The notes beneath the pieces were generated by a model. That model made no database searches. It was not told where the DNA came from and saw only the letters and a program-made list of their open reading frames with translations. This document shows, piece by piece, positions 1 to 64,000 of a stretch of 64,000 bases of DNA. Position 1 is the stretch's first letter. Each line of letters opens with the position of its first letter. This DNA comes from an uncultured Pseudomonadota bacterium. GTDB taxonomy: Bacteria > Pseudomonadota > Alphaproteobacteria > RUG11792. The position numbers were made by a program, and so were the translations under genes. The DNA lies in assembly GCA_902769055.1 (NCBI GenBank), contig CACXNL010000003.1, positions 20,693 to 84,692 on the forward strand, read 5' to 3'.

Positions 1-1
1 T

Positions 2-172
2 AATGAAGTCGCTAAGGTTGTTGCTGATAGGAATATGAGTGCTCAGGTGCCGACTAGTAATATTGTGATTATAGCGGCGGCTATGCAATTGGAACCGGTG
101 CCTGATTCCAATGAAATTCGTGGCAATACTAATGAACAGCAGAAGAAATTGGAGGCACAGAAATACGCTTGA
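2..172 (+). CDS. 3' end of an unidentified CDS entering from the left window edge
   Basis: Frame 2 is open from the window edge for 56 codons (ending NEQQKKLEAQKYA) and stops at TGA 170-172. No recognisable domain. Confidence 0.3.
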   Translation, partial: NEVAKVVADRNMSAQVPTSNIVIIAAAMQLEPVPDSNEIRGNTNEQQKKLEAQKYA

Positions 173-358
173 TTAAAGAAAACTATAGGAAATTATACCC
201 AACATAGCGACGATGTTAATTCGTATACGGCATTGTTTGACCTTAAGACTATTATCGACAACCTTCAGATAAGTTCTTCTTGCATCAACAGTAAATAAAA
301 ATCTCATAATAACCAGTCCGCGATGAGATGATGCGCGGACTTCGCTAATATCCAAGAA

Positions 359-2782
359 CTACAGTGCGTCCTTCTGCTTGTTTATTATTTCCACTGCCGC
401 TGCTTTGTCTAGCTTTAAGAACCCGGCGTTCTTCTCGAGTTTATATGTGTTGTCGTCCATTTTGAGATAGGGACCGAATCGCCCAAGTATCAGCTCAATA
501 TTCTTCTTCGTTTTCGGGTATTTGCCCAGAACCAGCGGCAAGCTGTCCAGTCGTATCGCATCTTCTAAAGTCAATTCAGTTGGTTCTGCGATATATTTTG
601 GTATAGAGTGCCGTTTCGGTTTCTCGGGGCTTTTTGTTTGTTTGCCTTTTTGTGGTTCTGATTTTTTTTGTTCTTGAGGCTCTTTTGTATTCTCCCACTC
701 TATATAGTATCCATATGGTCCTCGCTTCAAAAACACAGTATCGTTGTCGTATCTAGCATCCTTTCCTAGCTCGATTTTGGTAGGCTGCTGTGGCATATCT
801 TGCGTCTCAGCATCTGTCCCGAGAGGTTTGACATATTTGCACTCAGGGTAATTTGAGCAACCCAGGAATGAGCCAAATCTGCCCAGCTTCAAGTTGAGTT
901 GCCCTTTGTTGCAAGCAGGACAGGTTCGAACGCCGTCAAGTCCCCTGAAAATGTAATCATTTAAGTCCTTCTCGATAGTTTCTATGACCTGCGTTATCGT
1001 CAATTCTTGCGCTTTCTCAATATACGAATTAAATTCAGTCCAAAAATTATTCAAAACTTTCTCCCAAACGAGCTTCCCGTTGGAAATGTCGTCAAGCTCC
1101 TCCTCCAGGTCAGCAGTAAAGTCGTACTCAACGTATTTATCAAAAAAGTGCTTCAGGAACGAAATAACCAAAAAACCTCTGCTCTCAGGAGTAAATATTC
1201 GCCTATTAACAGTTACGTACTTCCTGACTTGGAGCACATTTATTATTGTCGCATACGTCGATGGACGTCCAATCCCAAGCTCCTCCAGCTTTTTTACCAA
1301 ACTCGCCTCATTAAATCTGGCTGGGGGCTGAGTAAAATGCTGGTTATTCAATATATTCAACAAATCTAGCTGTTCGCCTTCTTTCAACTCAGGCAGTCTC
1401 TTAGTTTTTTTATCATCATTCGTGCTGTCGTCGTTATCTGTCGCTTCGACATAAACTTTTAAAAATCCATCGAAAGAAACTGTCGAGCCGGTAGCCTTGA
1501 ATTGCACTTTGTTATTCGAGGCAGCAACATCGACAGAAACTTGGTTTATTATGGCGTTCTCCATTTGCGACGCCAGGGCACGTTTCCATATAAGGTCGTA
1601 TAGCGCAAATTCATCATCCGAGAGATATTGTTTTATCGCACTGGGCGCTCTATTAAACGAAGTTGGTCTTATAGCCTCGTGAGCCTCCTGTGCATTTTTG
1701 GATTTTGTTTTATATATCTTCGGTGACTTCGGGAGGTACTTATCCCCGAAATTCTTCTCAATATATCCACGAGACTCGGCTATAGCCTCATTCGACAAGT
1801 TTGTGCTGTCCGTTCTCATATACGTTATCAAGCCGCTCATAGTGCCATCAATCGACACGCCTTCATATAATTTCTGTGCAATTTGCATTGTCTTTTTCGC
1901 GCTAAAACCCAACTTTCTGACGGCATCCTGCTGCATTGTCGACGTTGTAAATGGCGCATATGGATTTCTCTTTACCGCTTTCTTCTCGATTTTATCGATA
2001 TGATAAGTTTCCTTTTCCAGTGCAGCTTTTATTTCACTAGCTTGCATTTCATTTTTAATTGTGAGTTTGTCTAGTTTTTCGCCATCGTAATGTGTCAATA
2101 TTGAGTTAAATGAACCATTTTCAGCTTCGAAATCAGCATGTATAGACCAGTACTCTTCGGGCTTAAATTTTTGTATTTCCAGTTCTCTTTCGACAATAAG
2201 CCGAAGTGCCACAGACTGAACGCGCCCCGCAGATCTAGCTCCTGGCATCTTGCGCCACAGTATGGGTGAAATTGAAAAACCAACCAGATAATCTAAAACG
2301 CGACGAGCCAAATACGCCTCAACTAAATTTTGGTCTAAATCTTTTGGATTTTCGAAAGCATGTCGCACCGCTGACTTCGTTATTTCATGAAACACGACAC
2401 GCCGAACATTTTTGTTTTTCAGGGATTTTTTTGCATTTAACGTCTCAAGAATATGCCACGAAATAGCCTCTCCCTCGCGGTCAGGGTCGGTTGCCAGGAA
2501 TAAGTTATCGGATTGTTTTAAGGAATCTGAAATTTCCTTCAACTGTTTTTTTCCACGAGCATTGAACTCCCAGAGCATTTTAAAATGGTTATTCGGATCA
2601 ACAGAGCCGTTCTTCGAGACCAAGTCCCTTACATGACCGTAGCTCGCGATAACCTTATAGTCTTTCCCCAAGTAATTTCCCAAAGTTTTCGCCTTAGCTG
2701 GCGACTCAACAACAACAACGCCCTTAAACACGTTCACGCTTATTTCAATACGTTTACGTGCTAAGATTACTAGATTTTCCAT
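359..2782 (-). CDS. topA: DNA topoisomerase I
   Basis: 807-aa ORF. Toprim N-terminus VVVESPAKAKTLGNYLG..YKVIASYGHVRDL, acidic DPDREGEAISWH motif, active-site Tyr region GLITYMRTDS, C-terminal zinc ribbons (CPAC..GCSNYPEC). Confidence 0.95.
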   Translation of the reverse strand: MENLVILARKRIEISVNVFKGVVVVESPAKAKTLGNYLGKDYKVIASYGHVRDLVSKNGSVDPNNHFKMLWEFNARGKKQLKEISDSLKQSDNLFLATDPDREGEAISWHILETLNAKKSLKNKNVRRVVFHEITKSAVRHAFENPKDLDQNLVEAYLARRVLDYLVGFSISPILWRKMPGARSAGRVQSVALRLIVERELEIQKFKPEEYWSIHADFEAENGSFNSILTHYDGEKLDKLTIKNEMQASEIKAALEKETYHIDKIEKKAVKRNPYAPFTTSTMQQDAVRKLGFSAKKTMQIAQKLYEGVSIDGTMSGLITYMRTDSTNLSNEAIAESRGYIEKNFGDKYLPKSPKIYKTKSKNAQEAHEAIRPTSFNRAPSAIKQYLSDDEFALYDLIWKRALASQMENAIINQVSVDVAASNNKVQFKATGSTVSFDGFLKVYVEATDNDDSTNDDKKTKRLPELKEGEQLDLLNILNNQHFTQPPARFNEASLVKKLEELGIGRPSTYATIINVLQVRKYVTVNRRIFTPESRGFLVISFLKHFFDKYVEYDFTADLEEELDDISNGKLVWEKVLNNFWTEFNSYIEKAQELTITQVIETIEKDLNDYIFRGLDGVRTCPACNKGQLNLKLGRFGSFLGCSNYPECKYVKPLGTDAETQDMPQQPTKIELGKDARYDNDTVFLKRGPYGYYIEWENTKEPQEQKKSEPQKGKQTKSPEKPKRHSIPKYIAEPTELTLEDAIRLDSLPLVLGKYPKTKKNIELILGRFGPYLKMDDNTYKLEKNAGFLKLDKAAAVEIINKQKDAL

Positions 2783-2933
2783 GAAAAGCGAAAAAAATAA
2801 AAATTACAAATTTGCAGATAGTCCTCCGATTAAGGAGCATGTATCGCTTCAGCCAAACCAGGGCGAGTATTTATATACTAGGTTGATTTAATAAAACTAC
2901 TATGAATTGAGAGGTTTTGGTGGATATTATACA

Positions 2934-4103
2934 ATGTACGGAGCTGCTCTCCTTTGCGGGTTTCCTGTGAGGTTTTGGACAAAATTTTGGATTAGAGCTA
3001 TTTTGCCGGTAGTTTTGCTTTTGTTGCAACTTTTTACAAAAGAGTTTGCTCGGGTGGAGCTCAGTATTGGTGATATTAGTTTTTCTGCTAATTTATATAT
3101 TGTTCTTATTGCTATTGCATTGTTTCTATTTATATATTTTATTTTGAAGAAATGTTTTGATTTGCTTTGTAATCTTTTTCGGAGAGATGAAACCGAAAGA
3201 AATGCGGAAATGATCAGAGAGCTTGCGGAATTGATTATGGCGAGCGATCACGATTTTCCAAGTTTGTTCGCAAAGACTAGATTAGTCGGGGATATGGCAA
3301 AACTTAGGACGGCATTGGCATTGAAGAGAAATTTGATGGGGGATAGAGAATTTGCTTTGACGGGTGTTGCTTGTATTGACGTGCGGATACTACGGATAAA
3401 ATTAAGAAAACTTTTGCAAAACGGGATTTTGACCGATGCCATAGAGTTAGCGAACAGTGTTATTAAAAATTATGCAAGTTTTCTACGTCTCATTAAGGAT
3501 GAGTTGTTGGAGATTGCAAAGATGGCAAGACGAGAACATATGGAATTTTATTTTGAGCCGGATAGGTTTAAGTATGATTTGCCTCAAAAATATATAACTG
3601 AATACAATATTTCTTTAAAGCTGGTTGATTTTGATTTGGAAAATGATAATGCAAAGAAACTGAAAATTATTGAAAATATAAATAATGAATATCCTGAGAG
3701 TATTGATGTTCTCTGTTTGCTTCTGGATTACGTAGAACAAAACAATATTACTACATACGATGACAAAAGGATTATGCAGTTGATAGCCGAAACAATGAAA
3801 GTAAATCCAAATAGAAAACTTGCAAAATATCTGTTGCGACTAAAAAGAAATGACATATTTGAGCAGGCGAAATCTATGATGTCAGGAATCTCAAATAACA
3901 ATATAGAAAAATTGTGGATACTTCTAATAATAGCGACATCAAAGGGGTTGAATTTACAAGTGAAGGAATTGATATCAGAGATATTAAAAAAAGATAAAAC
4001 AAATGATGTTTGTGAGTTCTTCGTGGAATATCATAATTTACTACAAGAGGCTGCGGAGATTGCGAATATAATAATGAGGAGAAAAAATGGAAATAAAATA
4101 TAA
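2934..4103 (+). CDS. Inner-membrane helical-repeat protein with HemY_N-like architecture, function unknown
   Basis: Two N-terminal TM helices bracket a short segment, followed by a long alpha-helical repeat region. The ORF track starts at TTG 2907; the first ATG is at 2934. No catalytic motif recognised. Confidence 0.45.
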   Translation: MYGAALLCGFPVRFWTKFWIRAILPVVLLLLQLFTKEFARVELSIGDISFSANLYIVLIAIALFLFIYFILKKCFDLLCNLFRRDETERNAEMIRELAELIMASDHDFPSLFAKTRLVGDMAKLRTALALKRNLMGDREFALTGVACIDVRILRIKLRKLLQNGILTDAIELANSVIKNYASFLRLIKDELLEIAKMARREHMEFYFEPDRFKYDLPQKYITEYNISLKLVDFDLENDNAKKLKIIENINNEYPESIDVLCLLLDYVEQNNITTYDDKRIMQLIAETMKVNPNRKLAKYLLRLKRNDIFEQAKSMMSGISNNNIEKLWILLIIATSKGLNLQVKELISEILKKDKTNDVCEFFVEYHNLLQEAAEIANIIMRRKNGNKI

Positions 4104-4524
4104 AAAAATATTGCCTGATGTAGAGGCACCAATTTGTGCTACTGAAGGTAGTGCCGGAACTGATCTAAGAGCTTGTGTAAATTGCGAAGTAATTTTAAAC
4201 CCGGGCGAGACGAAAATTATCCCAACTGGGCTTGCATTTGAAATACCGGATGGATGTTTTGGAATGGTTTGTCCCAGATCCGGTTTAGCCGCGAAATATG
4301 GTATATCTATTTTAAATTCGCCGGGAATAATAGATTCGGATTACAGAGGTGAGGTGAAAGTGGTGCTGGTAAACCATTCAAAAACAGATTTTGTTGTGGA
4401 AAACGGAATGAGGATCGCTCAACTGATTATTGTGCCTTTTCAAAAAGCAGGGTGGGTCGAAGTTGCTGAATTAAGTGACACTAAACGTGCTGATGGTGGA
4501 TTCGGTTCTACCGGATTACATTAG
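4087..4524 (+). CDS. dut: dUTP diphosphatase
   Basis: 145 aa. dUTPase motifs AGTDLRA, PRSGLA, GIIDSDYRGE and C-terminal GGFGSTG. Confidence 0.93.
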   Translation: MEIKYKKILPDVEAPICATEGSAGTDLRACVNCEVILNPGETKIIPTGLAFEIPDGCFGMVCPRSGLAAKYGISILNSPGIIDSDYRGEVKVVLVNHSKTDFVVENGMRIAQLIIVPFQKAGWVEVAELSDTKRADGGFGSTGLH

Positions 4525-4755
4525 ATGGTATATTTGCCGTTGGTTATATATGATGTAGTCAATATGAGTTTACAAGAAATATAAGTATTTTTCTACTTAT
4601 ATACGAAAAACGTTTCGCGTGAAACATTTCCGTTTTTCAAATTTGAGGTTCGTTTGGAACCAGAAAGTTTTCTCTAATCTCATCCGATGTATGTCATTGT
4701 CTCAGATAAAATATTCGATATATAATTTCAGCGTATTTGTTCGGTTCGCTAAAAG

Positions 4756-5901
4756 ATGGCTTTATTCAACCAATCCGCGAGAAAAGACAAAGAGGTATGG
4801 CAGGATGTTAATGCTGTTCCCTATATCCAGATCGAAGGGGTGACCAAATCGTATGACGAGGTAACGCCTTTAAAAAACATATCTTTGTCGGTTTATAAGG
4901 GGGAGTTTTTTTCGCTTTTGGGAAGTTCGGGTTGTGGCAAAACCACGCTTTTACGGATCTTGGCGGGTTTTGAAAGACCGACATCTGGGAAGATTTTGAT
5001 TGATGGAATTGACATAACGAATTTACCTGCGCATAAAAGACCGGTAAATATGATGTTTCAGTCGTATGCACTTTTTCCACACATGACGGTGTATCAGAAC
5101 ATTGCATTTGGACTAAAGCAAGACAAGCTAAGCAAAAGTGCCATAGACGAAAGGGTGAAGGAAATTCTAAATTTAGTTCAGCTAAACGGATATGGAGACA
5201 GAAAGCCAGATCAACTTTCAGGGGGGCAAAGGCAGCGGGTCGCTTTGGCTAGAACGCTGGTGAAGAGACCGAAGTTGATATTGCTGGATGAGCCACTCAC
5301 TGCCTTGGATAAGAGGCTTAGGGAAAAGACGCAGTTTGAGTTGGTGAATATTCAGGAAAAAGTTGGAATTACATTCATTCTTGTTACTCATGATCAGGAA
5401 GAGGCTATGACGATGTCGACCAGAATGGCTGTTATGGAGGAAGGAAAAATTCTGCAAGTCGGCGTGCCTCATGACGTGTATGAATTTCCAAATTCGCGGT
5501 ATGTTGCTGAATTTATCGGAAGCATAAATCTTTTTGATGGAATAGTTGTTGAGCAGGGCTCAGATCATGTTTTAATAGAAACTCCGGAAATTGAATGTCG
5601 TTGCCATGCTACTTGCACTGGAGCGCTTCCTATCGGTTCGAACATCACTTTAGCGATAAGACCGGAAAAGATTATGATTTCAACAACTAAGCCGGAATAT
5701 CAATACAATTGGACGCAAGGAGTTGTGAAAGAAATCGCTTATCTCGGTGATGTCTCGATCTATTATGTACAATTGGAGTCTGGGAAAATGGTTATGGCGA
5801 CTTTGCCTAATTTGTTGAGGCTTGCTGAAAGGAATTTCCAATGGGAGGATACGGTGTACCTTTTCTGGCGGTCTGAAAATAGCCTGGTATTAACATCATG
5901 A
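4756..5901 (+). CDS. potA: Spermidine/putrescine-type ABC transporter ATP-binding protein
   Basis: Walker A GSSGCGKTT, signature LSGGQRQRVALAR, Walker B LILLDEPL, C-terminal TOBE-like domain. ATGA overlap with the downstream permease. Confidence 0.9.
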   Translation: MALFNQSARKDKEVWQDVNAVPYIQIEGVTKSYDEVTPLKNISLSVYKGEFFSLLGSSGCGKTTLLRILAGFERPTSGKILIDGIDITNLPAHKRPVNMMFQSYALFPHMTVYQNIAFGLKQDKLSKSAIDERVKEILNLVQLNGYGDRKPDQLSGGQRQRVALARTLVKRPKLILLDEPLTALDKRLREKTQFELVNIQEKVGITFILVTHDQEEAMTMSTRMAVMEEGKILQVGVPHDVYEFPNSRYVAEFIGSINLFDGIVVEQGSDHVLIETPEIECRCHATCTGALPIGSNITLAIRPEKIMISTTKPEYQYNWTQGVVKEIAYLGDVSIYYVQLESGKMVMATLPNLLRLAERNFQWEDTVYLFWRSENSLVLTS

Positions 5902-6830
5902 ATCCGAAATTACTGCATTTTTCTCTTGCTGGCAAAAGAAAAAAAAATATCGAAATTGCTGAGAGCGATAGCCCGAAATTTTGGATAAGAATAGCTCCGA
6001 TTTTGTGGATGGTTGTTTTCTTTGTGTTTCCGTTACTTATTGTTTTTAAAACTAGTTTTGCTGAATCGATTTTTGGGATCCCGCCATTTACTGAGATTTT
6101 GAATACAACAAAGGACTATGTCCTGGACATTAAATTGAATTTTAAAAATTATGTATCGATTTTCTCTGATTCTTACTATGTGAAGGGTTTTATAAATTCG
6201 GTATGCCTTTCTGCAGTTGCGACGATTTTATGTTTTTTAATTGGGTTTCCAATGGCGTATGGTATTCATAGTGTCAATTCGAGATTTAAAACAATTTTAT
6301 TGCTTTTAGTTTCTCTTTCATTTTGGACTCCATTTTTGATAAGGATATATTCTTGGATGAGCCTTTTAAGCGTAAATGGCATCATAAATTCAGTGCTTAT
6401 GAAATTAGGGGTGATTTCTTCACCTATACAATTTATCGGCACTTACTATATTGTCTGTCTTGGATTGGTTTTTTGCTATTTACCATTTATGATTTTCCCG
6501 ATTTACGCTGTTTTGGAAAAAGTTGATAAGTCGTATTTAGAGGTCGCCTATGATCTTGGATGTCGACCGATAAAAACGTTTTGGGTGATAACAATACCGT
6601 TGGTTAAGCCTGGGATTGCGACTGGCGCAATATTGGTTTTCTCGGCGTCGATTGGTGAATTTGTTGTGCCAGAATTGCTCGGGAGCGCTGAAACCATCAC
6701 GTTCGGGCGGGTACTATGGACTGAGTTTTTCAGCAACCTCGATTGGACAATGGCCTGTGCTCTCGCGGTTGTAATGATGTGCTTCATAACACTGCCAATA
6801 TTTATATTTCAAAAGAGAACAAAAACATAA
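5898..6830 (+). CDS. potB: Polyamine-type ABC transporter permease
   Basis: 310 aa, six predicted TM helices, EAA loop (LEVAYDLGCRPIKTFWVITIPL). Translationally coupled to potA. Confidence 0.85.
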   Translation: MNPKLLHFSLAGKRKKNIEIAESDSPKFWIRIAPILWMVVFFVFPLLIVFKTSFAESIFGIPPFTEILNTTKDYVLDIKLNFKNYVSIFSDSYYVKGFINSVCLSAVATILCFLIGFPMAYGIHSVNSRFKTILLLLVSLSFWTPFLIRIYSWMSLLSVNGIINSVLMKLGVISSPIQFIGTYYIVCLGLVFCYLPFMIFPIYAVLEKVDKSYLEVAYDLGCRPIKTFWVITIPLVKPGIATGAILVFSASIGEFVVPELLGSAETITFGRVLWTEFFSNLDWTMACALAVVMMCFITLPIFIFQKRTKT

Positions 6831-6849
6831 ACAGTAACATATAGAGATT

Positions 6850-8937
6850 TTATTGGATTTTTAAGTAATTGAATATGTTTAAGAGATTTGAGTACGTTTC
6901 TGGTAGCTGTGTGGTATTTGCTTGCTGGGCTAGTGCAGTAGCCTGTTCCAGAAAATTAGATATAACACTTTGATTTTCTGGCGCATTTATATCGAAAGTT
7001 TTATAAACTTTTGCCCCGCTTTGGCGAGTTCCATAGATTTCGCCGCCGCCCCTTAGGTATAAATCCTGCTCCGCTATTTTAAATCCATCGTTACTTTCAC
7101 ATAAAGTCTTTAGGCGTTGAGCCGCAATTTTAGACAAAGTATTACCATAGAGCAACAAGCAATACGACTGTAGATCGTTACGCCCGACACGCCCACGGAG
7201 TTGGTGCAGCGTCGCAAGCCCGAATTTTTCAGCATTTTCAATGATAATGACAGTCGCCTCCGGGACATCGACACCAACCTCAATCACGGTAGTCGAAATG
7301 AGTATCTTGCAGTCGCCGTTCTTAAAGCGGTCGAAAATCTCCTCCTTTTCCTTCGCCTTCATCTTGCCATGCAGCATCTCAACCTTGTTCCTGAAGTGCT
7401 TCTTGAGAAAGGTATACCGGTTCGTGACGCAAGTATAGCGGAGCTTCTCACTCTCCTCAATAAGCGGGCAAATCCAATAAACTTTTTGCTTTTTCGAAAT
7501 TATATTTTTTATAGACTTCAGGACATCGGAAATTCGGCTCAGAGGGAACGCATTCGTCACAATGTCCTTCCGACCCGCTGGTTTTTCAGTGATGGACGAG
7601 ACCGCGATGTCGCCATACATCATCAGGACGAAGGTGCGCGGGATGGGCGTCGCGGTCATACTGAGCACGTGTGGCGTGATGCCCTTGTTGATGAGCTGCT
7701 GGCGCTGCCTGACGCCAAAGCGATGCTGCTCATCAATGATGACGAGTCCAAGGTTGCCGAAATTGACCTGGTCGGTGATAATCGCGTGCGTGCCGACAAG
7801 CAGATTAAGGCTGCTCGAGGCTGTATTTTCAAGGATTTCGGCACGCTTTTTGCCTTTTTCGCTGCCGGTCAAAAGCTGCACCGATAACCCGAGCTGGTCG
7901 AAATATTGCTTAAAGTTTTGATAATGTTGGCGCGCTAATATCTCGGTTGGAGCAAGTATTGCGCACTGAAAACCGCTTTCGATGACGTATAGCGCGGTAA
8001 TTAGCGCGACTATCGTTTTGCCAGACCCGACGTCGCCCTGGAGGAGGCGGAACATTGGTGTTCCACTTTCGAGGTCGGTGAAAATTTCGAATATGGCTTT
8101 TTTTTGCGAATTCGTCAAAGAAAAAGGCAGGATTTTCAATAATTTTTGGATAAGCAATCCGTCGTTACTTATCTTATACCCAGTTTTAGTCGTTTGATTG
8201 GAAAGCTGTATGACCAACTGTTCCGCTAAAAGCTCATCGAAAACCAGCCGCCGACGGTACGGGCTATCTAGCTGATTTTGGTAATACTCTTTTGGATAGT
8301 GAACATTCCGTAACGCTTCCGGGAATGACACAAACCCGTTCTTTTTCAGAACATTTTTCGGAAGCCACTCGTCGATGGTCTCCTCTTCCAAAATCTCGAA
8401 CGCAGAGTTTATAGCAAAATAAATCGACTTTTGTGTAAGCCCAGTCGTGGTGGAATATACGTTAAACAATCCGGAGTTTTCAGGGATTTTTAATGCGACA
8501 AATTTCTCGGGATTGATAAATTGCAAGTTGCCGGACTGTGAAATCGCAAGTTTCCCGGATATACCGGTTTCTCGCCCAACGACGTATACTTTTTTGACAT
8601 ACGCTTTGGGGTAGTTGAAGAGCACGATTTCGACGATTTCGGAGCCGTTGCGGGCATAAACGGTTGCTGGGCGCGACGAGCCGTAATTTAAATCGACGCA
8701 TTCGACTTTTACTTTCGTCGTCACAAGTTTACCAACATATTTTTCAGTAATACGCTCGATGTAGCACTTCTCAATTGCATAAGACGGCATATGGAGCAAG
8801 ACATCAATCACCCGCTCGCCGAAAAGTTTCCTGAAGAGCTTCAACCGAGGTTTATAGTAGTCGCTTAAGCAAATGCTCAAATCGTTAAATATCATAGCAT
8901 TTTGACGATATTTACGTCTTCTCCAAGATCTTAACAT
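6850..8937 (-). CDS. recG: ATP-dependent DNA helicase RecG
   Basis: 695 aa. Wedge-domain N-terminus, Walker A GDVGSGKT, DEQH box IIDEQHRFG, helicase C motifs (QLRGRVGR). Confidence 0.93.
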   Translation of the reverse strand: MLRSWRRRKYRQNAMIFNDLSICLSDYYKPRLKLFRKLFGERVIDVLLHMPSYAIEKCYIERITEKYVGKLVTTKVKVECVDLNYGSSRPATVYARNGSEIVEIVLFNYPKAYVKKVYVVGRETGISGKLAISQSGNLQFINPEKFVALKIPENSGLFNVYSTTTGLTQKSIYFAINSAFEILEEETIDEWLPKNVLKKNGFVSFPEALRNVHYPKEYYQNQLDSPYRRRLVFDELLAEQLVIQLSNQTTKTGYKISNDGLLIQKLLKILPFSLTNSQKKAIFEIFTDLESGTPMFRLLQGDVGSGKTIVALITALYVIESGFQCAILAPTEILARQHYQNFKQYFDQLGLSVQLLTGSEKGKKRAEILENTASSSLNLLVGTHAIITDQVNFGNLGLVIIDEQHRFGVRQRQQLINKGITPHVLSMTATPIPRTFVLMMYGDIAVSSITEKPAGRKDIVTNAFPLSRISDVLKSIKNIISKKQKVYWICPLIEESEKLRYTCVTNRYTFLKKHFRNKVEMLHGKMKAKEKEEIFDRFKNGDCKILISTTVIEVGVDVPEATVIIIENAEKFGLATLHQLRGRVGRNDLQSYCLLLYGNTLSKIAAQRLKTLCESNDGFKIAEQDLYLRGGGEIYGTRQSGAKVYKTFDINAPENQSVISNFLEQATALAQQANTTQLPETYSNLLNIFNYLKIQ

Positions 8938-9019
8938 TAGGGAAATCGAAAATTAACGTTTTCTTAATCTCTTAGGTATAGATTTAAAAGTGTGAATGAT
9001 GAAGGGGTGAGATTTAGAT

Positions 9020-9637
9020 ATGAGAAAGATTGTTTGCGCGAGCCTATTGGTTTTAGCTTCTTTCATAGAAGAGGGAAGGGCAGCAAATCAGCTGTTTAAC
9101 TCGATGAATAATCTTATTGCAGGGGCTACAAATAGTGGAAATCAAATTCTTGGTGGAACTGGTAATTTAGCGACGAATGCTGGGAGTGCTACTCAAAACC
9201 TTTTAAATGCTTTGCAAAAAACAAGAACGCAGATTCACAGTGCAAATCAACAGGTTAGGGCTGGAAAAGAGGCGGTCAGGGGAATAACTACAAAAAAGAA
9301 AACGGAAAAAACAGCCGTGTCGGAAGACCTGAAAAAGCAAAAGAAAGCACTTGAAGAGCAAAAAGCCCGGATTGTGGCACAAAATGCTCAAAGGATGAAT
9401 GCTTTAAAAGTTCAGTTGCAACAGGAGGAAGCGAGGCAAAAAGCACAAATGCAGGCGATTAACCAACAGATATCTACTGTTCAAAACGAAATCAACAAAG
9501 CTCAGGAAAAGGAACAAAAGCAACAACAAGCTGAGCAAATTCTTGCCAGGCTGAAACTGGAGCAAATGGCAAAACAAAATGTAATGCAGCAGACGTCGAA
9601 AAATAACATAAGAAACCGAACAGTAATATGGCGGTAA
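9020..9637 (+). CDS. Secreted Gln/Lys-rich coiled-coil protein, function unknown
   Basis: Signal peptide MRKIVCASLLVLASFIEEGRA. The rest is Q/K/A/E-rich with heptad-like periodicity. No enzymatic motif. Confidence 0.55.
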   Translation: MRKIVCASLLVLASFIEEGRAANQLFNSMNNLIAGATNSGNQILGGTGNLATNAGSATQNLLNALQKTRTQIHSANQQVRAGKEAVRGITTKKKTEKTAVSEDLKKQKKALEEQKARIVAQNAQRMNALKVQLQQEEARQKAQMQAINQQISTVQNEINKAQEKEQKQQQAEQILARLKLEQMAKQNVMQQTSKNNIRNRTVIWR

Positions 9638-9770
9638 ATTATTACTAGAGGGATATGGGGTAAAGTTTTCCGGAAAAATTATTTTTAGGAAAAATAGACA
9701 GCTGCGTCTGGTTGAACAGTTGCGGGAATGGCATTACACTCTCTGCTGTGTAGTGTGATTTTACCTAAAA

Positions 9771-10139
9771 ATGCCTGTCGTAGTTAATGGGGCAATGTGT
9801 AAATGTTCGTTTGGGACAACTCCGTCAGCGTTGTCTGTCATTCCTAAATCGCGGGTTTTTGCATCAAATGCACCTATAGCATCTATAAGCGATTTTGTCC
9901 CGGTGGTAAATATTAAGCCATTTGGTCAGTGTTTGACCATTACAAATCCGGCGGTTGCGGCGGCGACGGCAGCCAAATTGGGAGTTTTTACACCTGTGCC
10001 TTGTGTTCCTGTCGTGGTTGCTCCATGGATACCTTCTAAACCGACGGTTTTAGGCGTATTGCATTCAGAGGATATGTGTATGTGTACTTGGGGTGGTATT
10101 ATTAAAATAATGTTTCCAGGGCAATTTACTGTATTATGA
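9771..10139 (+). CDS. DUF4280 (PAAR-like) domain protein
   Basis: 122 aa. Matches the DUF4280 pattern along its length: CKCSFGTTPS..., PFGQC..TNPAV, PC.P....PW.P, C.C..GG.I....PGQ. Cys spacing is typical of the PAAR-like fold. Confidence 0.85.
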   Translation: MPVVVNGAMCKCSFGTTPSALSVIPKSRVFASNAPIASISDFVPVVNIKPFGQCLTITNPAVAAATAAKLGVFTPVPCVPVVVAPWIPSKPTVLGVLHSEDMCMCTWGGIIKIMFPGQFTVL

Positions 10140-10217
10140 ATGTTTTTATTTGTTGTTGGCATTTGCATCTGAAACTTTTTTACGACACGGGCGAAATGGT
10201 ATACAATGAACGCAAGG

Positions 10218-10291
10218 TGGGAGATAGTTTAGCGGTAGAACTACCGGCTCTGGACCGGTCAACCTTGGTTCGAATCCAGGTCTCCCAGCCA
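10218..10291 (+). tRNA. tRNA-Gln (anticodon CUG)
   Basis: 74-nt cloverleaf folded by hand. Acceptor TGGGAGA/TCTCCCA with the U1-A72 pair and G73 discriminator typical of bacterial tRNA-Gln, anticodon loop CTCTGGA, T-arm CTTGG-TTCGAAT-CCAGG, encoded CCA. Confidence 0.9.
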
Positions 10292-10308
10292 AGGTGATGG
10301 GTGACGTT

Positions 10309-18738: not shown

Positions 18739-19971
18739 ATGAATAAACCCTTAGCTGAGTTGTTAAGACCAGCAAGCATTGATGAGATGGTTGGCTCAGA
18801 TTTGAGCCGTTTGAATGTGACGAGTCCTCAGTCTATGATATTGTGGGGTGCTCCCGGGTGCGGAAAGACGACGTTTGCAAAAATTGTGGCGAAGGAGAGT
18901 AAGCTACAAGTCGTCGTTTTATCAGCGGTCACATCCAGTACGGCGCAATACAAAAATGTTTTTGATTTGGCTGAGCGAGGCGCTCGGATACTCTTGCATG
19001 TCGACGAAATACATCACTTAAACAAATCTCAACAGGACATATTTTTACCACATTTGGAAAATGGAAATATAGTTTTGATCGGAACGACAACTGAAAATCC
19101 GTCGTTTGAATTAAGACCTGCGCTGTTGTCGCGTTGCAAAGTTATAGTATTCAAAAGGTTGTCGCTTGCTGATTTAGAAACGCTCTTAAAAAGGGCGGAG
19201 AAATATCTTGAGAAAGCGTTACCGCTGGATGCTGAAGCACGTGAGGCGCTTTGCGAAATGGCGGATGGAGACGGGCGGTATTTGCTCAATATGGTGGAAG
19301 ATATAGTTAACAATTCATCTAAAGATGAAACGATAAACGTAACGAAATTATCTGAAATATTATCAAAGCGAAGTATTATTTACGATAAGCACAACGATGA
19401 GCACTATAATTTGATAAGCGCTTTACACAAATCACTTCGCGGGTCGGATGTAAATGCCGCACTTTACTGGTTTGCTCGGATGCTGGAAGGTGGTGAAGAT
19501 CCGCTTTATATAGCTCGCCGTTTAATCAGATTTGCTACGGAAGATGTCGGCTTGGCAGATCCGAATGCTCTCACTCAGGCGATTTCGGCTCAACAGGCGT
19601 ACTCTTTCTTAGGCTCGCCTGAAGGTGAGTTGGCAATTTCTCAAGCTGTAATATACCTGGCGACAGCTCCGAAATCTAATGCTAATTATGTCGCTTTTAA
19701 CAACGCAAAGAAATTGGCAGCAAAAACTGGCTCTCTTATGCCTCCGAAGCATATACTCAACGCTCCAACAAAATTTATGAAAGAGCAAGGGTATGCTGAG
19801 GGCTACGTGTATGATCCGGATACACCAAGAGGATTTTCAGGGCAAAATTATTTTCCGGAGGAGGTGGCATCTCAGGAATTGTATACGCCGGTTGAGCGTG
19901 GGTTCGAGAGAGAAATTAAAAAACGCTTGGAGTACTGGCGCAAGCTACATCGAAGTTTTGCCGAATGCTAA
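18739..19971 (+). CDS. rarA: Replication-associated recombination protein A (MgsA/RarA AAA+ ATPase)
   Basis: 410 aa. Walker A GAPGCGKTT, Walker B LHVDEIHHLNK, MgsA C-terminal motifs YDKHNDEHYNLISALHKSLRGSD and LYWFARMLEGGEDP. Confidence 0.92.
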   Translation: MNKPLAELLRPASIDEMVGSDLSRLNVTSPQSMILWGAPGCGKTTFAKIVAKESKLQVVVLSAVTSSTAQYKNVFDLAERGARILLHVDEIHHLNKSQQDIFLPHLENGNIVLIGTTTENPSFELRPALLSRCKVIVFKRLSLADLETLLKRAEKYLEKALPLDAEAREALCEMADGDGRYLLNMVEDIVNNSSKDETINVTKLSEILSKRSIIYDKHNDEHYNLISALHKSLRGSDVNAALYWFARMLEGGEDPLYIARRLIRFATEDVGLADPNALTQAISAQQAYSFLGSPEGELAISQAVIYLATAPKSNANYVAFNNAKKLAAKTGSLMPPKHILNAPTKFMKEQGYAEGYVYDPDTPRGFSGQNYFPEEVASQELYTPVERGFEREIKKRLEYWRKLHRSFAEC

Positions 19972-20104
19972 CTTTGTTTACGTTTGTAGAATGTCGGGAT
20001 ATTTAAAAAAATGCCGCGCAATTCAACGCGGTTACGCCCGATCTTCACCTCATGTGTGCTACCATTTACTTACATGCATTTAAATACCATTTACCTCATC
20101 AAAG

Positions 20105-20130
20105 GAAGTCGATCTTGAAAGATCGACTTC
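20105..20130. terminator. Perfect 10-bp stem hairpin between convergent rarA and family gene F
   Basis: GAAGTCGATC-ttgaaa-GATCGACTTC lies immediately downstream of the minus-strand stop at 20139. A second hairpin (CCGCG..CGCGG, 20014-20031) is followed on the minus strand by a T7 run (20005-20011). Confidence 0.5.
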
Positions 20131-20138
20131 TTGGGGGT

Positions 20139-21773
20139 TTAGAACCAACCACGGACTGTGGCACCAATCCTTGATAATGCGCTCATTGTCTGGCTAGCTG
20201 CGGCTACCACTCGCCTTATAATAGGTCTAATCCACCTCTCATAGAAGCCCTGAGGACGCTGCTCTATTTTTATTACTTTGTTATGATCATCATTTATGAT
20301 TCGCGCTTGTTTGTTATTTTCGGTCTTCGGTTTATTTTCTTCGGCTATATTGCTCGGATTATTGGCACGCTTTATGTTTTGCGCCTGCTGATTATCGTCT
20401 TTCTCTTTATTCTCACCAGTAGTCTTTTGTGATTCCGTCGTTGACACCTCATTCTCTTCGGCGTTTTCAAATTTATGTGCCTGAGGCTCTTCAGTGTCAA
20501 TGTGGTTTTCTTGTATATTTCTCAATTGTAGTTCCGTGTTTCCTTGCTCATTTATGTGGATCTCATGGTTCTCGGGTTTATCAACTATTGTGTTCTCGAC
20601 TTTGTTGTCTTCTTCGTCATTCGGTTCCGTCTTATTCACTGCTTGATTATCCTTGTTAATCTCTGTCTTGTCTTCCTCCTCATCTGATCTTTCTAGGACT
20701 TCCTGTATAGATAGCTCGTCTTTTTTTTTGAGCTCGTTTTCATCAAGAGCAGGTTGTTGATTTTCGTCATTTAGATCAATTTCCAACTTAATCTCATCAC
20801 GTTTATCACTTTCTTCGTCTGACGGGATCCCCTCTGGCTCCTCGCGCGCTAGTTTCTGGAAAAATTTATCCTGCTGTGCTTGGTTGTGCTGGGCGGTGAG
20901 CTTTTTATACTCGTTTTCTTCTTTCTCCCAGTCAATCGCGCTAATCTCGTTCTTAGGTAGTATCGGGTACTCTTTATGATCTTCTTCATACTGTTCCTGT
21001 AATTGATAATAGAGCTTCTGCGTGCTTATTCTGTGTCTGTTATTACTTAGCCATTTTCTAATTTTTTTCTCTTGTTGGTTCATCTTCTTCTTGTCTGTGG
21101 GTTGAGGAGTATAACCATTGAACATGTAGTATATGTTTAATGGTGTCCTATGTTGGTCACCAAACGCCGATATATTAACACATGGCAGTTTGTCGCAGCC
21201 TTTGAACATTCCATTAGTGTTTATCACATTAGATGTATCGAAAGTCCACATATGTAACTGTCTCAAGTTCTTTAGACCATTGAACATGTTAGTCATAATC
21301 ATAGTCTGGCTGGTATCTACAGACCTAAATTGTATGCTCCATATTGACGTCGACTTATTGAACATCGCGCTACAATCCATCGGCATCTTGACCTTTTTCC
21401 CATGCTCCTCACCAATGATCAGGTGCAACTGCAATTTGGGTGAGTCAAGTCCAGCAAATGCGTCGTCAGCCAATACAACTCGCTTACCGCTAATTTCTCC
21501 AGGAATTGCTAATGTCAGTTCAACATCCCGAGACGGCTTCTGCGTCATAACCAACTTCAAACACACTTCATCCCCAGTCGATCCAGGAACCGTTATGAAT
21601 TTTAGAAACTGCGATTTTAGCTGTGTAGATATTTTGTTCCGCGTGGCTTGGTCTCCAAGATTGCAAAGCAGATTTTGCCTTGCTACGGCGCCATGCGCTA
21701 CCTCAAGACTACTCATTGCCGCGAGCAACACCGCTCCGCTCAGTAACAAGGTTCTGTTTTTCATTTCCATCAT
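20139..21773 (-). CDS. Family member F: secreted protein with a BspA/DUF285-like repeat region, acidic C-terminal half and conserved basic Trp tail
   Basis: 544 aa. Signal peptide MKNRTLLLSGAVLLAAMSSLEVAHG. Repeats of the form MFN..........D.S (CSAMFNKSTSIWSIQFRSVDTSQTMIMTNMFNGLKNLRQLHMWTFDTSNVINTNGMFKGCDKL). E/D/N/K-rich tail region. C-terminus FYERWIRPIIRRVV...RGWF. Confidence 0.75.
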   Translation of the reverse strand: MMEMKNRTLLLSGAVLLAAMSSLEVAHGAVARQNLLCNLGDQATRNKISTQLKSQFLKFITVPGSTGDEVCLKLVMTQKPSRDVELTLAIPGEISGKRVVLADDAFAGLDSPKLQLHLIIGEEHGKKVKMPMDCSAMFNKSTSIWSIQFRSVDTSQTMIMTNMFNGLKNLRQLHMWTFDTSNVINTNGMFKGCDKLPCVNISAFGDQHRTPLNIYYMFNGYTPQPTDKKKMNQQEKKIRKWLSNNRHRISTQKLYYQLQEQYEEDHKEYPILPKNEISAIDWEKEENEYKKLTAQHNQAQQDKFFQKLAREEPEGIPSDEESDKRDEIKLEIDLNDENQQPALDENELKKKDELSIQEVLERSDEEEDKTEINKDNQAVNKTEPNDEEDNKVENTIVDKPENHEIHINEQGNTELQLRNIQENHIDTEEPQAHKFENAEENEVSTTESQKTTGENKEKDDNQQAQNIKRANNPSNIAEENKPKTENNKQARIINDDHNKVIKIEQRPQGFYERWIRPIIRRVVAAASQTMSALSRIGATVRGWF

Positions 21774-21804
21774 AAGAAAACACCTCTATAAAGTTTACGG
21801 AGTA

Positions 21805-21833
21805 ATTCTATCCCCCCCCCCCACCTTCGTCAA
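21805..21833 (-). promoter_or_regulatory. Predicted sigma70-type promoter of family gene F with a G11 tract in the spacer
   Basis: Minus strand reads TTGACG-aaggt-G11-a-TAGAAT, giving a 17-nt spacer. The tract is C11 at 21812-21822 on the plus strand. Confidence 0.55.
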
Positions 21834-21901
21834 CATATTTTTTATTATTTTTATCCAAAATTATTCATAAAAATAAAATTCGTGATAAAACTCTAAAAAC
21901 A

Positions 21902-22954
21902 TTAGCTTAATTTTGTGCTTTTTGAGATAATTCCTCCGCCGATGACGGCGTTATTTTCATTGTATATTGCACAGATTTGTCCTGGAGTTACAGGTGTTTT
22001 TGACATTTCTAGAAGCTCAATGGTAGCTCCGGTTGCAGTTTTTGTTACCGTAGCGCTAGTCTTTGCTGCCGATGAACGCAATTTTACTTTTGCTTCAAAT
22101 TTATCCGGGCAATCCATTATCCAATTCGTCGCAAACAAGTCAAACTTATTACGGCGTAATTCCTCCAATGAACCGACAGTGATCTGATTATTACTTCGTT
22201 CGACGTCGACAACATACAGTGGTTCGTTATATGCAACTCCGACACCTCGGCGTTGCCCGATGGTGTAATTTTCAATACCGTTGTGCTTTCCCAAGATTTG
22301 CTTTGTACCCGCCAAAACAATATCTCCCGGCACTGACAAATTCATATTTGAATAAAACTCGTGTAAAAAATCTTTGTAATTCCCATGCTTAATAAAGCAA
22401 ATATCCTGGCTATCCTTCTTATCAAAATTCGGCAATCCAAATTCCACCGCCATTTTTCGTGTTATCGATTTATCCTCAATTTCACCTAACGGGAACCGCA
22501 CGTACTTCAAGTTATTTCTATCTACCAGCGATAAAAAATAGCTTTGGTCTTTGTGCGCATTCGCCGCTTCCAGCATTTCCACATTGTCGCCATCGACATT
22601 CATACGTATGTAATGCCCGGTCGCCATTAAATCCGCCCCATGTGCCAATGCAAACTTCAGCAATAAATTCATCTTTATGTCTCTATTGCACAATGCACAG
22701 GGGTTCGGCGTCATTCCATTCGCGTAATATTCAGCAAACACATCCATAACACATCGCTTATACTCATCGCGCGCCGACATTACGTAATGCTTTATGCCCA
22801 AAATATCGCAAACTTGCCGCGCATTCTCTATGTCGGATACCCAATCTGCGTGGTTATCCATCGTTATTCCGAATATTTCGTGACCCTGTGATTTCAACAA
22901 AGCGGCGGTAGTCGAAGAATCGACCCCGCCGGACATAGCTACTGCGATGACCAT
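21902..22954 (-). CDS. mnmA: tRNA-specific 2-thiouridylase
   Basis: PP-loop AVAMSGGVDSS begins right after Met at 22954. DQSYFL motif present. The ORF-track extension to 23104 overlaps the upstream transporter; TAATG stop/start overlap at 22954. Confidence 0.92.
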   Translation of the reverse strand: MVIAVAMSGGVDSSTTAALLKSQGHEIFGITMDNHADWVSDIENARQVCDILGIKHYVMSARDEYKRCVMDVFAEYYANGMTPNPCALCNRDIKMNLLLKFALAHGADLMATGHYIRMNVDGDNVEMLEAANAHKDQSYFLSLVDRNNLKYVRFPLGEIEDKSITRKMAVEFGLPNFDKKDSQDICFIKHGNYKDFLHEFYSNMNLSVPGDIVLAGTKQILGKHNGIENYTIGQRRGVGVAYNEPLYVVDVERSNNQITVGSLEELRRNKFDLFATNWIMDCPDKFEAKVKLRSSAAKTSATVTKTATGATIELLEMSKTPVTPGQICAIYNENNAVIGGGIISKSTKLS

Positions 22955-24066
22955 TATGCGTTCTTCTTTGCCGTTGCGAAGTAATAAGTCACGCGTGCAA
23001 TTACGAATACAATCAATGCTGGGTACAACTTCGACAATACCATCGCCATTAGCGAACAAATCTTCGCAAAACCAAGCAGCGACATACCCAAAGTACAGGC
23101 ACAAGTGATTAGCAATATTACACTGCGATTGAACTTCTCCTTTAGAAGCGTCTTATGGACATAGTCAGTAAACATGGATGTTATCGCGATATTCGTCGCA
23201 AGGCATCCGACCGCTATCACAATTCCAACAAATATGGTTGCAAAGTTTCCCATTGAAATATCAGCAATCTTCGCAAATAACGATTCGTCCGGCGTCCCTG
23301 AAAGCTGCGCGGAATACTTTGCGCCTATATACGCCAATCCGGTGTATACAACCGCTAGCAGTACGCCGCCCACGACGCAAGCCCATCCTGAAAACTTTAT
23401 GAGCAACTTCTTGTTACTCCGTTCTGCTTCAGGTAGAGCGTTTCTTATATACATATAAATCGGAGCAGTCAGGAAGAACGCCGTAACTAAGTCCATTGTC
23501 TGATACCCCATCTCGAAGCCATCAACAAATGCCTTCGATGCAGGGAACTCAGTTGCGGGAATATCTGAATTCGCCATAAACATAGCCGCTAAAATCACAA
23601 TCGCAACGCCCCCAAATTTGAGTGGGGTGAATATAGTTCCCATAAGCTGCACTAATTTTCCAGGGTTCCACGCCAAGAGCATTGTTACAGCGCAGAAGAT
23701 TATGTTGAAAAGCAAAGCGGGACAGTCCGGCATAGCGACGTTAATCCCGCCAAAAGCAACGTTGACACACCGCGCGGACACGCCGAAAGGACCAACCATT
23801 ATCATAACGAGCAGCATAAACAGGGCGGTAACGTGCTTGCCGAGGGGTTTCATGTACTTCTCCGTGTCCGCCTCAAAAAGCATGCTTCCGAAGTAGCCAA
23901 ACATAGGGATTGCGACGGCGGCAAGGAGCCAGCCCAAATTAGCAATAGTCCATCCAGAAGCGAAATTTTTCCCAAGGATCGGCGGAAACGCGATGTTTCC
24001 AGAGCCAAATAGCATCGCGAAAATCGCGAACCCAGCCACGACGACACGCCTAAACACATTCTTCAT
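22954..24066 (-). CDS. Branched-chain amino acid transporter-like permease (BrnQ/LIVCS family)
   Basis: 370 aa with about 10-11 TM helices. The N-terminus AGFAIFAMLFGSGNIAFPPILG matches the BrnQ signature (F.LF.GAGN.IFPP..G). Shorter than typical BrnQ. Confidence 0.7.
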   Translation of the reverse strand: MKNVFRRVVVAGFAIFAMLFGSGNIAFPPILGKNFASGWTIANLGWLLAAVAIPMFGYFGSMLFEADTEKYMKPLGKHVTALFMLLVMIMVGPFGVSARCVNVAFGGINVAMPDCPALLFNIIFCAVTMLLAWNPGKLVQLMGTIFTPLKFGGVAIVILAAMFMANSDIPATEFPASKAFVDGFEMGYQTMDLVTAFFLTAPIYMYIRNALPEAERSNKKLLIKFSGWACVVGGVLLAVVYTGLAYIGAKYSAQLSGTPDESLFAKIADISMGNFATIFVGIVIAVGCLATNIAITSMFTDYVHKTLLKEKFNRSVILLITCACTLGMSLLGFAKICSLMAMVLSKLYPALIVFVIARVTYYFATAKKNA

Positions 24067-24206
24067 AATGCTACTTCTTACAAAACGGATATACGCACGG
24101 ATTATACCACAGTTTTGCGAAAGGTTAGGTTAACAGGAAATCAGTGGCTGTATGAAAGTGTTTATGGCATCGAAAATTTCAATCTTTAGCTTTGCAATAG
24201 AACTGA

Positions 24207-24235
24207 TTGCCGGCGATTTTTATAGATGTTAGAAT
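24207..24235 (+). promoter_or_regulatory. Predicted sigma70-type promoter of dapD
   Basis: TTGCCG - 17 nt - TAGAAT, 30 nt upstream of ATG 24265. It overlaps the ORF-track start at 24226, which argues for the downstream start. Confidence 0.5.
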
Positions 24236-24264
24236 GGCGGGTTAGTACGTTTTGGAGATCTAAT

Positions 24265-25035
24265 ATGGAGCATTTGGAAAAGTTAATCAGTGAGGCGGAA
24301 CAAAACACAGTAAGTGATAAAGAATTGCTGAAAGCTGTGGATGAAGTTTTTGAACTGTTGAATGCTGGAAAGATCCGTGTCGCCCAAAAGATAGATGGTG
24401 TTTGGAGCGTTACTTCCTGGATAAAGAAGGCGATACTTCTCGCATTTAGATTGAAAAAAGCTGTGCCACAGGAATTTGATTGTTACGATAAACTGGGGCT
24501 TCTGAAATACGATTATGACAATCCGCGATACAGAAAAGTGCCAAACGCGACCCTTAGAGAAGGGGTATATGTCGGCGATGATGCAGTTATTATGCCGAGT
24601 TATATCAATGTCGGTGCGTATATTGGAAATAAAACGATGATTGATATAAATGCTACGGTTGGATCATGCGCTCAGATTGGGGCAAATTGCCATATTTCAG
24701 CTTCTGCGGTCATCGGAGGAGTTCTTGAGCCTGCCGGTGCATTGCCTGTGATTATAGAAGACAACTGCTTCATCGGCGTCCATAGCTCCATCCTTGAAGG
24801 GATTTTAGTTCAAGAAGGCGCGGTGATCGCATCTGGCGTTTCAATTTCAGCATCAACCAAAATAATTAACAGAGAGAATGGGAACGTCGTGTATGGCACA
24901 ATTCCTCCAGGGGCTGTTGTCGTTTCAGGCAGTTACCCAAGCAAAAACGGGGTTAATGTATCCTGCGCTGTAATAGTGAAGCAAGTGGATGCGAGAACCC
25001 GTTCGAAATCGAGTATCAATGAACTACTGAGATGA
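24265..25035 (+). CDS. dapD: 2,3,4,5-tetrahydropyridine-2,6-dicarboxylate N-succinyltransferase
   Basis: N-terminal DapD helical domain (GKIRVAQKIDGVWSVTSWIKKAILLAFR) followed by left-handed beta-helix hexapeptide repeats. Confidence 0.9.
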   Translation: MEHLEKLISEAEQNTVSDKELLKAVDEVFELLNAGKIRVAQKIDGVWSVTSWIKKAILLAFRLKKAVPQEFDCYDKLGLLKYDYDNPRYRKVPNATLREGVYVGDDAVIMPSYINVGAYIGNKTMIDINATVGSCAQIGANCHISASAVIGGVLEPAGALPVIIEDNCFIGVHSSILEGILVQEGAVIASGVSISASTKIINRENGNVVYGTIPPGAVVVSGSYPSKNGVNVSCAVIVKQVDARTRSKSSINELLR

Positions 25036-25042
25036 GATATAT

Positions 25043-27115
25043 CTATTGGACGTATTGGTTTACGAAATTCGCAAATATTGGCAAAGCAACTTTTGCTCCA
25101 GTCATATGTTCTCCGAGCGATTTGGGGGTGGAGTAGCCGACGAAAGTGCAGACCAGCAGTGTTCTGTCGGCTTTCTTTACTGCGCCTAAAAACCAAGCAT
25201 CTTTATAGTCGTTTGTAGTGCCTGTTTTACCGAAAAGTTTCACATTATATTTGTCCTCTAAATCGGCTATTTTACTGCCGGTGCCTACAACTACCGCATC
25301 GTGAAGTATATTTTGCATCACTTTAGCGGTACTTGGGGATATCACATTTTTCTGGCGCTGTGTCACTACCAAATCATTTATATTTGCCTTCATTATAAAT
25401 TTCGGATGGACGATTTGCCCATCGTTAAAAAATGCCGAGAATGCCTCAAGTAACTTCACTGGACAAACCTCTATGGAACCTAAAACCGCCGATATTGGAA
25501 CATTTCCTTTCGTTAATTCAAAAGACTTCAGCGTCTGTGAAATCTTGTCCATCCCGATCTCCAGCGCCAGATTAACAGTAGAGAGATTGCGCGAATATAT
25601 AAGACCATCCCGCAAATACGTTTCTCCATGCGCTTTACCGTCGTAATTATGTGGCGTATACTTCTCGCCACTCTTCAACGTTATCGTCACCGGCTTATCA
25701 TAAATAAGGTCGTATTCGTCCTTGCCATTTTCCAGCGCGGACGCATATACAAACGGCTTTATTGTCGAACCCGGTTGGCGCATAGCCTGCGTCATACAAT
25801 TAAAAGCACTAATATCGGGACTGTATCCACCAACTAACGCCAAAATATCTCCGCTGTGAGCATCCATAACGATTATGCCACCGGTAACCTTCGGCGTTTG
25901 ATACAATTCATATGAGTTCTTGCCAATCTCACGACATAACACAACATCTCCTTTCTTAAATTTCGCGTCCTTATATTTGGTGCTATTTGCCCAAACATCG
26001 ATAGTCTTCCCATTCGAAGTTTGGCTCCTTATGCAATCTTTTAATACGTCCTTCACAATACACGCCTGGATTTTGCATATTGTTGTCGGTAAGTTTGCAT
26101 TTAGTTGCTCCAAATTCATATCAGGATTTTTTAGCACGTTCCCTATAGTTCCATTCCACCGCGTCCGCTTCGTATACTCAATCAGCCCATCTTCCAGAGC
26201 TTTCTGTGCCATATACTGTATCTTTCTATCAAGCGTCGTCGTTATCTGATATCCATTTCTGAAAAAATCGTTGCGTGAAATAGCTTTAGTGACTATTCTG
26301 AATATCTCATCAGAAAAATACGGCGCGCGTAGTTTCTGCTTCTTATGTTTTATTTTAATTGGTTTGTTAAAGTATTTCTTAAACTGCGTTTTATCAATAT
26401 ACCCCATTTCATGCATTTGATTTAAAATAGCATTTCTTTTTCTGAGCAACTTTAAAGAGTTTTTCTTATTTATATATACCATCGGCGCGCTAGGTAGCGA
26501 AGCCAGAAATGCCGCTTCGTGTGGCTCAATCTGATCAAGTTTCTTGCCAAAGTAATAATCGCAAGCCTCAGCTATTCCATAGCAACCTTTGCCCAGATAT
26601 AGTTGGTTTAGGTAAAATTCCAAAATCTTATCTTTGGGGATTACTGCTTCTATACGGAATGCCATTATTGCCTCCCGGATTTTTCTAGTTATGGTTCTGG
26701 CATTTCCAACTAGCAAGTTCTTCGCTATCTGCTGAGTTATGGTTGAGCCCCCCGCTGGCTTCCTTGTCCAATTCTTCCGTGCTGTATTATCTGTTATCGC
26801 GCGAAATAAACTTGTTATGCTTATTCCTGAATGATTGTAGAATTCCCGATCCTCGGCAACTATGAATGCTCCTTTTATAATTGTCGGAATTTTATTTAAG
26901 TCCGTTATAACACGATGCTCGATTGCGTATTCTTCAATCAATTCGCCGTCCCGTGAAAAAATTCGCGTCGTTCTGGGGGGGCTGTACCTGACCAAAGTTT
27001 GGTCGCTCGGCAAATCCTTTCCAAAAATATACAAAATAGCAAACGCTGCGCTAGCTAGTACAAAAAAAATACTGATGATGTAGAATACCAAACTCGCAAC
27101 TCGCTTCGGTAACAT
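25043..27115 (-). CDS. mrcA: Penicillin-binding protein 1A (bifunctional transglycosylase/transpeptidase)
   Basis: 690 aa. N-terminal anchor, GT51 motifs AEDREFYNHSG, GGSTITQQ, RKIREA, and transpeptidase motifs STIKP and KTGTTN. Confidence 0.9.
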   Translation of the reverse strand: MLPKRVASLVFYIISIFFVLASAAFAILYIFGKDLPSDQTLVRYSPPRTTRIFSRDGELIEEYAIEHRVITDLNKIPTIIKGAFIVAEDREFYNHSGISITSLFRAITDNTARKNWTRKPAGGSTITQQIAKNLLVGNARTITRKIREAIMAFRIEAVIPKDKILEFYLNQLYLGKGCYGIAEACDYYFGKKLDQIEPHEAAFLASLPSAPMVYINKKNSLKLLRKRNAILNQMHEMGYIDKTQFKKYFNKPIKIKHKKQKLRAPYFSDEIFRIVTKAISRNDFFRNGYQITTTLDRKIQYMAQKALEDGLIEYTKRTRWNGTIGNVLKNPDMNLEQLNANLPTTICKIQACIVKDVLKDCIRSQTSNGKTIDVWANSTKYKDAKFKKGDVVLCREIGKNSYELYQTPKVTGGIIVMDAHSGDILALVGGYSPDISAFNCMTQAMRQPGSTIKPFVYASALENGKDEYDLIYDKPVTITLKSGEKYTPHNYDGKAHGETYLRDGLIYSRNLSTVNLALEIGMDKISQTLKSFELTKGNVPISAVLGSIEVCPVKLLEAFSAFFNDGQIVHPKFIMKANINDLVVTQRQKNVISPSTAKVMQNILHDAVVVGTGSKIADLEDKYNVKLFGKTGTTNDYKDAWFLGAVKKADRTLLVCTFVGYSTPKSLGEHMTGAKVALPIFANFVNQYVQ

Positions 27116-27117
27116 CG

Positions 27118-28524
27118 TTAGTATCTATTGCGCTTCGATTCCTTCTTACTCGCCGGAATTAAACCAACAACTTGTATATTCACGTTTCGCTTGAATTTCT
27201 TGAATTTAGCCAACCGCTCTCCAGCTAATTTCTCGGGAGCGGCTCCTATCACCGTTAATGGATTTATTGGACGCCCATTCTTCAGCACCTCGTAGTGCAA
27301 ATGATATCCAGTCGAGTTGCCAGATTTTCCTGTGTATCCGATTATTTGACCCTTCATGACGCGTTGCCCGTTTCTAACAATTATGCGGTTTAAATGACCG
27401 TACGCAGTACTTATCGCGTGGGCGTGCTTGATTTTTACATAGCGCCCATATCCTGAATAATACGCCGCCTTCGCTACAATACCACTCGCCGGGGCTCGCA
27501 CAGGAGTTCCGTTATTCGCCGACAAGTCAACACCCTTGTGCATCTTCACCCGCCCGCTTATTGGATGACGTCGTACTCCAAATGGAGATGTAACCTTCAT
27601 GATACCGAGGGGGTTAGCCAGCATCGAGCCTGATTTCGCTACTGTACTTAATATCACGCCGTTTGCGTCTACGAACTCACTTGCATTTCCATAGGAAAAC
27701 TTATATATTCGCCTAATTTTTCCGTTTATGAAAACCGAGGCATATAGCAATTCCGACTTCCCGACCTTGTGTCCTTCGTCGTCGTAATAATCCTGATACA
27801 AAAACTCGAAATCTACCGGGGATCTCGCGGACTTTATATCTGCAATGTGCGACAACCCGCGTAATGCCTCCGCCGACACACTTGCCTTAACTCCACACTT
27901 CTTCAGCGAATGTGATGGAGATTTTGGAGAAATTCGTCCGGATATGCTTTTAACAACCTTTCTAAGCGGAATGTCAATCTTCTTGGTACTGTATCCCGTG
28001 TTTGCCTTGGATACGACAATCTTTGACTTGTAATCCGGTCGCAACTCGATGCCGGTCAAAGCCAAGTCTCCAGATTTATCGCGCATTCCGTTAACCACCA
28101 ATTTTTGACCTATCTTTAAATTTCGCAAATTGAAAACTCTCGACAGAGCTCTTGAAGCTAAATGCACGTCAGTTTTATCGAAGCCGAGTTTTGTTATAAC
28201 GCTAGCCAATGTATCGCCGCTACTTATCGTTACCTCTTTTTCTCCAGCAGGTAAAAATGGATCTCGTTGCCCCGCATCGGCTTGTTCCTCGGTTTCAATC
28301 AGCCTGTTATTGCTACCATCTTCTTCGTCATTGGCATCAACATCTGAGTCACTCACATCTTCATTGTCAGAGCCGGAATTATCCTCAGTACTGTCAGGAA
28401 GCATCTCTGGTTTATACATCGCATACTCAACCACAGCTATAGTCGACGCCAAAGCCATCAAACAAAAACTAGCAAGATGCGACCTTCTGACTAGCATCCG
28501 AAAAATCCCACTGTCAACAACCAT
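27118..28524 (-). CDS. M23 family metallopeptidase with an OapA/LysM-like domain
   Basis: 468 aa. TM anchor, acidic linker, VTISSGDTLASVITKLG (LysM/OapA-like), and M23 motifs HKGVDL, YGRYVKIKH, GNSTGYHLHYEV. Confidence 0.85.
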   Translation of the reverse strand: MVVDSGIFRMLVRRSHLASFCLMALASTIAVVEYAMYKPEMLPDSTEDNSGSDNEDVSDSDVDANDEEDGSNNRLIETEEQADAGQRDPFLPAGEKEVTISSGDTLASVITKLGFDKTDVHLASRALSRVFNLRNLKIGQKLVVNGMRDKSGDLALTGIELRPDYKSKIVVSKANTGYSTKKIDIPLRKVVKSISGRISPKSPSHSLKKCGVKASVSAEALRGLSHIADIKSARSPVDFEFLYQDYYDDEGHKVGKSELLYASVFINGKIRRIYKFSYGNASEFVDANGVILSTVAKSGSMLANPLGIMKVTSPFGVRRHPISGRVKMHKGVDLSANNGTPVRAPASGIVAKAAYYSGYGRYVKIKHAHAISTAYGHLNRIIVRNGQRVMKGQIIGYTGKSGNSTGYHLHYEVLKNGRPINPLTVIGAAPEKLAGERLAKFKKFKRNVNIQVVGLIPASKKESKRNRY

Positions 28525-28753
28525 GCTTCGATTGTATGAAATTGCTTACGAAACGTCAAGAGAAGAGAGGGCTACCAAATAAAACTGCGAGCTATAACTT
28601 TTTCAGAGATGATGTGATTTTTGCAATCTCTACAATGTCGGCAGCATTTCTCACAGATAGAGAATTTTACAGCTGCAATAAAGTAAATTTATGAAAAATA
28701 TCCTTTTTTGCTTTTTTTAATCATTTTTTTTTGTACGTTTTGTTAAAAAAGTG

Positions 28754-28783
28754 TTAACATATGTCGCGGGGGGTGGGGAATTG
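28754..28783 (+). promoter_or_regulatory. Family promoter module of gene E with an interrupted tract (G6-T-G4)
   Basis: TTAACA-tatgtcgc-GGGGGGTGGGG-aattg. Same layout as the other family promoters, but the tract is broken by T at 28774 and no good -10 hexamer follows. Confidence 0.35.
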
Positions 28784-28811
28784 TTCTAGAAGTTTTTAAG
28801 GAGTGTTAAAA

Positions 28812-29946
28812 ATGCAAATGAATGAAAGTAGAGCTCTTTTGCTTGCCGGCGTTGTGATGTTTTCGGCGGTGAGTAGTGTACAGGTAGAATGTCTCCGAAG
28901 CGGATACCAGTGCGCAGTTGCCTTCGTTTATACGCATGAAAATAGGCGACTACGACAATGGGCGACGTTTAGAGTCTTTTTACATTGATGGGTGCCTGGA
29001 TGAATTGACTGATGTGACAGTGATTATTTCTGGAAAGAATGGTCGGTTTTGCCTGGGTGGAGGATGCAAGCCGTTTTTTAACTTAAACATTGAGAACCTC
29101 AGGTTGCATTTGTCCATTGAGAACGGCGTTGAACTACTTGGGGATTGTAGTCAGTTGTTCTATAACTCGTCGTCGATATACAGCATTAAGTTCGAGAATG
29201 TAGATACAAGCCGGATGACCTCGATGAAAGAAATGTTCTGTATTTGCCCGAACATTTCTGAATTAGACTTACGTTCTTTTAACACGAAGAACATAGATAA
29301 GGAAGAGATGGGGTTTTTGTTCAATAGTTGTAACAGCTTGGTTAAGCTGAACATAGCTTCGTTTACAGAAGAACAGAAGGGCACCGATAATGTGCTGAGG
29401 ATGTTTGTTGGTGGTGACGTATTGAAGTCGTTGTCGTTTGACAAAAAACTGGCTTACATCCGCGCTATAAGAGGCAAAGTGGAGATCATAGAAGACGATG
29501 TTGCATGTGAAAACAAGTTTTTGCAATTTGAGCAGCATAGTGGTGAACCTAGTTCATCACAACCGGTGGCTATTGAGTCGGAAAAGGACGAGGATTTGAA
29601 ACTTAATAGCAAAATAACATTGAAGCAAAAGGGAGAACTGACGATCCTAGCGCCTGAAAAATCGAATGAAGTTTCTCATAAAGAAAACAGCCAACTTAAA
29701 GCTGATGTCGAGCGTGAAGAACCGTTTAACAGATTAGAAACACCAATTTCGAGCAGTACATTTAAAAAGAATTCTGAGATTTCGATCGCGAGACCACAGG
29801 TAGTAATAACTAAGGACGATAAAGAAAAAGCAAAAACTGCAACAGTTGAGGTGCAACAATCAAAGCAACATAAACCTTGGTATACTCCTATAGTTAAATT
29901 TTGCAGCTGGGTAAAACGCACAGTTTTGTCATGGTTCGGACGCTAA
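28812..29946 (+). pseudogene. Family member E (DUF285/BspA-like repeats), disrupted by a frameshift between the signal peptide and the body
   Basis: The signal peptide MQMNESRALLLAGVVMFSAVSSVQVE is in one frame (stops at 28988). The homologous body (from 28888, ..SAQLPSFIRMKIG.., DUF285-like CSQLFYNSSSIYSIKFENVDTSRMTSMKEMF, tail KPWYTPIVKFCSWVKRTVLSWFGR) is in the +1 frame. The required shift lies between 28888 and about 28910. Confidence 0.6.
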
Positions 29947-30003
29947 AATAGGTGACGGGTGAGCCAACAAAGGTTCACTCGTTGTGATTTGCGTGTAACG
30001 CGC

Positions 30004-30012
30004 GGGGGGGGG
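30004..30012 (+). repeat. Orphan G9 tract inside a degenerate copy of the family promoter module
   Basis: gtgtaacgcgc-G9-tgtggattgtgg resembles gtgttaacatatgtcgc-G6TG4-aattgttc at 28751. It lies 16 nt upstream of the argS -35 box and no family gene follows. Confidence 0.6.
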
Positions 30013-30027
30013 TGTGGATTGTGGACG

Positions 30028-30056
30028 TTGACCAAATTGCTAAAGTGGGGTACAAT
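30028..30056 (+). promoter_or_regulatory. Predicted sigma70-type promoter of argS
   Basis: TTGACC - 17 nt - TACAAT, 39 nt upstream of ATG 30095. Confidence 0.55.
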
Positions 30057-30094
30057 TTCCGGTATTCGTGTTATAGTTGCCGGTTCTGTTAGAG

Positions 30095-31837
30095 ATGTTT
30101 CAAGCGATACGTGAGTGTATTTTTGATGGTATGAAGTCGTTTTTAAAGGCGGAGACGCTTGTTAGAAGCACGGATGTTCTTGTAGAGCAGCCGAAAGACA
30201 AAGCGTATGGCGACTTATACACCAATGCTGCGATGATTTTTGCGAAGCGTCTGGGCGTCGCTCCGAAAGTTCTGGCTAAGGCAATCTGCGAGGCGTTACG
30301 GAAAAGTGAGGATGTTGCATCAGCATCAATAGCGGGCGCCGGTTTTGTGAATTTTAAATTGCGTAGTGAGGCTTGGCAGAAGGTTATACCTGAAGTAATC
30401 AAGCAAAAAAAAAGCTATAGCTATTCGAATGTTTTTGGTAATACTCCGATAAATCTTGAGTTTGTTTCGGCAAATCCGACAGGTCCTTTGCATACCGGGC
30501 ATGCGAGGAATGCTGTATTTGGAAGTGTTGTCGCAAATTTGCTAGAGCGCATTGGGTATAAGGTCACACGAGAATTTTACATAAATGACCAGGGACACCA
30601 AATAAAATTTTTGGCGAAATCTGTGTATCTGCGGTACTGCGAGCTGCTGGGAAAGGAAGTTTCTGAGAGCGATTTCACCTCCGATATGTATTGTGGCGAT
30701 TACATTAAGGATTTGGCGAAAGAGCTGGTAGAAAGCTATAGTGGCAAGTTTTTGGACAAAGAAGAAGCGGACTGGTTGGATTTTTTCTGCCGCTATTCTA
30801 TCGATAGAATGCTGGAGAACATCAAAAATGACCTGGCACTTCTCGGCGTTGTTATGGATAAGTACTCTTCCGAAGCGGAGTTGTGCAAACGTAATCTTGT
30901 TAACGAAGCGCTGGATATTCTGAAGAAACACGATGATATTTACGAGGGCGTGTTGCCGAGACCTAAGGGAATCACCGATGCGGACGACTGGGAAGAGCGT
31001 CCCCAGACCTTGTTTAAGTCGACGAAATATGGTGATGACGTTGACAGAGCTATACGTAAGTCCGACGGCACATGGACGTATTTTGCTGGGGATTTAGCGT
31101 ATCACCTGGACAAGATACAGCGCGGATACTCAAAAATGATAGCGATTTTGGGCGCTGACCATAACGGGTACGTGAAGCGGCTGAAATCGGCTGTAAGTGC
31201 GCTAAGTGGTGGAAAAGCCTCTTTGGAGGTACGGCTGTACCAGTTGGTAAATTTTCTTGAAAATGGAAAGCCAGTTAGGATGTCGAAGCGTGCCGGAACC
31301 TTTATAACACTGCGGGAAGTTGTGGAACGTGTAGGCAAGGATGTCACACGTTATATGATGATTTCGCGGCATCACGACGTTATGATAGATTTCGATTTCG
31401 TGAAAGCGGTCGAGCATTCGATGGATAATCCGCTGTTCTATATACAATATGCGTATGCGCGAATTTGTTCTGTTTTCAGGCATTTTGAGGCAGAAAATGG
31501 AAAGATAAGCGAGGATGAGCTTGTGAATTGCGACAAGTCTATACTGTCTGACGACGCGGAAATTTCGCTTATGAAAGCCCTGGCTTTCTGGAAAGAACAA
31601 GTAAAATCAACAGCGCTCGCGATAGAACCGCATAGGATACCTGTATATATGCAGAATATAGCGTCACTTTTCCATTCGTTGTGGAATAAAGGCAAGTCGA
31701 ATACGGAGTTACGTTTTATCGATCCGACGAACAGGAACGATACGGTGGCTCGATTGTCTCTATTGATGGCAACAAAGAGCGTCTTAGATGATGGATTTGC
31801 TATAATGGGGATAACTCCAATGTCTGAAATGAGATAA
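30095..31837 (+). CDS. argS: Arginine--tRNA ligase
   Basis: Class I motifs SANPTGPLHTGHARN (HIGH) and MSKRAG (KMSKS), plus the DALR anticodon-binding C-terminus. The ORF track starts at TTG 30077; the first ATG is at 30095. Confidence 0.93.
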   Translation: MFQAIRECIFDGMKSFLKAETLVRSTDVLVEQPKDKAYGDLYTNAAMIFAKRLGVAPKVLAKAICEALRKSEDVASASIAGAGFVNFKLRSEAWQKVIPEVIKQKKSYSYSNVFGNTPINLEFVSANPTGPLHTGHARNAVFGSVVANLLERIGYKVTREFYINDQGHQIKFLAKSVYLRYCELLGKEVSESDFTSDMYCGDYIKDLAKELVESYSGKFLDKEEADWLDFFCRYSIDRMLENIKNDLALLGVVMDKYSSEAELCKRNLVNEALDILKKHDDIYEGVLPRPKGITDADDWEERPQTLFKSTKYGDDVDRAIRKSDGTWTYFAGDLAYHLDKIQRGYSKMIAILGADHNGYVKRLKSAVSALSGGKASLEVRLYQLVNFLENGKPVRMSKRAGTFITLREVVERVGKDVTRYMMISRHHDVMIDFDFVKAVEHSMDNPLFYIQYAYARICSVFRHFEAENGKISEDELVNCDKSILSDDAEISLMKALAFWKEQVKSTALAIEPHRIPVYMQNIASLFHSLWNKGKSNTELRFIDPTNRNDTVARLSLLMATKSVLDDGFAIMGITPMSEMR

Positions 31838-31848
31838 AAGCCGAGGAC

Positions 31849-32862
31849 GTGGCGATGAACGACAATTTCAGGAAAAAGAAAAGCGGCGACAATAAGCAGA
31901 GGTATTTGCGGTACGATGATGTTTTTATATCACCGAAAAGTGCGAATAAGCAGCGGAATACCAGACCGTTTGTTGACTATAACGAACCTGAAGTTGTAGA
32001 TGATATGACCGAGTCCGATGATGTATACGAGGATGGCGAATATCAGGACTATGTTACTGATGATGACCCAAGAGAGGGTGAATATTTCGCTGGTAAAAAT
32101 AACATAATAAATGAGAGAATGGTGCGGTACCAGCGCCGTCGGTTGCCGCCATTGCAGAGGTACACTCCGAATAGTCACCGTGATGCTTATGCCGAATATA
32201 ACCAGTCGTACTGGGATGACGAGCGAGGTAGACAGCGCCACCAGCGGCTGTTACCATTAAGGGCTCTTTGGCAGAAGTTTATGGTAACTTTTGCGGCGAT
32301 TTTGTCGCTTATTTGCATTTCTTGGCTGGTATACAACTGGAACAATACCAAGTCCAATACTCAGTATGCGGCAAATGGGATACCGATTATAGAGCCTGGG
32401 CAGCCAACGTTTAAGGTTTTGCCGGAGGCGCCTGGCGGGGCGGAGATAGCATACAAGGACAAGTCGGTTTATAGCAAAGTGGATGGCAGTGTTGCCTCGA
32501 ATAAGCCGGATGAACGACTATTACCGCCTCAGGAGGATACTTTTGACATACCGGAGCAAAGTCGCTCGGTGCCGTACGGGAATGATGTGGAGGAGTATTC
32601 GATAGTAAGCGATAAGATATACTTTATAAAGATTTCCGCAGGTAAGGATAGGCAGGTGTTGATAAATGAGGCGAAGTTACTGAAAAAGAAGCACGCGAAT
32701 TTGTTTGAGGGCAAGGAGGTGTTCGTAAAGAAAGTAAGTAATTCCAGGGGCGAAACCCAACGCGCAATACTGGTCGGTCCCTACACGATGCAGGATGCCG
32801 CAATAACTACGGCTCAGCGCCTTGATATGCGTTGCTCAGTAATTTCGGTGAAAGAAGAGTAG
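31849..32862 (+). CDS. SPOR domain-containing membrane protein
   Basis: 337 aa. Charged N-terminus, one TM helix (FMVTFAAILSLICISWLVY), C-terminal SPOR-like domain (YFIKISAGKDRQVLINEAKLL....RAILVGPYTMQDAAITTAQRL). Position after argS is common in alphaproteobacteria. Confidence 0.8.
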   Translation: MAMNDNFRKKKSGDNKQRYLRYDDVFISPKSANKQRNTRPFVDYNEPEVVDDMTESDDVYEDGEYQDYVTDDDPREGEYFAGKNNIINERMVRYQRRRLPPLQRYTPNSHRDAYAEYNQSYWDDERGRQRHQRLLPLRALWQKFMVTFAAILSLICISWLVYNWNNTKSNTQYAANGIPIIEPGQPTFKVLPEAPGGAEIAYKDKSVYSKVDGSVASNKPDERLLPPQEDTFDIPEQSRSVPYGNDVEEYSIVSDKIYFIKISAGKDRQVLINEAKLLKKKHANLFEGKEVFVKKVSNSRGETQRAILVGPYTMQDAAITTAQRLDMRCSVISVKEE

Positions 32863-32868
32863 GCGGTC

Positions 32869-34014
32869 ATGCACAAGGGTTTATTTATTGTGGATTTTAC
32901 TCAAGAGGCTGAAGATTTTTTGATGTTGGATAAATTTGCGAAAGTTGTATCACGATCGAAAGCGGATTTGACCTATAGACAGTTGCCGCATTATTCGCGC
33001 AGTTACGTCGATTTTTCGAGCAACAATTACCTTGGCTTGTCGCAACAACCCGAAGTTATAGAGGCGGGCATTGCGGCAGCACGGAGGTATGGCGCAGGGG
33101 CGACTGGTTCTCGACTGCTTTCCGGAAATTATGAATTGTTTGAGGAATTCGAGGCGCAGATAGCCCGAGATAAAGGTACAGATGCTGCGCTGATTTTTAA
33201 TTGCGGATTTCAAGCGAATTCTGGAGTAATTGAGTGTTTGACCGACAAACATACCCTGGTTATTTTCGATATGTTAAATCACGCCAGTATGTATCAGGGC
33301 GTATTTGCGAGCGGCGCAAAATTAAAGCGTTTTCAGCATTTGGACTATACGCATTTAGAAGATATTTTAAAAGATGCGGTTAGGGAGTATAAAGATATAC
33401 TTGTTGTATCGGATACCGTATTTGGAATGGATGGAGACATCGCGGATATTCAAACTTTAATAGGTATATCAGAGGAATACGGTGCTATATTGTATCTCGA
33501 CGAGGCGCACGCGACCGGGCTTTACGGCAAGGGCGGGTATGGTCTTACTAAAAACTTCGATTTTGATAAGGAAAAAGTTATCATAATGGGGACTTTTAGT
33601 AAGGCTATTGGTTCGAGTGGGGCTTATGTTGCCTGTTCAGGTCTTATCAAAGATTTCCTGATACAGAAATGCAAAAGTTTTATTTATTCGACGGCACTTT
33701 CTCCGTTTTGTATTGGCGCTGCACAGAAAGCGTGGGAAATGCTGCCGTCATTGAACAGTATTCGTCAGAATATTATGCGTCGCGCGGAAAAGATACGCAG
33801 CGCTTTGGGAGGTGGCGGAAGTAAGACTAATATAGTGCCGATTTTGTTCAAAACGACGGAAGAGATGATGTTGAAAAAGCAAATTTTGGAAGCTAATGGC
33901 ATTATAGTTTCGGGTATACGTCCTCCAACTTCGCCAACGCCGCGTCTGAGAATTGCCGTTAACGCGACGCATACGGATGATGATATAGAGAAATTGATTG
34001 GAGTTTTAGCATAA
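32869..34014 (+). CDS. bioF: 8-amino-7-oxononanoate synthase
   Basis: 381 aa, alpha-oxoamine synthase family. SNNYLGL, DEAHATG and PLP-lysine motif TFSKAIGSSGAYV. Confidence 0.88.
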   Translation: MHKGLFIVDFTQEAEDFLMLDKFAKVVSRSKADLTYRQLPHYSRSYVDFSSNNYLGLSQQPEVIEAGIAAARRYGAGATGSRLLSGNYELFEEFEAQIARDKGTDAALIFNCGFQANSGVIECLTDKHTLVIFDMLNHASMYQGVFASGAKLKRFQHLDYTHLEDILKDAVREYKDILVVSDTVFGMDGDIADIQTLIGISEEYGAILYLDEAHATGLYGKGGYGLTKNFDFDKEKVIIMGTFSKAIGSSGAYVACSGLIKDFLIQKCKSFIYSTALSPFCIGAAQKAWEMLPSLNSIRQNIMRRAEKIRSALGGGGSKTNIVPILFKTTEEMMLKKQILEANGIIVSGIRPPTSPTPRLRIAVNATHTDDDIEKLIGVLA

Positions 34015-34607
34015 TGAAGAATTATTTATTGGCACATGGTTTTGGTTTTACGAATGATTACTGGCAAAATTTAACACCATTGTTGGATGGGGCTATATAT
34101 TTTTTTGATGCTCCGGATTTGGATAAATCAAAGACATACATCGGAATTGGGCATTCAATGGGATTTTTAAAACTCAACAATTCTGGATTGAAATTCGAGG
34201 CATTGGTAGCACTACAGGGCTTTCTGAATTATTGTGGAAGTACTGTTAGAATGCGGAGAGTTCGCGAAGCAGAATTGGCAAAGTTCAGAGAAAATGTAAA
34301 CTTAAATAAAAATGAGTGTTTAAGAAAATTTCGCGAATTTTGTGGATATACTCAAGATGTATTGGCTGATATTCCGTTGCACTTGTTGCAGGATGAATTA
34401 AACATGATGGAAAATAGTTACGAGCATTGCGGAGTAAAGACCTTAGTTATCGGAAGTACCGATGATGTCATTGTTCCAATGTCTATTATAAATGACAACT
34501 TTGCCCATTTAAAAAATGTTTCGATAGTTCTGCTGAATAATGGACGGCACGCACTGGGATACCTTTACCCCGAAATTGTTGCGAAGAAAATCTATGAATT
34601 TCAATGA
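34014..34607 (+). CDS. Small alpha/beta-hydrolase, probable pimeloyl-ACP methyl ester esterase (BioH/BioG-type role)
   Basis: 197 aa. Nucleophile elbow GIGHSMG. Position between bioF and bioC is typical of the esterase of the BioC-BioH pathway. Family assignment not resolved. Confidence 0.55.
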   Translation: MKNYLLAHGFGFTNDYWQNLTPLLDGAIYFFDAPDLDKSKTYIGIGHSMGFLKLNNSGLKFEALVALQGFLNYCGSTVRMRRVREAELAKFRENVNLNKNECLRKFREFCGYTQDVLADIPLHLLQDELNMMENSYEHCGVKTLVIGSTDDVIVPMSIINDNFAHLKNVSIVLLNNGRHALGYLYPEIVAKKIYEFQ

Positions 34608-35307
34608 TGCTGCTCTGGGTTACGACGAAAGTGCATTTGCACAAAAGCGGTGCGCTGTAGAGCTGGTCAAAATGCTTCCCAACGAAAACATTGCGTCGTT
34701 TATCGATGTAGGCGCGGGCACTGGCTTTGCTTCAGTCGAAGTTTTGAAGAAGTTCCCGAATGCAAAAGCGTTATTGCTTGATAAATCTGCAAGAATGTTA
34801 GAGATTGCAAAGACAAAAATCCCGTGCGCAACAACGATAATTGCTGATGCGGAAGTATTCGAGTTTTCAACGTACAATTTTGATTTAGCAATCGCAAATC
34901 TATCCCTTCAGTGGTTCAAGGATTTGGGTACTTTTATGACAAAAGTTTCATCCCATGCCAAGTATTTTGCATTTTCAATACCATTAAAAGGTAGCTTTAA
35001 AGAATATTTTGATGTTTTTAGAAATGTTAAATATCCAGATATAAAACTTTATACAGAAAGCGCGATTTTAGATATCATTCAGCAAAACGCAAAAGTTGTT
35101 TCAGCAAAACGCTGTATTATAAACGAAACCTATCCAAATGCCATTGAAGCAGCTAGACACTTCAGAAACATCGGCGCAATAACAACAGTAAATCAACAAA
35201 TTCAATCAAAAATCGCGGCTCGACTAAAAGCTCACCAAACGCCAGTAATGATAAGTTACGACATGTTTTTGTGTTTATTAAAAAGCCCCCTCACAATCCA
35301 GCACTAA
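34594..35307 (+). CDS. bioC: Malonyl-ACP O-methyltransferase
   Basis: Start MNFNDAALGYDESAFAQKR. SAM-binding motif FIDVGAGTGF, LSLQW motif. Follows bioF and the esterase. Confidence 0.8.
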   Translation: MNFNDAALGYDESAFAQKRCAVELVKMLPNENIASFIDVGAGTGFASVEVLKKFPNAKALLLDKSARMLEIAKTKIPCATTIIADAEVFEFSTYNFDLAIANLSLQWFKDLGTFMTKVSSHAKYFAFSIPLKGSFKEYFDVFRNVKYPDIKLYTESAILDIIQQNAKVVSAKRCIINETYPNAIEAARHFRNIGAITTVNQQIQSKIAARLKAHQTPVMISYDMFLCLLKSPLTIQH

Positions 35308-35333
35308 AATGTCCCTCCTCGTGCGAAAGCAAT

Positions 35334-35828
35334 TCAGGCTGCCTGTAAAACCATCTCAAGACGGCGTACTGCCTCGGATTCATCGATGTTTTCAACCACA
35401 GAAACCTCCCGCGCCAGCCGTTCCATCGCTTGCTGATACATCTGTCTTTCACTAAATGAAAGCTCCATTTCCCCTCCCTCTTTGTATAACTCGCGAACAA
35501 CTTGCGCTATGTTGACTGGATTTCCCGAATTGATTTTCAGCTCATACTCTTGAGCCCTTTTGCTCCACATCGCTTTTTTTCTTTTGCTTTTATGACGCAG
35601 AAACTCGAAAACTTCATTTATGTCATCTTTTGTTGAAATTTTCCGAAGCCCAGCGGAAACAGCTTTAACGGCTGGAATCTTTAAAGTCAAATTACACTTC
35701 TCGAAGTAAACTACAAGAAATTCCACGGATTCGTTATCCACTTCAACAGTCTCGACACCGCTTAATTTCCCAACTCCATGAGACGGATAAACTACCCATG
35801 ATCCAATTTCGAAGCCATTTCCACACAT
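35334..35828 (-). CDS. carD: CarD/CdnL family transcriptional regulator
   Basis: CarD_CdnL_TRCF domain FEIGSWVVYPSHGVGKLSGVETVEV..EFLVVYF. Met at 35828 gives a protein of about 165 aa. The ORF-track extension to 35945 runs into the family upstream module. Confidence 0.85.
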   Translation of the reverse strand: MCGNGFEIGSWVVYPSHGVGKLSGVETVEVDNESVEFLVVYFEKCNLTLKIPAVKAVSAGLRKISTKDDINEVFEFLRHKSKRKKAMWSKRAQEYELKINSGNPVNIAQVVRELYKEGGEMELSFSERQMYQQAMERLAREVSVVENIDESEAVRRLEMVLQAA

Positions 35829-35958
35829 TATCCGAAACACAATTCCACAATCACACAAAGTCATGCTATCACAGCCTATCATCAAAGTCAATTTGCCGAT
35901 AATTGATGTTATGGCTAAGTTTATTGGGATACAGTTATTTATCAATTATTATTTGTAT

Positions 35959-36368
35959 TTCATTCTTCTTACAAAAAAGCAAGGAATGCTCCTGTGCAAA
36001 AATTGTGTCGCACACAATGCGTCGTTATTTGCGTTGAGGTTATCGCAAATTTTATGGATTAAAGCTATAAAATCAAGGCTTCTGGTGCGATTTTTATTTT
36101 TTTATACGATTTTGGTAAAAAAAGTTAAAAAATGTGTTGACAAAAGTCGCGGGGGGAGAATTAACTCGTGGTTTTGAAAAAGGTATTAAAAAATGCAAAT
36201 GAAGAAAAACAAAGTCCTGTTATTGAGTGGCACAGTGCTGTTTTCAGTGATGGGCGGTATCGAGAAAGCTAATAGCACCGAAATGCAAAACGAGATGAAC
36301 ATAATCAACGAAGAGAGACCCGTTGTGACAACAAATGTTGAGGAAAACAAGGCTCCGCGCATGGATGA
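35959..36368 (+). repeat. Family 5' cassette, copy A (upstream region, promoter, 5' UTR and first ~58 codons)
   Basis: Near-identical by eye to 41553-41963 (inverted) and 45042-45370 (direct). Similarity ends abruptly after the codons for ...ENKAPR. Confidence 0.8.
36137..36161 (+). promoter_or_regulatory. Family promoter of gene A with a G6 tract in the spacer
   Basis: TTGACA-aaagtcgc-G6(36151-36156)-AGAAT. If the -10 box is GAGAAT, the spacer is only 13 nt. Confidence 0.45.
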
Positions 36369-37412
36369 TGAGATAAAGAAGCGTACTGAAGAGCTTCTGG
36401 GAGGCGGGAAAAATATTGATATTCCTGATGACGGGAGAGAATACGTAGTAGTGCACCGCTTGAAAAAATTAAGAACGGATAAAGATATCGATAATGAGTT
36501 GCAAGTTGCTGTGCACCTGGCAGAGAGGGGAGAAGTATCCCTCCAATATTACAACGAGGATTTGCGAGAGTACTTTGAGGGGGAGAGACGTTTACGCGCA
36601 ACTTGGCTGCCGATTTGGGTCTAGAGGGTGTGCCATACGTAAGACCAGAAAATAAGGATAAAAAGCTCGACAATCAAGAATACGTTAAAGAGGAACAAAA
36701 TGAACCATATCGAATTGAGAAAAGCGACAGCAACGTTGACGTAAACTTGCAAGAATGTAAACTGGACTTCCGAGAACTCAAAAAGGAAGAGGAAGATAAA
36801 AAGCAGGACGAGAAAACAGAGCTGAATAATGAGGAAATAAACAATACCAACAATGAGGGCAATGATTTCAACATAAATAACGAAAAACAAGAGCCGGAAG
36901 TTCAAAACACCGCATACATCAATCTTGACGTGACGAAGAAAACACCATACTTTTTCCACGAAGATGAAGACTCAAATGACAACGACCCTACAATGTTGCG
37001 CGATATGCTCCAATATGAAGGCGAGGGCAAGAATGGCAACGAAATACAACAGATAGAGTTAAAAAACGAGATTGATAATGACAACGACATAATAAACTAT
37101 GAGCCAAACAACGACATACTAGGGAACAGCGAAAAAGATCCAGAGTTTCTTGCCAATGAGATGTATGAGAAAGTCACAGGGCAAAAGGTTCCGGAGCACA
37201 TACTAGCATATCAGCGCAAGATATATAATACGTATAAAATTGAGGATAAACAACCTGAGCACTCGATCGATATAGAAAAGGCAACTCACAAGACCTGGTT
37301 CCAAAAAGCGGTAACGACGGTAAAGAGTGGATTAAGTAATGCATGGTCAACTGTAAAACGCGGGTTTAGCTTTGGGTGGAGCAAAGTAAAATCTTCTGTA
37401 TTCAAATGGTAG
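36193..37412 (+). pseudogene. Family member A, split by a frameshift at an internal G5 tract
   Basis: ORFs 36193-36624 (signal peptide and N-terminus) and 36603-37412 (acidic core and tail KTWFQKAVTTVKSGLSNAWSTVKRGFSFGWSKVKSSVFKW) are in different frames. The downstream frame opens exactly at G5 (36579-36583). Paralog B reads GAG GGA GAG AC at the same place (G3). Confidence 0.7.
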
Positions 37413-37440
37413 TAATTGGAAATCAAAACTGAAATCAGCG

Positions 37441-37472
37441 GAGCATCACCTTAGCGGGTGATGCTCTTTTTT
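37441..37472 (+). terminator. Rho-independent terminator of family gene A
   Basis: GAGCATCACC-ttagcg-GGTGATGCTC followed by T6. Confidence 0.75.
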
Positions 37473-37502
37473 AAGGGTGTGGTACCTTTAATAGGTGCGA
37501 GA

Positions 37503-38849
37503 TTATAATTCGATATAGCGAATAGTGCTGAGGAACATCGATTGAGCGCACTCGATTTCTGAATTGGTCTTTGCTTCTATCATAACTCTGGTCACCGGTT
37601 CTGTCCCCGACTTCCGGACGACAATTCTGCCATTATCACGAAGCATTTCGTTTATTTTATTGATACAATCCGAAATTCTTGCATCAGACAAGTCGAGAAT
37701 TCGCGGTATATTTTTCATAATTTGTGGATACGGCGTGTACAAACTTCTGATTTCACTAGCTCTCTCCTTGTTCTGTTGCAAGAAACTCAGTATCTGTATT
37801 GCTGAAATACAGCCATCACCAGTCGACGAGTAATCAATCGGAACAATGTGTCCGGACTTCTCACCGCCAATATTCGCGCCAATTTCCACCATTTTCTGTA
37901 TGACAAACTTGTCGCCGACATTCGTTCTGACAAGATTTAGCCCAATCGAATTCAGGTACTTCTCCATCCCCATATTCGACATAATCGTTGCGACAACGTT
38001 ATTACTCCTGAGTTTCCCAGAAGTTTTCCATGAAGTTGCAATCGCCGCTATCAGATAATCACCATCGATTACTTCACCTTTTTCATCAACTACAATCAGC
38101 CTATCCGCATCGCCGTCAAGCGCTATGCCAATATCCGCCTGATGCTCAACTACGGTTCGTTGCAACAATTCAGTATGAGTAGCGCCGCAATCTTTATTGA
38201 TATTTAATCCATCAGGTTCATTACCAATTTGTATTATCTCAGCGCCAAGCTCCCAGAAAATTTGCGGGGCTATTTTATAAGATGCGCCATTAGCAGTATC
38301 CAAGGCAATTTTTAGCCCAGATAAACTGAGGCTTTTCGGAAATGAACTTTTCACAAACTCAACATAACGTCCCTGCGCATCGTCTAGCCGCCGGGCTTTT
38401 CCCATATCTTCAGTCGCGCTTAATTTCGGATGATTGTGAAATATTTCACTAATCTTGATTTCTTCATCTTCGATAATCTTAAAGCCACTCGCATTAAAAA
38501 ACTTTATACCATTGTCATAATACGGATTGTGCGATGCTGAAATTACGACCCCCAAATCCGCCCTAAGCGACCGCGTCATAAAAGCTACTGCCGGAGTCGG
38601 AATTGGTCCCAACAAGACGACATCAGCTCCAGCGGCTATGAAACCTGAAGTCAGCGCCGGCTCCAGCATATAGCCGGAAAGCCGCGTATCCTTGCCAATT
38701 ACCACAGTGAACTTATTGTTTACACTACGGTGACTTGTGGTCGCGTAGTAGTTCACGACGGAGACCGCCAGTTTCATCGCATTTTCAGGCGTTATATACC
38801 CCTCATTCGCCCTTCCTCTAACACCGTCTGTTCCAAAAATATTATCCAT
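37503..38849 (-). CDS. glmM: Phosphoglucosamine mutase
   Basis: 448 aa. GTDGVRG, phosphoserine loop ISASHNPYYDNG, metal loop DGDADR, GEKSGH. Confidence 0.93.
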   Translation of the reverse strand: MDNIFGTDGVRGRANEGYITPENAMKLAVSVVNYYATTSHRSVNNKFTVVIGKDTRLSGYMLEPALTSGFIAAGADVVLLGPIPTPAVAFMTRSLRADLGVVISASHNPYYDNGIKFFNASGFKIIEDEEIKISEIFHNHPKLSATEDMGKARRLDDAQGRYVEFVKSSFPKSLSLSGLKIALDTANGASYKIAPQIFWELGAEIIQIGNEPDGLNINKDCGATHTELLQRTVVEHQADIGIALDGDADRLIVVDEKGEVIDGDYLIAAIATSWKTSGKLRSNNVVATIMSNMGMEKYLNSIGLNLVRTNVGDKFVIQKMVEIGANIGGEKSGHIVPIDYSSTGDGCISAIQILSFLQQNKERASEIRSLYTPYPQIMKNIPRILDLSDARISDCINKINEMLRDNGRIVVRKSGTEPVTRVMIEAKTNSEIECAQSMFLSTIRYIEL

Positions 38850-40738
38850 TATTCCTCATCGCTTGTTGGCAATCCGCCCAGTTTAAAATCGTCCAGGTCA
38901 TCCTCTATAGGCGCTGCCCTTTTGAGCTTTTTGCCCTCAAAAATCCGCTTTACCTCATCTCCAGTTAAAGTCTCGTGCTCCAGCAGGCTAAGCGCCATAC
39001 GCTCCAGTTTCTTTTTATGTTTCGTAATCATTCCTTTTACCTCCGCATACGCCGCCTCTATTATGGCTTTGACCTCGGAATCGATAGTCTCGGAAGTATT
39101 CTGAGATATTTGGTCGCTCGCATCCAAGTAATACCCATCAGCAGAATCGTAGAACGTCCTTAAACCTATTTTGTCGCTCATTCCCCACTTTATAACCATT
39201 TTCTTAGCTACATCCGTCGCCTGTTTCAAATCCGACGATGCACCAGTAGTTATGTTGTCCTGTCCGAAGAATATTTCTTCTGCGGCTCGTCCACCAAGTG
39301 ATACTCGTATATTTGACAACAACTCGGTCTTTGTTACCGATACTTTGTCTTTCTCTGGCAGCCTCACGACCATACCCAAAGCGCCGCCGCGCGGAATTAT
39401 CGTGACCTTATGTATCGGGTCACATTGTGGAACCAAAAGTGCAATGAGTGCGTGTCCAGCCTCGTGATACGCGGTATTCCGCTTTTCCTCATCCGTCATA
39501 CTCATCGATTTCCGCTCAGCTCCCATAATGACTTTGTCCTTAGCCAATTCGAAATCCTTCATAGCAACCGACAATTTGTCGTCACGAGCCGCCAAAAGCG
39601 CTGCTTCATTGACCAAATTTGCCAACTCTGCTCCTGAAAATCCAGGTGTACCACGCGCTACTGTCTTCAGATCAACATCCGGAGAAAGCGGAACATTTTT
39701 TGTATGCACAGTCAAAATTTTCTCACGCCCATTCATATCCGGGTACTGCACCGTAATGCGCCGGTCAAACCGCCCAGGACGTAGCAACGCCGGATCGAGT
39801 ATATCGGCGCGATTAGTTGCTGCCAACACTATAACGCCTTGATTTTCATCAAATCCGTCCATTTCGACTAATAACTGGTTCAATGTTTGTTCTCGCTCAT
39901 CATTACCTCCTCGCCCGCTGTCACGACGACGCCCAACCGCATCTATTTCATCAATGAATATTATGCAAGGCGAATTTTTCTTAGCTGTCTCGAATATATC
40001 ACGTACCCTACTGGCACCGACACCGACGAATACTTCAACAAAATCTGAGCCAGAAATGCTGAAAAACGGCACACCCGCTTCGCCCGCAATGGCTTTTGCC
40101 AGCAAAGTTTTCCCATTTCCAGGATCACCAACAAGCAGCATACCTCGCGGTATTTTGCCTCCCAGCCTTTGATATTTTTGCGGCGCCTTCAAGAAATCAA
40201 CGATTTCCTCCAATTCTTGCTTTGCCTCATCTATTCCGGCAACATCCGCGAACGTAATTTTGATTTTTTTCGGCTGGAACATTTTCGCTTTTGATTTGCC
40301 TATGCCGAAAGCACCTCCTCCGAAGCCACCGCCTTTCCCGCCTCCCTGCATTTGGCGCGCCGAATATATCATAAGCCCAATCAGAAGTAGGAATGGGAAC
40401 CACTGTATTAGCGCCGATACCAGGTATCCCCAACCCGAATCGCCGCTTTCAACTTTTATCTCGACGCCATTATCTAGCAATTTCTCGACCATTTTCGCAT
40501 CATATGGCGTAATCGTGCTAAATACAGACCCATCATTGAGCACACCAGTGAGCTTTGACGAGGTGTTTCGAATATTCACCTCTTTCACATCTCCGGCAGA
40601 AACCGCTTTTATGAATTTAGAGTATGTGATTTCCTTCGGATTACCTCCTAATATTTTCGAGTCAAATGGCGCAGCTATCAAAAACAATAAGCCGATTAAA
40701 AATATCCACGATAGAATATTTTTTGTATTTCTGTTCAT
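38849..40738 (-). CDS. ftsH: ATP-dependent zinc metalloprotease FtsH
   Basis: Two N-terminal TM helices, Walker [12 protein letters not shown], Walker [12 protein letters not shown], zinc motif HEAGHAL. Met at 40738 ([11 protein letters not shown]) is preferred because the ORF-track extension contains a terminator hairpin. Confidence 0.95.
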
Positions 40739-40810
40739 TTCCAATGCTCGAAAGTTCTTTACGCCGCCATTATACCACCTAATCTCATGTGGTGGCTTCT
40801 TTTTTAATAC

Positions 40811-40841
40811 AAAAAGCACATCACCCGTTCAGGTGGTGTGC
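40811..40841 (-). terminator. Rho-independent terminator of family gene B
   Basis: Minus strand reads GCACACCACC-tgaacg-GGTGATGTGC (one mismatch) followed by T5. The sequence is related to the gene A terminator. Confidence 0.65.
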
Positions 40842-40866
40842 CTCGCGTTTCAAGATTTGTGGCGTT

Positions 40867-41724
40867 TTACTTCAACTTAAAGACAGATTTTACTTTTTGC
40901 CATCCAAAGGTAAATCCGCTCTTAATAGCAGTCCAGGCACGGGTTATTCCGCTCTTGACTGTAGTCGCCACTTTGCTATACCAAGGTTTTAACTCTATCT
41001 TCTTTTCGATTATTGTAGATTGACCTTTAAAGAATTCGTTATATTTTATTGGTATTGGTGATTCTTGCTTTTTTACGAAATCGGGCACAGATTGCCCTGT
41101 CTTTTCTTCGTATATTTTATTGAAGGGAAGTGCATCGGCCTCCTTTCTTATGCGGTCACCCTCGCCTTGTTTCTGTGTGAGAGTTATGGTTCCAGTATTA
41201 TCGTTACTCTCTTTAGAAGTACTCAGTTCCTTATTATTCTTTTTATCGTCATTCGTTTTGTCGTCGTTCTCACGTTTTAGATCATATATCTCATTTTCGA
41301 TGCTTAGATCTTGATCGTCGTCTTCTGGGAGCTCTATGATGCTGTGAAGTTTGTTTAGGTATTTACTCGATATTATGAAACTCTTGTTTAGTATGTCGTT
41401 GTGATCTTTCGCCTCTGTGTCCTCCTTATTATCTTTTTCATCCTCGTGATTGTCGGTTAGACCAGATTGCTTCTGATTGTTATTCCTGACGTACGGTACC
41501 CCCACCTTACCTAACGCTTTAGCTACAGTGACAGGCATAGTCTCTCCCTCATATATTCGCGGAGCCTTGTTTTTCTCAACATTTGTCGTCACAACAGGTT
41601 TCTCATCATTGATGATGTTTATCTCGTTCTGTATTTCAGCGCTATTAGCTTCCTCGACACTACCCGTTACTGAGAACAGCACTGTGCCGCCCAATAATAG
41701 AGCTTTGTTTTTCTTCATTTGCAT
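40867..41724 (-). CDS. Family member B: secreted acidic protein with the conserved Trp/Lys tail
   Basis: 285 aa. MQMKKNKALLLGGTVLFSVTGSVEEANS signal peptide, D/E/N/K-rich core, tail KPWYSKVATTVKSGITRAWTAIKSGFTFGWQKVKSVFKLK. Confidence 0.8.
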   Translation of the reverse strand: MQMKKNKALLLGGTVLFSVTGSVEEANSAEIQNEINIINDEKPVVTTNVEKNKAPRIYEGETMPVTVAKALGKVGVPYVRNNNQKQSGLTDNHEDEKDNKEDTEAKDHNDILNKSFIISSKYLNKLHSIIELPEDDDQDLSIENEIYDLKRENDDKTNDDKKNNKELSTSKESNDNTGTITLTQKQGEGDRIRKEADALPFNKIYEEKTGQSVPDFVKKQESPIPIKYNEFFKGQSTIIEKKIELKPWYSKVATTVKSGITRAWTAIKSGFTFGWQKVKSVFKLK

Positions 41725-41963
41725 TTTTTAATACCTTTTTTAAAACCACAAGCTAATTATCCCCCCCCGCGACTTTTGTCAACACATTTTTTAACTTTTT
41801 TTACAAAAGTCGTATAAAAAAATAAAAATTGCACCAGAAGCCTTGATTTCCTAGGCTAAATGTATAGAATTTGCGATAATTTTTTTTTGGTAACGGCGAC
41901 GCATCATGCGCGACGCAATTTTTGCACAGGCGCATCCCTTGCTTTTTTGTGAGAAGAATGAAT
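41553..41963 (-). repeat. Family 5' cassette, copy B (inverted relative to copies A and C)
   Basis: The reverse complement aligns by eye with 35959-36368 from gaattCATTCTTCT.. through the promoter, 5' UTR and first ~58 codons. Confidence 0.8.
41756..41782 (-). promoter_or_regulatory. Family promoter of gene B with a G8 tract in the spacer
   Basis: Minus strand reads TTGACA-aaagtcgc-G8-ATAAT, so the -10 box is GATAAT and the spacer is 15 nt. The tract is C8 at 41761-41768 on the plus strand. Confidence 0.5.
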
Positions 41964-41990
41964 TCTGATACCTCCCTACGCAATTACACC

Positions 41991-42067
41991 TGGTGTCCCC
42001 GGTGGGATTTGAACCTACGACCTCAGGATTAGGAATCCTACGCTCTATCCATCTGAGCTACGAGGAC
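41991..42067 (-). tRNA. tRNA-Arg (anticodon CCU)
   Basis: 77-nt cloverleaf on the minus strand: acceptor GTCCTCG/CGGGGAC (one G-U), D-arm GCTC-AGATGGATA-GAGC, anticodon arm TAGGA-TTCCTAA-TCCTG, T-arm GTAGG-TTCAAAT-CCCAC (one A-C mismatch), ACCA end. Confidence 0.85.
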
Positions 42068-42249
42068 ACGCGCTTCATTGTAGCACGTAGGCGCCGGTGC
42101 CACAAACCATCTTCTACCGCAACGAATAATTGTCACTGGTGGCGGGAGAAAAAATTCAATAAATGCCGAAAACTTAAGCTGTCCATCACAAACGTTAGAA
42201 ATATTTCTCGCATGTGTGTTTTGAACAAAGAAAAATGTTAACAAATATG

Positions 42250-42278
42250 TTGCCGTGAGCAATGATATGAGTTACAAT
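42250..42278 (+). promoter_or_regulatory. Predicted canonical promoter of family gene G, with no homopolymer tract
   Basis: TTGCCG - 17 nt (tgagcaatgatatgagt) - TACAAT, about 34 nt upstream of GTG 42312. The flanking sequence (aaaaatgttaacaaatatgttg) matches the family promoter module. Confidence 0.55.
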
Positions 42279-42311
42279 TGCTCTGTAAGTTTTAAAGAGG
42301 TGTTTTTTAAG

Positions 42312-43352
42312 GTGGAGACAAGAAATATAGTGCTGAGCGGTGCCGTGCTGTTTTCGGTAATCGGAAGTGTAGAGGTGGCGAATGGCGCTGTGTTAAATCA
42401 AGAGATGAAATCAGAATTGGGGGGGGGCAACCACAATTTTCGATCTTCGCTAGCTCCTCTGAAAGGCAAATCTGAATTTGCGGAAGATGCAATAACGCAA
42501 TTGCCTTTGGGGAAAACTAGTAAACCTGGTTTGCTACAGCACGATATGCGAAAAACAGCGGCTATGAGTGAGGATCTTGGTTATCTCAGCACTGAAGGTG
42601 ATATGGCTGAAGATGACCTAGAAGAGCAAAATGCAAATATTTCAGATAATTCCATTGAATTATATATTGTCAATGAAAATAAAGTTGACAAAGGTGAAGA
42701 AATACGTACACACAAAACCATGATAAGCGTGTTGGACGAATTTAAGGACGACGCCTATAACGATGCAAAGAACGAAGATATAAACGAGAATAGCGCCGAT
42801 AAGGAATATGATTTCGATATTGATGATGATCCCGAATATGACGAAGCAGTAAGAAAGCACAAAGATATGATGAAGCGAGGATGTGAAGATAAAAAGGAAT
42901 ACAGTAGCCATGACACTCAAAACGTTGAGGAGTTTATACAGCCTGCGGAGCCACAAAATAGCGGGCGTACTGAGATAACAGAACAACATCGCTACAGGGT
43001 ATCGTCATTTACCATGGAGTTCTCGCCAACGTCATTTACCATGAATCAATCGGGTAACATGACGTTTTCTATAGTGAAGGAAAAAGATTGTGCTGATGAC
43101 GATATCTACCGTCAGCTTTACGAAGTTGCCATGAAGAAAGCCGACGAGACATGGAAGCATGAGCTGTGGATGCAACAACTCTCTTGGTTTGAGCGCACTG
43201 TATACAAGCTGAAAAAGTCGGTGAGTTGTATCGTGCATAAAGCATGCACAACCTTATCAAGGTTTGCGTCCAAATTCACGTCTATCTTCAAAAAGAAGAA
43301 TAGTTCGATTATTTCAAAGAGGATACGTGGAGAGGTTCCGCCTCTAGCGTGA
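42312..43352 (+). CDS. Family member G: secreted acidic protein with a G9 tract in the coding region
   Basis: Probable GTG start after AAGAGG. Signal peptide (V)ETRNIVLSGAVLFSVIGSVEVANG, acidic core, basic tail LSWFERTVYKLKKSVSCIVHKACTTLSRFASKFTSIFKKK. The ORF-track ATG at 42255 lies inside the predicted promoter. Confidence 0.7.
   Translation: METRNIVLSGAVLFSVIGSVEVANGAVLNQEMKSELGGGNHNFRSSLAPLKGKSEFAEDAITQLPLGKTSKPGLLQHDMRKTAAMSEDLGYLSTEGDMAEDDLEEQNANISDNSIELYIVNENKVDKGEEIRTHKTMISVLDEFKDDAYNDAKNEDINENSADKEYDFDIDDDPEYDEAVRKHKDMMKRGCEDKKEYSSHDTQNVEEFIQPAEPQNSGRTEITEQHRYRVSSFTMEFSPTSFTMNQSGNMTFSIVKEKDCADDDIYRQLYEVAMKKADETWKHELWMQQLSWFERTVYKLKKSVSCIVHKACTTLSRFASKFTSIFKKKNSSIISKRIRGEVPPLA
42419..42427 (+). 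repeat. Intragenic G9 homopolymer (codons for Gly-Gly-Gly) about 36 codons into gene G
   Basis: gaa ttg GGG GGG GGc aac. Read by hand, a -1 slip reaches TAG after 10 codons and a +1 slip reaches TGA after about 19 codons. Confidence 0.9.
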
Positions 43353-43562
43353 GAGGATTACTTTTTCACTAATTACGAAGCTGTTGATGAGACATCATCG
43401 TCAGCTTCAGTGCGTGAAGCGGGCGATGCTACGTTTCGTGGCTGTGTCGTTATAAGCAAAAAGGATTGTAGCAAAATCTCCGATTTCTCGAATGGTAAAT
43501 TTGGACTTCGGACATAAGGATAAACTTTTTGGATAATTTTTAACATAAAAGATACAAATAGT

Positions 43563-43591
43563 ATTGACATATGATGCGGGGGGGGGGACAA
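43563..43591 (+). promoter_or_regulatory. Family promoter of gene D with a G10 tract in the spacer
   Basis: TTGACA-tatgatgc-G10(43577-43586)-ACAAT, so the -10 box is GACAAT and the spacer is exactly 17 nt. Confidence 0.55.
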
Positions 43592-43623
43592 TATGCCCCG
43601 TAAACTTCGATGGAGTGTTAAGA

Positions 43624-44919
43624 ATGAAAAGAAATAATTTGTTGCTGGGCGGCACAGTGCTGTTCTTGGTATCTGGGGGTATGGAGATGGCACATGCCTC
43701 TGAGATGAAGCATGAGGTGACCTGGAAGACGCGACTGAATTTTGATATGCCAAAGACAATAAGTCAAAAGCTGGGAGCGCCGGAAAGAGGTTTCCGCTCT
43801 GCGCAAAGGATAATGCAGGGTGGTAAAGCTCACACAAAGTTGCCTAGTTTTCAGAGCAACAGTACAGAGGATGATCAAAGCGACGGCAACGGGGTGGCTG
43901 AGGAGTTAGATCAAAAGTTTGTCAGTGGACAAAAGATACGCGAAGATTTTGAATACAACGTGGGCATGGAGGAGTTCGGCGAGGAAACACTCGGTGAAAA
44001 TCTCCCTGGGGTAGGGAAAGTATCTGGAAGCGTAATTGGCACTTCGGGCTCGTATTTTAAGAACACCGTTCACAAGAAGGATGGCGTGGATCTTTCGGAG
44101 AAGAGTATCGACCCAAAAGTTAAGGCGCAAAACACGTATAGTTTTACGCAAAAAAGCAAAGAGTTCGATGACATGATGGGGCTAGATGAAGGCGTCGATC
44201 CGATCAGCTGCTTAGTTCCGAGTTCAAATAAGGGTGATAAGAATGACGTGGCTCTCGGGAAAGTACATCCATACAGTCCTAAAAGTGCGTTAAGGTACTT
44301 TACGCATACGCATAAGAAGGGGGATCGTCGTGAAGGTAATGAATCTGAGATAATAGAACCGCAGAGTGCCTTGTATAACATAAGCAATGCGATTACCACG
44401 AACAAGCTGGAGATTAACGACAAGAAAAACGAGGACGATGAAGAAATACCGAATATAAAGAGAAACCTAGGCGAGGACTTTGCTGAGGATTTCCAGAATG
44501 AAGACGAGGTGAACGATAAGGAGAACGCAATTGGAATAAAGGAAGATCAAGGTAATTGCTCAGAAGATGTTAAAGGGGACGATAAAATCGAAAACGCTAA
44601 TAATGAAGAGAAAGTAAAAGGAGAATCAGCCGATAAAGACGCGCAGTTGAATAATATAGCCCTGAACGCGAGCAAAGAACTTCAGATTAACGAGCAGGTT
44701 TTGGGCAAACAGACCACAGATGAAATAATCGACCCGAGTACTAAACAAAGCGAGACTATAAAGAAGAACAGCGACGATGATAATAATAACAAAATAGTCG
44801 TTGAGTATGAAAAGCCAAGAAAGTGGTACAGTGGTATTATTTCAGTAATAAAGCGCGCTGTAAATTACGTGGTAACTTCCATCAAATCTGGATGGAAAAG
44901 TCTGAAATCTCGATTTTAA
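43624..44919 (+). CDS. Family member D: secreted acidic protein with the conserved Trp/Lys tail
   Basis: Start MKRNNLLLGGTVLFLVSGGMEMAHA after GGAG. 431 aa. E/D/N/K-rich C-terminal half. Tail RKWYSGIISVIKRAVNYVVTSIKSGWKSLKSRF. Confidence 0.8.
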   Translation: MKRNNLLLGGTVLFLVSGGMEMAHASEMKHEVTWKTRLNFDMPKTISQKLGAPERGFRSAQRIMQGGKAHTKLPSFQSNSTEDDQSDGNGVAEELDQKFVSGQKIREDFEYNVGMEEFGEETLGENLPGVGKVSGSVIGTSGSYFKNTVHKKDGVDLSEKSIDPKVKAQNTYSFTQKSKEFDDMMGLDEGVDPISCLVPSSNKGDKNDVALGKVHPYSPKSALRYFTHTHKKGDRREGNESEIIEPQSALYNISNAITTNKLEINDKKNEDDEEIPNIKRNLGEDFAEDFQNEDEVNDKENAIGIKEDQGNCSEDVKGDDKIENANNEEKVKGESADKDAQLNNIALNASKELQINEQVLGKQTTDEIIDPSTKQSETIKKNSDDDNNNKIVVEYEKPRKWYSGIISVIKRAVNYVVTSIKSGWKSLKSRF

Positions 44920-44929
44920 ACTTACTTCC

Positions 44930-44963
44930 GGAGCGAACTGATACAGGCTCGCTCCGTTTTTTT
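44930..44963 (+). terminator. Rho-independent terminator of gene D
   Basis: GGAGCGA-actgatacaggc-TCGCTCC, then G and T7. Confidence 0.7.
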
Positions 44964-45041
44964 AAATCACCATAGATAAAGGATTGTGCTCTTCTGTGGG
45001 ATTAGCGCTAGCTGGGAGATGCGTTACTTTCGACGAAAGAA

Positions 45042-45370
45042 ATTGTCGCAAATTTTACAGATTAAAGCTAGGAAATCAAGGCTTCTGGTGCAGATTTTAT
45101 TTTTTTTACGATTTTGGTAAAAAAAGTTAAAAAATATGTTGACAAAGGTCGCGGGGGGGAGAATTAACTTGTAGTTTTGAAAAAGGTATTAAAAAATGCA
45201 AATGAAGAAAAACAAAGTCCTGTTATTAGGCGGCACAGTGTTGTTCTCAGTAATGGGCGGTATCGAAAAAGCTAATAGCGCAGAAATACAGAACGAGATA
45301 AACATCATCAACAAAGAGAAACCTATTGTGATAAACAACACTGAGGAAAACAAGGCTCCGCGCATGGATG
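45042..45370 (+). repeat. Family 5' cassette, copy C
   Basis: Aligns by eye with 36040-36368 (..tcgcaaatttta..aatcaaggcttctggtgc..ttgaca..atgcaaatgaagaaaaacaaagtcctgttatt..). Confidence 0.75.
45139..45164 (+). promoter_or_regulatory. Family promoter of gene C with a G7 tract in the spacer
   Basis: TTGACA-aaggtcgc-G7(45153-45159)-AGAAT. With a GAGAAT -10 box, the spacer is 14 nt. Confidence 0.45.
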
Positions 45371-45999
45371 AGAATGTTAACAATATCGAGAATCCAGTGA
45401 ATATCGATATTCAGAAGCGTGTAAAAGAGGTGCTAGGAGACGGTGATGACTTCGAAGATCCTAAGGATAGCAAAGAGCGAGTGGTATTTAATCCATGCGA
45501 TACGGATGAGAAAAAGCAAGAGGGGATACTGCTGAACATAGAATATGTAGAACGAGGTGTCCAGAATGTAAAAACTGCAAACCACGCTATAACTGATGTA
45601 CTGGAGGGGCAAACGGTCGAAAAGGAGTATATAGATCCAGGCATGGAACCGTATTGCAAACCGTATACACCGAATAAAAACGAGAGCAATGAAGAAGATA
45701 AGAAGGAAAATGACAATAACATAATAACAAAAACGACAAATGAAATTGAGTTCACCAAAATGTATGAACAGGAAACAGGTCAAAAAGTTACTGACAGCGT
45801 CAAGCAAATGCAGAACGAGATACTAAGCAAGTACACCGTTGAGACTAAGAAACCTATGGATGCGAACGATGTAGAGCAAGCGAAGTCGGTGACTTGGTAT
45901 GGCAAAGTCTTCAATAAGGTCAAGCATGGACTCAATTATGTTTGGACTAGTATAAAGACTGGATGGAGCAAAGTAAAGTCTATTTTTAAGTGGAAGTAA
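45196..45999 (+). CDS. Family member C: secreted acidic protein with the conserved Trp/Lys tail
   Basis: 267 aa. MQMKKNKVLLLGGTVLFSVMGGIEKANS signal peptide. Tail VTWYGKVFNKVKHGLNYVWTSIKTGWSKVKSIFKWK. Confidence 0.8.
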   Translation: MQMKKNKVLLLGGTVLFSVMGGIEKANSAEIQNEINIINKEKPIVINNTEENKAPRMDENVNNIENPVNIDIQKRVKEVLGDGDDFEDPKDSKERVVFNPCDTDEKKQEGILLNIEYVERGVQNVKTANHAITDVLEGQTVEKEYIDPGMEPYCKPYTPNKNESNEEDKKENDNNIITKTTNEIEFTKMYEQETGQKVTDSVKQMQNEILSKYTVETKKPMDANDVEQAKSVTWYGKVFNKVKHGLNYVWTSIKTGWSKVKSIFKWK

Positions 46000-46027
46000 A
46001 CCGATACTCGGGAGCACCATATAAGGG

Positions 46028-46060
46028 GCACTATCTGAATGGATAGTGCTTTTCTTTTTT
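46028..46060 (+). terminator. Rho-independent terminator of gene C
   Basis: GCACTATC-tgaatg-GATAGTGC followed by TTTTCTTTTTT. Confidence 0.7.
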
Positions 46061-46161
46061 GCAATGAGTGGGAAAGGGCGTTTTAAGTACAAATTGTACA
46101 TTACCCCAGCACAGATGTTGACGGCTAATGTCGCTAATGCTACAATGGGAGCATCGTTCGA

Positions 46162-46238
<77 letters not shown>

Positions 46239-46254
46239 AATTTAATCGAGAGCG

Positions 46255-47349
46255 TTGGTGTTTGGTTCTTTAAAACGGGTATCACACAAAACTCCAGAGA
46301 AGCAGGTGGGCGCGTATCCGGGGCGTCTTATAGGGAAGTTGATATACGCTCCTGGGAAGTTTTCTTTCGTTAAAGCGGTGGATGTTGCGATCAAATCGTG
46401 CGATGTGGATTTCGTAAGCATTAAGTCGAACATCAATTATTCTTCCAAATATACCGACGTTTCGGTGATTGAGGGATTGAAGGATGGTATTGCCGAGATA
46501 TATGTGAATACGTCGGGAATATCTGGAATAGATGGTATATTGCCGGATTGCTATACCGAGGAGTATATAACGCATAATAGCGAGCATAAAAAGGCGGTTG
46601 TCGATTTTTTGGATATATTTAACGAACGCATATTGATGCTACGATACAGGTATTTAAAAAGACAAAACGTCGAGACACTCTCTGTACCGATCGAAAAATC
46701 GCTTATTGGAAAAATAATTTATAGCCTTTCAGGATTTGGCTTTGATGAAGATCATGAACGGGTAGTTCCGAATATTATTCCAGAGCAGTTTAAGATTTCC
46801 GTACAAAATTTGCTGTGGAGGTATACACGTTCCGCTTCGGGATTAAAAGCCATTCTTGAGAGCTTCTTTAAAATACCTGTAGAAATACGTCAGTTTGAAG
46901 GAGGATTTGTTCGGGTAAGTCCCGGAGAACAAACATCAATTGGAAAGAGGGGAAATTATAATAAATTGGGGCAGAACAGTTTCTTAGGGGATAAAGTTTG
47001 GGATGCGACGCAAGGTATTACAATTTTGATTGGCGCTTTAGATTTCAAGCAGTATGCTAAATTTTTGCCGAAACAATCTCATTTGGATCAAAAATTCTCG
47101 CCGCTTCAAAAGATGAAAGAGATAATAAGGCTATACGTCCCACATGGAATTAAGGTCAATTTACGTTTCTTTTTGGATAAATGTGCGGTAAAAGGTACTG
47201 TTTTAAACGGGACAGAGCGATTGAATAAAGATTCTTTTATATTTGGAGTGCATGGTTCTAAAAGTGCTTTTTTTGAGGAGATACGAAACCTGAAAAAGAA
47301 AAGAAGCCTTCGATGGCTAATCCAAAAAGTTTCCCTAGTATTACTTTGA
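46255..47349 (+). CDS. tssG: Type VI secretion baseplate subunit TssG (ImpH family)
   Basis: 364 aa. Matches TssG landmarks by eye: FSFVKAVD, GIDGILPDCYTEEYI, VVDFLDIFNERILMLRYRYLKR, FFKIPVEIRQFEGGFV, LGQNSFLGDKVWDATQGITILIGALDFKQYAKFLP, LRFFLDK. TTG start 17 nt after the tRNA. Confidence 0.85.
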   Translation: MVFGSLKRVSHKTPEKQVGAYPGRLIGKLIYAPGKFSFVKAVDVAIKSCDVDFVSIKSNINYSSKYTDVSVIEGLKDGIAEIYVNTSGISGIDGILPDCYTEEYITHNSEHKKAVVDFLDIFNERILMLRYRYLKRQNVETLSVPIEKSLIGKIIYSLSGFGFDEDHERVVPNIIPEQFKISVQNLLWRYTRSASGLKAILESFFKIPVEIRQFEGGFVRVSPGEQTSIGKRGNYNKLGQNSFLGDKVWDATQGITILIGALDFKQYAKFLPKQSHLDQKFSPLQKMKEIIRLYVPHGIKVNLRFFLDKCAVKGTVLNGTERLNKDSFIFGVHGSKSAFFEEIRNLKKKRSLRWLIQKVSLVLL

Positions 47350-47576
47350 ATGATGGATTAAACGAGGCTGAAACATCGGCAAATGCTATGTTGATACATA
47401 AAATTTTGCAAAAAAGATTGCTTAATGGTGGGTTGAATACGCAACGTCAGCAAGCCATTTTTATGCGGATATTGGATAATGAACTGGCAATTAAATCAGG
47501 ACAACTCGACCCGGCAACTGCCACTAGAGATTCGCTTATTTCATTTTATGTTATGGGAAAGATATTGGCACACTAG
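47313..47576 (+). CDS. Hypothetical 87-aa protein overlapping the tssG 3' end
   Basis: ORF only (MANPKSFPSITLNDG...). Overlaps tssG by 37 nt in another frame. No recognisable domain. Confidence 0.3.
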   Translation: MANPKSFPSITLNDGLNEAETSANAMLIHKILQKRLLNGGLNTQRQQAIFMRILDNELAIKSGQLDPATATRDSLISFYVMGKILAH

Positions 47577-47741
47577 TAGGATTTGCGATTAGCTGTTGCC
47601 TTTTTCTTAAATGAGTTTGTTGCTGTGTTGGGGAGATTTCGCGCGTCAAGCCTTTTTGTGATTTTTTCAGAAAAATTTTGTCGGATGAAAATTTTATGCG
47701 AAAAATGGGAAATTTTAGTTCAAATTTGGTTCCAGACCGTG

Positions 47742-47771
47742 TGAACCTGAAGGTAGGTTCAACCTTTTTTT
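47742..47771 (+). terminator. Terminator-like hairpin plus T7, 10 nt upstream of the 47781 start codon (terminator of the tssG unit or a leader attenuator)
   Basis: TGAACCT-gaaggt-AGGTTCA-acc-TTTTTTT. A possible promoter TTGTCG-17-AAAAAT lies at 47678-47706, upstream of the hairpin. Confidence 0.55.
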
Positions 47772-47780
47772 GGATATCTT

Positions 47781-48812
47781 ATGAACAGAAAGTTAGCAGT
47801 AGCAGCAGCTATGACCGCGATTGTCGCATCAACACCTCAAGCAATGGAAGCAAGTCCAAAGGCACAAGCAGAAGACACATTAACAACTCGCAGACAATTT
47901 GATGTATTGTGCGCAACGACAAATGCCTTTAATCCAGCATCGATAGGTTTAATGCAACAGCAATTTGACCTGATACAGCGGAAGTCTAGAGTTTCGATCG
48001 GCTTAGAGCAAACTGAGATGAGCAACTCACAAAATGGAATCGCGATATTGTTGAATGGATATGCACATAACCTAACTCATTCTATGAATTTTATGGATGA
48101 TAGAACATCAAAAAGTTTACTAGTGGCATTACTCGAGCAAGAAGGAAAGAAAGATTTACTAAAAAATTTGAAGATACCAGCTTTACATTTCGAAAATGGC
48201 GAAAAAGAGGGCTTCGATCCTGAAAAATATATCATTTTCGTGAATTACAACAAGTATAAAGCGGATGGCACGATGAAAGAGCCGGTTTGCGGGTATGACC
48301 AAGAGACTGGGCAAATCGTACCCAAAAATATTACGGTGCAACATGCTGTGTATCGTGGATTTATGACTGCTAGTGATTACTTGACGCATCATTTATTCCC
48401 AAAACACTGGGATGTTGCAAAACCACTTGATATCATTTATGGCAAATCGGATATTCATAAATCGCTTTGGAAAACAGACGATTCTTTTGCTACTCCGGGA
48501 GATAACCTGTTAGCAATTTCTGGCGCAGTGGCATCGAAAGATGAGGTAGAACATCTCCCATTCAGTGAGCAACTGTTTGATTATTTCGAACATCGTCGCA
48601 AATCGCCTGGACAAAAGTTTATCCCTCGTGTGTTTTCAGTAACGTATAGAGAATATCAACAAATTGCTAAAGCAAATCCAAAAGCAGATCTTTTGCTGAA
48701 TATCACAAAAACGATATGCCCTGCTGTGAAAGATGAAGAAGCTCAAAAGAAAGAAAACCTCGAAGCATTGAAGTTTTTGAAAAGTTTGTTTCTAATTAAC
48801 AACAAAGCATAA
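47781..48812 (+). CDS. Secreted protein of unknown function
   Basis: 343 aa. Signal peptide MNRKLAVAAAMTAIVASTPQAMEA. Globular, non-repetitive, no motif recognised. Confidence 0.65.
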   Translation: MNRKLAVAAAMTAIVASTPQAMEASPKAQAEDTLTTRRQFDVLCATTNAFNPASIGLMQQQFDLIQRKSRVSIGLEQTEMSNSQNGIAILLNGYAHNLTHSMNFMDDRTSKSLLVALLEQEGKKDLLKNLKIPALHFENGEKEGFDPEKYIIFVNYNKYKADGTMKEPVCGYDQETGQIVPKNITVQHAVYRGFMTASDYLTHHLFPKHWDVAKPLDIIYGKSDIHKSLWKTDDSFATPGDNLLAISGAVASKDEVEHLPFSEQLFDYFEHRRKSPGQKFIPRVFSVTYREYQQIAKANPKADLLLNITKTICPAVKDEEAQKKENLEALKFLKSLFLINNKA

Positions 48813-48823
48813 TTTTGCAAATT

Positions 48824-48846
48824 GGCGCGCTTTTCTTATGCGCGCC
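48824..48846. terminator. GC-rich hairpin between convergent genes 47781-48812 and pnp
   Basis: GGCGCGC-ttttcttat-GCGCGCC followed by TTT on the plus strand. Lies 7 nt from the pnp stop on the other strand. Confidence 0.6.
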
Positions 48847-48852
48847 TTTCCG

Positions 48853-50919
48853 TTACTGCTCAACACCTTTCATCGACAGTTTTATGCGGTCCTTTTCGTC
48901 TATCCCGAGTACTTTCACTTTTACCTCCTGACCGACTTTAAGAACGGTATCAACTGATTTAACTTTCTTCTCAGATATCTGACTTATATGCACAAGTCCC
49001 TCGCGATTGCCGATTGACACAAACGCCCCGAAATCCATGATCTTCGTTACCACACCGTCGTATATCGCACCAACATCAGGGGGGCAACATATCGCTTTTA
49101 CTTCATTTCTGGCTGCTTCCATGCCTTTCCTGTCAGCCGCATAGATATTTACCACCCCAGCGTCGTCAATCTCGATCTTTGTATTAGTTTTTTCGCATAT
49201 TCCTTGTATGATCTTTCCTCCAGGACCTATCAAATCACGTATCTTTTCTTTATCTATCGGTATTTGCTCGACACGAGGGGCATCGGCATTCAAATCCGCC
49301 TTAGCCTTCGAAATCGCACCATTCATCAAATTCAATATGTGCAATCTGCCTTGCTTTGCTTGCGCTAACGCCGTTTGTATTATCTCGCGATTTATGCTAG
49401 TGATTTTTATATCCATTTGCAGCGCGGTGATGCCATCCTTAGTCCCAGCGACCTTGAAATCCATATCGCCCAGATGGTCTTCATCGCCCATTATGTCGGA
49501 TAAAATCACATATTCGTCGCCTTCCTTGACCAATCCCATTGCGATACCAGCTATATGTTCGCGCATAGGAACCCCAGCCGACATCAGGGATAGTGACGAG
49601 CCACAGACGGTCGCCATCGAAGAGGAACCGTTGGACTCAGTAATATCCGACACGACCCGTATGGTATATGGGAAATCGTTTTTGGACGGTATCAACGCAC
49701 TCAGAGCACGCCATGCCAACTTGCCGTGCCCAATCTCTCGACGCCCTGGTGCACCCAATCTGCTGATTTCTCCAACAGAGAACGGAGGGAAATTGTAATG
49801 CAGCATAAACCGCTCTTTTGTTTCCCCGGTTATATTGTCCAGAACCTGTTCATCGAATGATGCTCCTAAAGTCGTTACAACAAGCGCCTGCGTCTCCCCA
49901 CGCGTAAATAGCGCACTCCCATGCACCTTCGGCAAAACATCTATCTCGCAGGTAATCGGGCGAATTTGATCTGTTTTGCGCCCATCTATCCTAGTTTTCG
50001 TCGACAGCAGTGTGCTACGCATTGTCCTCGCCAAAATCGACTCAAACAAGGCATCCAAAATCACCTTTTCTTGCTCTTCTGCCAGTTCCGTGAATACCTC
50101 CTCTTTCGCCTGCTCAAGTAAATCGCGACGCTCCAATTTTGCCTTGACTTTCAGCGCTTTTTTTATCTTTTTTAGCGATAATTTTTCGATTTTTTTCAAA
50201 GTTTCAGAATACCATTTTTCAAATGGTGTTACCTCCATCACTGGCTTCCCGACCTTCTTTTTCAGGCTTTCTATCATTTCTAAGACCGGCTGAAACGAAT
50301 CAAAACCAAACATAACGGCATCCAGCATCGTCTCTTCCGAAAGCTCCTTTACCTCGGATTCGACCATCAGTATACCTTCGCTAGTCCCGGCTACTACCAA
50401 ATCGAGCTCGCTTTCCTTCGTTGGATTTAGAATAAAACCTTTCTCCTTGTCGTACCCCACTCGGCATCCTGCAACAGGGGCAACAAACGGTACACCTGAA
50501 ATCGACAAAGCTGCCGAAGCACCGATGAGCGCTGCCAGGTCAGGGGAACATTCGGCGTCGTAACTCACTACCGTGCAAATAACCTGTACCTCATTCAAAA
50601 AACCATCCGGGAAAAGCGGACGTATCGGGCGGTCTATCAGCCTCGAAATAAGCACCTCGCGGTCTGACGGCTTTCCCTCCCGCTTCACAAACCCGCCGGG
50701 AATTCTGCCGGCTGCGTAAAACTTTTCCTGATAATTCACTGTTAATGGGAAGAAGCTGGCGTCATCTGCGGCTTTCTTTGCGTATACGCATGTGCACAAA
50801 ACAGTCGTATCGCCATACTTCACGACCACCGCACCATCGGTTTGCCGCGCTATTTTGCCAGTCTCGATTGTTAAATTTTTTCCTCCCCAGTTTATTGTCT
50901 CACTTGTTACTGAAAACAT
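48853..50919 (-). CDS. pnp: Polyribonucleotide nucleotidyltransferase (PNPase)
   Basis: 688 aa. Two RNase PH domains (GRIPGGFVKREGKPS, GSSSMATVCG), a KH domain (IGPGGKIIQGI) and an S1 domain (GAFVSIGNREGLVHISQIS). Confidence 0.95.
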   Translation of the reverse strand: MFSVTSETINWGGKNLTIETGKIARQTDGAVVVKYGDTTVLCTCVYAKKAADDASFFPLTVNYQEKFYAAGRIPGGFVKREGKPSDREVLISRLIDRPIRPLFPDGFLNEVQVICTVVSYDAECSPDLAALIGASAALSISGVPFVAPVAGCRVGYDKEKGFILNPTKESELDLVVAGTSEGILMVESEVKELSEETMLDAVMFGFDSFQPVLEMIESLKKKVGKPVMEVTPFEKWYSETLKKIEKLSLKKIKKALKVKAKLERRDLLEQAKEEVFTELAEEQEKVILDALFESILARTMRSTLLSTKTRIDGRKTDQIRPITCEIDVLPKVHGSALFTRGETQALVVTTLGASFDEQVLDNITGETKERFMLHYNFPPFSVGEISRLGAPGRREIGHGKLAWRALSALIPSKNDFPYTIRVVSDITESNGSSSMATVCGSSLSLMSAGVPMREHIAGIAMGLVKEGDEYVILSDIMGDEDHLGDMDFKVAGTKDGITALQMDIKITSINREIIQTALAQAKQGRLHILNLMNGAISKAKADLNADAPRVEQIPIDKEKIRDLIGPGGKIIQGICEKTNTKIEIDDAGVVNIYAADRKGMEAARNEVKAICCPPDVGAIYDGVVTKIMDFGAFVSIGNREGLVHISQISEKKVKSVDTVLKVGQEVKVKVLGIDEKDRIKLSMKGVEQ

Positions 50920-50932
50920 TTATTACCTTTCC

Positions 50933-50957
50933 AAAAATCTCAGCACCATTGCTGAGA
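50933..50957 (-). terminator. Hairpin plus T5 in the pnp leader (terminator of the upstream gene or a pnp regulatory hairpin)
   Basis: Minus strand reads TCTCAGC-aatggt-GCTGAGA-TTTTT, then GGAAAGG and ATG of pnp. A second hairpin TTATCCT..AGGATAA lies at 50974-50994. Confidence 0.45.
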
Positions 50958-51200
50958 ACAAATTATTTTTAACTTATCCTCCAGAGAAGGATAACACGAA
51001 CTCTGCAAATCCGTATTAACAACATGATTGGTTGAAATCAGGATTTTACCTCCCAGTTTTGCATCGTCCAGGACATTCGTTCTAATATTATCACCAATCA
51101 ACAACAGGAATACATAATCATATTCGGTTTTTGATATATCTTTGTATTAAAATGTATCGTACTTTATCCAATATATACAGCATGCATCACAGTACAAACG

Positions 51201-51863
51201 TTATAACTTTTTCCCGAGAGCTGAATTGTAATCGAATTCATAAACATACTGTCCGCCTACTTTGTTTTCACCTTTTTCACTTAGTTGCTTATAGTCATGT
51301 TGCGTAATTTTTAATTTTACAAAAGAGAATGCAAAAACAGCCAGAGCTCCATAACTCAGCGAATCAACGAACTTTATAAAGCAACTCGTGTAATCATGAA
51401 CTTGCACAATTTTCGGCTTATCTTCATCTCCAGCGTTTAAAAACGATAAAGAGGCGATATATATTCCATCAATTGCTCCCTGATGCAATTTTTTTACCAG
51501 TTTGGGAACAATGATATTTTGCGGGATAACGACCCAAACGTCAGATGCTCGAGCTGCTCCCGGTTTATGTAGGTTAGGTACCCTAAAATTTAAAGTAGAT
51601 GTTTCATAAAAACCGGAACAAGCGATAACATCCAAGATATCATCATCTTTCTTGCCATAATCTCCCAATGGGTCAAGTTGCATCGTAACGTCCGTTTTCA
51701 ATTCATCCCCGTTAAAGTGAATTATCCTAGTCGGAGTTATTGCTCCATCAATATAATCGCGTTGCAATCTATCCATATCAAATGGACATCCGCCAATGCC
51801 AGGAATTGTTCCATCAGTGCCCGAAATGTAATGTCTTAAATTTGTCGTACCCAAATTTGCCAT
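51201..51863 (-). CDS. Hypothetical protein; weak, unverified resemblance of the C-terminal half to Hcp/TssD tube proteins
   Basis: 220 aa, no signal peptide. The C-terminal pattern (IYIASLSFLN.GDE....VQVHDYTSCFIKFV......AVFAFSFVKLKITQHDYKQLSEKGENKVGGQYVYEFDY) recalls the last strands of Hcp by eye only. Confidence 0.55.
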   Translation of the reverse strand: MANLGTTNLRHYISGTDGTIPGIGGCPFDMDRLQRDYIDGAITPTRIIHFNGDELKTDVTMQLDPLGDYGKKDDDILDVIACSGFYETSTLNFRVPNLHKPGAARASDVWVVIPQNIIVPKLVKKLHQGAIDGIYIASLSFLNAGDEDKPKIVQVHDYTSCFIKFVDSLSYGALAVFAFSFVKLKITQHDYKQLSEKGENKVGGQYVYEFDYNSALGKKL

Positions 51864-52032
51864 AGTTCAAACGAACGTAATAAGTTTCACGTAAAAAGTC
51901 TATCCGACAAACGTTAATTTTTTGTTAACTCCTAGAAAAAACTTAGCTGTGCGTTTCACCAAAGTGAAAGACACGTCGAATCATACGCTTAAACATGAAA
52001 TTGCTACTTTCACGTAGCCTAAAAAACAGGGG

Positions 52033-53142
52033 CTAAAAACTCGTAGGGGTAGTCGCCCTACGCCCTTGGGAGATCGCCACGGCTTGATTTGTAATAACGC
52101 CGTTGCAGATATTTAATCCATTTCTGAGATTGGCATCTGTTTCAAGTGCTTTTTGACAACCTAAATTAGCTAACTTTTCGATAAATGGATACGTTGCGTT
52201 ATTTAAAGAAATCGTAGCAGTTTTTGAATATGCTCCTGGCATATTTGGCACACAATAATGAATAACGCCGGAAATCTCGTAGTATGGCAATTCGTGCGTA
52301 GTCGGGTGACTGGTTTCAAAACAACCTCCTTGATCTATCGCAACATCAACTACCACACTACCCGGTTTCATGCTTTTTATCATGTCTCGAGAAACAAGCC
52401 TTGGAGTGGAAGCGCCAACAACCAATGCGGAGCCTATGATTATGTCTGCGTCGCTTATGTGCTTTTCGATGTTTTCTTTTGTTGAGTAAGCTGTCTTGAT
52501 TTGTCCCTTAAACATTTCTGATACGGAGTTTAAAACCGCGGGAGAGTTATCAAAAACAGTTACATCTGCACCTATCCCATGAGCGATAAATAAGGCATTT
52601 CTTCCGACCGTGCCCGCTCCTAAAATCAAAACTTTAGCCGGGGGAACACCAGGAACTCCGCATGGTAAAATGCCTGATCCACCAAACTTTTTTTGAAGCA
52701 AGTTTGTTGCAACGAAAACGGACATACGTCCAGCGATCGCACTCATTGGAGCAAGAAGTGGCAACCTGCCGTGAGAGTCGGTAACCGTTTCATACGCTAT
52801 GCAAATTGCACGACTTTTTACGAGAGCGTCTGTTAATTCAACATTTGGCGCAAGATGCAAATACGTAAATAAAATCTGTCCAGGACGGATATATGAGTAC
52901 TCCGATTGCAAAGGTTCTTTAACTTTGACTATAAGTTCAGCATTTCCCCAAATTTCCCCGGTATCACGAATGATTTTCGCCCCAGCGTGCACGTAATTAT
53001 CATTACTAAAACTTGAACCAATACCGGCATTTTCTTCAACCAACACGTCATGCCCTTGCCGTACCAGGCTAGATACAAACGTTGGAATTAGCCCGACCCT
53101 ATGTTCACCAACTTTGAGCTCTCTTGGCACACCAATCTTCAT
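52033..53142 (-). CDS. ald: Alanine dehydrogenase
   Basis: 369 aa. MKIGVPRELKVGEHRVGL N-terminus and Rossmann motif VLILGAGTVG. AlaDH/PNT family length and layout. Confidence 0.92.
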   Translation of the reverse strand: MKIGVPRELKVGEHRVGLIPTFVSSLVRQGHDVLVEENAGIGSSFSNDNYVHAGAKIIRDTGEIWGNAELIVKVKEPLQSEYSYIRPGQILFTYLHLAPNVELTDALVKSRAICIAYETVTDSHGRLPLLAPMSAIAGRMSVFVATNLLQKKFGGSGILPCGVPGVPPAKVLILGAGTVGRNALFIAHGIGADVTVFDNSPAVLNSVSEMFKGQIKTAYSTKENIEKHISDADIIIGSALVVGASTPRLVSRDMIKSMKPGSVVVDVAIDQGGCFETSHPTTHELPYYEISGVIHYCVPNMPGAYSKTATISLNNATYPFIEKLANLGCQKALETDANLRNGLNICNGVITNQAVAISQGRRATTPTSF

Positions 53143-53375
53143 TGCTCATTCTCTCTTGTACTCACCTCTCCCTACCTCTAGCATACACGACAACGTTGTC
53201 ACATTACAAGAAAAATATTCAATAAGTGAAATTGCAAAATTTTAAATAACGATTTCATAAATTAACGTTATCGTTAAAAATCTTACATGCTCAGTTAAAT
53301 TTGTTTTTGATGGAAGAGGGGAGGGCTGTATCATTTTTATACAGAACATCTAGCTCATACTTTTAGGGGGAGCTG

Positions 53376-53404
53376 TTGCTCATACCGGCAAGAACAGTTA
53401 CAAT
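53376..53404 (+). promoter_or_regulatory. Predicted sigma70-type promoter of kdsA
   Basis: TTGCTC - 17 nt - TACAAT, 38 nt upstream of ATG 53442. The ORF-track start at 53376 coincides with the -35 box. Confidence 0.55.
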
Positions 53405-53441
53405 TCGGGCGAAATGTGTGTTTTTGAAAAAAAAAAGCAAA

Positions 53442-54275
53442 ATGAGCGTCGTAAGAATTGGTAATGTTGAAATTTCAAATAGTTCACCGATTGTGTTTAT
53501 AGGTGGACCTTGCGCAATTGAGTCGCAGGAACACTGCATTTTTGTGGCGCAAAGCGTCAAAAGTATTTGCGATAAGCTCAACATTGCTTACATTTTTAAG
53601 TCGTCATTCGATAAAGCAAACAGGAGTAGTGTTGCTGGAAAGCGCGGCGTTGGCATCGAGGAAGGTCTGGAAATCCTGGCTGAAGTGAAAAAGCAAGTCG
53701 GTGTTCCTGTTTTGACGGATGTACATCTGCCGGAGCAGTGCGACAGAGTAGCTGAGGTTGCGGATGTCCTGCAAATCCCGGCGTTTTTGTGTCGCCAAAC
53801 CGATTTGCTGGCTAGTGCTGCAAAAACCGGGCGTGCGATAAATGTCAAGAAGGGGCAGTTCGTTGCGCCGAGCGATATGCGGAATGTCGCCGCGAAGCTG
53901 GAGCATTTCGGCGCTAAAAACATAATGCTGTGCGAGCGGGGTGCGTGCTTTGGGTACAACAATTTGGTTGTCGATATGCGCGGGCTGCCGATAATGGCGA
54001 AGACTGGATATCCAGTGATATTTGATGCGACGCACTCGGTACAGCTGCCATCGGCGAATGGCGCGTGTTCCGGTGGCGAGCGTGAGTTTGCCCCGTTTTT
54101 GGCGCGCGCGGCGGTCGCGATTGGCGTTGCGGGGATTTTTATGGAGGTGCACGATAACCCTGAGGTGGCGCCGTGCGATGGCGCAAATATGGTACGCCTA
54201 TCAGATTTGGAGCAGATTTTGACGGAGCTCATCGCAATTGATAAAATCTCGAAGCAGTACGTGCGGAGAATTTGA
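53442..54275 (+). CDS. kdsA: 3-deoxy-8-phosphooctulonate synthase
   Basis: [61 protein letters not shown]. Confidence 0.93.
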
Positions 54276-55981
54276 TGGATTTTTCGGTGGATTTTAATAA
54301 AAATTTGCAAGAACTTAGAGACAAATTGGATGACCTTAATGCCGATGCAATGTTGGTTTCGATGAATAATTTCTTCGGAAATTTCGATTTAGACCACTCC
54401 GTTATTGCTGAAATTTCAGGGTTTACTGGCTCTAATGGGCGAGCGATAGTTTCGAGGAATAGGGCTATTTTGTCTGTGGATGGTCGTTATACAAAGCAAG
54501 CAGCTGAGCAAACGGATAATGCAATTTGGGAAATAAAAATGTATCCCGAATACGACACAAATGCGTTGGTTTCTGATGTTTTAAAGCCTAGGCAAACATT
54601 AGCAGTCGGTGCGTTTTCGATAACGTATAAGTCGTATCTATCCCTTCTTGAGGCTGCACGAAAGTCCAAGTTTGATGTAAAAATCTTAGATAAATTCCCG
54701 TTATTTGAACCGGCGACATCCTCGAAAACCATATATTTAATAGATAACGATAGGAAAAGCAGAATATCATGCATGCGAAATACTTTATCAAACGGAGAAG
54801 CGCTACTATTAACGGATAGCGCAATGATTGGTTGGACATTCGGTGTCAGGTGCGAGCCAAATGCCGATAAATGTGTGTTACCGAATTGTGTTGCTTTAAT
54901 AACACACGATAGGAAACCTATGCTATTTAGCGATTTGAAACCAGAAAACCAATGCGAAGACTTCAAATTCTCTGATATTTCCAAGTTTGAAGAAATTATG
55001 AAGGATTTGCCGAAGTCCGAAATTGTTTTGGATTACTCCAGGACAAACTTGTATTTTCCAGAAGTATTGCAACGAAATGGGTTTCTGATAAAGTCGTCGA
55101 AAACGGACTACGGTATGTTCGAGGCAATCAAAAGTGAAGCTGAAGTACAAAATATGAAAGTCGCTTGTGAAAAAGCGTCATTAGCTTTTATAAAGACTTT
55201 AGCGTTTGCTGAAAATGCCAAGCAGACGAGCGAAATTGAAATAGCTGACTTTTTCGAGAATGAACTGAAGAAGTACGATGATTTTGTTTCGCTGAGTTTC
55301 AATTCGATTTCAGCTTTCGGATTAAATACATCAATTGTTCACTATAATCCGCATACTCACGGTAATGCCGAAGTTGCGAATGATGGTTTGTTTTTATTTG
55401 ATGCCGGAGCTCATTTCAAAACTGCTACAACTGATATGACGCGGACGATTTATAGAGGCGCGCCAGGCTATGGGACAAAAAAGTTCTACACATCCGTACT
55501 GAAATCTGTTATCCTGTTCTCATCAGCGAGGTTTCCAGATAAGTCCAAGGCGTGTTCAATCGATGCGGTTGCCAGGTATTTTGTTTGGCAGTCGGGGAAC
55601 GATTACAAATTCGGCACTGGACACGGCGTGGGCAGTTTCGCGAATGTCCACGAGCATCCACGGATATCGTCGAGTTCGAACGAAGAAATCACGACAAATA
55701 TGGTCATTACGGTTGAGCCCGGGATTTACCGCGATGATTTTGGTATTCGTCTGGAAAATATGTTGCTGACGAAACCGGCTGAAATGCCTGGATTTATCGA
55801 GTTTGAAACCTTAAATTTCATACCATTTAGTCGCAAGCTGATTGATGTCGAGATGCTCAGCGATGCGGAGCGAGACTGGCTGAATGGTTACCACCAAAAG
55901 GTCTTCGACAAATTTGCCAATTGTTTGCGCGAAGACGATGTTACGTTTAATTGGCTTAAAGAAAATACGAGGAAATTATGA
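54275..55981 (+). CDS. pepP: Xaa-Pro aminopeptidase (M24B, long three-domain form)
   Basis: About 568 aa. Creatinase-like N-domains and M24 metal ligands (FDAGAHF..TDMTRT, GHGVGSF.NVHE, TVEPGIY, IRLEN). TGATG overlap with kdsA and ATGA overlap with pgk. Confidence 0.85.
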   Translation: MDFSVDFNKNLQELRDKLDDLNADAMLVSMNNFFGNFDLDHSVIAEISGFTGSNGRAIVSRNRAILSVDGRYTKQAAEQTDNAIWEIKMYPEYDTNALVSDVLKPRQTLAVGAFSITYKSYLSLLEAARKSKFDVKILDKFPLFEPATSSKTIYLIDNDRKSRISCMRNTLSNGEALLLTDSAMIGWTFGVRCEPNADKCVLPNCVALITHDRKPMLFSDLKPENQCEDFKFSDISKFEEIMKDLPKSEIVLDYSRTNLYFPEVLQRNGFLIKSSKTDYGMFEAIKSEAEVQNMKVACEKASLAFIKTLAFAENAKQTSEIEIADFFENELKKYDDFVSLSFNSISAFGLNTSIVHYNPHTHGNAEVANDGLFLFDAGAHFKTATTDMTRTIYRGAPGYGTKKFYTSVLKSVILFSSARFPDKSKACSIDAVARYFVWQSGNDYKFGTGHGVGSFANVHEHPRISSSSNEEITTNMVITVEPGIYRDDFGIRLENMLLTKPAEMPGFIEFETLNFIPFSRKLIDVEMLSDAERDWLNGYHQKVFDKFANCLREDDVTFNWLKENTRKL

Positions 55982-57147
55982 ATATAAAGAATTTTGACAA
56001 TTTTAAACAATTTGTTACTGCCAATGGATGCAAGCGCTGCATTATCCGCTGCGATTTGAATTTGCCGTCCGATATCGAGGACTTGTCGCGGGTATACGCT
56101 ATCAAAGATACCGTACTGTCCGTTGCGGGTATGGGGCTGCAGGTCATTTTGATTTCGCACTACAAGCGTCCGAAACCTGAGGATGTTGGTAATCCAAAGT
56201 TTTCGCTGGAGCAAATCGTGCCGAGTGTTGCAAAGGTGCTTGGGCGTGACGTCGCTTTTGAGAAGCGCTCTATTTTCGATATTGAGCCAAATGCGATTAC
56301 CGCACCCATAACGCTCCTGGAAAACTTGCGATTTTACGAAGGCGAGACCAAAAACGACGACGCACTGGCGGAGCGCCTGGCGCAGTTTGGCGATGTTTAT
56401 ATAAACGATGCGTTTTCGGTTTCGCACCGCGCGCATACCTCCGTCTGTGCGATAACCAAGCACCTACCATCGTTTGCTGGTCTGTCTATGATGCGGGAAA
56501 TCGAGGGGATAACGCAGGCTACCGAAAATATCAAGCGCCCGTATACGGCGATTATTGGCGGCGCCAAGGTTTCTACGAAAATCGATGTGCTGAAAAAGCT
56601 GTCTTTGGAGGCGGACTATTTGGTCGTAGCTGGTGCTATGGCAAATACGTTTCTGGCGGCGCAGGGTCACGATATGAAAAAGTCGCTGATAGAGCCGGAG
56701 CAATTCGATACTGCGCGTGAGATTATGGCAAACGCCAACGCCGAGATTGTTTTGCCGATCGATTTTTGGGTATCGCAGAATGTTGAGACGAATGGGGTAC
56801 ATTGCGATTTGGCAAACATTCCTGATGATTGCGGGTGTTTCGACATAGGCGAAAAATCAACCGCTCGTATATTGGAGATAATCGATAAGTCACACACATT
56901 GCTTTGGAACGGAACGCTGGGATTGTTCGAGTTCGCTAACTTTAACTACTCGACTGAGCGCGTGTCGAAGCGCGTCGCCGAGCGTACCAAAAACAACGGG
57001 CTTATATCCATTACGGGCGGCGGCGAGACCATAGCATCGCTGGGGAAATACAAGTCCGATATGACCTTCGTCTCGACGGCAGGCGGCGCATTCCTGGAGT
57101 ACATTGCTGGGTACGACTTGCCGGGCGACACCGCGTTAAAGGCATGA
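55978..57147 (+). CDS. pgk: Phosphoglycerate kinase
   Basis: 389 aa. RCDLNLP N-terminus, LENLRFYEGE, GGAKVSTKI, STAGGAFLEY. Confidence 0.93.
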   Translation: MNIKNFDNFKQFVTANGCKRCIIRCDLNLPSDIEDLSRVYAIKDTVLSVAGMGLQVILISHYKRPKPEDVGNPKFSLEQIVPSVAKVLGRDVAFEKRSIFDIEPNAITAPITLLENLRFYEGETKNDDALAERLAQFGDVYINDAFSVSHRAHTSVCAITKHLPSFAGLSMMREIEGITQATENIKRPYTAIIGGAKVSTKIDVLKKLSLEADYLVVAGAMANTFLAAQGHDMKKSLIEPEQFDTAREIMANANAEIVLPIDFWVSQNVETNGVHCDLANIPDDCGCFDIGEKSTARILEIIDKSHTLLWNGTLGLFEFANFNYSTERVSKRVAERTKNNGLISITGGGETIASLGKYKSDMTFVSTAGGAFLEYIAGYDLPGDTALKA

Positions 57148-57825
57148 GCCTATAGATTTTTCGAATTCAGCGAAAAACTCGTCTTTGGATAATCCCGGCT
57201 GTATCGCGCATTTAAAATCTAGATTTATAGTCCCGGGGATTTTCCGAAATGAGTTTCGCGCCCAATGCTCGCCGGAATTTACGTGTGCTGGTATTACTGA
57301 AATATTTAGAGATTTGTATAACGCATATATTCCGCTTTTATACTCAACGTGCTCATCAGCAGAAGCACGTGTTCCGTTCGGGAATATCAGTATCGATTTG
57401 CCATTTTTATACGACTCGCTACCGGATTTTAGCAGTGTTTTGATAGCTTTTATTGGCGACGAGCGATCAATTGGTATGCAGCCAAGCCGCTTGAAATAAA
57501 GCCCTGCTATCGGTTTGTCCAAGAGCTCTTTTTTAATTACAATTGCAAGATTATCGAACAATATCGAGAATATAAATGTCTCCCACGCAGATTGGTGATT
57601 ACAGCCAATTATAAATTGCCCCGCCGGAATGTTTTCGAGTCCGGATATTTTGTAATTCACCTTTGCGATATATTTTAGGCAAAATAAAAGCCACCTTGTT
57701 ACTGGGCGATAACTCAATTTCAACGTCATCTCAGTCGAGCAAAAGTATGTTATGGGATACATTGTAGCAATGTACAATATAAAAATTGTATAAAACACAA
57801 TATTAAATAAAATTGATCTAATCAT
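57136..57825 (-). CDS. plsC: 1-acyl-sn-glycerol-3-phosphate acyltransferase
   Basis: N-terminal TM helix, acyltransferase motifs CNHQSAWE (the Asp of the usual HX4D box reads Glu here) and FPNGTR. Met at 57825 is preferred (MIRSILFNIVFY). Confidence 0.85.
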   Translation of the reverse strand: MIRSILFNIVFYTIFILYIATMYPITYFCSTEMTLKLSYRPVTRWLLFCLKYIAKVNYKISGLENIPAGQFIIGCNHQSAWETFIFSILFDNLAIVIKKELLDKPIAGLYFKRLGCIPIDRSSPIKAIKTLLKSGSESYKNGKSILIFPNGTRASADEHVEYKSGIYALYKSLNISVIPAHVNSGEHWARNSFRKIPGTINLDFKCAIQPGLSKDEFFAEFEKSIGSCL

Positions 57826-58630
57826 TGTAATTCTCCATAAGATAGTTGTATAAAGTATTTTTACTAATTCCTGAATATTTGGACAAGGCAAAACTCAAAT
57901 CCTTTTTCGAAATTTTCCCGACAAGTTCACTAATAAGCGGTTGAAATTCAGCTATTTTATCGGTATCAGATATTTCAGGCGGTGAAAGCAAAATTACAAA
58001 TTCGCCTTTCGGTGTATTTTCCTTGAAATAAGAAATAACGTCGTCGAATGTTCCTCGAATAACCGTCTCATATATTTTTGTAATTTCTTTCACGACTGCG
58101 ACAGTTCTGTTTCGAAACACGGGCGACATTTCTTCAAGTGTTTTTACAACTCTACCAGGCGCTTCGTAAAATATAAGTGTTGAGTTAATCTTCGATAGTT
58201 CAGCGAACTTACTCGCGTCTGCAAATCCAGCAAACATAAATCTATCGCTTGGTAATCCAGAAAGAACCAATGCAGAAATTACTGCGGATGCGCCGGGCAC
58301 TACAGTATAAGGCAGTGAATTTTCAATACACGCATTGACTAATTTATATCCAGGGTCAGAAACCAATGGCGTTCCGGCATCTGAAATCAGGGCAAATGTT
58401 TTGCGCTGCAACGACATAAGCTCAATAATTTTCGGAATAATTTTAATGACATTATGGTCATTATACACCACTAGTGGCGTTTTTATATCAAAGTTTTGCA
58501 GTAATTTCGCAGAAACCCGAGTATCTTCGCAAAGAATATTATCAACACTCTTCAGAACCTCAAGAGCACGCAAGGATATGTCTTTCAGATTGCCTATCGG
58601 GGTTGAAACTACGTAAAGCGAAAAAAACAT
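57818..58630 (-). CDS. rsmI: 16S rRNA (cytidine1402-2'-O)-methyltransferase
   Basis: 270 aa, tetrapyrrole-methylase fold. LYVVSTPIGNLKDISLRALEVL, CEDTR, SDAGTPLVSDPG. Confidence 0.9.
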   Translation of the reverse strand: MFFSLYVVSTPIGNLKDISLRALEVLKSVDNILCEDTRVSAKLLQNFDIKTPLVVYNDHNVIKIIPKIIELMSLQRKTFALISDAGTPLVSDPGYKLVNACIENSLPYTVVPGASAVISALVLSGLPSDRFMFAGFADASKFAELSKINSTLIFYEAPGRVVKTLEEMSPVFRNRTVAVVKEITKIYETVIRGTFDDVISYFKENTPKGEFVILLSPPEISDTDKIAEFQPLISELVGKISKKDLSFALSKYSGISKNTLYNYLMENYND

Positions 58631-58703
58631 AAAATTTTATATATCTTGCACCAATAAGTTATGGGACATATAATATCACAAATAGCGTGTAGGACATTGT
58701 CAG

Positions 58704-60098
58704 ATGCGTGTAACTGTAGTTGGTGCTGGATATGTTGGGCTAGTTTCGGCTGCTAGCTTTGGGAAACTTGGATTTGACGTTTGTTTAACTGGTATCGATA
58801 CCAAAAAAATACGTGAAGCAAAAGCTGGAGTATTTCATACATATGAACCCGAGGTGCGGCGAGCTTTAAAAGAAGGCATTGAAGCAAAACATATTAGCAT
58901 TTCGGAAAACCTAGCTGATACTATGGTAGGTTCTGACGCTATCGTCGTGGCTGTATCCAGCGCGAAGACAGAAGGCGTAGATTCCGATTTATCTTTTTTG
59001 CTTGGTGCGATGAAAACTATCGCTACAGCTCTTACTCGCGATAAATACAGGGGGATTTTTGTAAAAACTAATGTGCCTGCTGGAACTTGCCGCGGTATAG
59101 CTGAAAACTTCAAATCCATGCGACCAGATCTAACACCGGGAACTCATTATGACATTATTGCCAATCCAGGATTTTTGAGAGAGGGGACTGGGATTAAGGA
59201 TTTTGTTACTCCGGAACGAATAATTATTGGTTTGGGGGAACAATCATCTAAAGCGCAAGAGTTAATTTCCAAGCTATATATGGCAGACATTTCCGATGCC
59301 CGTTTTATCATTACAAATTTTGAAACCGCTGAGCTTATCAGGTCAGTAATAACGAATTTTACAGCAATTGAAATGGCTTTTATAAATGAGATATCTGAAC
59401 TTTGCGATAAATTGGGGGCTGATATAAATGCGGTCATAAAAGCTGTTTCGCTGAAACAAAGTTCTGGAAGTAATTCATTACAGATCACTCCCGCTATAGG
59501 GGGGACATCTATTCCAAGAAATATGAGAATTTTAGTTGGTGTTGCCAAATCATTAGGTGTGAACCTGCAAGTTTTGGAGGGGGCTCTGCGAAGTAATACT
59601 GAGCGAATATCTAAAATAAAAACTAGAATTATAAATTTGATAAAAGATGAAAAAGAGATTGCATCCCAAAAAGTGTCAATATTTGGTTTAACATTTAAGC
59701 CAATGGTAAATGATGTTAGGGAGTCAGCAAGCATACTGGTTATTAAGGAACTTTTGGCTAGCGGCGTCTCGGTTTTTGCGTACGATCCAGCATTGAAGCC
59801 GGATTCAAAAGAACTATACAGGATACCCAGTTCTATTTTGGAGAATAAAAATTTTCACTTAGTGAACTCAGCGTACGACGCGGCAATTGAGAGCGATATA
59901 ATCGTTATTATGACGAATTGGGCAGAATTTTTGGCATTAGATTATAGTAAGATCTACGAACTTATGAATAAATCATCATCTAAAAAACCGGTAATATTGG
60001 ACTATCGCAATATGTTGCTTAACCTAGACCTCTCCAGCTTTGTGTACATTTCTCAAGGAGCAATTGTCACAAGAAATAAGAAAAATCTGGGGCGTTAA
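58704..60098 (+). CDS. UDP-glucose/GDP-mannose dehydrogenase family protein with apparently substituted catalytic residues
   Basis: 464 aa. Rossmann motif VVGAGYVGL and full three-domain length. The expected GG.C.PKD active-site motif reads GGTSIPRN, and the AE.IK..N helix reads AELIRSVITN. Confidence 0.8.
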   Translation: MRVTVVGAGYVGLVSAASFGKLGFDVCLTGIDTKKIREAKAGVFHTYEPEVRRALKEGIEAKHISISENLADTMVGSDAIVVAVSSAKTEGVDSDLSFLLGAMKTIATALTRDKYRGIFVKTNVPAGTCRGIAENFKSMRPDLTPGTHYDIIANPGFLREGTGIKDFVTPERIIIGLGEQSSKAQELISKLYMADISDARFIITNFETAELIRSVITNFTAIEMAFINEISELCDKLGADINAVIKAVSLKQSSGSNSLQITPAIGGTSIPRNMRILVGVAKSLGVNLQVLEGALRSNTERISKIKTRIINLIKDEKEIASQKVSIFGLTFKPMVNDVRESASILVIKELLASGVSVFAYDPALKPDSKELYRIPSSILENKNFHLVNSAYDAAIESDIIVIMTNWAEFLALDYSKIYELMNKSSSKKPVILDYRNMLLNLDLSSFVYISQGAIVTRNKKNLGR

Positions 60099-60174
60099 CA
60101 GAATATTAACGAAGTTGTCTTAAACTGATCTCAGTGAAGTTCGAGAGTTTACGCCCTGGAGGGAGATTTGTAGT

Positions 60175-61467
60175 ATGAAGAAGATGATGTCGATTATTAC
60201 TGGAACATTTTCTGCTTTTTTGCTCTTAAATACAGCAAAAAGCGTGTCGCTTGACGAGCCGGTTTCAAATGCAACGGAAGAAGTGTCTGAAGCGGTTACG
60301 TCTGACATACCTGAGGTGCCAGCTGAAGGCGTAATGAATGGCGAAATTGGAGGCGCGCAGGGGATAAATGTTTCATCGAACGAGGTACCACAAGTTACGA
60401 GCGCAGTAACGTCTTCTACTCCAGGTAACTCAAAGGCATCACCGAAAGTTAAAAAGGGTTCCTGGTGGGATGCAATACTGAAATTATTTAAAGTTACAGA
60501 GCCGAAGAGAACTTCTGAACAAGCGTTTAGCGATATGGTTCAAAATCAAAACGTCATCATCGATTTCAGCAATGTCACAGATTTTGCGCAAAACGGCGAT
60601 GCTAAGATGCTTGAATATTACCAAAAGTTAGTGTCAACGAAGGCGTTTGGGACAAAATCTCCGAATATATATGTAAATCTCTCCAATACGGGTGTTACTT
60701 CGGAATTTATCCAAAAATGGGCGACACAATTTAAAAATGACAAAAAAACTGTTATATGGAATCTTTCGGATAACAAAAATTTAGACGATAGTGTAGTAGA
60801 TGCGTTGGATTTTTCATCCATATACAGTTTAAATTTATCGGGGACATCAATTACTGATGCTGGAATTGCAAGAATTTCAGCGACTTTGGAAACAAACGGA
60901 ATAGGGAAATTGGTGTGCATTCATCTATCGGGTTCAAAAGTAACAGACACTGGAGTTGCATCACTAAAAGCGTCTATGCAGAAGGCGGTCGAGCTATGGA
61001 AAACGCAAAACCCTGGCAAGGATTATAAATTGCAAGGCGCCGATAACAGTGGGGTAGTGTTTGAAAAAATTCCAACTTTGCCTAACAAAGGAGTGAAGAA
61101 ACAGCAAGGCGGCGCTAATCAGTCTTCGGGTTCCGCGACTTCTGTTTCCATACCAAGTCCTGTAGCTGAAACTTCCATCCCTACTACAGATACTCAAGTC
61201 GCACAAGGGACAGCGAGCGAAGCTGAGGCGATAGTGCCGAGTACTCCGTCGAGTGAAACAGACAGCATGGCGGAAATGGAGGAGGCACTACCTACTGATA
61301 ATTCATTGTCAGATTCAACATTAACGACAGAAGCACCTCTAGTTAGCGAGACCCCCGCGGTCACTTCAAAATCAGTTGAAGAGGAAGCTAATACCGCGCT
61401 TAATGATGCTGATGCAATAATATCGTCAACAGCAAATCCTGATACTGTGCCTGCAACGCTGGAGTAG
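60175..61467 (+). CDS. Secreted leucine-rich-repeat (RNI-like) protein with Ser/Thr/Pro-rich flanks
   Basis: 430 aa. Signal peptide MKKMMSIITGTFSAFLLLNTAKS. LRR units (LSNTGVTSEFIQKWA, WNLSDNKNLDDSVVDAL, LNLSGTSITDAGIARI, IHLSGSKVTDTGVASL). S/T/P/A/E-rich tail. Confidence 0.7.
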   Translation: MKKMMSIITGTFSAFLLLNTAKSVSLDEPVSNATEEVSEAVTSDIPEVPAEGVMNGEIGGAQGINVSSNEVPQVTSAVTSSTPGNSKASPKVKKGSWWDAILKLFKVTEPKRTSEQAFSDMVQNQNVIIDFSNVTDFAQNGDAKMLEYYQKLVSTKAFGTKSPNIYVNLSNTGVTSEFIQKWATQFKNDKKTVIWNLSDNKNLDDSVVDALDFSSIYSLNLSGTSITDAGIARISATLETNGIGKLVCIHLSGSKVTDTGVASLKASMQKAVELWKTQNPGKDYKLQGADNSGVVFEKIPTLPNKGVKKQQGGANQSSGSATSVSIPSPVAETSIPTTDTQVAQGTASEAEAIVPSTPSSETDSMAEMEEALPTDNSLSDSTLTTEAPLVSETPAVTSKSVEEEANTALNDADAIISSTANPDTVPATLE

Positions 61468-61697
61468 TAACAAACAGAATGCCTTCTTTTATAATGGAGG
61501 CGTTTTTTTGTGCTTTAATTTTGCTAAGTTTTTCAAATTAAAAAGTAAAATCTGGGACGAAGAAATTCGTCAACATCAGGCTAATATTTTTTTTGCAAAA
61601 AGTGCTGCGAACTGCAATTGGAGCGATTTATCGTATCACTTTGTTCTCCGCAAGCAAAGAACGTATAATAAATTCCGTGAGATTTGAGGAATGGGTT

Positions 61698-62894
61698 ATG
61701 ATATACCTCGATTATGCAGCGACAACGCCGTGCGATACGGCAGTTCTTCAGGAAATGTTGCCGTATTTCAGTGAAGTTTTTGGAAATCCAAACTCATTGC
61801 ATAAGTTTGGTATGGACGCGAAGGATGCCCTAGATATTGCACGAAGCAGGATTGCAAATGCTATAAATTCAAATTTTAATGAGATTATATTTACAAGTGG
61901 CGCTACGGAATCTACTAATATTTCCGTAATAAGAACTATGAATGCCCTGCAAAAATCTGGTAAAAATAGATTTTTGACATTACCTACCGAGCATAAAGCG
62001 ACGTTAATGGTCGCGAATTATTTAAAAATGAATGGTTTTGATGTTGAATTTCTCGAAGTAAACCGCGAAGGAATACTGGAACTAGAAACATTAGAGAATG
62101 CACTGAGTGAACAAACTGGGATGTTGTCTGTATGTCATATAAATAATGAAACCGGAACAATGCAGGATATTCGTAAAATTATCGAAGTATGCCATAAATA
62201 CGGTGTTTTAGTTCACGTCGACGCAACGCAATCTCTCGGGAAAACCAAGATAGATGTCAGAGATTTTGATATCGATTTCTTAAGCGCGTCCGGACATAAG
62301 GTATATGCTCCAAAAGGCATTGGTATTTTATTTTGCAAAAAAGCGAATATGAAATATTTGCGAGTTCCGAAGGCTAATCCGGAAGTAGAGTTTGGAATAC
62401 GAGCGGGGACTGTACCCGTCGCACTTTGCGTTGGTATGGGAAAGGCTGTTGAGATCGCGAATAAAGATATAGACAAAAACTGGAACCATGCTGTAGAACT
62501 CAGGAAGTTGTTTATAGATGGGATAAAATCGCAATTAGACGAAATTTATATCAACGGTTCTGAAAAATCGAATTATCCCGGGATTATAAATATGAGCTTC
62601 AGGGGCTGCGAAGGTGAGGCGCTTATGATGGAGGCGAAGCGCATCGCGGTTTCATCCGGTTCTGCCTGTACTTCCAATGTCCTGTCGATTTCGCATGTTC
62701 TGGATGCTATGAAAGTGCCGGCGGATATTGCGCAGTCGTCGCTCAGAATATCGATTGGCAAGGATACGACCGCGGCTGATATGGAAATCGCCGTTGAGGA
62801 TTTGGTGAATGCAACGAAAAAACTTCGGAATATGAGCCCGGTTTGGGATATGATAAAAGCTGGAATTGACGTTGATAGCGTATTCAAACGGTAA
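61698..62894 (+). CDS. iscS: Cysteine desulfurase (IscS/NifS family)
   Basis: Start MIYLDYAATTP. PLP-lysine SASGHKVYAPKGIG and active-site loop SSGSACTS. The ORF-track start at 61593 adds 35 non-homologous residues. Confidence 0.9.
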   Translation: MIYLDYAATTPCDTAVLQEMLPYFSEVFGNPNSLHKFGMDAKDALDIARSRIANAINSNFNEIIFTSGATESTNISVIRTMNALQKSGKNRFLTLPTEHKATLMVANYLKMNGFDVEFLEVNREGILELETLENALSEQTGMLSVCHINNETGTMQDIRKIIEVCHKYGVLVHVDATQSLGKTKIDVRDFDIDFLSASGHKVYAPKGIGILFCKKANMKYLRVPKANPEVEFGIRAGTVPVALCVGMGKAVEIANKDIDKNWNHAVELRKLFIDGIKSQLDEIYINGSEKSNYPGIINMSFRGCEGEALMMEAKRIAVSSGSACTSNVLSISHVLDAMKVPADIAQSSLRISIGKDTTAADMEIAVEDLVNATKKLRNMSPVWDMIKAGIDVDSVFKR

Positions 62895-62905
62895 GAGGCG
62901 TGGTT

Positions 62906-63613
62906 ATGAAGTATAGTGAAAAGACGTTAGAGTATTACGAAAATATCAAGAATATGGGAATCCTGAATGAGGACTTGCCCAATGTTGGTACCGGTATTGT
63001 CGGGTCGCCGTTATGTGGCGATGTTATGAAGTTGCAGTTGAGTTTTGATACGGATGATAGAATACTCGATGCGAAATTTAAGGTATTCGGTTGCGTTTCT
63101 GCCATTGCGTCAATGGAAAAAGTGACGACTTTACTGAAAGGAATGAGTATAGATGAGGCTTTGCAGATAAAGAATGCCGATGTTGCGAATTCTCTCGAGT
63201 TGTCTGAAATAAAAAAGCATTGTTCGGTTTTGGCGAAAGAGGCGATAGAAGCAGCGGTAAAGAATTATCAAGCAAAGAAAAATAAGGAAACGGATATGAT
63301 AACGATAAGTGAAAAAGCGATTGTAAAAATGAAAGAGCTGATTGCGGAGAATAAAAGTGTTGGTATTTCAATTTCGGTAATTTCGGGCGGATGTTCGGGG
63401 ATAGACTATACGCTAGCGTATGAGGCAGAGGAAGATAAATCAAAGACAAAGATAGTCATAGATGGTATAAATTTTTATTACGATCCGGCACTGGAGCTTC
63501 TGATAAAAGGATTGGCGATAGATATTGTCGAGAATAGTTTTGGTCACGGCTTTGTGGTAACTAACAAAAATCACGTCGGTTGTGCTCACTGTGATGGCAG
63601 TTGCGGCAGATGA
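62906..63613 (+). CDS. Fe-S scaffold fusion: IscU/NifU N-terminal domain plus IscA/HesB domain
   Basis: Residues 1-125 carry the IscU ligands (GSPLCGDVMKL, FGCVSAIAS, KKHCSVLA). Residues ~132-235 are IscA-like (ITISEKAIVKMKELI, GGCSGIDY, C-terminal C..C...C). Confidence 0.8.
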   Translation: MKYSEKTLEYYENIKNMGILNEDLPNVGTGIVGSPLCGDVMKLQLSFDTDDRILDAKFKVFGCVSAIASMEKVTTLLKGMSIDEALQIKNADVANSLELSEIKKHCSVLAKEAIEAAVKNYQAKKNKETDMITISEKAIVKMKELIAENKSVGISISVISGGCSGIDYTLAYEAEEDKSKTKIVIDGINFYYDPALELLIKGLAIDIVENSFGHGFVVTNKNHVGCAHCDGSCGR

Positions 63614-64000
63614 TAGCCAAACTGACCGGAACCGTCGATGAAATACTGGACGACTCGATAATAATCGATGTAAACGGCGTTGGATACCAAGTATATGCGA
63701 CTTCAAGTTTGTTACAAGGAAGTGCTGTCGGTGCGCCAATATCCGTATGTATTGAGCATATAATAAAACAAGATGCGCAGTTTTTGTGCGGATTTCAGTC
63801 GAAAGAGGAGGCGGGAGTATTTAAGGTTTTACTTAATGTGCACGGAATAGGCGTGAGATCGGCACTGTCAATACTGTCGACGTTGTCCATAAGTGAAATA
63901 GCGACTGCGGTTGCGACCCAAGATGCCTCGATGCTCAGCCGAGTGTCGGGCATAGGGAAAAAGACGGCAGCGAGGATTTTGCTGGAGTTGAAGGACAAAA
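63610..64000 (+). CDS. ruvA: Holliday junction DNA helicase RuvA (5' part, runs off the window)
   Basis: ATGA overlap with the previous stop. MIAKLTGTVDEILDDSIIIDVNGVGYQVY.., HhH motifs VHGIGVRSALSIL and VSGIGKKTAARILLELKDK. Confidence 0.9.
   Translation, partial: MIAKLTGTVDEILDDSIIIDVNGVGYQVYATSSLLQGSAVGAPISVCIEHIIKQDAQFLCGFQSKEEAGVFKVLLNVHGIGVRSALSILSTLSISEIATAVATQDASMLSRVSGIGKKTAARILLELKDK

Follow-up and report, generated by a model that had tools for sequence, protein, structure and literature searches.

Comparison with known systems

In Mycoplasma hyorhinis, the Vlp system is a clustered multigene family of variable lipoproteins. Each of its genes has a highly conserved 5' region that consists of the promoter and the signal peptide, a homopolymer tract in the -35/-10 spacer switches each gene independently, and divergent charged regions, which are surface-exposed in Vlp, lie downstream. 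The seven genes described here (A to G) are similar in this layout. However, the Vlp tract is poly-A whereas the tract here is poly-G, and Vlp proteins have a lipobox Cys and an N-terminal lipid anchor whereas the proteins here lack a lipobox Cys. The variable part of Vlp consists of tandem repeats and has no C-terminal tail, whereas a repeat search found no tandem repeats in the family proteins and these end in a predicted amphipathic helix. The Vlp host is a wall-less mollicute while the host here is a diderm alphaproteobacterium, and the two families share no sequence homology.

Homopolymer and short-repeat contingency loci are also known from other bacteria: Neisseria has tracts in the opc and porA promoters and repeats in the part of opa that codes for the signal peptide, and further cases are Haemophilus hif, Bordetella fim, and the poly-G genes of Campylobacter jejuni. 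As in the locus here, a poly-G/C tract lies in the -35/-10 spacer or the early ORF of surface-protein genes, tract length varies by strain with conserved flanks, and spacer length or reading frame sets the state. However, those loci belong to free-living or facultative pathogens in which switching was shown by experiment, whereas comparative sequence points to switching here in an obligately host-associated order. Their proteins are unrelated to this family. Homopolymer contingency loci are reviewed generally in PMC11868660, which cites the Vlp literature as refs 20-21, and also in PMC2831843.

Two of the proteins, F and G, pass the Pfam threshold of the DUF285/BspA-like LRR surface proteins (PF03382; E=2.3e-7 and 31 bits against a cut-off of 25 for F, E=4.7e-6 for G), and AF2 confidently models a beta-rich repeat domain. 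DUF285 proteins typically sit on the surface of host-associated microbes, and the BspA-like repeat domain is of a type typical of adhesins. The likeness is limited to F and G, where one short Pfam stretch of about 90-100 residues is matched; the signal peptide, acidic region, and tail lie outside PF03382.

The low-molecular-weight penicillin-binding proteins PBP5 and PBP6 of Escherichia coli are Sec-exported, lose their signal peptide, and are soluble periplasmic proteins held to the membrane by an aromatic/basic C-terminal amphipathic helix. The PBP5 helix has ~18 residues whereas the tails here have 30-40, with no sequence similarity, and the PBP cargo is an enzyme whereas the cargo here is acidic and predicted to be disordered. 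The tails here are putative membrane binders.

The acidic secreted tandem-repeat proteins (TRPs) of Ehrlichia and the variable Msp2/P44 of Anaplasma are further cases in which an alphaproteobacterium that depends on a host diversifies host-interaction proteins that are strongly acidic, disordered or surface-exposed. However, TRPs have no Sec signal and leave by type I secretion, their C-terminal signals being poor in Lys and Trp, and Msp2/P44 are beta-barrel porins diversified by gene conversion from silent cassettes. Neither has homopolymer switches.

With a probability of about 0.62, we interpret the seven genes as contingency loci, that is, a lineage-private, Sec-exported multigene family in which slipped-strand mispairing at poly-G tracts would switch expression stochastically. 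Each gene holds a slippery G run in the promoter or at the gene start, so random on/off switching of the genes is probable, as in pathogen surface antigens.

Organisation and distribution of the family

The window is the whole 64,000-nucleotide stretch that was analysed. The features of the seven loci are as follows.

20106-20129, minus: F hairpin 3' of the stop, perfect 11 bp, without T-run, z = -2.5
20139-21773, minus: gene F, 544 aa, intact; signal peptide, DUF285/BspA-like folded domain (about residues 55-255), acidic disordered region (311-508), C-terminal amphipathic helix (coded 20142-20246)
21805-21833, minus: F promoter module, TTGACG, 17-nt spacer with G11 (21812-21822), TAGAAT
28754-28781, plus: G promoter module, TTAACA, 16-nt spacer with interrupted G6TG4 (28768-28778), GGGAAT
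28812-29946, plus: gene G, frame-disrupted; signal frame from 28812, body frame 28894-29946 with DUF285 domain and shortened tail (coded about 29860-29943)
29954-29983: G hairpin 3' of the stop
35959-36368, plus: 5' repeat module of A (upstream region, promoter, signal peptide, first ~57 codons)
36137-36161, plus: A promoter module, TTGACA, 13-nt spacer with G6 (36151-36156), GAGAAT
36193-37412, plus: gene A, two ORFs (36193-36624 and 36603-37412); tail coded 37275-37409
37440-37467: A terminator
40822-40835: B terminator
40867-41724, minus: gene B, 285 aa, intact; signal peptide, disordered acidic core, tail helix (coded 40870-41004)
41756-41782, minus: B promoter module, TTGACA, 15-nt spacer with G8 (41761-41768), GATAAT
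41991-42067, minus: tRNA-Arg(CCT), within the block bordered by the inverted 5' modules of B and C
42250-42278, plus: E promoter, TTGCCG, 17-nt spacer without G tract, TACAAT
42312-43352, plus: gene E, 346 aa, GTG start, intact here; tail helix (coded about 43179-43298), then a 17-residue extension
42419-42427, plus: E intragenic G9 tract, codons 36-39, directly past the signal peptide, in frame here
43564-43592, plus: D promoter module, TTGACA, 17-nt spacer with G10 (43578-43587), GACAAT
43624-44919, plus: gene D, 431 aa, intact; tail coded 44803-44916
44929-44963: D hairpin with U7
45139-45164, plus: C promoter module, TTGACA, 14-nt spacer with G7 (45153-45159), GAGAAT
45196-45999, plus: gene C, 267 aa, intact; tail coded 45874-45996
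46024-46053: C terminator
46162-46238, plus: tRNA-Met(CAT), bordering the cluster

ORFs or ORF pieces are present at all seven coordinates given in the preliminary description, and the loci are a real, lineage-private family that is more structured than was described there. The seven are not intact, equally related members as had been supposed, since A and G are frame-disrupted and relatedness is uneven. The frame of A is shifted through a G3-to-G5 expansion at 36579-36583, while its orthologue P0006 is intact (424 aa, 78% identical). G has lost roughly 14 nt at the signal-cleavage region compared with its paralogues, which separates the signal and body frames, and is probably a pseudogene. 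The hairpins reported after five of the stops are real, and hairpins are present at 7/7 loci. The two tRNA genes near four of the copies were located as well; the tRNA-Met is probably the initiator, as it has a C1:A72 mismatch. The 5' module of A is repeated in gene B (41548-41962, minus) and gene C (45036-45372, plus) at 86-90% identity.

The source is an uncultured Holosporales alphaproteobacterium from rumen. Holosporales have been described as obligate associates of eukaryotes (PMC11909080). A search among 1.84 billion representative proteins returned 12 clusters as the whole family, and every traced source was a rumen or ruminant-gut sample. The preliminary description had not recognised the family, and in family and profile searches neither the A-E type nor the signal peptide nor the tail matched a known family.

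Signal peptide

The common signal peptide noted earlier was confirmed. Of 1,400 fragments from six-frame translation of the window, an HMM of residues 1-40 matches exactly the seven (E 1e-14 to 1e-24), and the next-best match has E>1. HMMs built with one subfamily left out still detect the other subfamilies at 1e-3 to 1e-6 among 27,085 fragments. By inspection, the N-termini consist of an n-region (K/R), an h-region of 15 residues, and the cleavage site A-x-[SAG], and have no lipobox Cys or twin Arg. Judged by sequence, the seven N-termini are specifically related and are Sec-type signal peptides; the proteins would be exported, and signal peptidase I would cut after A-x-[SAG].

Protein cores and recombination

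The mature proteins would be acidic, largely disordered, and fast-diverging, with the DUF285 domain coming first in F and G. The cores have pI 4.5-5.4 and 19-26% D+E. They had been described as acidic and unrelated; the acidity holds, whereas A, B, and C are paralogous over their full length (E 1e-39 to 1e-42) and F and G share the DUF285 domain (E 1e-20 to each other).

Comparison of orthologues exhibits conserved ends with fast-evolving or mosaic cores between them. The F orthologue P0022 is 61% identical compared with 93-99% for the flanking genes, and dS is 0.6-1.2 in the F core, 0.04-0.05 in the F ends, and 0.06-0.26 in the flanking genes. The dS of B is 0.012, while that of the adjoining ftsH and glmM is 0.195 and 0.378. 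The E-D block, which lies between inverted 5' modules, adjoins other gene bodies in the relative L001 than in the window. The conserved ends may serve as recombination anchors through which cores would be exchanged and gene order shuffled.

C-terminal tail

The claim that all seven tails are related was upheld strongly only for A, B, C, and D, which are clearly homologous (HMM E 1e-20 to 1e-25). The HMM of these four tails gives E=1.9 for G and E=9.2 for E, and does not detect the F tail. In profile-profile comparison, the E-type tail matches the ABCD type at P=8.5e-5 and the F/G-type tail matches either other type at P about 3e-3. Statistically, homology between subfamilies is weak (P 1e-4 to 3e-3). 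In length, extreme C-terminal position, charge, aromatic content, and strong amphipathicity, the tails of E, F, and G nevertheless resemble those of A/B/C/D. The tails are basic (pI 10.2-12), and the amphipathic moment over 30 residues exceeds the 99.5th percentile of 14,493 background windows in 6/7. Among 66 ORFs of at least 150 aa, a basic, aromatic, and amphipathic C-terminus occurs in family members only. The tail of F orthologues is nearly invariant despite 61% overall identity, and the G tail aligns with the F tail minus 11 residues.

The tail may alternatively be a sorting signal and not an anchor, which we consider possible and clearly less probable than our main reading. Once exported by Sec, the proteins would meet a dedicated step at the outer membrane that recognises the cationic C-terminal helix with its aromatic last residue. 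They would be released onto the cell surface or into the cytoplasm or vacuole of a ciliate host, where the acidic disordered cores would be effectors; phase variation would hold in this case too. One Phe is invariant 1-4 residues before the end in all tail subtypes, except for the 17-residue extension of E in the window, and the tail is always at the extreme C-terminus. It is also far better conserved than the cargo and is found on unrelated cargos (DUF285 domains and several different disordered cores). Phase-variable proteins usually face outside. Holosporales are host-dependent (PMC11909080). However, the window has only an orphan tssG and no candidate translocon tied to the genes, type VI substrates do not pass through Sec, and domain and profile searches found no resemblance of the tail to known secretion domains. 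The E extension past the tail occurs in two lineages, which makes a strict need for a free C-terminus less likely. The distant E orthologue P0035 begins METKN and ends ...TSWF.

Our main reading has a difficulty of its own: a soluble, non-lipidated protein without a beta-barrel would have to cross the outer membrane of a diderm.

Promoter module and poly-G tracts

Each gene has a promoter, as had been noted, but one shared module with a variable poly-G tract was missed, as was the intragenic tract of E. The common module consists of -35 TTGACA, a spacer with the poly-G tract (absent from the E promoter), and -10 nAnAAT, the promoters being assigned by consensus match only. When the regions upstream of the seven genes are aligned, the columns of the -35, the tract, the -10 AAT, and the ribosome-binding site are fixed. 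The distance from -10 to ATG is invariant (31-32 nt), so length change is confined to the tract. The shortest tract of the window is G6 and the longest G11, and relatives reach G14; spacers are 13 to 17 nt in the window and as long as 18 nt in relatives.

In six genes, a G gained or lost would alter the spacer between the -35 and -10 and with it the strength of the promoter. Spacing would put D, E, F (17 nt), and G (16 nt) in the 'on' range, and A, B, and C (13-15 nt) in the 'off' or weak range; at 13 nt, the A spacer is shorter than a sigma-70-type promoter allows. In support, no versions other than those with 17 nt (D, E, F) are called by the promoter scanner. Points against this mechanism are that the -10 hexamers GAGAAT, GACAAT, and GGGAAT are weak and that, with 13-15 nt spacers in the intact B and C, most copies would be silent. 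The E switch would act on translation, because its spacer is fixed at 17 nt and the tract lies inside the ORF just past the signal peptide.

Tracts differ among sister-lineage orthologues while their flanks stay conserved. The A tract is G6 in the window, G11 in L001 and L003, and G14 in L002. The B tract is G8 in the window and G9 in L001 and L002, and the F tract is G11 in the window and five assemblies and G12 in the sister lineage L091. In a more distant species, L094 has G11 and L096 has G8. The E tract is G9 (in frame) in the window and G8 in L001-L003, where the frame is broken, and this is the sole difference across 240 aligned nt. One observation against the switch is that the tract is interrupted in a distant E orthologue (GGGGGAGG). 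Tract change with conserved flanks is the sequence signature of slipped-strand phase variation.

It is improbable, in our view, that the poly-G is instead just a conserved element of the promoter or of regulation, such as spacer DNA or the site of a regulator, that came along when the 5' module was duplicated. Length shifts would then be neutral indels or assembly errors, and the genes conventionally regulated envelope proteins of unknown role, partly decaying. In favour of this reading, consensus tract length is identical in every assembly seen of one strain, and D is G10 in the window and in L001-L003, that is, in both lineages. In the A promoter, G14 of L002 stands opposite G11+AGA of L001 and L003 with equal total length, which resembles a base-calling problem. 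The events that broke A and G lie outside the long tracts. Such disruptions affect 2/7 copies here and several in relatives, and with dN/dS of 0.3-0.8 they are compatible with partial decay. However, random assembly error is unlikely because several same-strain assemblies, some of which may come from identical reads, repeat the tract lengths (F G11 in five, C G7 in two, B G8 in one). Variation is concentrated in the tract between identical flanks, with lengths from 6 to 14 across paralogues and orthologues. In E, an intragenic tract has taken the place of the promoter tract, at a position where a frameshift is an immediate null. Long G/C runs are otherwise nearly absent from the window (42% G+C): all runs of at least 8 lie in family promoters or E, bar one at 30004-30012, and there are 19 overlapping G7 matches compared with 1.9 expected. 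The same layout is an established switch of several pathogen surface-protein genes.

The shared module and the intragenic tract of E are direct sequence support for reading 'variable' as phase variation. The preliminary description had proposed variable surface or host-interaction proteins of an intracellular bacterium, and that proposal holds in its core: the family is lineage-private, its ends are constant and its middles variable, as would be expected for such proteins in a host-dependent bacterium. Their surface exposure or delivery to the host, and the role of the tail as anchor or second-step signal, are putative.

Predicted structures

AF2 models F with pLDDT 80-94 at residues 55-255, <50 at 311-512, and a helix at 509-543. 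Foldseek matches to the BspA-like LRR structures 4fs7 and 4h09 are non-significant (E about 0.5). The cores are acidic and predicted to be disordered, and F is mosaic. Structure prediction of the tail, a check suggested earlier, gave a helix. That this helix is a coiled-coil oligomerisation element of periplasmic or secreted multimers is very improbable: the hydrophobic residues have 3-4 spacing over about five heptads by inspection and AF2 draws a single continuous helix of 35 residues, but its confidence is only about 50, the hydrophobic positions often hold Trp/Phe, and the polar face is rich in Lys/Ser/Thr/Gly, a composition typical of interfacial membrane-binding helices and unusual in coiled-coil cores.

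The tails, cationic amphipathic helices of 30-40 residues, probably serve as membrane or envelope anchors. Such a Trp/Phe-rich helix would lie in the membrane plane or bind an anionic envelope lipid, tethering the protein. In B, where mean pLDDT is 42, the helix is placed at residues 247-283.

Gene inventory and frame state

The family loci were resolved by ORF listing and frame-by-frame translation of the window. The seven loci, labelled A to G, are listed below together with the elements of their promoters.

Family loci in the window with their frame state, poly-G tract and promoter spacer
A, 36193-36624 and 36603-37412 (+): frame-disrupted, two ORFs; tract G6, spacer 13 nt
B, 40867-41724 (-): intact, 285 aa; tract G8, spacer 15 nt
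C, 45196-45999 (+): intact, 267 aa; tract G7, spacer 14 nt
D, 43624-44919 (+): intact, 431 aa; tract G10, spacer 17 nt
E, 42312-43352 (+): intact, GTG start, 346 aa; no promoter tract, spacer 17 nt, G9 within the ORF at 42419-42427
F, 20139-21773 (-): intact, 544 aa; tract G11, spacer 17 nt
G, signal peptide from 28812 and body 28894-29946 (+): two different frames; tract G6TG4, spacer 16 nt

The seven loci of the preliminary description are real, but only five of the seven are intact, with A and G frame-disrupted. The frame of A is broken by a 2-nt expansion from G3 to G5 at 36579-36583 when compared with two intact orthologues, and A is present in the public protein collection exactly as two separate halves (P0014 and P0015). 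In G, the loss of about 14 nt in the signal-cleavage region has placed signal peptide and body in different frames. Broken family copies number at least five across the window and its relatives.

Contig L001 of the sister lineage carries a C-like family copy at 3428-4601 (-) that is split into 81 and 308 aa, and a lone tail fragment at 559-1020 (+) with a G7 run 5' of the fragment. Protein P0020 of the sister lineage is a frameshifted, A-like product of 79 aa.

An exact look-up of the window B protein gave no identical recorded entry, so window B differs slightly from the recorded alleles. The B promoter of public contig L097 is the same as that of window B. Gene callers split or extend the family genes at the tracts, which is a practical annotation problem. 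Public protein P0034 is a truncated E. The public calls P0013 and P0019 (contigs L094 and L096, a more distant species) begin upstream of the promoter and translate through the poly-G tract (MLTKVAGGENRY...); their true start is METKN or METRN.

Signal peptide, tail and core

The common signal-peptide N-termini proposed earlier were borne out, as an HMM of the first 40 residues matches exactly these seven loci within the window. Inspection of the alignment showed the n-, h-, and c-regions expected for cleavage by signal peptidase I, without a lipobox Cys and without a twin-arginine motif. The pattern is MQMKKNK / VLLLGGTVLFSVMGG / IEKANS↓A, with a basic n-region, a hydrophobic h-region, and small residues at -3 and -1. 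The predicted cleavage sites (arrows) of other members are AHA↓S in D, AHG↓A in F, and ANG↓A in E; the predicted cleavage region of G is deleted. The family members are thus predicted substrates of the Sec pathway and signal peptidase I.

The all-against-all BLAST comparison shows A, B, and C as full-length paralogues (1e-39 to 1e-42), D with both ends in common with these three, and F and G as mutual paralogues (1e-20). The BLAST similarity of E to the family is confined to the N-terminus. HMMs of single subfamilies detect the other subfamilies at 1e-3 to 1e-6 (27,085 fragments).

The claim of a common C-terminal tail, a cationic amphipathic segment with Trp and Phe, stands in part. The tails of A, B, C, and D are clearly homologous (tail HMM, 1e-20 to 1e-25) and all members are alike in tail length, charge, and aromatic residues, but the A-D tail HMM does not reach the tails of E, F, or G. 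At 30-40 residues, the co-linear tails are basic (pI 10.2-12) and aromatic, and one Phe near the end is invariant. They are terminal in all members except E, which has a 17-residue extension beyond the tail. The G tail aligns to the F tail with an 11-residue deletion. The profile-profile comparison of tails gave P = 8.5e-5 for the E type against the A-D tails, and P of about 3e-3 when the F/G type was compared with either of them. The C-terminus of P0035, a distant E orthologue with 40% identity, reads ...LSWFGRIIRVVKKAAVSTVNIARSSWTKFTSWF, and by eye this tail is intermediate between those of F and A-D. In six of the seven tails the helical hydrophobic moment (30 residues) is 0.45-0.57, which is above the 99.5th percentile of windows from housekeeping proteins; the mean hydrophobicity is about 0. 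A comparable C-terminus is absent from all other window ORFs of at least 150 aa. We conclude that the tails form one module class. Common descent is proven for the A-D tails and is likely for the E, F, and G tails with them.

The cores were described earlier as unrelated and acidic. They are acidic (pI 4.5-5.4, 19-26% D+E, Asn up to 12%), but they are not all unrelated, given the full-length paralogy of A, B, and C and the DUF285 domain in both F and G. PF03382 (DUF285/BspA-like) scores 31.0 bits in F and 26.8 bits in G against the Pfam cut-off of 25, and it is not matched by A-E in Pfam. No Vlp- or TRP-like tandem repeats were found in the cores. The AlphaFold2 (AF2) model of B, built from the family alignment, is of low confidence nearly throughout (mean pLDDT 42). 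Residues 247-283 are modelled as a single long helix at the terminus, and a short motif at 201-220, which corresponds to the conserved '...NKIYEQETGQKVPD...' block, is predicted better. In the AF2 model of F, residues 55-255 fold with confidence into a beta-rich domain (pLDDT 80-94), 311-508 are disordered, and the tail helix spans 509-543. Foldseek of the F model against the PDB gave nothing significant, and the weak top matches include BspA-like LRR proteins.

The tails resemble a terminal helix of the PBP5 type, with a high moment and near-zero hydrophobicity on Sec-type proteins; the likeness is a functional analogy only, with no homology. In our main reading, the cationic interfacial helix on every product would tether the protein to a membrane or to anionic envelope lipid. 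The tail may instead be a second-step sorting signal, which is less likely. If it is an anchor or a sorting signal, the tail would be a compact and possibly new element of that kind.

Promoter module and poly-G tracts

The promoters were aligned at the seven starts with 160 nt upstream and 180 nt downstream. They have a common layout that consists, in order, of an A-rich stretch, the -35 element, a spacer of nnnGTCGC plus a G-run, a hexamer ending in AAT, and a leader. The -35 element is TTGACA with the variants TTGACG (F), TTAACA (G), and TTGCCG (E). The -10 hexamers (GAGAAT, GATAAT, GACAAT, TAGAAT, GGGAAT, and TACAAT) end in the invariant AAT. The leader after the -10 hexamer is invariant at 31-32 nt and contains an AAAGG/AGAGG ribosome-binding site. 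The G9 of E lies at codons 36-39, three codons past the predicted cleavage site. A consensus promoter scanner that requires a spacer of 16-18 nt calls D, E, and F only. The Rfam scan of the window matched only four tRNAs, so the conserved 5' module (upstream region, promoter, and signal-peptide region) is not a known RNA.

Overlapping G7 matches in the window number 19 against 1.9 expected, and all but one of the G/C runs of at least 8 belong to the family. The exception is a G9 run at 30004-30012, between the terminator hairpin of G (29954-29983) and a promoter-like site of argS (TTGACC at 30028, TACAAT at 30051). Its surroundings, GTAACGCGCG9TG, are loosely like the family module, and it may be a relic module copy or may affect argS. 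A C7 run at 26975-26981 (coding strand) in the PBP1a-like gene at 25043-27115 (-) encodes Pro-Pro in frame about 45 codons in and is probably incidental.

Variation of the tracts between lineages

The sister lineage (contigs L001-L003 and L091) has housekeeping proteins that are 91-99% identical to those of the window. Its orthologous promoters have the same flanks and different tracts, which are listed below.

Poly-G tracts of orthologous promoters
A: window G6, sister lineage G11 or G14
B: window G8, sister lineage G9
F: window G11, sister lineage G12

Two near-identical promoters from a more distant species have G8 (L096) and G11 (L094). Over 240 nt, the E genes of the window and L001-L003 differ solely by G9 versus G8, and the frame of E with G8 (L001 5046-6157 (+)) is broken into products of 61 and 263 aa. 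The consensus tract length is identical among assemblies of one strain. Several assemblies of the same strain, some of which possibly derive from common raw reads, reproduce the tract lengths (G11 for F in five assemblies, G7 for C in two, G8 for B in one, and G10 for D in three). The tract differences are therefore not random assembly noise. At the A promoter, L002 reads G14 where L001 reads G11+AGA, and the L002 reading looks like a base-calling artefact. Contigs L005, L006, and L099 terminate at the tract or just 3' of it, as would happen if assembly broke off at this point.

Tracts long enough to be mutable in a contingency locus (from about 7 repeats) occur in the spacers of B, C, D, and F (G7-G11) and early in the E ORF (G9), whereas A has G6 and G the interrupted G6TG4. 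The repeat number varies between closely related strains with a predicted on/off effect. Tract differences with constant flanks are the comparative signature of slipped-strand contingency loci. An inert, merely inherited tract would accord with the constant length within one strain; the changes between lineages and the frame effect in E make it a poor explanation. The family would represent contingency loci, a known type of system, in a new form.

Probable recombination of the family genes

The identity between the window and the sister lineage is 61% for F, 78% for A, 93% for D, and 98.6% for B, with 91.5-99% for the flanking housekeeping genes. The F core has both high dN and high dS (dS 0.6-1.2). 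Both rates are very low at the F ends (dS of 0.05 in the signal and 0.04 in the tail), and the neighbours have dS of 0.06-0.26. B (window 40867-41724 versus L002 9821-10678) has dS of 0.012, compared with 0.195 for the adjacent ftsH and 0.378 for glmM. The low dS at the F ends and in B is not explicable by protein-level constraint and suggests recombination. The pattern points to allelic replacement of cores and recent whole-gene exchange, and it suggests that B alone was exchanged very recently between the lineages.

A, B, and C have 5' modules that are repeats of 330-410 nt with 86-90% identity, both direct and inverted. The window and the sister lineage share a collinear block that consists of a 5' module (-), tRNA-Arg, E, D, and a 5' module (+). 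In the window this block is joined to the B and C bodies, and in L001 to the bodies of a C-like pseudogene and of A. Since the same block is joined to different gene bodies in each lineage, the 5' modules also mediate rearrangement.

Proposed mechanism and comparison with known systems

In our main reading, the loci would form an independently switchable gene set that encodes Sec-exported proteins. Part of the products would bear an adhesin-type repeat domain and all would bear an acidic disordered region. Judging by spacer length, D, E, and F would be expressed in the window strain and B and C would stay at a low level; A and G are inactive. We infer export, localisation, and tail function from the sequences. 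A more far-reaching and less likely reading is that the tail is a C-terminal module, so far undescribed, by which a diderm displays or sorts Sec-exported proteins that are neither lipidated nor barrels, bringing them to the cell surface or to host membranes. Together with an independent poly-G switch on every gene, it would yield a combinatorially variable coat of an obligate protist symbiont. This reading is tentative, with a probability of about 0.2. If it is true, Holosporales would have their first described contingency-locus system, and the route of surface attachment would be new.

The family had not been recognised in the preliminary description, and this still holds: the tail profile, the N-terminal block, and the full-length proteins matched only DUF285 in F and G when searched against Pfam, NCBIfam, and PDB sequences. 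Membership of the DUF285/BspA-like LRR surface proteins is accordingly predicted for F and G only. The family proteins are unrelated to the known contingency-locus and surface systems compared; they are without a lipobox, and their C-terminal module is unmatched in Pfam or PDB. The likeness to Mycoplasma Vlp is an analogy in mechanism only, as a Vlp-type lipoprotein is rejected by the lack of a Cys at or near the cleavage site and of tandem repeats in the cores. An autotransporter or outer-membrane beta-barrel is rejected by the lack of a Pfam or NCBIfam barrel domain and by AF2 models of disorder and one helix. D, F, and P0035 have the terminal aromatic residue of an outer-membrane beta-signal, but the preceding residues are helical amphipathic and not alternating. 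Lipoprotein, Tat, and type I secretion readings are ruled out by sequence features.

Holosporales are reported to be obligate associates of eukaryotes, mostly protists, with an uncharacterised gut-derived clade (PMC11909080). Their interaction mechanisms with hosts are considered poorly understood, and the sole proposed candidate is a type VI system that is conserved but non-standard (PMC11909080). Phase variation is unmentioned in this 2025 review (PMC11909080), and our full-text literature search found no paper linking it with Holosporales. The family is a concrete host-interaction candidate beside type VI, since its products are predicted Sec substrates that bear either adhesin-type domains or disordered acidic cores. 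Stochastic switches would imply that a variable selective agent, such as different hosts, host defence, digestion, or phages, acts even on a host-dependent symbiont of rumen protists.

Organism, distribution and neighbouring genes

The family is small, with six clusters among 5.8 billion proteins. An exhaustive profile search of 1.84 billion representatives gave 12 matches, all of them family members or fragments; neither the tail nor the signal was found by itself on any other protein. All traced sources are rumen or ruminant-gut assemblies. The family-alignment scan of GTDB species-representative genomes, including the closest genome (ArgS 83%), gave 76 pattern matches of which 0 were confirmed. 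The argS neighbourhoods of 29 related Holosporales genomes contain no family member and no G orthologue, and the exact promoter pattern had 0 matches in JGI metagenomes.

ArgS, encoded beside G, has its best matches (83-59% identity) in MAGs that carry the label Alphaproteobacteria or Holosporales. These come from the rumen of goat, cattle, and roe deer and from isolates whose codes we take to be those of termite-gut samples. Matches beyond the Holosporales relatives drop below 40%. The next-best matches of argS (30077-31837) in the genome collection are Coriobacteriia/Eggerthellaceae and other gut anaerobes at 34-39%, not other Alphaproteobacteria, which may be an effect of the pattern-based scan or may reflect lateral acquisition of argS in the clade.

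The genes around the family are housekeeping genes and an orphan tssG. Three ORFs without a Pfam match, at 2907-4103 (+, 398 aa), 47781-48812 (+, 343 aa), and 51201-51863 (-, 220 aa), have neither the family signal nor the family tail. The tssG homologue at 46255-47349 (PF06996, 1.5e-47) stands alone beside tRNA-Met, and the Pfam scan of its neighbouring ORFs matched no type VI family. The public contigs L092 and L093 match the window at 100% identity over 3.1-3.6 kb, apart from 51 additional nt (L092 3587-3637, L093 3099-3149) that fall at position 47281 of the window, where the tssG ORF has its 3' end. This difference moves the end of tssG, which encodes 343 aa in L092 and L093 and 364 aa in the window.

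Follow-up and report, generated by a model that had tools for sequence, protein, structure and literature searches.

Genes, promoters and cassettes in the window

The window, i.e. the whole 64-kb stretch of DNA that was analysed, comes from an alphaproteobacterium of the rumen that has not been cultured; among its named relatives, MAGs of the Holosporales are the closest. The Holosporales are otherwise known as protist endosymbionts. Seven members of one gene family (A–G) were located in the window:

Gene A, 36193–37412, + strand: frameshifted, 36193–36624 plus 36603–37412
Gene B, 40867–41724, − strand: 285 aa
Gene C, 45196–45999, + strand: intact reading frame
Gene D, 43624–44919, + strand: driven by a predicted G10 promoter
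Gene E, 42255/42312–43352, + strand: G9 coding tract at 42419–42427, directly after the signal peptide
Gene F, 20139–21773, − strand: 544 aa; signal peptide, DUF285/BspA-like repeat region and basic Trp-rich C-terminal tail
Gene G, 28812–29946, + strand: carries a disrupting 35-nt deletion at 28887 in the window

Common to the proteins are a Sec-type signal peptide, a low-complexity acidic body and a C-terminal helix that is basic and rich in Trp. The signal peptides terminate in ANS/A and have neither a Cys nor a lipobox. Paralogs with tract-bearing promoters were only 19–30% identical to each other at the protein level, and the tract has thus persisted across considerable divergence. An AlphaFold2 model of protein C (mean pLDDT of 39.7, too low for use) suggests a disordered body with a C-terminal helix. 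The frameshift in gene A (+2) is due to two extra Gs at 36579 (G5 in the window strain, S1, vs G3 in a second strain, S2), and an intact ortholog of 424 aa (P0006) was found. Similarly, assembly L021, otherwise almost identical to the window, has an intact gene G (389 aa).

A homologous sigma-70-type promoter is common to all members but E, and was read directly as follows (control promoters included):

Gene A core promoter, 36137–36161, + strand: TTGACA (36137–36142), aaagtcgc, G6 (36151–36156), GAGAAT (36156–36161); spacer 13 nt
Gene B core promoter, 41756–41782, − strand: TTGACA (41782–41777), aaagtcgc, G8 (41768–41761), GATAAT (41761–41756); spacer 15 nt
Gene C core promoter, 45139–45164, + strand: TTGACA (45139–45144), aaggtcgc, G7 (45153–45159), GAGAAT (45159–45164); spacer 14 nt
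Gene D promoter, 43564–43592, + strand: TTGACA (43564–43569), tatgatgc, G10 (43578–43587), GACAAT (43587–43592); spacer 17 nt
Gene F promoter, 21805–21833, − strand: TTGACG (21833–21828), aaggt, G11 (21822–21812), a, TAGAAT (21810–21805); spacer 17 nt
Gene G promoter homolog, 28754–28785, + strand: TTAACA-tatgtcgc-G6-T-G4-AATTGT; interrupted tract at 28768–28778, −35 box degraded
Gene E promoter, 42250–42278, + strand: TTGCCG-17-TACAAT, tract-free
argS control promoter, 30028–30056: spacer 17 nt
dapD control promoter, 24207–24235: spacer 17 nt
kdsA control promoter, 53376–53404: spacer 17 nt

In the promoters of A, B, C, D and F the G tract is uninterrupted and lies between TTGAC[A/G] and xAxAAT, where it forms the 3′ part of the −35/−10 spacer and abuts the −10 box. 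The leader that precedes it exists in three diverged versions (aaRgtcgc, tatgatgc and gaaggt). For the A/B/C type of cassette, the spacer amounts to 8 + (n − 1) nt, so that a tract of G10 gives the 17-nt optimum; scored as promoters, a cassette with G10 is the canonical TTGACA-17-GAGAAT and one with G11 has an 18-nt spacer. The −10 boxes of the tract promoters match the consensus at only four to five of six positions. A consensus promoter scan independently matched D and F (10-of-12, 17-nt spacers) and omitted A, B and C, the spacers of which fall outside 16–18 nt. Every tract-free promoter checked (argS, dapD, kdsA, E and a tRNA promoter) had a 17-nt spacer.

Tract lengths of 11, 10, 8, 7 and 6 and spacers of 17, 17, 15, 14 and 13 nt, as claimed in the earlier note for F, D, B, C and A, were reproduced by this direct reading, and the argS, dapD and kdsA promoters that it had described as canonical and tract-free were all present. 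Its promoter coordinates also held, save those of D (given as 43563 and 43577–43586), each of which was off by one. The five tract promoters of its family inventory stand; gene G, gene E with its coding G9 tract, and the frameshift of A were omitted from it.

Around the promoters of A, B and C the similarity extends over larger cassettes:

Gene A cassette, 36040–36368, + strand: ~ 95 nt of conserved upstream DNA including an A-rich UP-like stretch, core promoter, 5′ UTR, and signal peptide with conserved N-terminus
Gene B cassette, 41548–41886, − strand: same repeat as in A and C, in inverted orientation
Gene C cassette, 45036–45372, + strand: repeat of the A/B cassettes

A shared A/B/C promoter cassette with unequal tracts had been proposed earlier and is borne out here: the three copies are 86–90% identical, and an ungapped repeat finder splits each of them at the G tract. 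In an alignment of ten cassettes, the G run takes six lengths (6–11, or 14), and the adjoining A7, A6 and T7 runs are nearly constant. Long G runs were in marked excess across the window, with 32 matches to GGGGGG (9.0 ± 3.7 in shuffles) and 12 to GGGGGGGG (0.33 ± 0.74 in shuffles). G/C runs of at least 8 numbered five in 64 kb compared with 0.39 expected (~ 13-fold), and four of the five were in family genes. G-quadruplex formation was considered and rejected, as each site has a single G run.

The family appears as an orphan in the databases, with 12 proteins found among 1.84 billion representatives. Pfam and NCBIfam scans of its members returned no match beyond a weak DUF285 in F. A neighbouring gene outside the family matched TssG in these databases. 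Scanning GTDB genomes with family peptides produced 254 pattern matches and 0 confirmed relatives, and a scan of JGI metagenomes with the cassette pattern gave five matches, all attributed to chance, in DNA of 59–70% G+C. The cassette was not found beside ftsH in relatives located through FtsH (rumen MAGs at 86–89%, Holosporales MAGs at 73–78%). Only four tRNAs were matched in the Rfam scan, with no RNA family within the cassettes.

Tract lengths between strains and assemblies

Orthologous tracts were compared between S1 and S2, a ~ 93% identical strain recovered from other metagenome assemblies. One of the latter, L007, is chimeric in glmM and ftsH. The following lengths were obtained:

Locus A: S1 6; S2 11 (L007, L009)
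Locus B: S1 8; S2 9 (L019 9053–9061); third strain (L015) 9
Locus C/X: S1 7 (including L001, L002 and L018); S2 10
Locus D: S1 10; S2 10
Locus E, coding tract: S1 9; S2 8
Locus F: S1 11; S2 12 (L105 9951–9962)
Locus G: S1 G6-T-G4; S2 9, as TTGACA-tatgtcgc-G9-ATTGTT (L105 2998–3006)
Locus H: S1 9; S2 8

Invariance of the tracts between strains had been named in the earlier note as evidence against promoter switching; seven of the eight orthologous tracts were found to be unequal in length. The S1 and S2 values fall on both sides of that which gives a 17-nt spacer, and the longest tract common to both strains (D, G10) was unchanged. At locus A, two further S2 assemblies (L008 and L019) read G14, in which GGG replaces AGA and the total length equals that of G11-AGA; this looks like a post-homopolymer sequencing error. 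The gene F ortholog at the syntenic position in S2 is only 59% identical. Small non-triplet indels between the strains were 11 in 9.2 kb, three of them within ~ 34 nt of G tracts, and runs of G7 and C6 in coding regions outside the family had the same length in both. The S2 copy of ftsH, an essential gene, carries an in-frame G9 (L019 10475–10483), which makes an extreme instability of poly-G less likely here.

Within strains, no length variation was seen among assembly consensus sequences, some of which may re-assemble the same reads: in S1, F was G11 (n = 6), C G7 (n = 4), D G10 (n = 3), E G9 (n = 3) and B G8 (n = 2), and in S2 the consensus was identical in three assemblies, again with possible re-assembly of the same reads.

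In gene E the tract lies within the coding region. The gene is in frame with G9 in S1 (window, L001 and L003) and is split into 61 + 263 aa by G8 in S2 (L007, L008, L009 and L019). With a 5′ homopolymer and both in- and out-of-frame length variants, E fits a coding-region SSR contingency gene. A database look-up of its OFF-state product with S1 sequence, as a proxy for within-strain heterogeneity, returned no record.

Probable phase variation and its alternatives

Collectively, these data indicate that the family probably undergoes phase variation through poly-G tracts in promoter spacers, each gene drifting independently. Replication slippage would add Gs to the spacer tract or remove them, a changed number of Gs would change the spacing of the hexamers, and this in turn would change binding of RNA polymerase. 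Spacers of 16–18 nt would be expected to give full expression, 15 nt weak expression, and 14 nt or less silence. Slippage and spacer dependence of the family promoters are well supported by the tract and spacer comparisons; we infer from sequence the transcription start, the length dependence of expression, and the rate and reversibility of switching. In the window, D and F are accordingly placed by their 17-nt spacers among genes predicted to be on, and B (15 nt) is predicted to be weak. Gene C (14 nt), gene A (13 nt plus frameshift) and gene G (degraded promoter plus 35-nt deletion) are predicted to be off. Gene E, with a presumably constitutive promoter and G9 in frame, is predicted to be on and would represent a second classical mode, frameshift switching by a G9 run in the 5′ part of the coding sequence.

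Against a guide value of about 8 or more Gs for efficient slippage, the tracts of F (11), D (10) and B (8) are long enough, those of C (7) and A (6) are marginal, and that of G is interrupted. Tracts of six or seven Gs lie towards the bottom of the slippage-prone range. Being poor slippage substrates, three to four steps from ON, they make A and C look fixed in the off state and not freely switching. The earlier description of the family as a set of independently switching contingency loci agrees with the strain differences at seven of eight tracts, but not with the apparent locking of A and C, the former of which is frameshifted too.

Three other explanations were weighed. The tracts might be ordinary mutable homopolymers, spread by gene conversion of the cassettes, with expression set by another promoter or activator and the length variation neutral. 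Long A/T runs change between S1 and S2 as well (four of the seven runs of at least 8 differ), and a length change at 7% divergence is therefore no proof in itself of a programmed switch; a single consensus length among assemblies of one strain points the same way, and the ~ 95 nt of conserved DNA 5′ of the −35 box could bind a regulator. We nevertheless regard neutrality as unlikely, given that the scanner matched no second promoter on the same strand of either the A or the C cassette, that the spacer location of the tract is kept in three diverged promoter versions, that D and F sit exactly at 17 nt, and that such long G runs would not be expected to last without selection in a genome of 41% G+C.

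Decay of the short-tract copies into pseudogenes, with A, C and G permanently silenced and the family being lost in the window strain, seems more doubtful still. It would account for the combination of a 13-nt spacer and a frameshift in A, for the interrupted tract, TTAACA −35 box and 35-nt deletion in G, and for locus H, where the core promoter is wholly deleted between two TTAAAAAATG direct repeats in one strain (L017); slippage is also rare at G6 and G7. However, the reading frames of B and C are intact and their proteins identical among assemblies, other assemblies or strains contain intact, long-tract orthologs of A and G, and some copies could be decaying while others still undergo phase variation. 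An origin of the poly-G runs, or of their lengths, in sequencing or assembly error is highly improbable, despite the G14 call in one assembly vs G11-AGA of equal total length in two others and the chimeric glmM and ftsH of L007. The artefact reading was rejected, since the tracts recur at equal positions across independent pipelines and samples (ENA k87, k141, STEW19 scaffolds, Logan); moreover, the reading frames of gene E agree with the tract lengths in both strains.

Alongside promoter-spacer phase variation, rearrangement between cassettes was considered. Each of three strains has a different gene body 3′ of D (S1, C; S2, A; S3, B), and synteny between S1 and S2 breaks at cassettes. It is conceivable, though we hold this only tentatively, that the ~ 330-nt cassette (promoter plus signal peptide) doubles as a portable homology block, at which inversions re-pair promoters with bodies and rearrange the chromosome. 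If so, variation would have two tiers, slippage and recombination of cassettes, in a lineage that resembles the Holosporales and is perhaps resident within rumen protists. To our knowledge, phase variation has not been described in this group. Confirmation of the spacer mechanism would mean that an uncultured rumen alphaproteobacterium subjects a set of secreted or surface proteins to stochastic, combinatorial variation, and that the orphan family comprises the main interface molecules of the organism; tract-length spectra from reads would then provide a ready metagenomic read-out. Stochastic surface variation usually signals an arms race in which the opponent is a host, a predator or phage.

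Comparison with known phase-variable systems

In Bordetella pertussis, the length of a promoter poly-C controls each gene of the small paralogous family fim2/fim3/fimX independently. That C/G homopolymer, between the activator/−35 region and the −10 box, resembles those of the family promoters; the fim promoters, however, need the activator BvgA, and no activator is known for the family described here. In Mycoplasma hyorhinis, Yogev et al. in 1991 and Citti and Wise in 1995 are said to have described vlp paralogs with poly-A in the −35/−10 spacer and combinatorial expression. The vlp system is described in general terms elsewhere (PMC4198240). As in the window, the vlp paralogs each have a conserved 5′ cassette (promoter plus signal peptide), a spacer homopolymer of their own and a variable charged body, but the tract is poly-A and the products are lipoproteins of a wall-less Mollicute, whereas the present family has poly-G, no lipobox and no sequence homology to Vlp. 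It is thus an analogue of Mycoplasma Vlp and not a member, with no Pfam/NCBIfam match, no lipobox Cys, and poly-G tracts.

In porA of Neisseria meningitidis, a poly-G lies between the −35 and −10 boxes, and 17-nt spacing gives full expression, with reduced or no expression at shorter spacing (PMC7864442). The likeness to the family promoters is that a G homopolymer in the sigma-70 spacer of a surface-protein gene sets hexamer spacing. Unlike the single porin gene porA, a whole paralogous family is predicted to share the device here, in an uncultured alphaproteobacterium. Promoter poly-G tracts of variable length also occur in Treponema pallidum (tprE/G/J, tp0126 and tprL), with within-strain variation detected by fragment-length analysis (PMC7864442). 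The genes encode putative outer-membrane proteins of a host-restricted organism that was long not cultivable in vitro. The tprL tract overlaps the −10 box and leaves spacing unaltered, in contrast to the spacer-set promoters here, and tprE/G/J are permissive at 8 Gs or fewer, as opposed to a predicted optimum of about G10–G11. For gene E, the counterparts are the coding poly-G/C contingency genes of Neisseria, Haemophilus and Campylobacter, which it resembles in its G9 after the signal peptide and its strain-dependent frame, differing only in lineage and in the orphan nature of the protein.

Two of the features that define the porA/vlp/fim type are present in the family: a homopolymer lies between the −35 and −10 boxes of the predicted promoters, five of which were read directly, and the lengths of orthologous tracts differ by strain (7/8, with B also differing in a third strain). 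The mechanism proposed is of this known, textbook type, and the gain would lie in its biology and distribution, not in the principle.

Promoter tracts of the family genes

Direct reading bore out the five tract-bearing promoters described in the earlier note, each consisting of TTGAC[A/G], a short leader, an unbroken G run and an xAxAAT hexamer. At all five sites family start codons were located ~30 nt 3' of the promoter and opened a signal peptide with the pattern MQMKKNK..LL.GTVLFSV. For gene D the tract and the 17-nt spacer stood, with the coordinates shifted by one nucleotide.

G tracts between the -35 and -10 boxes of family promoters in the window
Gene A: 36151-36156, G6, spacer 13 nt
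Gene C: 45153-45159, G7, spacer 14 nt
Gene B: 41761-41768, minus strand, G8, spacer 15 nt, -10 box GATAAT
Gene D: 43578-43587, G10, spacer 17 nt
Gene F: 21812-21822, minus strand, G11, spacer 17 nt

A consensus promoter scanner matched 10 of 12 positions at D (43564-43592) and at F (21833-21805), both with a 17-nt spacer, and returned no match at the promoters of A, B and C. Alternative -10-like hexamers 16-18 nt away at A and C (AATTAA, ATTAAC, TTAACT) all lacked the conserved A2, T6 or both on direct reading. The three control promoters of the earlier note were present, all with a 17-nt spacer, and a tRNA gene was preceded by a TTGACG-17-TACAAT promoter. Long G runs in the window were far in excess of chance: GGGGGGGG had 12 matches (0.33 in shuffles), and G/C runs of at least 8 were observed five times (0.39 expected), four of them in family genes. 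A G9 run at 30004-30012, directly past the end of gene G and 15 nt ahead of the -35 box of argS, was outside any recognisable family promoter and of equal length in contig L021.

Tract lengths between strains

Loci from other metagenome assemblies were retrieved via exact-protein look-ups and represented two main lineages: the window strain (S1; also in contigs L001-L004, L018 and L020-L024) and a second strain with ~93% DNA identity to it (S2; in L007-L009, L016, L019 and L105). A third and a fourth strain were each represented by a single contig (L015 and L017, respectively). The prediction that tract length varies between strains was upheld, with 7/8 loci differing between S1 and S2; such polymorphism is a defining feature of promoter-spacer switches.

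Tract lengths at family loci
A: S1 G6; S2 G11
B: S1 G8; S2 G9; L015 G9
C (S1) or X (S2), same position: S1 G7; S2 G10
D: S1 G10; S2 G10
E, coding tract: S1 G9; S2 G8
F: S1 G11; S2 G12
G: S1 G6-T-G4; S2 G9
H, outside the window: S1 G9; S2 G8

Consensus tract length was the same in all S1 assemblies (F G11 in six, C G7 in four, D G10 in three, E G9 in three, B G8 in two) and in three S2 assemblies; some of these assemblies may derive from a shared read set. At S2 locus A, L007/L009 read G11-AGA-ATT whereas L008/L019 read G14-ATT (AGA to GGG), without a change in total length; the G14 reading probably stems from Illumina miscalling past a long G run, and the discrepancy warns against trust in single tract calls.

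Genes A, B and C share a cassette of ~330 nt, extending from upstream DNA to the conserved N-terminus. With G10 it scored as TTGACA-17-GAGAAT, and G11 gave an 18-nt spacer. When ten cassettes were aligned, only the G run varied strongly in length; the A7, A6 and T7 runs next to it hardly changed, and an ungapped repeat finder broke each cassette at the tract. In L017 (1600-1720), locus H was devoid of core promoter and 5' UTR (-35, tract, -10 and ribosome-binding site); the deletion, spanning between two TTAAAAAATG direct repeats, left the gene promoterless.

As a homopolymer control, ~28 kb were aligned between S1 and S2. Length changes were seen in 2/57 A/T runs of 6-7 and in 4/7 of at least 8, and long homopolymers are therefore generally unstable at such divergence; non-family coding runs (G7 at 26975, C6 at 26748) displayed no indel change. 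Family tracts are distinctive in the size of change (up to +5), position and retention, and not in variability alone. The essential gene ftsH has an in-frame G9 in S2 (L019 10475-10483; CAA GGG GGG GGG AAA), which argues against very high poly-G instability in this organism; S1 has GGGAGGCGGG (~40290-40300, minus strand; codons CAG GGA GGC GGG AAA).

The window contained seven family members, one more than the earlier note had counted. Gene G (28812-29946) has a homologous promoter at 28754-28785, with the -35 box degraded to TTAACA and the tract interrupted as G6-T-G4, whereas its S2 promoter has TTGACA and an uninterrupted G9 (L105 2998-3006). The window copy also lacked 35 nt at 28887 that are present in L021; a single substitution was the only other difference between the two sequences over 12.9 kb. 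Gene E has the sole family promoter without a tract (TTGCCG-17-TACAAT), and carries G9 in its coding region (42419-42427), directly past the signal peptide; at this length the window strain keeps the gene in frame. In S2 this tract was G8 (L007/L008/L009 1253-1260) and the gene was broken into 61 + 263 aa, which suggests that this family has a translational mode of phase variation as well. A look-up found no OFF-state product of E with S1 sequence. In gene A, a run at 36579-36583 is longer by two G's than in S2 (G5 in the window vs G3, the intact ortholog being 424 aa long); the frameshift breaks the gene into two reading frames, and it is therefore inactive regardless of promoter state.

Rearrangements at cassettes and the protein family

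Gene order varied among strains, with breakpoints at the cassettes (36040-45372; L019; L015), such that gene D was followed by the body of C in S1, by that of A in S2 and by that of B in L015.

Gene orders
S1: carD / A glmM ftsH B(-) / tRNA E D / C tssG
S2: X(-) / tRNA E D / A glmM ftsH B(-) / groEL(-)
L015: D 3' flank (212/224 nt identical), then B cassette and body

The S2 order would follow from that of S1 by two inversions in succession, each between cassettes of opposite orientation. Both orders were found on k141 contigs, which exceed the longest exact inter-cassette repeat (54 nt) in length; a k=31 assembly chimera could account for the L015 join. Directly outside the A and B cassettes lies another inverted repeat of 66 nt (35959-36024 / 41897-41962; 89% complementary), and the duplicated unit around these genes is therefore larger than the cassette. 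The E-D-C block is flanked by tRNA genes (41994-42067, minus; 46162-46235, plus). Downstream of C is a lone homologue of the type VI secretion baseplate gene tssG (46255-47349), and no other type VI secretion genes were found in the window. Each A/B/C cassette also conserves a promoter-like TTGATT-16-TAAAAT/TAGAAT on the opposite strand, facing away from the family gene; these may be chance matches in A/T-rich DNA.

Opposite-strand promoter-like sites
36049-36076, minus strand
45052-45079, minus strand
41843-41870, plus strand

Exact-protein look-ups placed identical proteins in metagenome assemblies of ENA and Logan alone, several of them with a rumen label; one cluster member was labelled 'MAG: Alphaproteobacteria bacterium'. 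Searches recovered 6 family relatives from 5.8 billion clustered proteins and 12 from 1.84 billion representatives. The nearest GTDB genomes by FtsH were rumen MAGs (RUG14192, RGIG3458, RUG11852, RUG14374; 86-89% identity), followed by MAGs named Holosporales bacterium (73-78%), and no family member adjoined ftsH in related species. Pfam and NCBIfam gave no family match except a weak DUF285 in F. The proteins could be aligned in two places only, the signal peptide with ~28 more residues and a basic Trp-rich C-terminal tail (WY.K...VK.G...W..IK.GW.KVKS.FKWK), and have an acidic low-complexity middle; an AlphaFold2 model of protein C, with a low mean pLDDT of 39.7, showed a C-terminal helix only. 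We infer that they are secreted or surface-associated.

F proteins of S1 and S2 were 59% identical (20139-21773 vs L105 10001-11656), with flanking genes at ~93% DNA identity and promoter and signal peptide nearly identical, a pattern pointing to very fast divergence of the F protein body or its exchange. The sole four differences between the window and L018 in 1.7 kb were clustered at 45717-45725, where AATAACATAATAAC of the window is replaced by a 13-A run (protein C NNII to KKKK), a change that is either artefactual or a homopolymer of recent origin.

Predicted expression states and known systems

The tracts occupy the promoter spacer, the position that defines promoter-spacer switches, and the best reading of these sequences is classical promoter-spacer slippage with per-gene control of predicted promoter strength. 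Slippage would alter the number of G's, hence the -35/-10 distance and promoter strength, of each gene independently, with frameshift switching in place of promoter switching in gene E. D and F (17-nt spacers) and E (in frame) are predicted to be on; B is predicted to be weak (15 nt), though its GATAAT is the best -10 box; C (14 nt), A (13 nt plus frameshift) and G are predicted to be off. The earlier interpretation was supported in part, its comparative prediction having held. Tracts of G6 and G7 are poor substrates for slippage and 3-4 steps from ON, and genes A and C are therefore better termed locked off, gene A also decaying, than freely switching.

The closest family architecture is that of the Mycoplasma hyorhinis vlp and Bordetella fim genes. 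The predicted family switch is an analogue, not a homologue, of the porA, vlp, fim and tpr systems. That of porA is a promoter-spacer switch of the same type, and Treponema pallidum tpr genes, with poly-G in their promoters, offer another parallel (PMC7864442). The mechanism itself is textbook; new are the lineage, the orphan family, the combination of promoter and coding tracts in one family and the cassette-linked rearrangements.

Follow-up and report, generated by a model that had tools for sequence, protein, structure and literature searches.

A 5′ cassette of 330–414 nt, carried in three copies and both orientations by the 64-kb stretch of DNA analysed here (the window), is likely the common 5′ expression module of a small protein family confined to one lineage and, jointly with this, a recombination substrate by which homologous recombination re-pairs promoters and gene bodies between strains. 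The host is an uncultured rumen alphaproteobacterium, and the family products are predicted to be Sec-exported, acidic and mostly disordered proteins. We observed the repeats and their geometry, alternative arrangements in related strains, mosaicism among the cassettes, and length variation of the poly-G tract in their promoters. The features of the region are as follows:

35334..35945 (−), carD, which flanks cassette A on the left and is fixed there in both strain types
35959..36368 (+), cassette A: extension found only in A and B 35959-36039, core 36040-36192 (upstream sequence; TTGACA 36137-36142; G6 poly-G 36151-36156; 5′ UTR), codons 1-58 36193-36368, which give a signal peptide and N-module i, ending KAPR
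36193..37412 (+), family gene A, here split by a frameshift (ORFs 36193-36624 and 36603-37412); the ortholog P0008 is intact with 424 aa
37305..37471 (+), conserved 3′ tail of gene A (W/K-rich C-terminal helix) and terminator hairpin; counterparts in B at 40811-40974 (−) and in C at about 45892-46059 (+)
37503..40819 (−), housekeeping genes of segment S1, bracketed by A and B: glmM 37503-38849 (Pfam PGM_PMM I-IV) and ftsH 38849-40819 (FtsH_ext/AAA/M41)
40867..41724 (−), family gene B, 285 aa
41549..41962 (−), cassette B, laid out as A: TTGACA 41777-41782, poly-G G8 41761-41768, ATG 41724
41963..45042, segment S2: tRNA-Arg(CCU), gene G and gene D bracketed by the inverted cassettes B and C
41991-42067 (−), tRNA-Arg(CCU), in S2
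42255-43352 (+), gene G, in S2, with a coding G9 tract at 42419-42427
43624-44919 (+), gene D, in S2, with its own promoter: TTGACA 43564-43569, G10 43578-43587, GACAAT
45043..45371 (+), cassette C, core only: TTGACA 45139-45144, poly-G G7 45153-45159, ATG 45196
45196..45999 (+), family gene C, 267 aa, whose 3′ half (45677 onwards) has as its ortholog the one hybrid gene that the second strain type carries at this locus
46162..47349 (+), tRNA-Met 46162-46238 and tssG 46255-47349, the fixed right flank past gene C in both strain types

The repeat search and gapped blastn placed the three copies within a few bases of the coordinates given by the first-pass annotation and recovered its geometry as well, with A and B inverted around glmM-ftsH, B and C inverted around tRNA-Arg, G and D, and A and C in direct orientation 9 kb apart. 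By the repeat search, the A/C direct pair (36151-36368 / 45154-45371) was 89% identical at a start-to-start spacing of 9003, the A/B inverted pair (36148-36368 / 41549-41769) was 86% identical with 5180 nt separating the arms, and the B/C inverted pair (41548-41767 / 45153-45372) was 86% identical with 3385 nt separating the arms; an additional upstream extension was confined to A and B (36040-36159 / 41760-41879, 90%; 35959-36024 / 41897-41962, 89%). Gapped blastn gave 84.5% over 414 nt for A/B and 88.8% over 330 nt for A/C, so the description of the copies as near-identical was an overstatement. The downstream edge is nonetheless as sharp as had been noted: past NKAPR the gene bodies are unalignable, reaching only ~36–40% in forced alignment, which is the noise level, while the 3′ tail and terminator are only 59–68% identical among family genes. 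The 20-nt promoter core had three exact and two three-mismatch matches in the window, against 0 in 100 shuffles. A repeated GyGTCGC element, put forward as a possible operator, gained no support, as GYGTCGY is common window-wide (40 matches versus 21 expected) and the pair occurs only in the A/B-type upstream extension, being absent from C and most other cassettes.

A TTGACA box and a poly-G promoter are present in each of the cassettes. In A, B, C and D the TTGACA lies 8 nt 5′ of the G run, and a putative −10 box (GAGAAT, GATAAT or GACAAT) begins at the last G; a consensus promoter scan called TTGACA-17-GACAAT for D alone. Tract length ranged from G6 to G14 over the cassettes and differed between assemblies at the same locus, with G8 in L005 versus G9 in L006 at one locus and G11 in L008/L010 versus G14 in L009/L094 at another, and assembly data from other runs contained variants of +1, +2, +5 and −1 at the tract of C. 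Such length changes may affect transcription.

Alternative arrangements were sought in short-read metagenome assemblies of related strains, 92–97% identical, and all synteny breaks between strain types fell inside cassettes, at no fewer than six junctions. The type II arrangement is exemplified by L095, in which 3828-10090 corresponds to window 30026-36282 (94.5%) and 10308-20624 to window 45677-55939 (94.1%); carD and cassette A (to 36282) are thereby joined to the 3′ half of C (from 45677), followed by tRNA-Met and tssG, so that the carD-tssG locus of this second strain type has one hybrid gene. The 9-kb block between the direct repeats A and C (the A body, glmM, ftsH, B, tRNA-Arg, G and D) is absent from that locus and lies intact at another one beside groES/EL in the same assembly set (L008/L009/L010), where L009 1560-5200 matches window 41635-45303 (93.6%), directly followed by L009 5292-10835 matching window 36341-41882 (92.9%) and then groES/EL. 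This placement came from ERZ27280604, the same assembly as L095, and two others. The intact block elsewhere means that the essential genes are retained, in agreement with the earlier prediction that their loss would be selected against.

The exchange of promoters between gene bodies, also predicted, was found between strains: what lies behind the D 3′ flank and cassette is the body of C in the window, of A in L009, of B in L007 and of X in L096. In type III, L007 1-224 matches window 44812-45035 (the D flank) and then continues into a B-type cassette and the B body (96.3%); runs X2, X3 and X4 share a loose end at 41886 running into the D flank, and the L007 flank-to-cassette joint recurs in X3 and X4. 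In type IV, the D 3′ end and cassette of L096 lead to an X body 98.8% identical to that of L009, although L096, a single k87 contig, may be a chimera given the 88-nt exact stretch shared by cassettes of different strains. Independently, L001 matches the window at 99.97% across two of its joints, carD|A and B|tRNA-Arg. Four bodies behind the D-flank cassette are what flipping of cassette-bounded segments would give, and type III would correspond either to an S2 flip in a type I context or to an S1 flip in a type II context. The proposed segment inversion agrees with the arrangements found, and the A-B segment specifically may be among those inverted. Apparent within-sample chimeras, seen as opposite-strand joints in run X1, were set aside, as the one re-examined (at the B cassette) was C's own unitig placed partly on B.

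The cassettes are also patchworks of one another in their identity blocks. L009Z is 95% like window C in its upstream core and 100% like B in its post-signal part, and in L009Y a signal peptide 99% like that of C is followed by the A body. A PHI-like test on cassette alignments gave p = 0.0016 and 0.0002, with about 42–48% of informative site pairs incompatible and the incompatible sites clustered by distance. Exact stretches common to the window cassettes measure 38–54 nt (maximum 54), and one of 88 nt is shared between window C and L009Y. Crossovers are scattered: in L007 the crossover lies at the upstream core edge, in L009Z between core and promoter, and in L009Y and L095 at the signal peptide or beyond it. 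No integrase, resolvase, transposase or invertase was found in the 64-kb window by Pfam on ~40 of 53 long ORFs, the rest being housekeeping or family genes by eye, nor were recombinase genes found among the annotated neighbours of related loci. The differing crossover points, together with the lack of a recombinase gene in the window, favour homologous recombination. RecG and RecJ are encoded in the window; recA and mutS lie outside it.

The mosaic cassettes and the PHI-like result would fit gene conversion, as suggested by the first-pass annotation, but not recent homogenisation: the three copies of the window are mutually 11–15% diverged and their third codon positions are only 71–78% identical, which argues against it. 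Those positions contrast with codon positions 1+2 (88–91%) and with the noncoding core (89–92%), and paralog cassettes (85–89%) are less alike than orthologs across strains (93–97%). The diverged synonymous sites indicate that purifying selection on the promoter, leader and signal peptide accounts for part of the similarity, and it could be argued that such selection after old duplications explains all of it, with the synteny differences unrelated to the cassette. We consider this quite unlikely, given that every strain-type breakpoint lies in a cassette, that the cassettes are mosaic, their incompatible sites clustering with distance, and that one flank bears different bodies in different strains. 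Misjoining of contigs by metagenome assemblers at the repeated cassette deserves consideration because the data are entirely short-read assemblies, every cassette interrupts the Logan unitigs of run X1, cassettes of different strains have the 88-nt stretch in common, and L096 and L007 are each represented by one contig. However, the exact stretches of the window cassettes are shorter than the assembler k of 87–141, which renders an artefact unlikely; moreover, type II recurs in assemblies of four samples made with differing assemblers (k87, k141 and two scaffolded sets) and is consistent at two loci, with the block absent from the carD locus but found at groEL. The joint of flank and cassette in L007 falls within unique sequence and is repeated in three runs, and L001 supports two joints of the window. 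On balance we regard misassembly as the source of the arrangements as very improbable.

A dedicated recombinase acting at a short site in the cassette, with high-frequency inversion as in Mycoplasma vsp/vpma/vsa, would fit the invertible segments bracketed by inverted cassettes, and several homology breaks, at window 36282, 41635 and about 45303, do lie close to codon 30 and its signal-peptidase site. This clustering is accounted for by the variable N-module that begins there, though, and the crossovers in L007 and L009Z lie elsewhere; with no integrase, resolvase or invertase in the window or among the annotated neighbours, such a shufflon seems highly improbable. Two further designs were rejected. 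An expression site with pseudogene donors, as for Anaplasma msp2/p44 or tprK, does not match a family in which promoterless donor fragments are lacking and all copies are full-length genes, each complete from promoter and start codon through signal peptide to terminator; and a sap-type single promoter moved among silent promoterless copies does not match the presence of a TTGACA box and poly-G tract in every cassette.

Homologous recombination at the cassettes remains the preferred reading. Since the copies occur in both orientations and have exact stretches of 38–54 nt, they would serve as substrates for general homologous recombination. A crossover between inverted copies would flip the intervening segment and place a new gene body behind a given flank and promoter, whereas one between the direct copies A and C would loop out the 9-kb block, which would survive only by re-entry into another cassette; short conversion tracts would render the cassettes mosaics of each other. 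The net result would be that promoters, each with a slippage-prone poly-G tract, are re-paired with variable gene bodies. The recombination is envisaged as RecA-type, with a putative circular intermediate and a presumed adaptive role in surface variation. A broader reading would make the cassettes a genome-wide, often-used recombination network, in which flips and excision/re-insertion re-pair poly-G promoters and bodies within one population, carrying glmM-ftsH and tRNA-Arg along, and which constitutes a recombinase-free combinatorial surface/secretome switch in a host possibly associated with host cells or protists; this we find doubtful.

By analogy, Treponema pallidum tpr, Helicobacter pylori bab and Campylobacter fetus sap appear comparable. 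The tpr genes (subfamily II tprE/G/J, and tprL) and tp0126 resemble the cassette family in having paralogs whose centres vary between conserved 5′ and 3′ ends, and chimeric alleles between tpr paralogs have reportedly been seen. They also share a length-variable poly-G in or beside the promoter, which in T. pallidum sets the transcription level, with an optimal spacing of 17 nt for tp0126 (PMC7864442). In contrast to T. pallidum, every copy in the cassette family has its tract between TTGACA and a putative xAxAAT box, the cassettes bracket housekeeping genes, and whole segments relocate between strains; the proteins are unrelated, those of the cassette family being without a Pfam match. In C. 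fetus sap, as Dworkin and Blaser are said to have described, paralogs have a conserved 5′ region including upstream sequence, and inverted copies reportedly permit inversion, mainly by RecA-dependent homologous recombination, that places a new body behind the promoter, one promoter being shifted among otherwise silent genes. The cassette family likewise has several paralogs whose conserved 5′ region extends upstream, in inverted copies, but a promoter and a poly-G tract come with each copy, and inversion would accordingly re-pair promoters and bodies rather than switch genes on and off.

The H. pylori babA/babB/babC and hop genes are paralogs at separate loci with conserved 5′ and 3′ ends, and recombination chimeras put one body under the promoter and slippage tract of the other locus, much as in the cassette family; the bab system is not known to involve an invertible essential-gene block, and its phase tract differs, being a coding CT repeat in bab and a poly-T in the sabA promoter. 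The Mycoplasma vsp/vpma/vlp families are alike in their highly conserved 5′ noncoding region and signal peptide and in inversions that re-pair promoters and bodies, and in vlp the promoter spacer contains a homopolymer tract. They differ in using a dedicated Xer-type recombinase that acts at one defined site and in having lipoprotein products, whereas the cassette family has scattered crossovers, no recombinase found in the window and no lipobox. Recombinase-independent chimeras, deletions and duplications occur in the Mycoplasma families too (PMC5634654).

The system would thus be of a familiar kind, a phase-variable surface or secreted protein family, in an unfamiliar organism. It offers a natural example in which a shared 5′ cassette lies at every rearrangement breakpoint between close strains, with one rearrangement moving an essential-gene block, and it suggests that contingency-locus architecture (poly-G promoters, a modular variable family and recombination cassettes) extends beyond well-studied pathogens. 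For metagenomics it is a warning that such loci break assemblies and vary among strains.

The proteins themselves had no Pfam match. Searching 5.8 billion clustered proteins returned 11 family relatives, while none was found with the family alignment in GTDB representative genomes, or in two JGI metagenome scans using a DNA pattern and the family alignment. The family proteins have no lipobox. The AlphaFold model of the gene C product has a mean pLDDT of 46 and is mostly disordered with a C-terminal helix. Among the relatives, P0002, P0004, P0005 and P0006 represent all four pairings of two N-modules with two bodies.

Self-comparison of the window detected three copies of a common 5′ block combining promoter and signal-peptide sequence, i.e. 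cassettes A (35959-36368, +), B (41549-41962, −) and C (45043-45371, +), which belong to genes of one protein family (A, B, C, D and G in the window; X, absent from it, in related strains). They formed one direct pair (36151-36368/45154-45371, 89% identical, spacing 9003) and two inverted pairs (36148-36368/41549-41769, 86%, 5180 nt between; 41548-41767/45153-45372, 86%, 3385 nt between), with glmM and ftsH lying between cassettes A and B, and tRNA-Arg(CCU) and the family genes G and D between B and C. The first-pass annotation had described the three copies, their coordinates and this geometry (A and C direct, about 9 kb apart) correctly, but its ‘near-identical’ was overstated, as gapped blastn gave 84.5% for A/B over 414 nt and 88.8% for A/C over 330 nt. 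An upstream extension was exclusive to A and B (36040-36159/41760-41879, 90%; 35959-36024/41897-41962, 89%). The promoter core was matched five times in the window versus none in 100 shuffles, well above chance, and every copy carried the following elements in 5′ to 3′ order:

Upstream core, starting at TTRTCGCAAATT
TTGACA box, 3′ of the upstream core
G run, 8 nt 3′ of the TTGACA box (G6 in A, G8 in B, G7 in C)
(A)GAATTA.., 3′ of the G run, then the 5′ UTR and ATG
Signal peptide, MQMKKNK.LLL.GTVLFSV..G..E.ANS
N-module, 28 codons, with NKAPR at its end

The abrupt loss of similarity at KAPR and its return at the 3′ tail, as claimed earlier, were also found: the gene bodies 3′ of NKAPR were unalignable (36-40% when forced), and similarity resumed only at the W/K-rich C-terminal tail and terminator hairpin (59-68% identical). 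Among the window copies, codon positions 1 and 2 were 88-91% identical and the noncoding core 89-92%, versus 71-78% at third positions, so part of the sharp boundary is due to selection acting on promoter, leader and signal peptide; the window's own copies have not been homogenised recently.

Contigs of related strains encoding family members were compared with the window by blastn; the variation described is between strains and comes from short-read assemblies. Type I, represented by the window and L001 (99.97% over the covered part, 30867-44270), has the order carD, cassette A (+) with gene A, glmM, ftsH, gene B with cassette B (−), tRNA-Arg, G, D, cassette C (+) with gene C, tRNA-Met, tssG. 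Type II, 93-97% identical to the window over common segments, was found in four samples (ERZ27280604, ERZ28613915, ERZ1048193 and ERZ1029116). At its carD locus, L095 3828-10090 matched window 30026-36282 at 94.5%, and L095 10308-20624 matched 45677-55939 at 94.1%; since the match jumps from 36282 to 45677, a single hybrid gene (encoding P0006) lies between carD and tRNA-Met/tssG, and the ∼9.2-kb block between the direct cassettes A and C is missing. The displaced block was located in L009, where 1560-5200 corresponds to window 41635-45303, followed directly by 5292-10835 (window 36341-41882) and then groES/EL. The order of this second locus is X with its cassette (−), tRNA-Arg, G, D, a cassette (+) with A, glmM, ftsH, B with its cassette (−), groES/EL. 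As the first-pass annotation had expected, essential genes are retained, the block being gone from carD and kept near groES/EL, and the cassettes probably act as substrates of rearrangement.

Two further layouts were observed. In type III (L007), positions 1-224 match the D 3′ flank (window 44812-45035, 98%) and are followed by a B-type cassette and B body (96.3%); this flank-to-cassette joint lies in unique sequence, and the same loose end at 41886 occurs in metagenome runs X2, X3 and X4. Type IV (L096) has an X body, 98.8% identical to that of L009, behind a cassette that follows the D 3′ end. Flipping the tRNA-Arg-G-D segment converts the type II layout into type IV, and type III is reached either by flipping that segment in type I or by flipping the A-B segment in type II. 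Types I and II are unlikely to be misassembled: different assemblers concur, the two loci of type II fit each other, and the exact repeats fall below k in length. Misassembly is possible for type IV, L096 being a single k87 contig. Across four assemblies (types I-IV), the D-flank cassette leads into four different bodies (C, A, B and X, respectively), in line with the predicted promoter/gene-body shuffling, and the main interpretation of the first-pass annotation is supported.

The cassettes themselves are a patchwork of one another. Segment-wise, B orthologs were 99-100% identical in body and post-signal part, while the upstream core of L009Z, one of the L009 cassettes, was 95% identical to window C and 87% to B; the L007 core was 97% identical to B and its flank 98% to C's flank; and the L009Y signal peptide was 99% identical to C and led into an A body via a different N-module. 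Recombination among the cassettes was also indicated when informative sites were permuted in a PHI-like test (p = 0.0016 with 9 sequences, 519/1081 incompatible site pairs; p = 0.0002 with 7 sequences, 580/1378), and the proteins P0002, P0004, P0005 and P0006 comprise all four combinations of N-modules i/ii with bodies a/b.

A crossover between cassettes A and C would release a circle carrying the block between them, which would re-enter via cassette B into a cassette at the X/groEL locus; the type II layout fits such excision and re-entry, and equally the reverse order of events. Crossover points varied by event, i.e. at the upstream core edge (L007), in the core-promoter gap (L009Z), or at or after the signal peptide (L009Y, L095). 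Exact common stretches of 42, 54 and 38 nt between window copies exceed the ∼25-nt minimal processing segment of RecA-type recombination in E. coli. Neither the 64-kb window (Pfam for about 40 of 53 long ORFs, the remaining 13 classed on visual inspection as housekeeping or family genes) nor the annotated neighbours of related loci yielded an integrase, resolvase, invertase or transposase. Two recombination proteins are encoded in the window:

6850-8937, RecG
12572-14341, RecJ

We infer that general homologous recombination and gene conversion, and not a site-specific shufflon, are at work. In related strains (L002/L005/L006), a cassette-bearing family gene (P0002/P0004) lies between rpsT and uvrC, so the genome has copies outside the window, which could join long-range recombination.

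Across cassettes the G tract ranged from 6 to 14 and varied between assemblies of one locus. The −10 box was assumed to be the xAxAAT hexamer starting at the final G of the run (A and C, GAGAAT; B, GATAAT; D, GACAAT), giving a spacer of 8 + n − 1 nt. Under this assumption, the window cassettes A, B and C, with spacers of 13-15 nt, would be weak promoters by analogy with porA and tp0126 (PMC7864442), and the scored type II cassettes (G9-G11) have 16-18 nt, except cassette Y (G14 in two assemblies). Unlike these variable tracts, the gene D promoter (43564-43592, TTGACA-17-GACAAT) kept a G10 tract throughout the assemblies compared (window, L001, L008-L010, L094). The same design precedes two DUF285 (BspA-like) secreted-protein genes (TTGACG/TTAACA, short spacer, G11 or G6TG4), so the module serves more than one protein family:

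21812-21834 (−), poly-G promoter of the DUF285 gene at 20139-21773 (−)
28754-28778 (+), poly-G promoter of the DUF285 gene at 28918-29946 (+)

A G9 tract also occurs at 30004-30012, ∼65 nt upstream of argS (30077-31837). Another within gene G (42419-42427), just 3′ of the signal-peptide segment, looks like a translational phase-variation tract; run X3 carries one more G, and in L008-L010 the ortholog of gene G is broken into two parts (61 + 263 aa). The operator suggested earlier, a GyGTCGC repeat, is possible but was unsupported: GYGTCGY is a common word (40 in the window versus 21 ± 4.6 expected), and the paired motif occurred only in the A/B-type extension, being kept in L009X and degraded in L095; C, L009Y, L009Z and the cassette at the uvrC locus lack it. 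A small palindrome kept via a double change (GTG-TCG-CAC in A versus GCG-TCG-CGC in B) is weak evidence for an operator.

The window PNPase is 85% identical to that of the rumen MAG ‘uncultured proteobacterium RUG14192’ and 55-58% to Azospirillum and other Alphaproteobacteria, and the region was found in bovine, goat and other gut metagenome runs. The family had no Pfam match, only 11 relatives in a 5.8-billion-cluster protein collection, and none in scans of GTDB representative genomes or JGI metagenomes. Its proteins are acidic, with a Sec signal peptide and without a lipobox, and the low-confidence AlphaFold model of the gene C protein (pLDDT 46) has a long C-terminal helix and little else. 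Every member, D included, ends in this Trp/Lys-rich amphipathic helix (..W..K..V..G...W...K.GW.KVKS.FKWK), which could anchor the proteins in the membrane or envelope:

37305-37412, 40867-40974 and 45892-45999, Trp/Lys-rich C-terminal helix, the sole confidently helical part of the model

At least three unrelated N-modules follow the signal peptide, all ending KAPR (P0002, P0004-P0006, P0008, P0011; L009 1404-1649), with a possible fourth version in run X6; the invariant A-P-R is a candidate site of processing or sorting. Gene A is frameshifted (36570-36630; ORFs 36193-36624 and 36603-37412), with the same split in L001 and a run X1 contig, and is probably a pseudogene in the window strain; 2 nt are missing at 36579 in another strain, and the ortholog P0008 (424 aa) is intact.

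The system resembles known contingency gene families in which paralogs share a conserved 5′ cassette. In C. fetus sap, homologous recombination inverts DNA between conserved 5′ regions, and locus-swapping chimeras occur in H. pylori bab. T. pallidum tpr has poly-G promoters (PMC7864442) and chimeras (PMC3656149), and the closest recombinase-driven comparison is Mycoplasma vsp/vpma/vlp (PMC5634654). The window system differs in three ways: a promoter of its own accompanies every copy, the search of the window and of the annotated neighbours gave no recombinase, and the shuffled segments include glmM-ftsH and a tRNA. Isolated type VI secretion parts were also seen with no T6SS cluster visible in the window, namely TssG (46255-47349) by tRNA-Met and a DUF4280 (PAAR-like) gene (9771-10139) by tRNA-Gln.

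Follow-up and report, generated by a model that had tools for sequence, protein, structure and literature searches.

A polymorphic G9 tract in the 5' coding region of a predicted exported-protein gene: a probable translational phase-variation locus in an uncultured rumen alphaproteobacterium

Comparison of assemblies from two close strains revealed that a run of nine G residues, located within the coding sequence of a gene for a predicted exported protein, is polymorphic in length. An in-frame (predicted ON) and a frameshifted (predicted OFF) allele were both present among the two close lineages and one distant homolog compared. On the basis of these sequences we regard this gene, here called gene G, as a probable translational phase-variation locus. 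The gene lies in a 64,000-nt stretch of DNA with a G+C content of 41.9%, hereafter the window, in which all positions are counted from the first nucleotide. The mechanism we propose is that of an ordinary slippage switch, and what is new is the gene family and the lineage in which it occurs.

Our reading of the locus, which we consider likely though well short of certain, has several parts. Gene G would encode an exported protein of a small, lineage-restricted family and would be transcribed from a putative promoter of fixed geometry (TTGCCG-17-TACAAT), with the G9 at codons 36-39 gating its expression at the level of translation. Slipped-strand mispairing during replication would add or remove one G, with tract lengths in multiples of three (G6, G9, G12) giving full-length protein and with G8 or G10 shifting the frame, such that translation would stop after 46 or 54 residues and only the signal peptide and a short tail would be made. 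The window would represent the ON state and the sister strain the OFF state. In the six paralogs, the promoter spacer itself holds a G tract whose length would set the distance between the -35 and -10 hexamers, and gene G and its paralogs would together make up a repertoire of surface or secreted proteins, each switchable on its own. The gene G tract would switch reversibly and at high frequency, and any adaptive value of this switching is inferred.

The coding tract, the start codon and the promoter of gene G

The first-pass annotation had placed a G9 run at 42419-42427, about 36 codons into the coding sequence. The position proved exact, and the codon count is right for a start at GTG 42312, with the tract beginning in codon 36, approximately 11 residues past the predicted signal-peptide cleavage site (Table 1). 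Computed frame states agreed with the earlier hand reading that G9 is in frame and that G8 reads ..GGATTIFDLR and then TAG, 10 more codons being read, and G6, G9 and G12 all gave products of 345-347 aa. For G10 the frame reads ..GGGQPQFSIFASSSERQI and ends at a TGA, as had been stated, but the distance of about 19 codons given for this stop holds only from the tract start, as the stop lies 15 codons past the last Gly. A one-unit change of length inside this translated region shifts the frame and truncates the product, and both G8 and G10 do so shortly past the signal peptide, as the annotation had claimed. At nine residues the tract reaches the length of approximately 8 nt above which G/C runs become hypermutable (PMC5084427).

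The longest ORF begins at GTG 42255, and the metagenome gene caller placed the start at ATG 42267, giving a product of 361 aa; both positions fall within or before the promoter hexamers. The latter start was set aside since it lies upstream of the -10 hexamer and the homologous paralog sequence is non-coding; the tract falls inside the coding sequence with either ATG 42267 or GTG 42312. The ATG of a 40%-identical homolog (P0003, on contig L007) falls opposite GTG 42312 in the alignment, the paralogs also point to this codon as the start, and over the 36 codons before the tract the two genes differed with pS 0.63 and pN 0.18, indicating that this stretch evolves as coding sequence in this frame. 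A true start downstream of the tract, which had been named beforehand as a finding that would overturn the switch, was also considered and rejected. Past the tract, an in-frame Met is first reached at residue 78 (MRKTAAM...), and translation from it would omit the signal peptide, a feature of the whole family; the alignment with the homolog's ATG and the synonymous bias of the divergence likewise place the start before the tract.

Upstream of the gene, a 22-nt flank ending in the -35 hexamer, aaaaatgttaacaaatatgttg, is repeated at four other family promoters with three or fewer mismatches (0 copies expected by chance), which bears out the claim that gene G keeps the family promoter flank. The 17-nt spacer before TACAAT is likewise ordinary sequence with no homopolymer, as first described. 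This spacer is identical in the sister strain, and its length equals that of the spacer of paralog A at G11. The TACAAT of gene G aligns with TAGAAT in paralog A and with CATAAT in the distant homolog contig L007, and both of these share with gene G the same arrangement of Shine-Dalgarno-like sequence and start codon.

The predicted signal peptide opens with a short polar stretch, followed by the hydrophobic core IVLSGAVLFSVIG (mean Kyte-Doolittle 2.4) and then by an A-N-G/A site that fits the -3/-1 rule. At its other end the protein carries a 24-residue tail past the conserved C-terminal motif. Searches of Pfam, NCBIfam and the PDB returned no match to gene G, and an AlphaFold (AF2) model of its product, built from a 3-sequence alignment, had a pLDDT of 36. 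A regulatory RNA at the locus was ruled out, as an Rfam search over 40800-46300 returned two tRNAs only.

Table 1. Coordinates of gene G, its predicted elements, the other family members and the long G/C tracts of the window
Feature	Coordinates	Strand	Basis or comment
Family promoter flank ending in -35 TTGCCG	42231-42255	+	Recurs at four other family promoters
-35 hexamer TTGCCG	42250-42255	+	Promoter scan: TTGCCG-17-TACAAT
Promoter spacer tgagcaatgatatgagt, 17 nt, without homopolymer	42256-42272	+	Paralogs have a G tract at this position
-10 hexamer TACAAT	42273-42278	+	Promoter scan; putative function
Shine-Dalgarno-like AAAGAGG	42294-42300	+	Ends 11 nt before GTG; read from sequence
Gene G CDS	42312-43352	+	GTG start, 346 aa; signal peptide, acidic middle, basic amphipathic C-terminus
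Predicted signal peptide, residues 1-25	42312-42386	+	Hydropathy and paralog conservation; putative cleavage site
G9 tract	42419-42427	+	TTG GGG GGG GGC = L36 G37 G38 G39; proposed slippage switch, predicted ON in the window
TAG stop	42451-42453	+	Ends the G8 (or G11) state; product 46 aa
TGA stop	42473-42475	+	Ends the G10 (or G7) state; product 54 aa
Conserved C-terminal basic amphipathic motif, W292..F322	43185-43277	+	Alignment; charge and helical-moment calculation
Flank copy	21831-21852	-	Three or fewer mismatches to the gene G flank
Flank copy	36118-36139	+	Three or fewer mismatches to the gene G flank
Flank copy	41780-41801	-	Three or fewer mismatches to the gene G flank
Flank copy	45120-45141	+	Three or fewer mismatches to the gene G flank
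Paralog A	20139-21773	-	DUF285 domain; promoter tract G11
Paralog B	from 28812	+	DUF285 domain; promoter tract G6TG4 (interrupted)
Paralog C	from 36193	+	Promoter tract G6
Paralog D	40867-41724	-	Promoter tract G8
Paralog E	43624-44919	+	Promoter tract G10
Paralog F	45196-45999	+	Promoter tract G7
A promoter-spacer G11 (C11 on + strand)	21812-21822	-	TTGACG-17-TAGAAT
D promoter-spacer G8 (C8 on + strand)	41761-41768	-	Sister strain: G9, with 1 nt less in the whole spacer
E promoter-spacer G10	43578-43587	+	TTGACA-17-GACAAT; also G10 in the sister strain
F promoter-spacer G7	45153-45159	+	G11 at the corresponding sister-strain promoter
Fifth G/C tract	30004-30012		Upstream of argS

Tract length in the two strains

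Other assemblies of the locus were found by exact-protein look-ups in public assemblies, and tract lengths were taken from the consensus assemblies, which all agree within each strain and may share reads. The tract was G9 in four assemblies of the window strain, namely the window itself and three that are identical to it across the locus (L001, STEW19 SAMEA5383851; L005, ERZ1029114; L006, the single-run Logan assembly ERR3220192). A sister strain, represented by three assemblies (L003, ERZ1048193; L004, STEW19 SAMEA5383985; L088, ERZ27280604), had G8 instead, the length predicted to be OFF. The first-pass annotation had proposed comparing orthologs in related genomes and had allowed that the tract might prove fixed at G9; the comparison gave G9 against G8 between close strains. 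Length polymorphism between strains is what in-silico screens normally use to recognise a phase-variable repeat, and in Neisseria meningitidis it was mostly G/C tracts of at least 8 nt that deep sequencing confirmed as variable (PMC5084427). A protein-pattern scan of GTDB species representatives found no orthologs of gene G, and the JGI metagenomes yielded no match either to a gapped DNA pattern across the tract or to protein patterns.

The sister strain is approximately 93% identical to the window at the nucleotide level over 9 kb, and the two differ at 239 aligned positions over 41635-45303. Across 41935-42577 (approximately 640 bp), the missing G is the only difference between them. That this indel stands alone, despite an overall divergence of about 7%, shows that the tract mutates faster than bases are substituted, and its location within a substitution-free block indicates that the G8 allele is very recent. 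When G9 was restored in L004, an intact ORF of 341 aa resulted in which two other indels were in frame, and dN/dS between the restored allele and that of the window was 0.32 (0.29 in the divergent part). As read from these alignments, the OFF allele is a recent and sole lesion in a gene under purifying selection, as a slippage switch would predict.

The distant homolog on L007 has an in-frame length, which makes G8 a derived one-base deletion, and encodes the same LGGG as an interrupted TTA GGG GGA GGC. Conservation of the homopolymer stops at the two close strains. Relative to L007, two synonymous A-to-G changes made the run, which is therefore young.

Could the G8/G9 difference be an error of homopolymer length introduced by sequencing or assembly, with the same true tract in both strains? 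G8 was recovered in three differently accessioned assemblies (scaffold_514, STEW19 scaffold_202 and a k141 contig) and G9 in four, one of them assembled by Logan from a single run, and the state of the tract tracks strain background without exception. Errors of this general kind do seem to occur in the material: at another family promoter L004 has G14, in contrast to G11AGA in L003 and L088, which looks like an error beside a long G run, and L003 is imperfect, with both ftsH and glmM broken. Weighing the two, we consider an artefact at the gene G tract very improbable.

Slippage by RNA polymerase or the ribosome, as opposed to the replication machinery, would give a different meaning to the same tract. 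Full-length and truncated products would then be made side by side from both states, and the tract would tune dosage or rescue G8 without being a heritable switch. In some reduced-genome endosymbionts, genes that carry a frameshift are rescued by transcriptional slippage at a long homopolymer, and the intact and constrained condition of the G8 allele would be consistent with such a rescue. Inspection of the sequence around the tract, however, revealed no slippery heptamer or stimulatory structure, the region holds no Rfam element apart from the two tRNAs, and the G tracts in the paralog promoters would be left unexplained. G runs are also reported to be less prone than A/T runs to transcriptional slippage (PMC5084427). 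We give this explanation scarcely any weight and return to slippage in replication as the probable basis of the polymorphism.

The paralog family, its promoter tracts and the question of gene loss

The window holds seven family members, in the order A, B, C, D, G, E and F. Their common features are a signal peptide, a variable acidic middle (approximately 20% Asp+Glu) and a basic amphipathic C-terminal motif, W..VK..G...W..IKSGW.KVKS.F, and residues N5, L8, G10, V12, E21, A23, W292 and F322 are invariant in the family alignment. Gene G has the signal peptide, the C-terminal motif and the promoter flank, and a profile search recovered it together with the paralogs, among which A is the most like it in the 5' region. 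When 1.84 billion representative proteins were searched exhaustively with the family profile, only 15 family representatives were found, and a GGG following the signal peptide occurred in two of these, G and P0003. A search of a word-indexed protein database with the family profile, which low-complexity words saturated, returned 4 proteins only.

All members except G carry a G tract directly after a TTGACA-type -35 hexamer, and we found a promoter-spacer homopolymer in paralogs A, C, D, E and F but not in gene G. With the -10 hexamers aligned on conserved downstream sequence, the spacers are estimated at 17 nt for A and E and at 13-16 nt for the others. Between the window and the sister strain the promoter tracts measured 8 versus 9 for D, 7 or 6 versus 11 for the F/C type, and 10 versus 10 for E, and the sister strain has an extra member, X, with a promoter tract of G10. 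As these lengths differ between strains, tract length is labile across the family. Gene calls from other samples that run through family promoters ('LTKVAGGGEN' and 'LTKVAGGEN') represent further length variants. The proposal that two slippage mechanisms within one gene family strengthen the case for a contingency locus thus found support at the comparative level, in that the paralog promoter tracts vary between strains.

Long G/C runs are far more frequent in the window than its composition predicts. Runs of at least 8 accounted for 12 overlapping 8-mer matches in five tracts, as against 0.33 expected from dinucleotide shuffles of the window, and four of the five tracts lie at family genes (the promoters of A, D and E and the coding tract of gene G). 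For the coding tract itself the expectation is less extreme. In the window the share of GGG among Gly codons is 21%, and that of G-ending codons among Leu codons is 48%, such that, under this codon usage, a G9 at a Leu-Gly-Gly-Gly site has p ~0.02 per GGG site. This value is not extreme, and the significance of the tract rests on its length polymorphism and family context. Across a whole genome, several such G9 tracts could arise by chance without selection. The 37 long ORFs of the window contain 10 GGG sites, of which only that of gene G is a homopolymer. In the essential ftsH, the sister strain (L004) reads CAA GGG GGG GGG AAA where the window reads CAG GGA GGC GGG, and the L003 assembly is broken exactly at this ftsH G9. 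The sister-strain ftsH thus appears to carry a coding G9; tracts of this sort can occur with no part in switching, and in this lineage the presence of one in a coding sequence does not by itself mark a switch.

These observations bear on a more serious alternative, in which the G9 is incidental, having arisen from synonymous codon choice at a conserved Gly-Gly-Gly, and the G8 of the sister strain is a recent and effectively irreversible inactivation; the tract would then be mutation-prone and not a maintained switch. The ftsH tract and the per-site p value are both compatible with an incidental origin, as is the occurrence of the same peptide with an interrupted run in L007, but the other nine GGG sites in the ORFs of the window all avoid a homopolymer, and the one in gene G occupies the classic 5' site directly past the signal peptide. 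Degeneration is evident elsewhere in the family. Paralog B, in addition to its interrupted promoter tract, carries a frameshift outside any repeat, C has a +2 shift at 36579-36583, where it reads G5 and its intact counterpart in the sister strain G3, and X of the sister strain is frameshifted at an A8; the G8 allele could accordingly be the first step of gene loss, and three of three sister-strain assemblies agree on it. Against this, the G8 allele bears no second lesion, its dN/dS relative to the window allele is that of a constrained gene, and the deletion is very recent, lying in the 640-bp block that lacks substitutions. The paralog promoters, moreover, use the same kind of tract with variable lengths. 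On balance we think it unlikely that gene G is simply being lost, though this is the strongest of the competing accounts, and we favor the slippage switch.

Related switching systems and the host organism

Slippage at simple sequence repeats is textbook in Neisseria, Haemophilus, Campylobacter, Helicobacter and Treponema, and the usual explanation for it is evasion of vertebrate immunity or of phages. In Neisseria, pilC carries a poly-G run in the region encoding its signal peptide and undergoes translational phase variation, with ON and OFF alleles among strains. Gene G resembles pilC in having a G homopolymer in the 5' coding sequence of a gene for a predicted exported protein, where a change of one G in either direction truncates the product near the signal peptide. 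It differs in encoding a protein without detectable homology, in an unrelated organism, and switching was measured in Neisseria, whereas for gene G it is deduced.

Homopolymers in promoter spacers are known from Bordetella fim (poly-C), meningococcal porA and opc (poly-G/C) and Treponema pallidum tprE, tprG and tprJ (poly-G). The paralogs of gene G are similar in carrying a G tract between the -35 and -10 hexamers whose length sets the spacer. In contrast, the 17-nt spacer of gene G itself has no tract, and the gene matches this class through its relatives only. Promoter and 5'-coding repeats are mixed in the Hop/Sab outer-membrane family of Helicobacter pylori, in which paralogs recombine. 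The likeness to the present family lies in the proposed switching of members of one paralogous family by either promoter or 5'-coding repeats, and in the recombination of paralogs. The H. pylori repeats, however, are CT dinucleotides and poly-T/A, and the proteins are beta-barrel OMPs, whereas the gene G family has no recognisable fold.

Genomes of Campylobacter jejuni and N. meningitidis each contain several poly-G/C tracts of at least 8 nt, mostly in surface-related genes, and these tracts are either intragenic, with ON/OFF switching by frameshift, or upstream, with an effect on promoter strength (PMC3025981, PMC5084427). The tracts described here are comparable in that they are intragenic and upstream G tracts of at least 8 nt, and in that the candidates were picked by length polymorphism between strains. 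They differ in belonging to one paralogous family with a common promoter cassette, in a rumen alphaproteobacterium, and in being known from consensus assemblies.

The FtsH encoded in the window is 86-89% identical to those of four rumen MAGs (RUG14192, RGIG3458, RUG11852 and RUG14374), 73-78% identical to those of MAGs labelled Holosporales, and at most 56% identical to those of other Alphaproteobacteria. The names of the contigs trace to rumen metagenome studies. The host is accordingly placed among rumen alphaproteobacteria, and Holosporales are the closest of its relatives to have a name. Contigs flanking ftsH in its nearest GTDB relatives (L008-L022) lacked the family, with the exception of one DUF285 match in L009. 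Holosporales are endosymbionts of protists, and a symbiotic lifestyle for the host bacterium is our conjecture. A literature search found no report of phase variation in Holosporales or in rumen alphaproteobacteria. If switching at gene G were confirmed, the bacteria with stochastic surface variation would come to include a lineage that probably lives inside or alongside rumen protists, and counts of tract length in existing rumen reads would provide a handle on the proteins that mediate the interaction with protists.

A broader and doubtful extension of the slippage switch is that the locus belongs to a multi-gene phasome. In such a system, a private exported family would share a mobile promoter/5' cassette, each member would be switched independently by its own poly-G tract, located in the promoter spacer or in the 5' coding region, and recombination between cassettes would reshuffle both the genes and the chromosomal gene order. 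If that tentative picture were true, the bacterium, a probable symbiont of rumen ciliates, would vary its surface in a programmed way although its host has no adaptive immunity.

Automatic gene calling in these MAGs breaks up genes of the family or gives them wrong starts; for gene G, for example, ATG 42267 is called inside the promoter. In the sister strain, gene G was called as a 61-aa fragment together with a fragment of 263 or 278 aa, and the 61-aa call ends at the TAG at 42451-42453.

Promoter cassettes and block order around ftsH

The promoter and 5' coding sequence of the family members C, D, and F are covered by repeats roughly 330 bp long, with 86-89% identity to one another (see the table below for all tabulated positions). 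Relative to the window, the sister strain (assemblies L003, L004, and L088, about 93% nucleotide identity) has the blocks C-glmM-ftsH-D and tRNA-Arg-G-E in swapped order (L004 1560-5200 and 5292-10835), and the breakpoints fall within these repeats. Because of this placement, the promoter/5' cassettes of the family seem to mediate chromosomal rearrangement.

Frameshifted family members

Paralog C (36193-37412), whose promoter tract is merely G6, reads as two pieces, 143 AA and 269 AA, because of a +2 frameshift at GAGGGGGAG; its sister-strain counterpart reads GAGGGAG at the shift site and is intact, with 424 AA. For paralog B (DUF285), the promoter tract is interrupted (G6TG4, 28768-28778), and a frameshift lies immediately 3' of the signal-peptide region at a site lacking any repeat, which is why we regard this gene as probably a pseudogene. 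An additional family member of the sister strain, X (L004 530-1649, minus strand, and likewise in L003 and L088), has a promoter tract of G10; an A8 run (AAGGAAAAAAAAGGC), where the frame shifts by +1, divides it into 81 AA and 308 AA.

Positions of tracts, frameshift regions, and repeats
Feature	Position	Remarks
C/F-type promoter tract, sister strain	L004 5045-5058; L003 7940-7953; L088 5045-5058	
Paralog C frameshift	window 36579-36583	G5
Paralog B region	window 28763-28988 and ORF 28918-29946	
ftsH G9, sister strain	L004 9291-9299, minus strand	matches window ftsH codons around 40330
Intergenic G10 tracts	L011 2004-2013; L017 1425-1434; L018 11132-11141	
Family repeats of about 330 bp	window 36040-36368; 41548-41886 (reverse); 45043-45371	paralogs C, D, F

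Poly-G tracts outside the family and the reliability of homopolymer calls

Long G runs were also found outside the family. In the essential gene ftsH, the sister strain encodes QGGGK as CAA GGG GGG GGG AAA, containing a G9, and the window has CAG GGA GGC GGG AAA. The L003 assembly is missing 63 bp exactly at this site, and the tract may be either a coding tract tolerated in an essential gene or an assembly problem. Caution with homopolymer calls is suggested by the sister-strain counterpart of the paralog C and F promoters, which reads G14 in L004 versus G11AGA in L003 and L088; these are the sole two mismatches among the 6.5-7.9 kb over which L004 was compared with the other two, and the L004 reading probably reflects an error of sequencing or assembly beside a long G run.

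Intergenic G10 tracts near ftsH occur in three related rumen and Holosporales MAGs (L011, L017, and L018), the one in L017 being preceded by gtcgc, like the family promoters, and followed by a MarR-like ORF. Poly-G tracts may be common in the clade more broadly. A G9 unattached to the family (30004-30012) is located in the gap that separates argS from the end of paralog B, 15 nt upstream of a promoter-like site, TTGACC-17-TACAAT.

Genes downstream of the family cluster

A lone homolog of the T6SS protein TssG (Pfam E = 1.5e-47; 46255-47349) lies directly 3' of the family cluster and tRNA-Met. At 47281 the window lacks 51 bp found in two otherwise identical assemblies (L001 12087-12137 and L002 3099-3149). 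With this deletion the stop codon of tssG is lost, as is the beginning of the following gene (111 AA), and the window is left with a fused tssG ORF lengthened to 364 AA. Next after the TssG homolog comes a gene (47781-48812) for a protein of 343 AA that has a signal peptide but no known domain.
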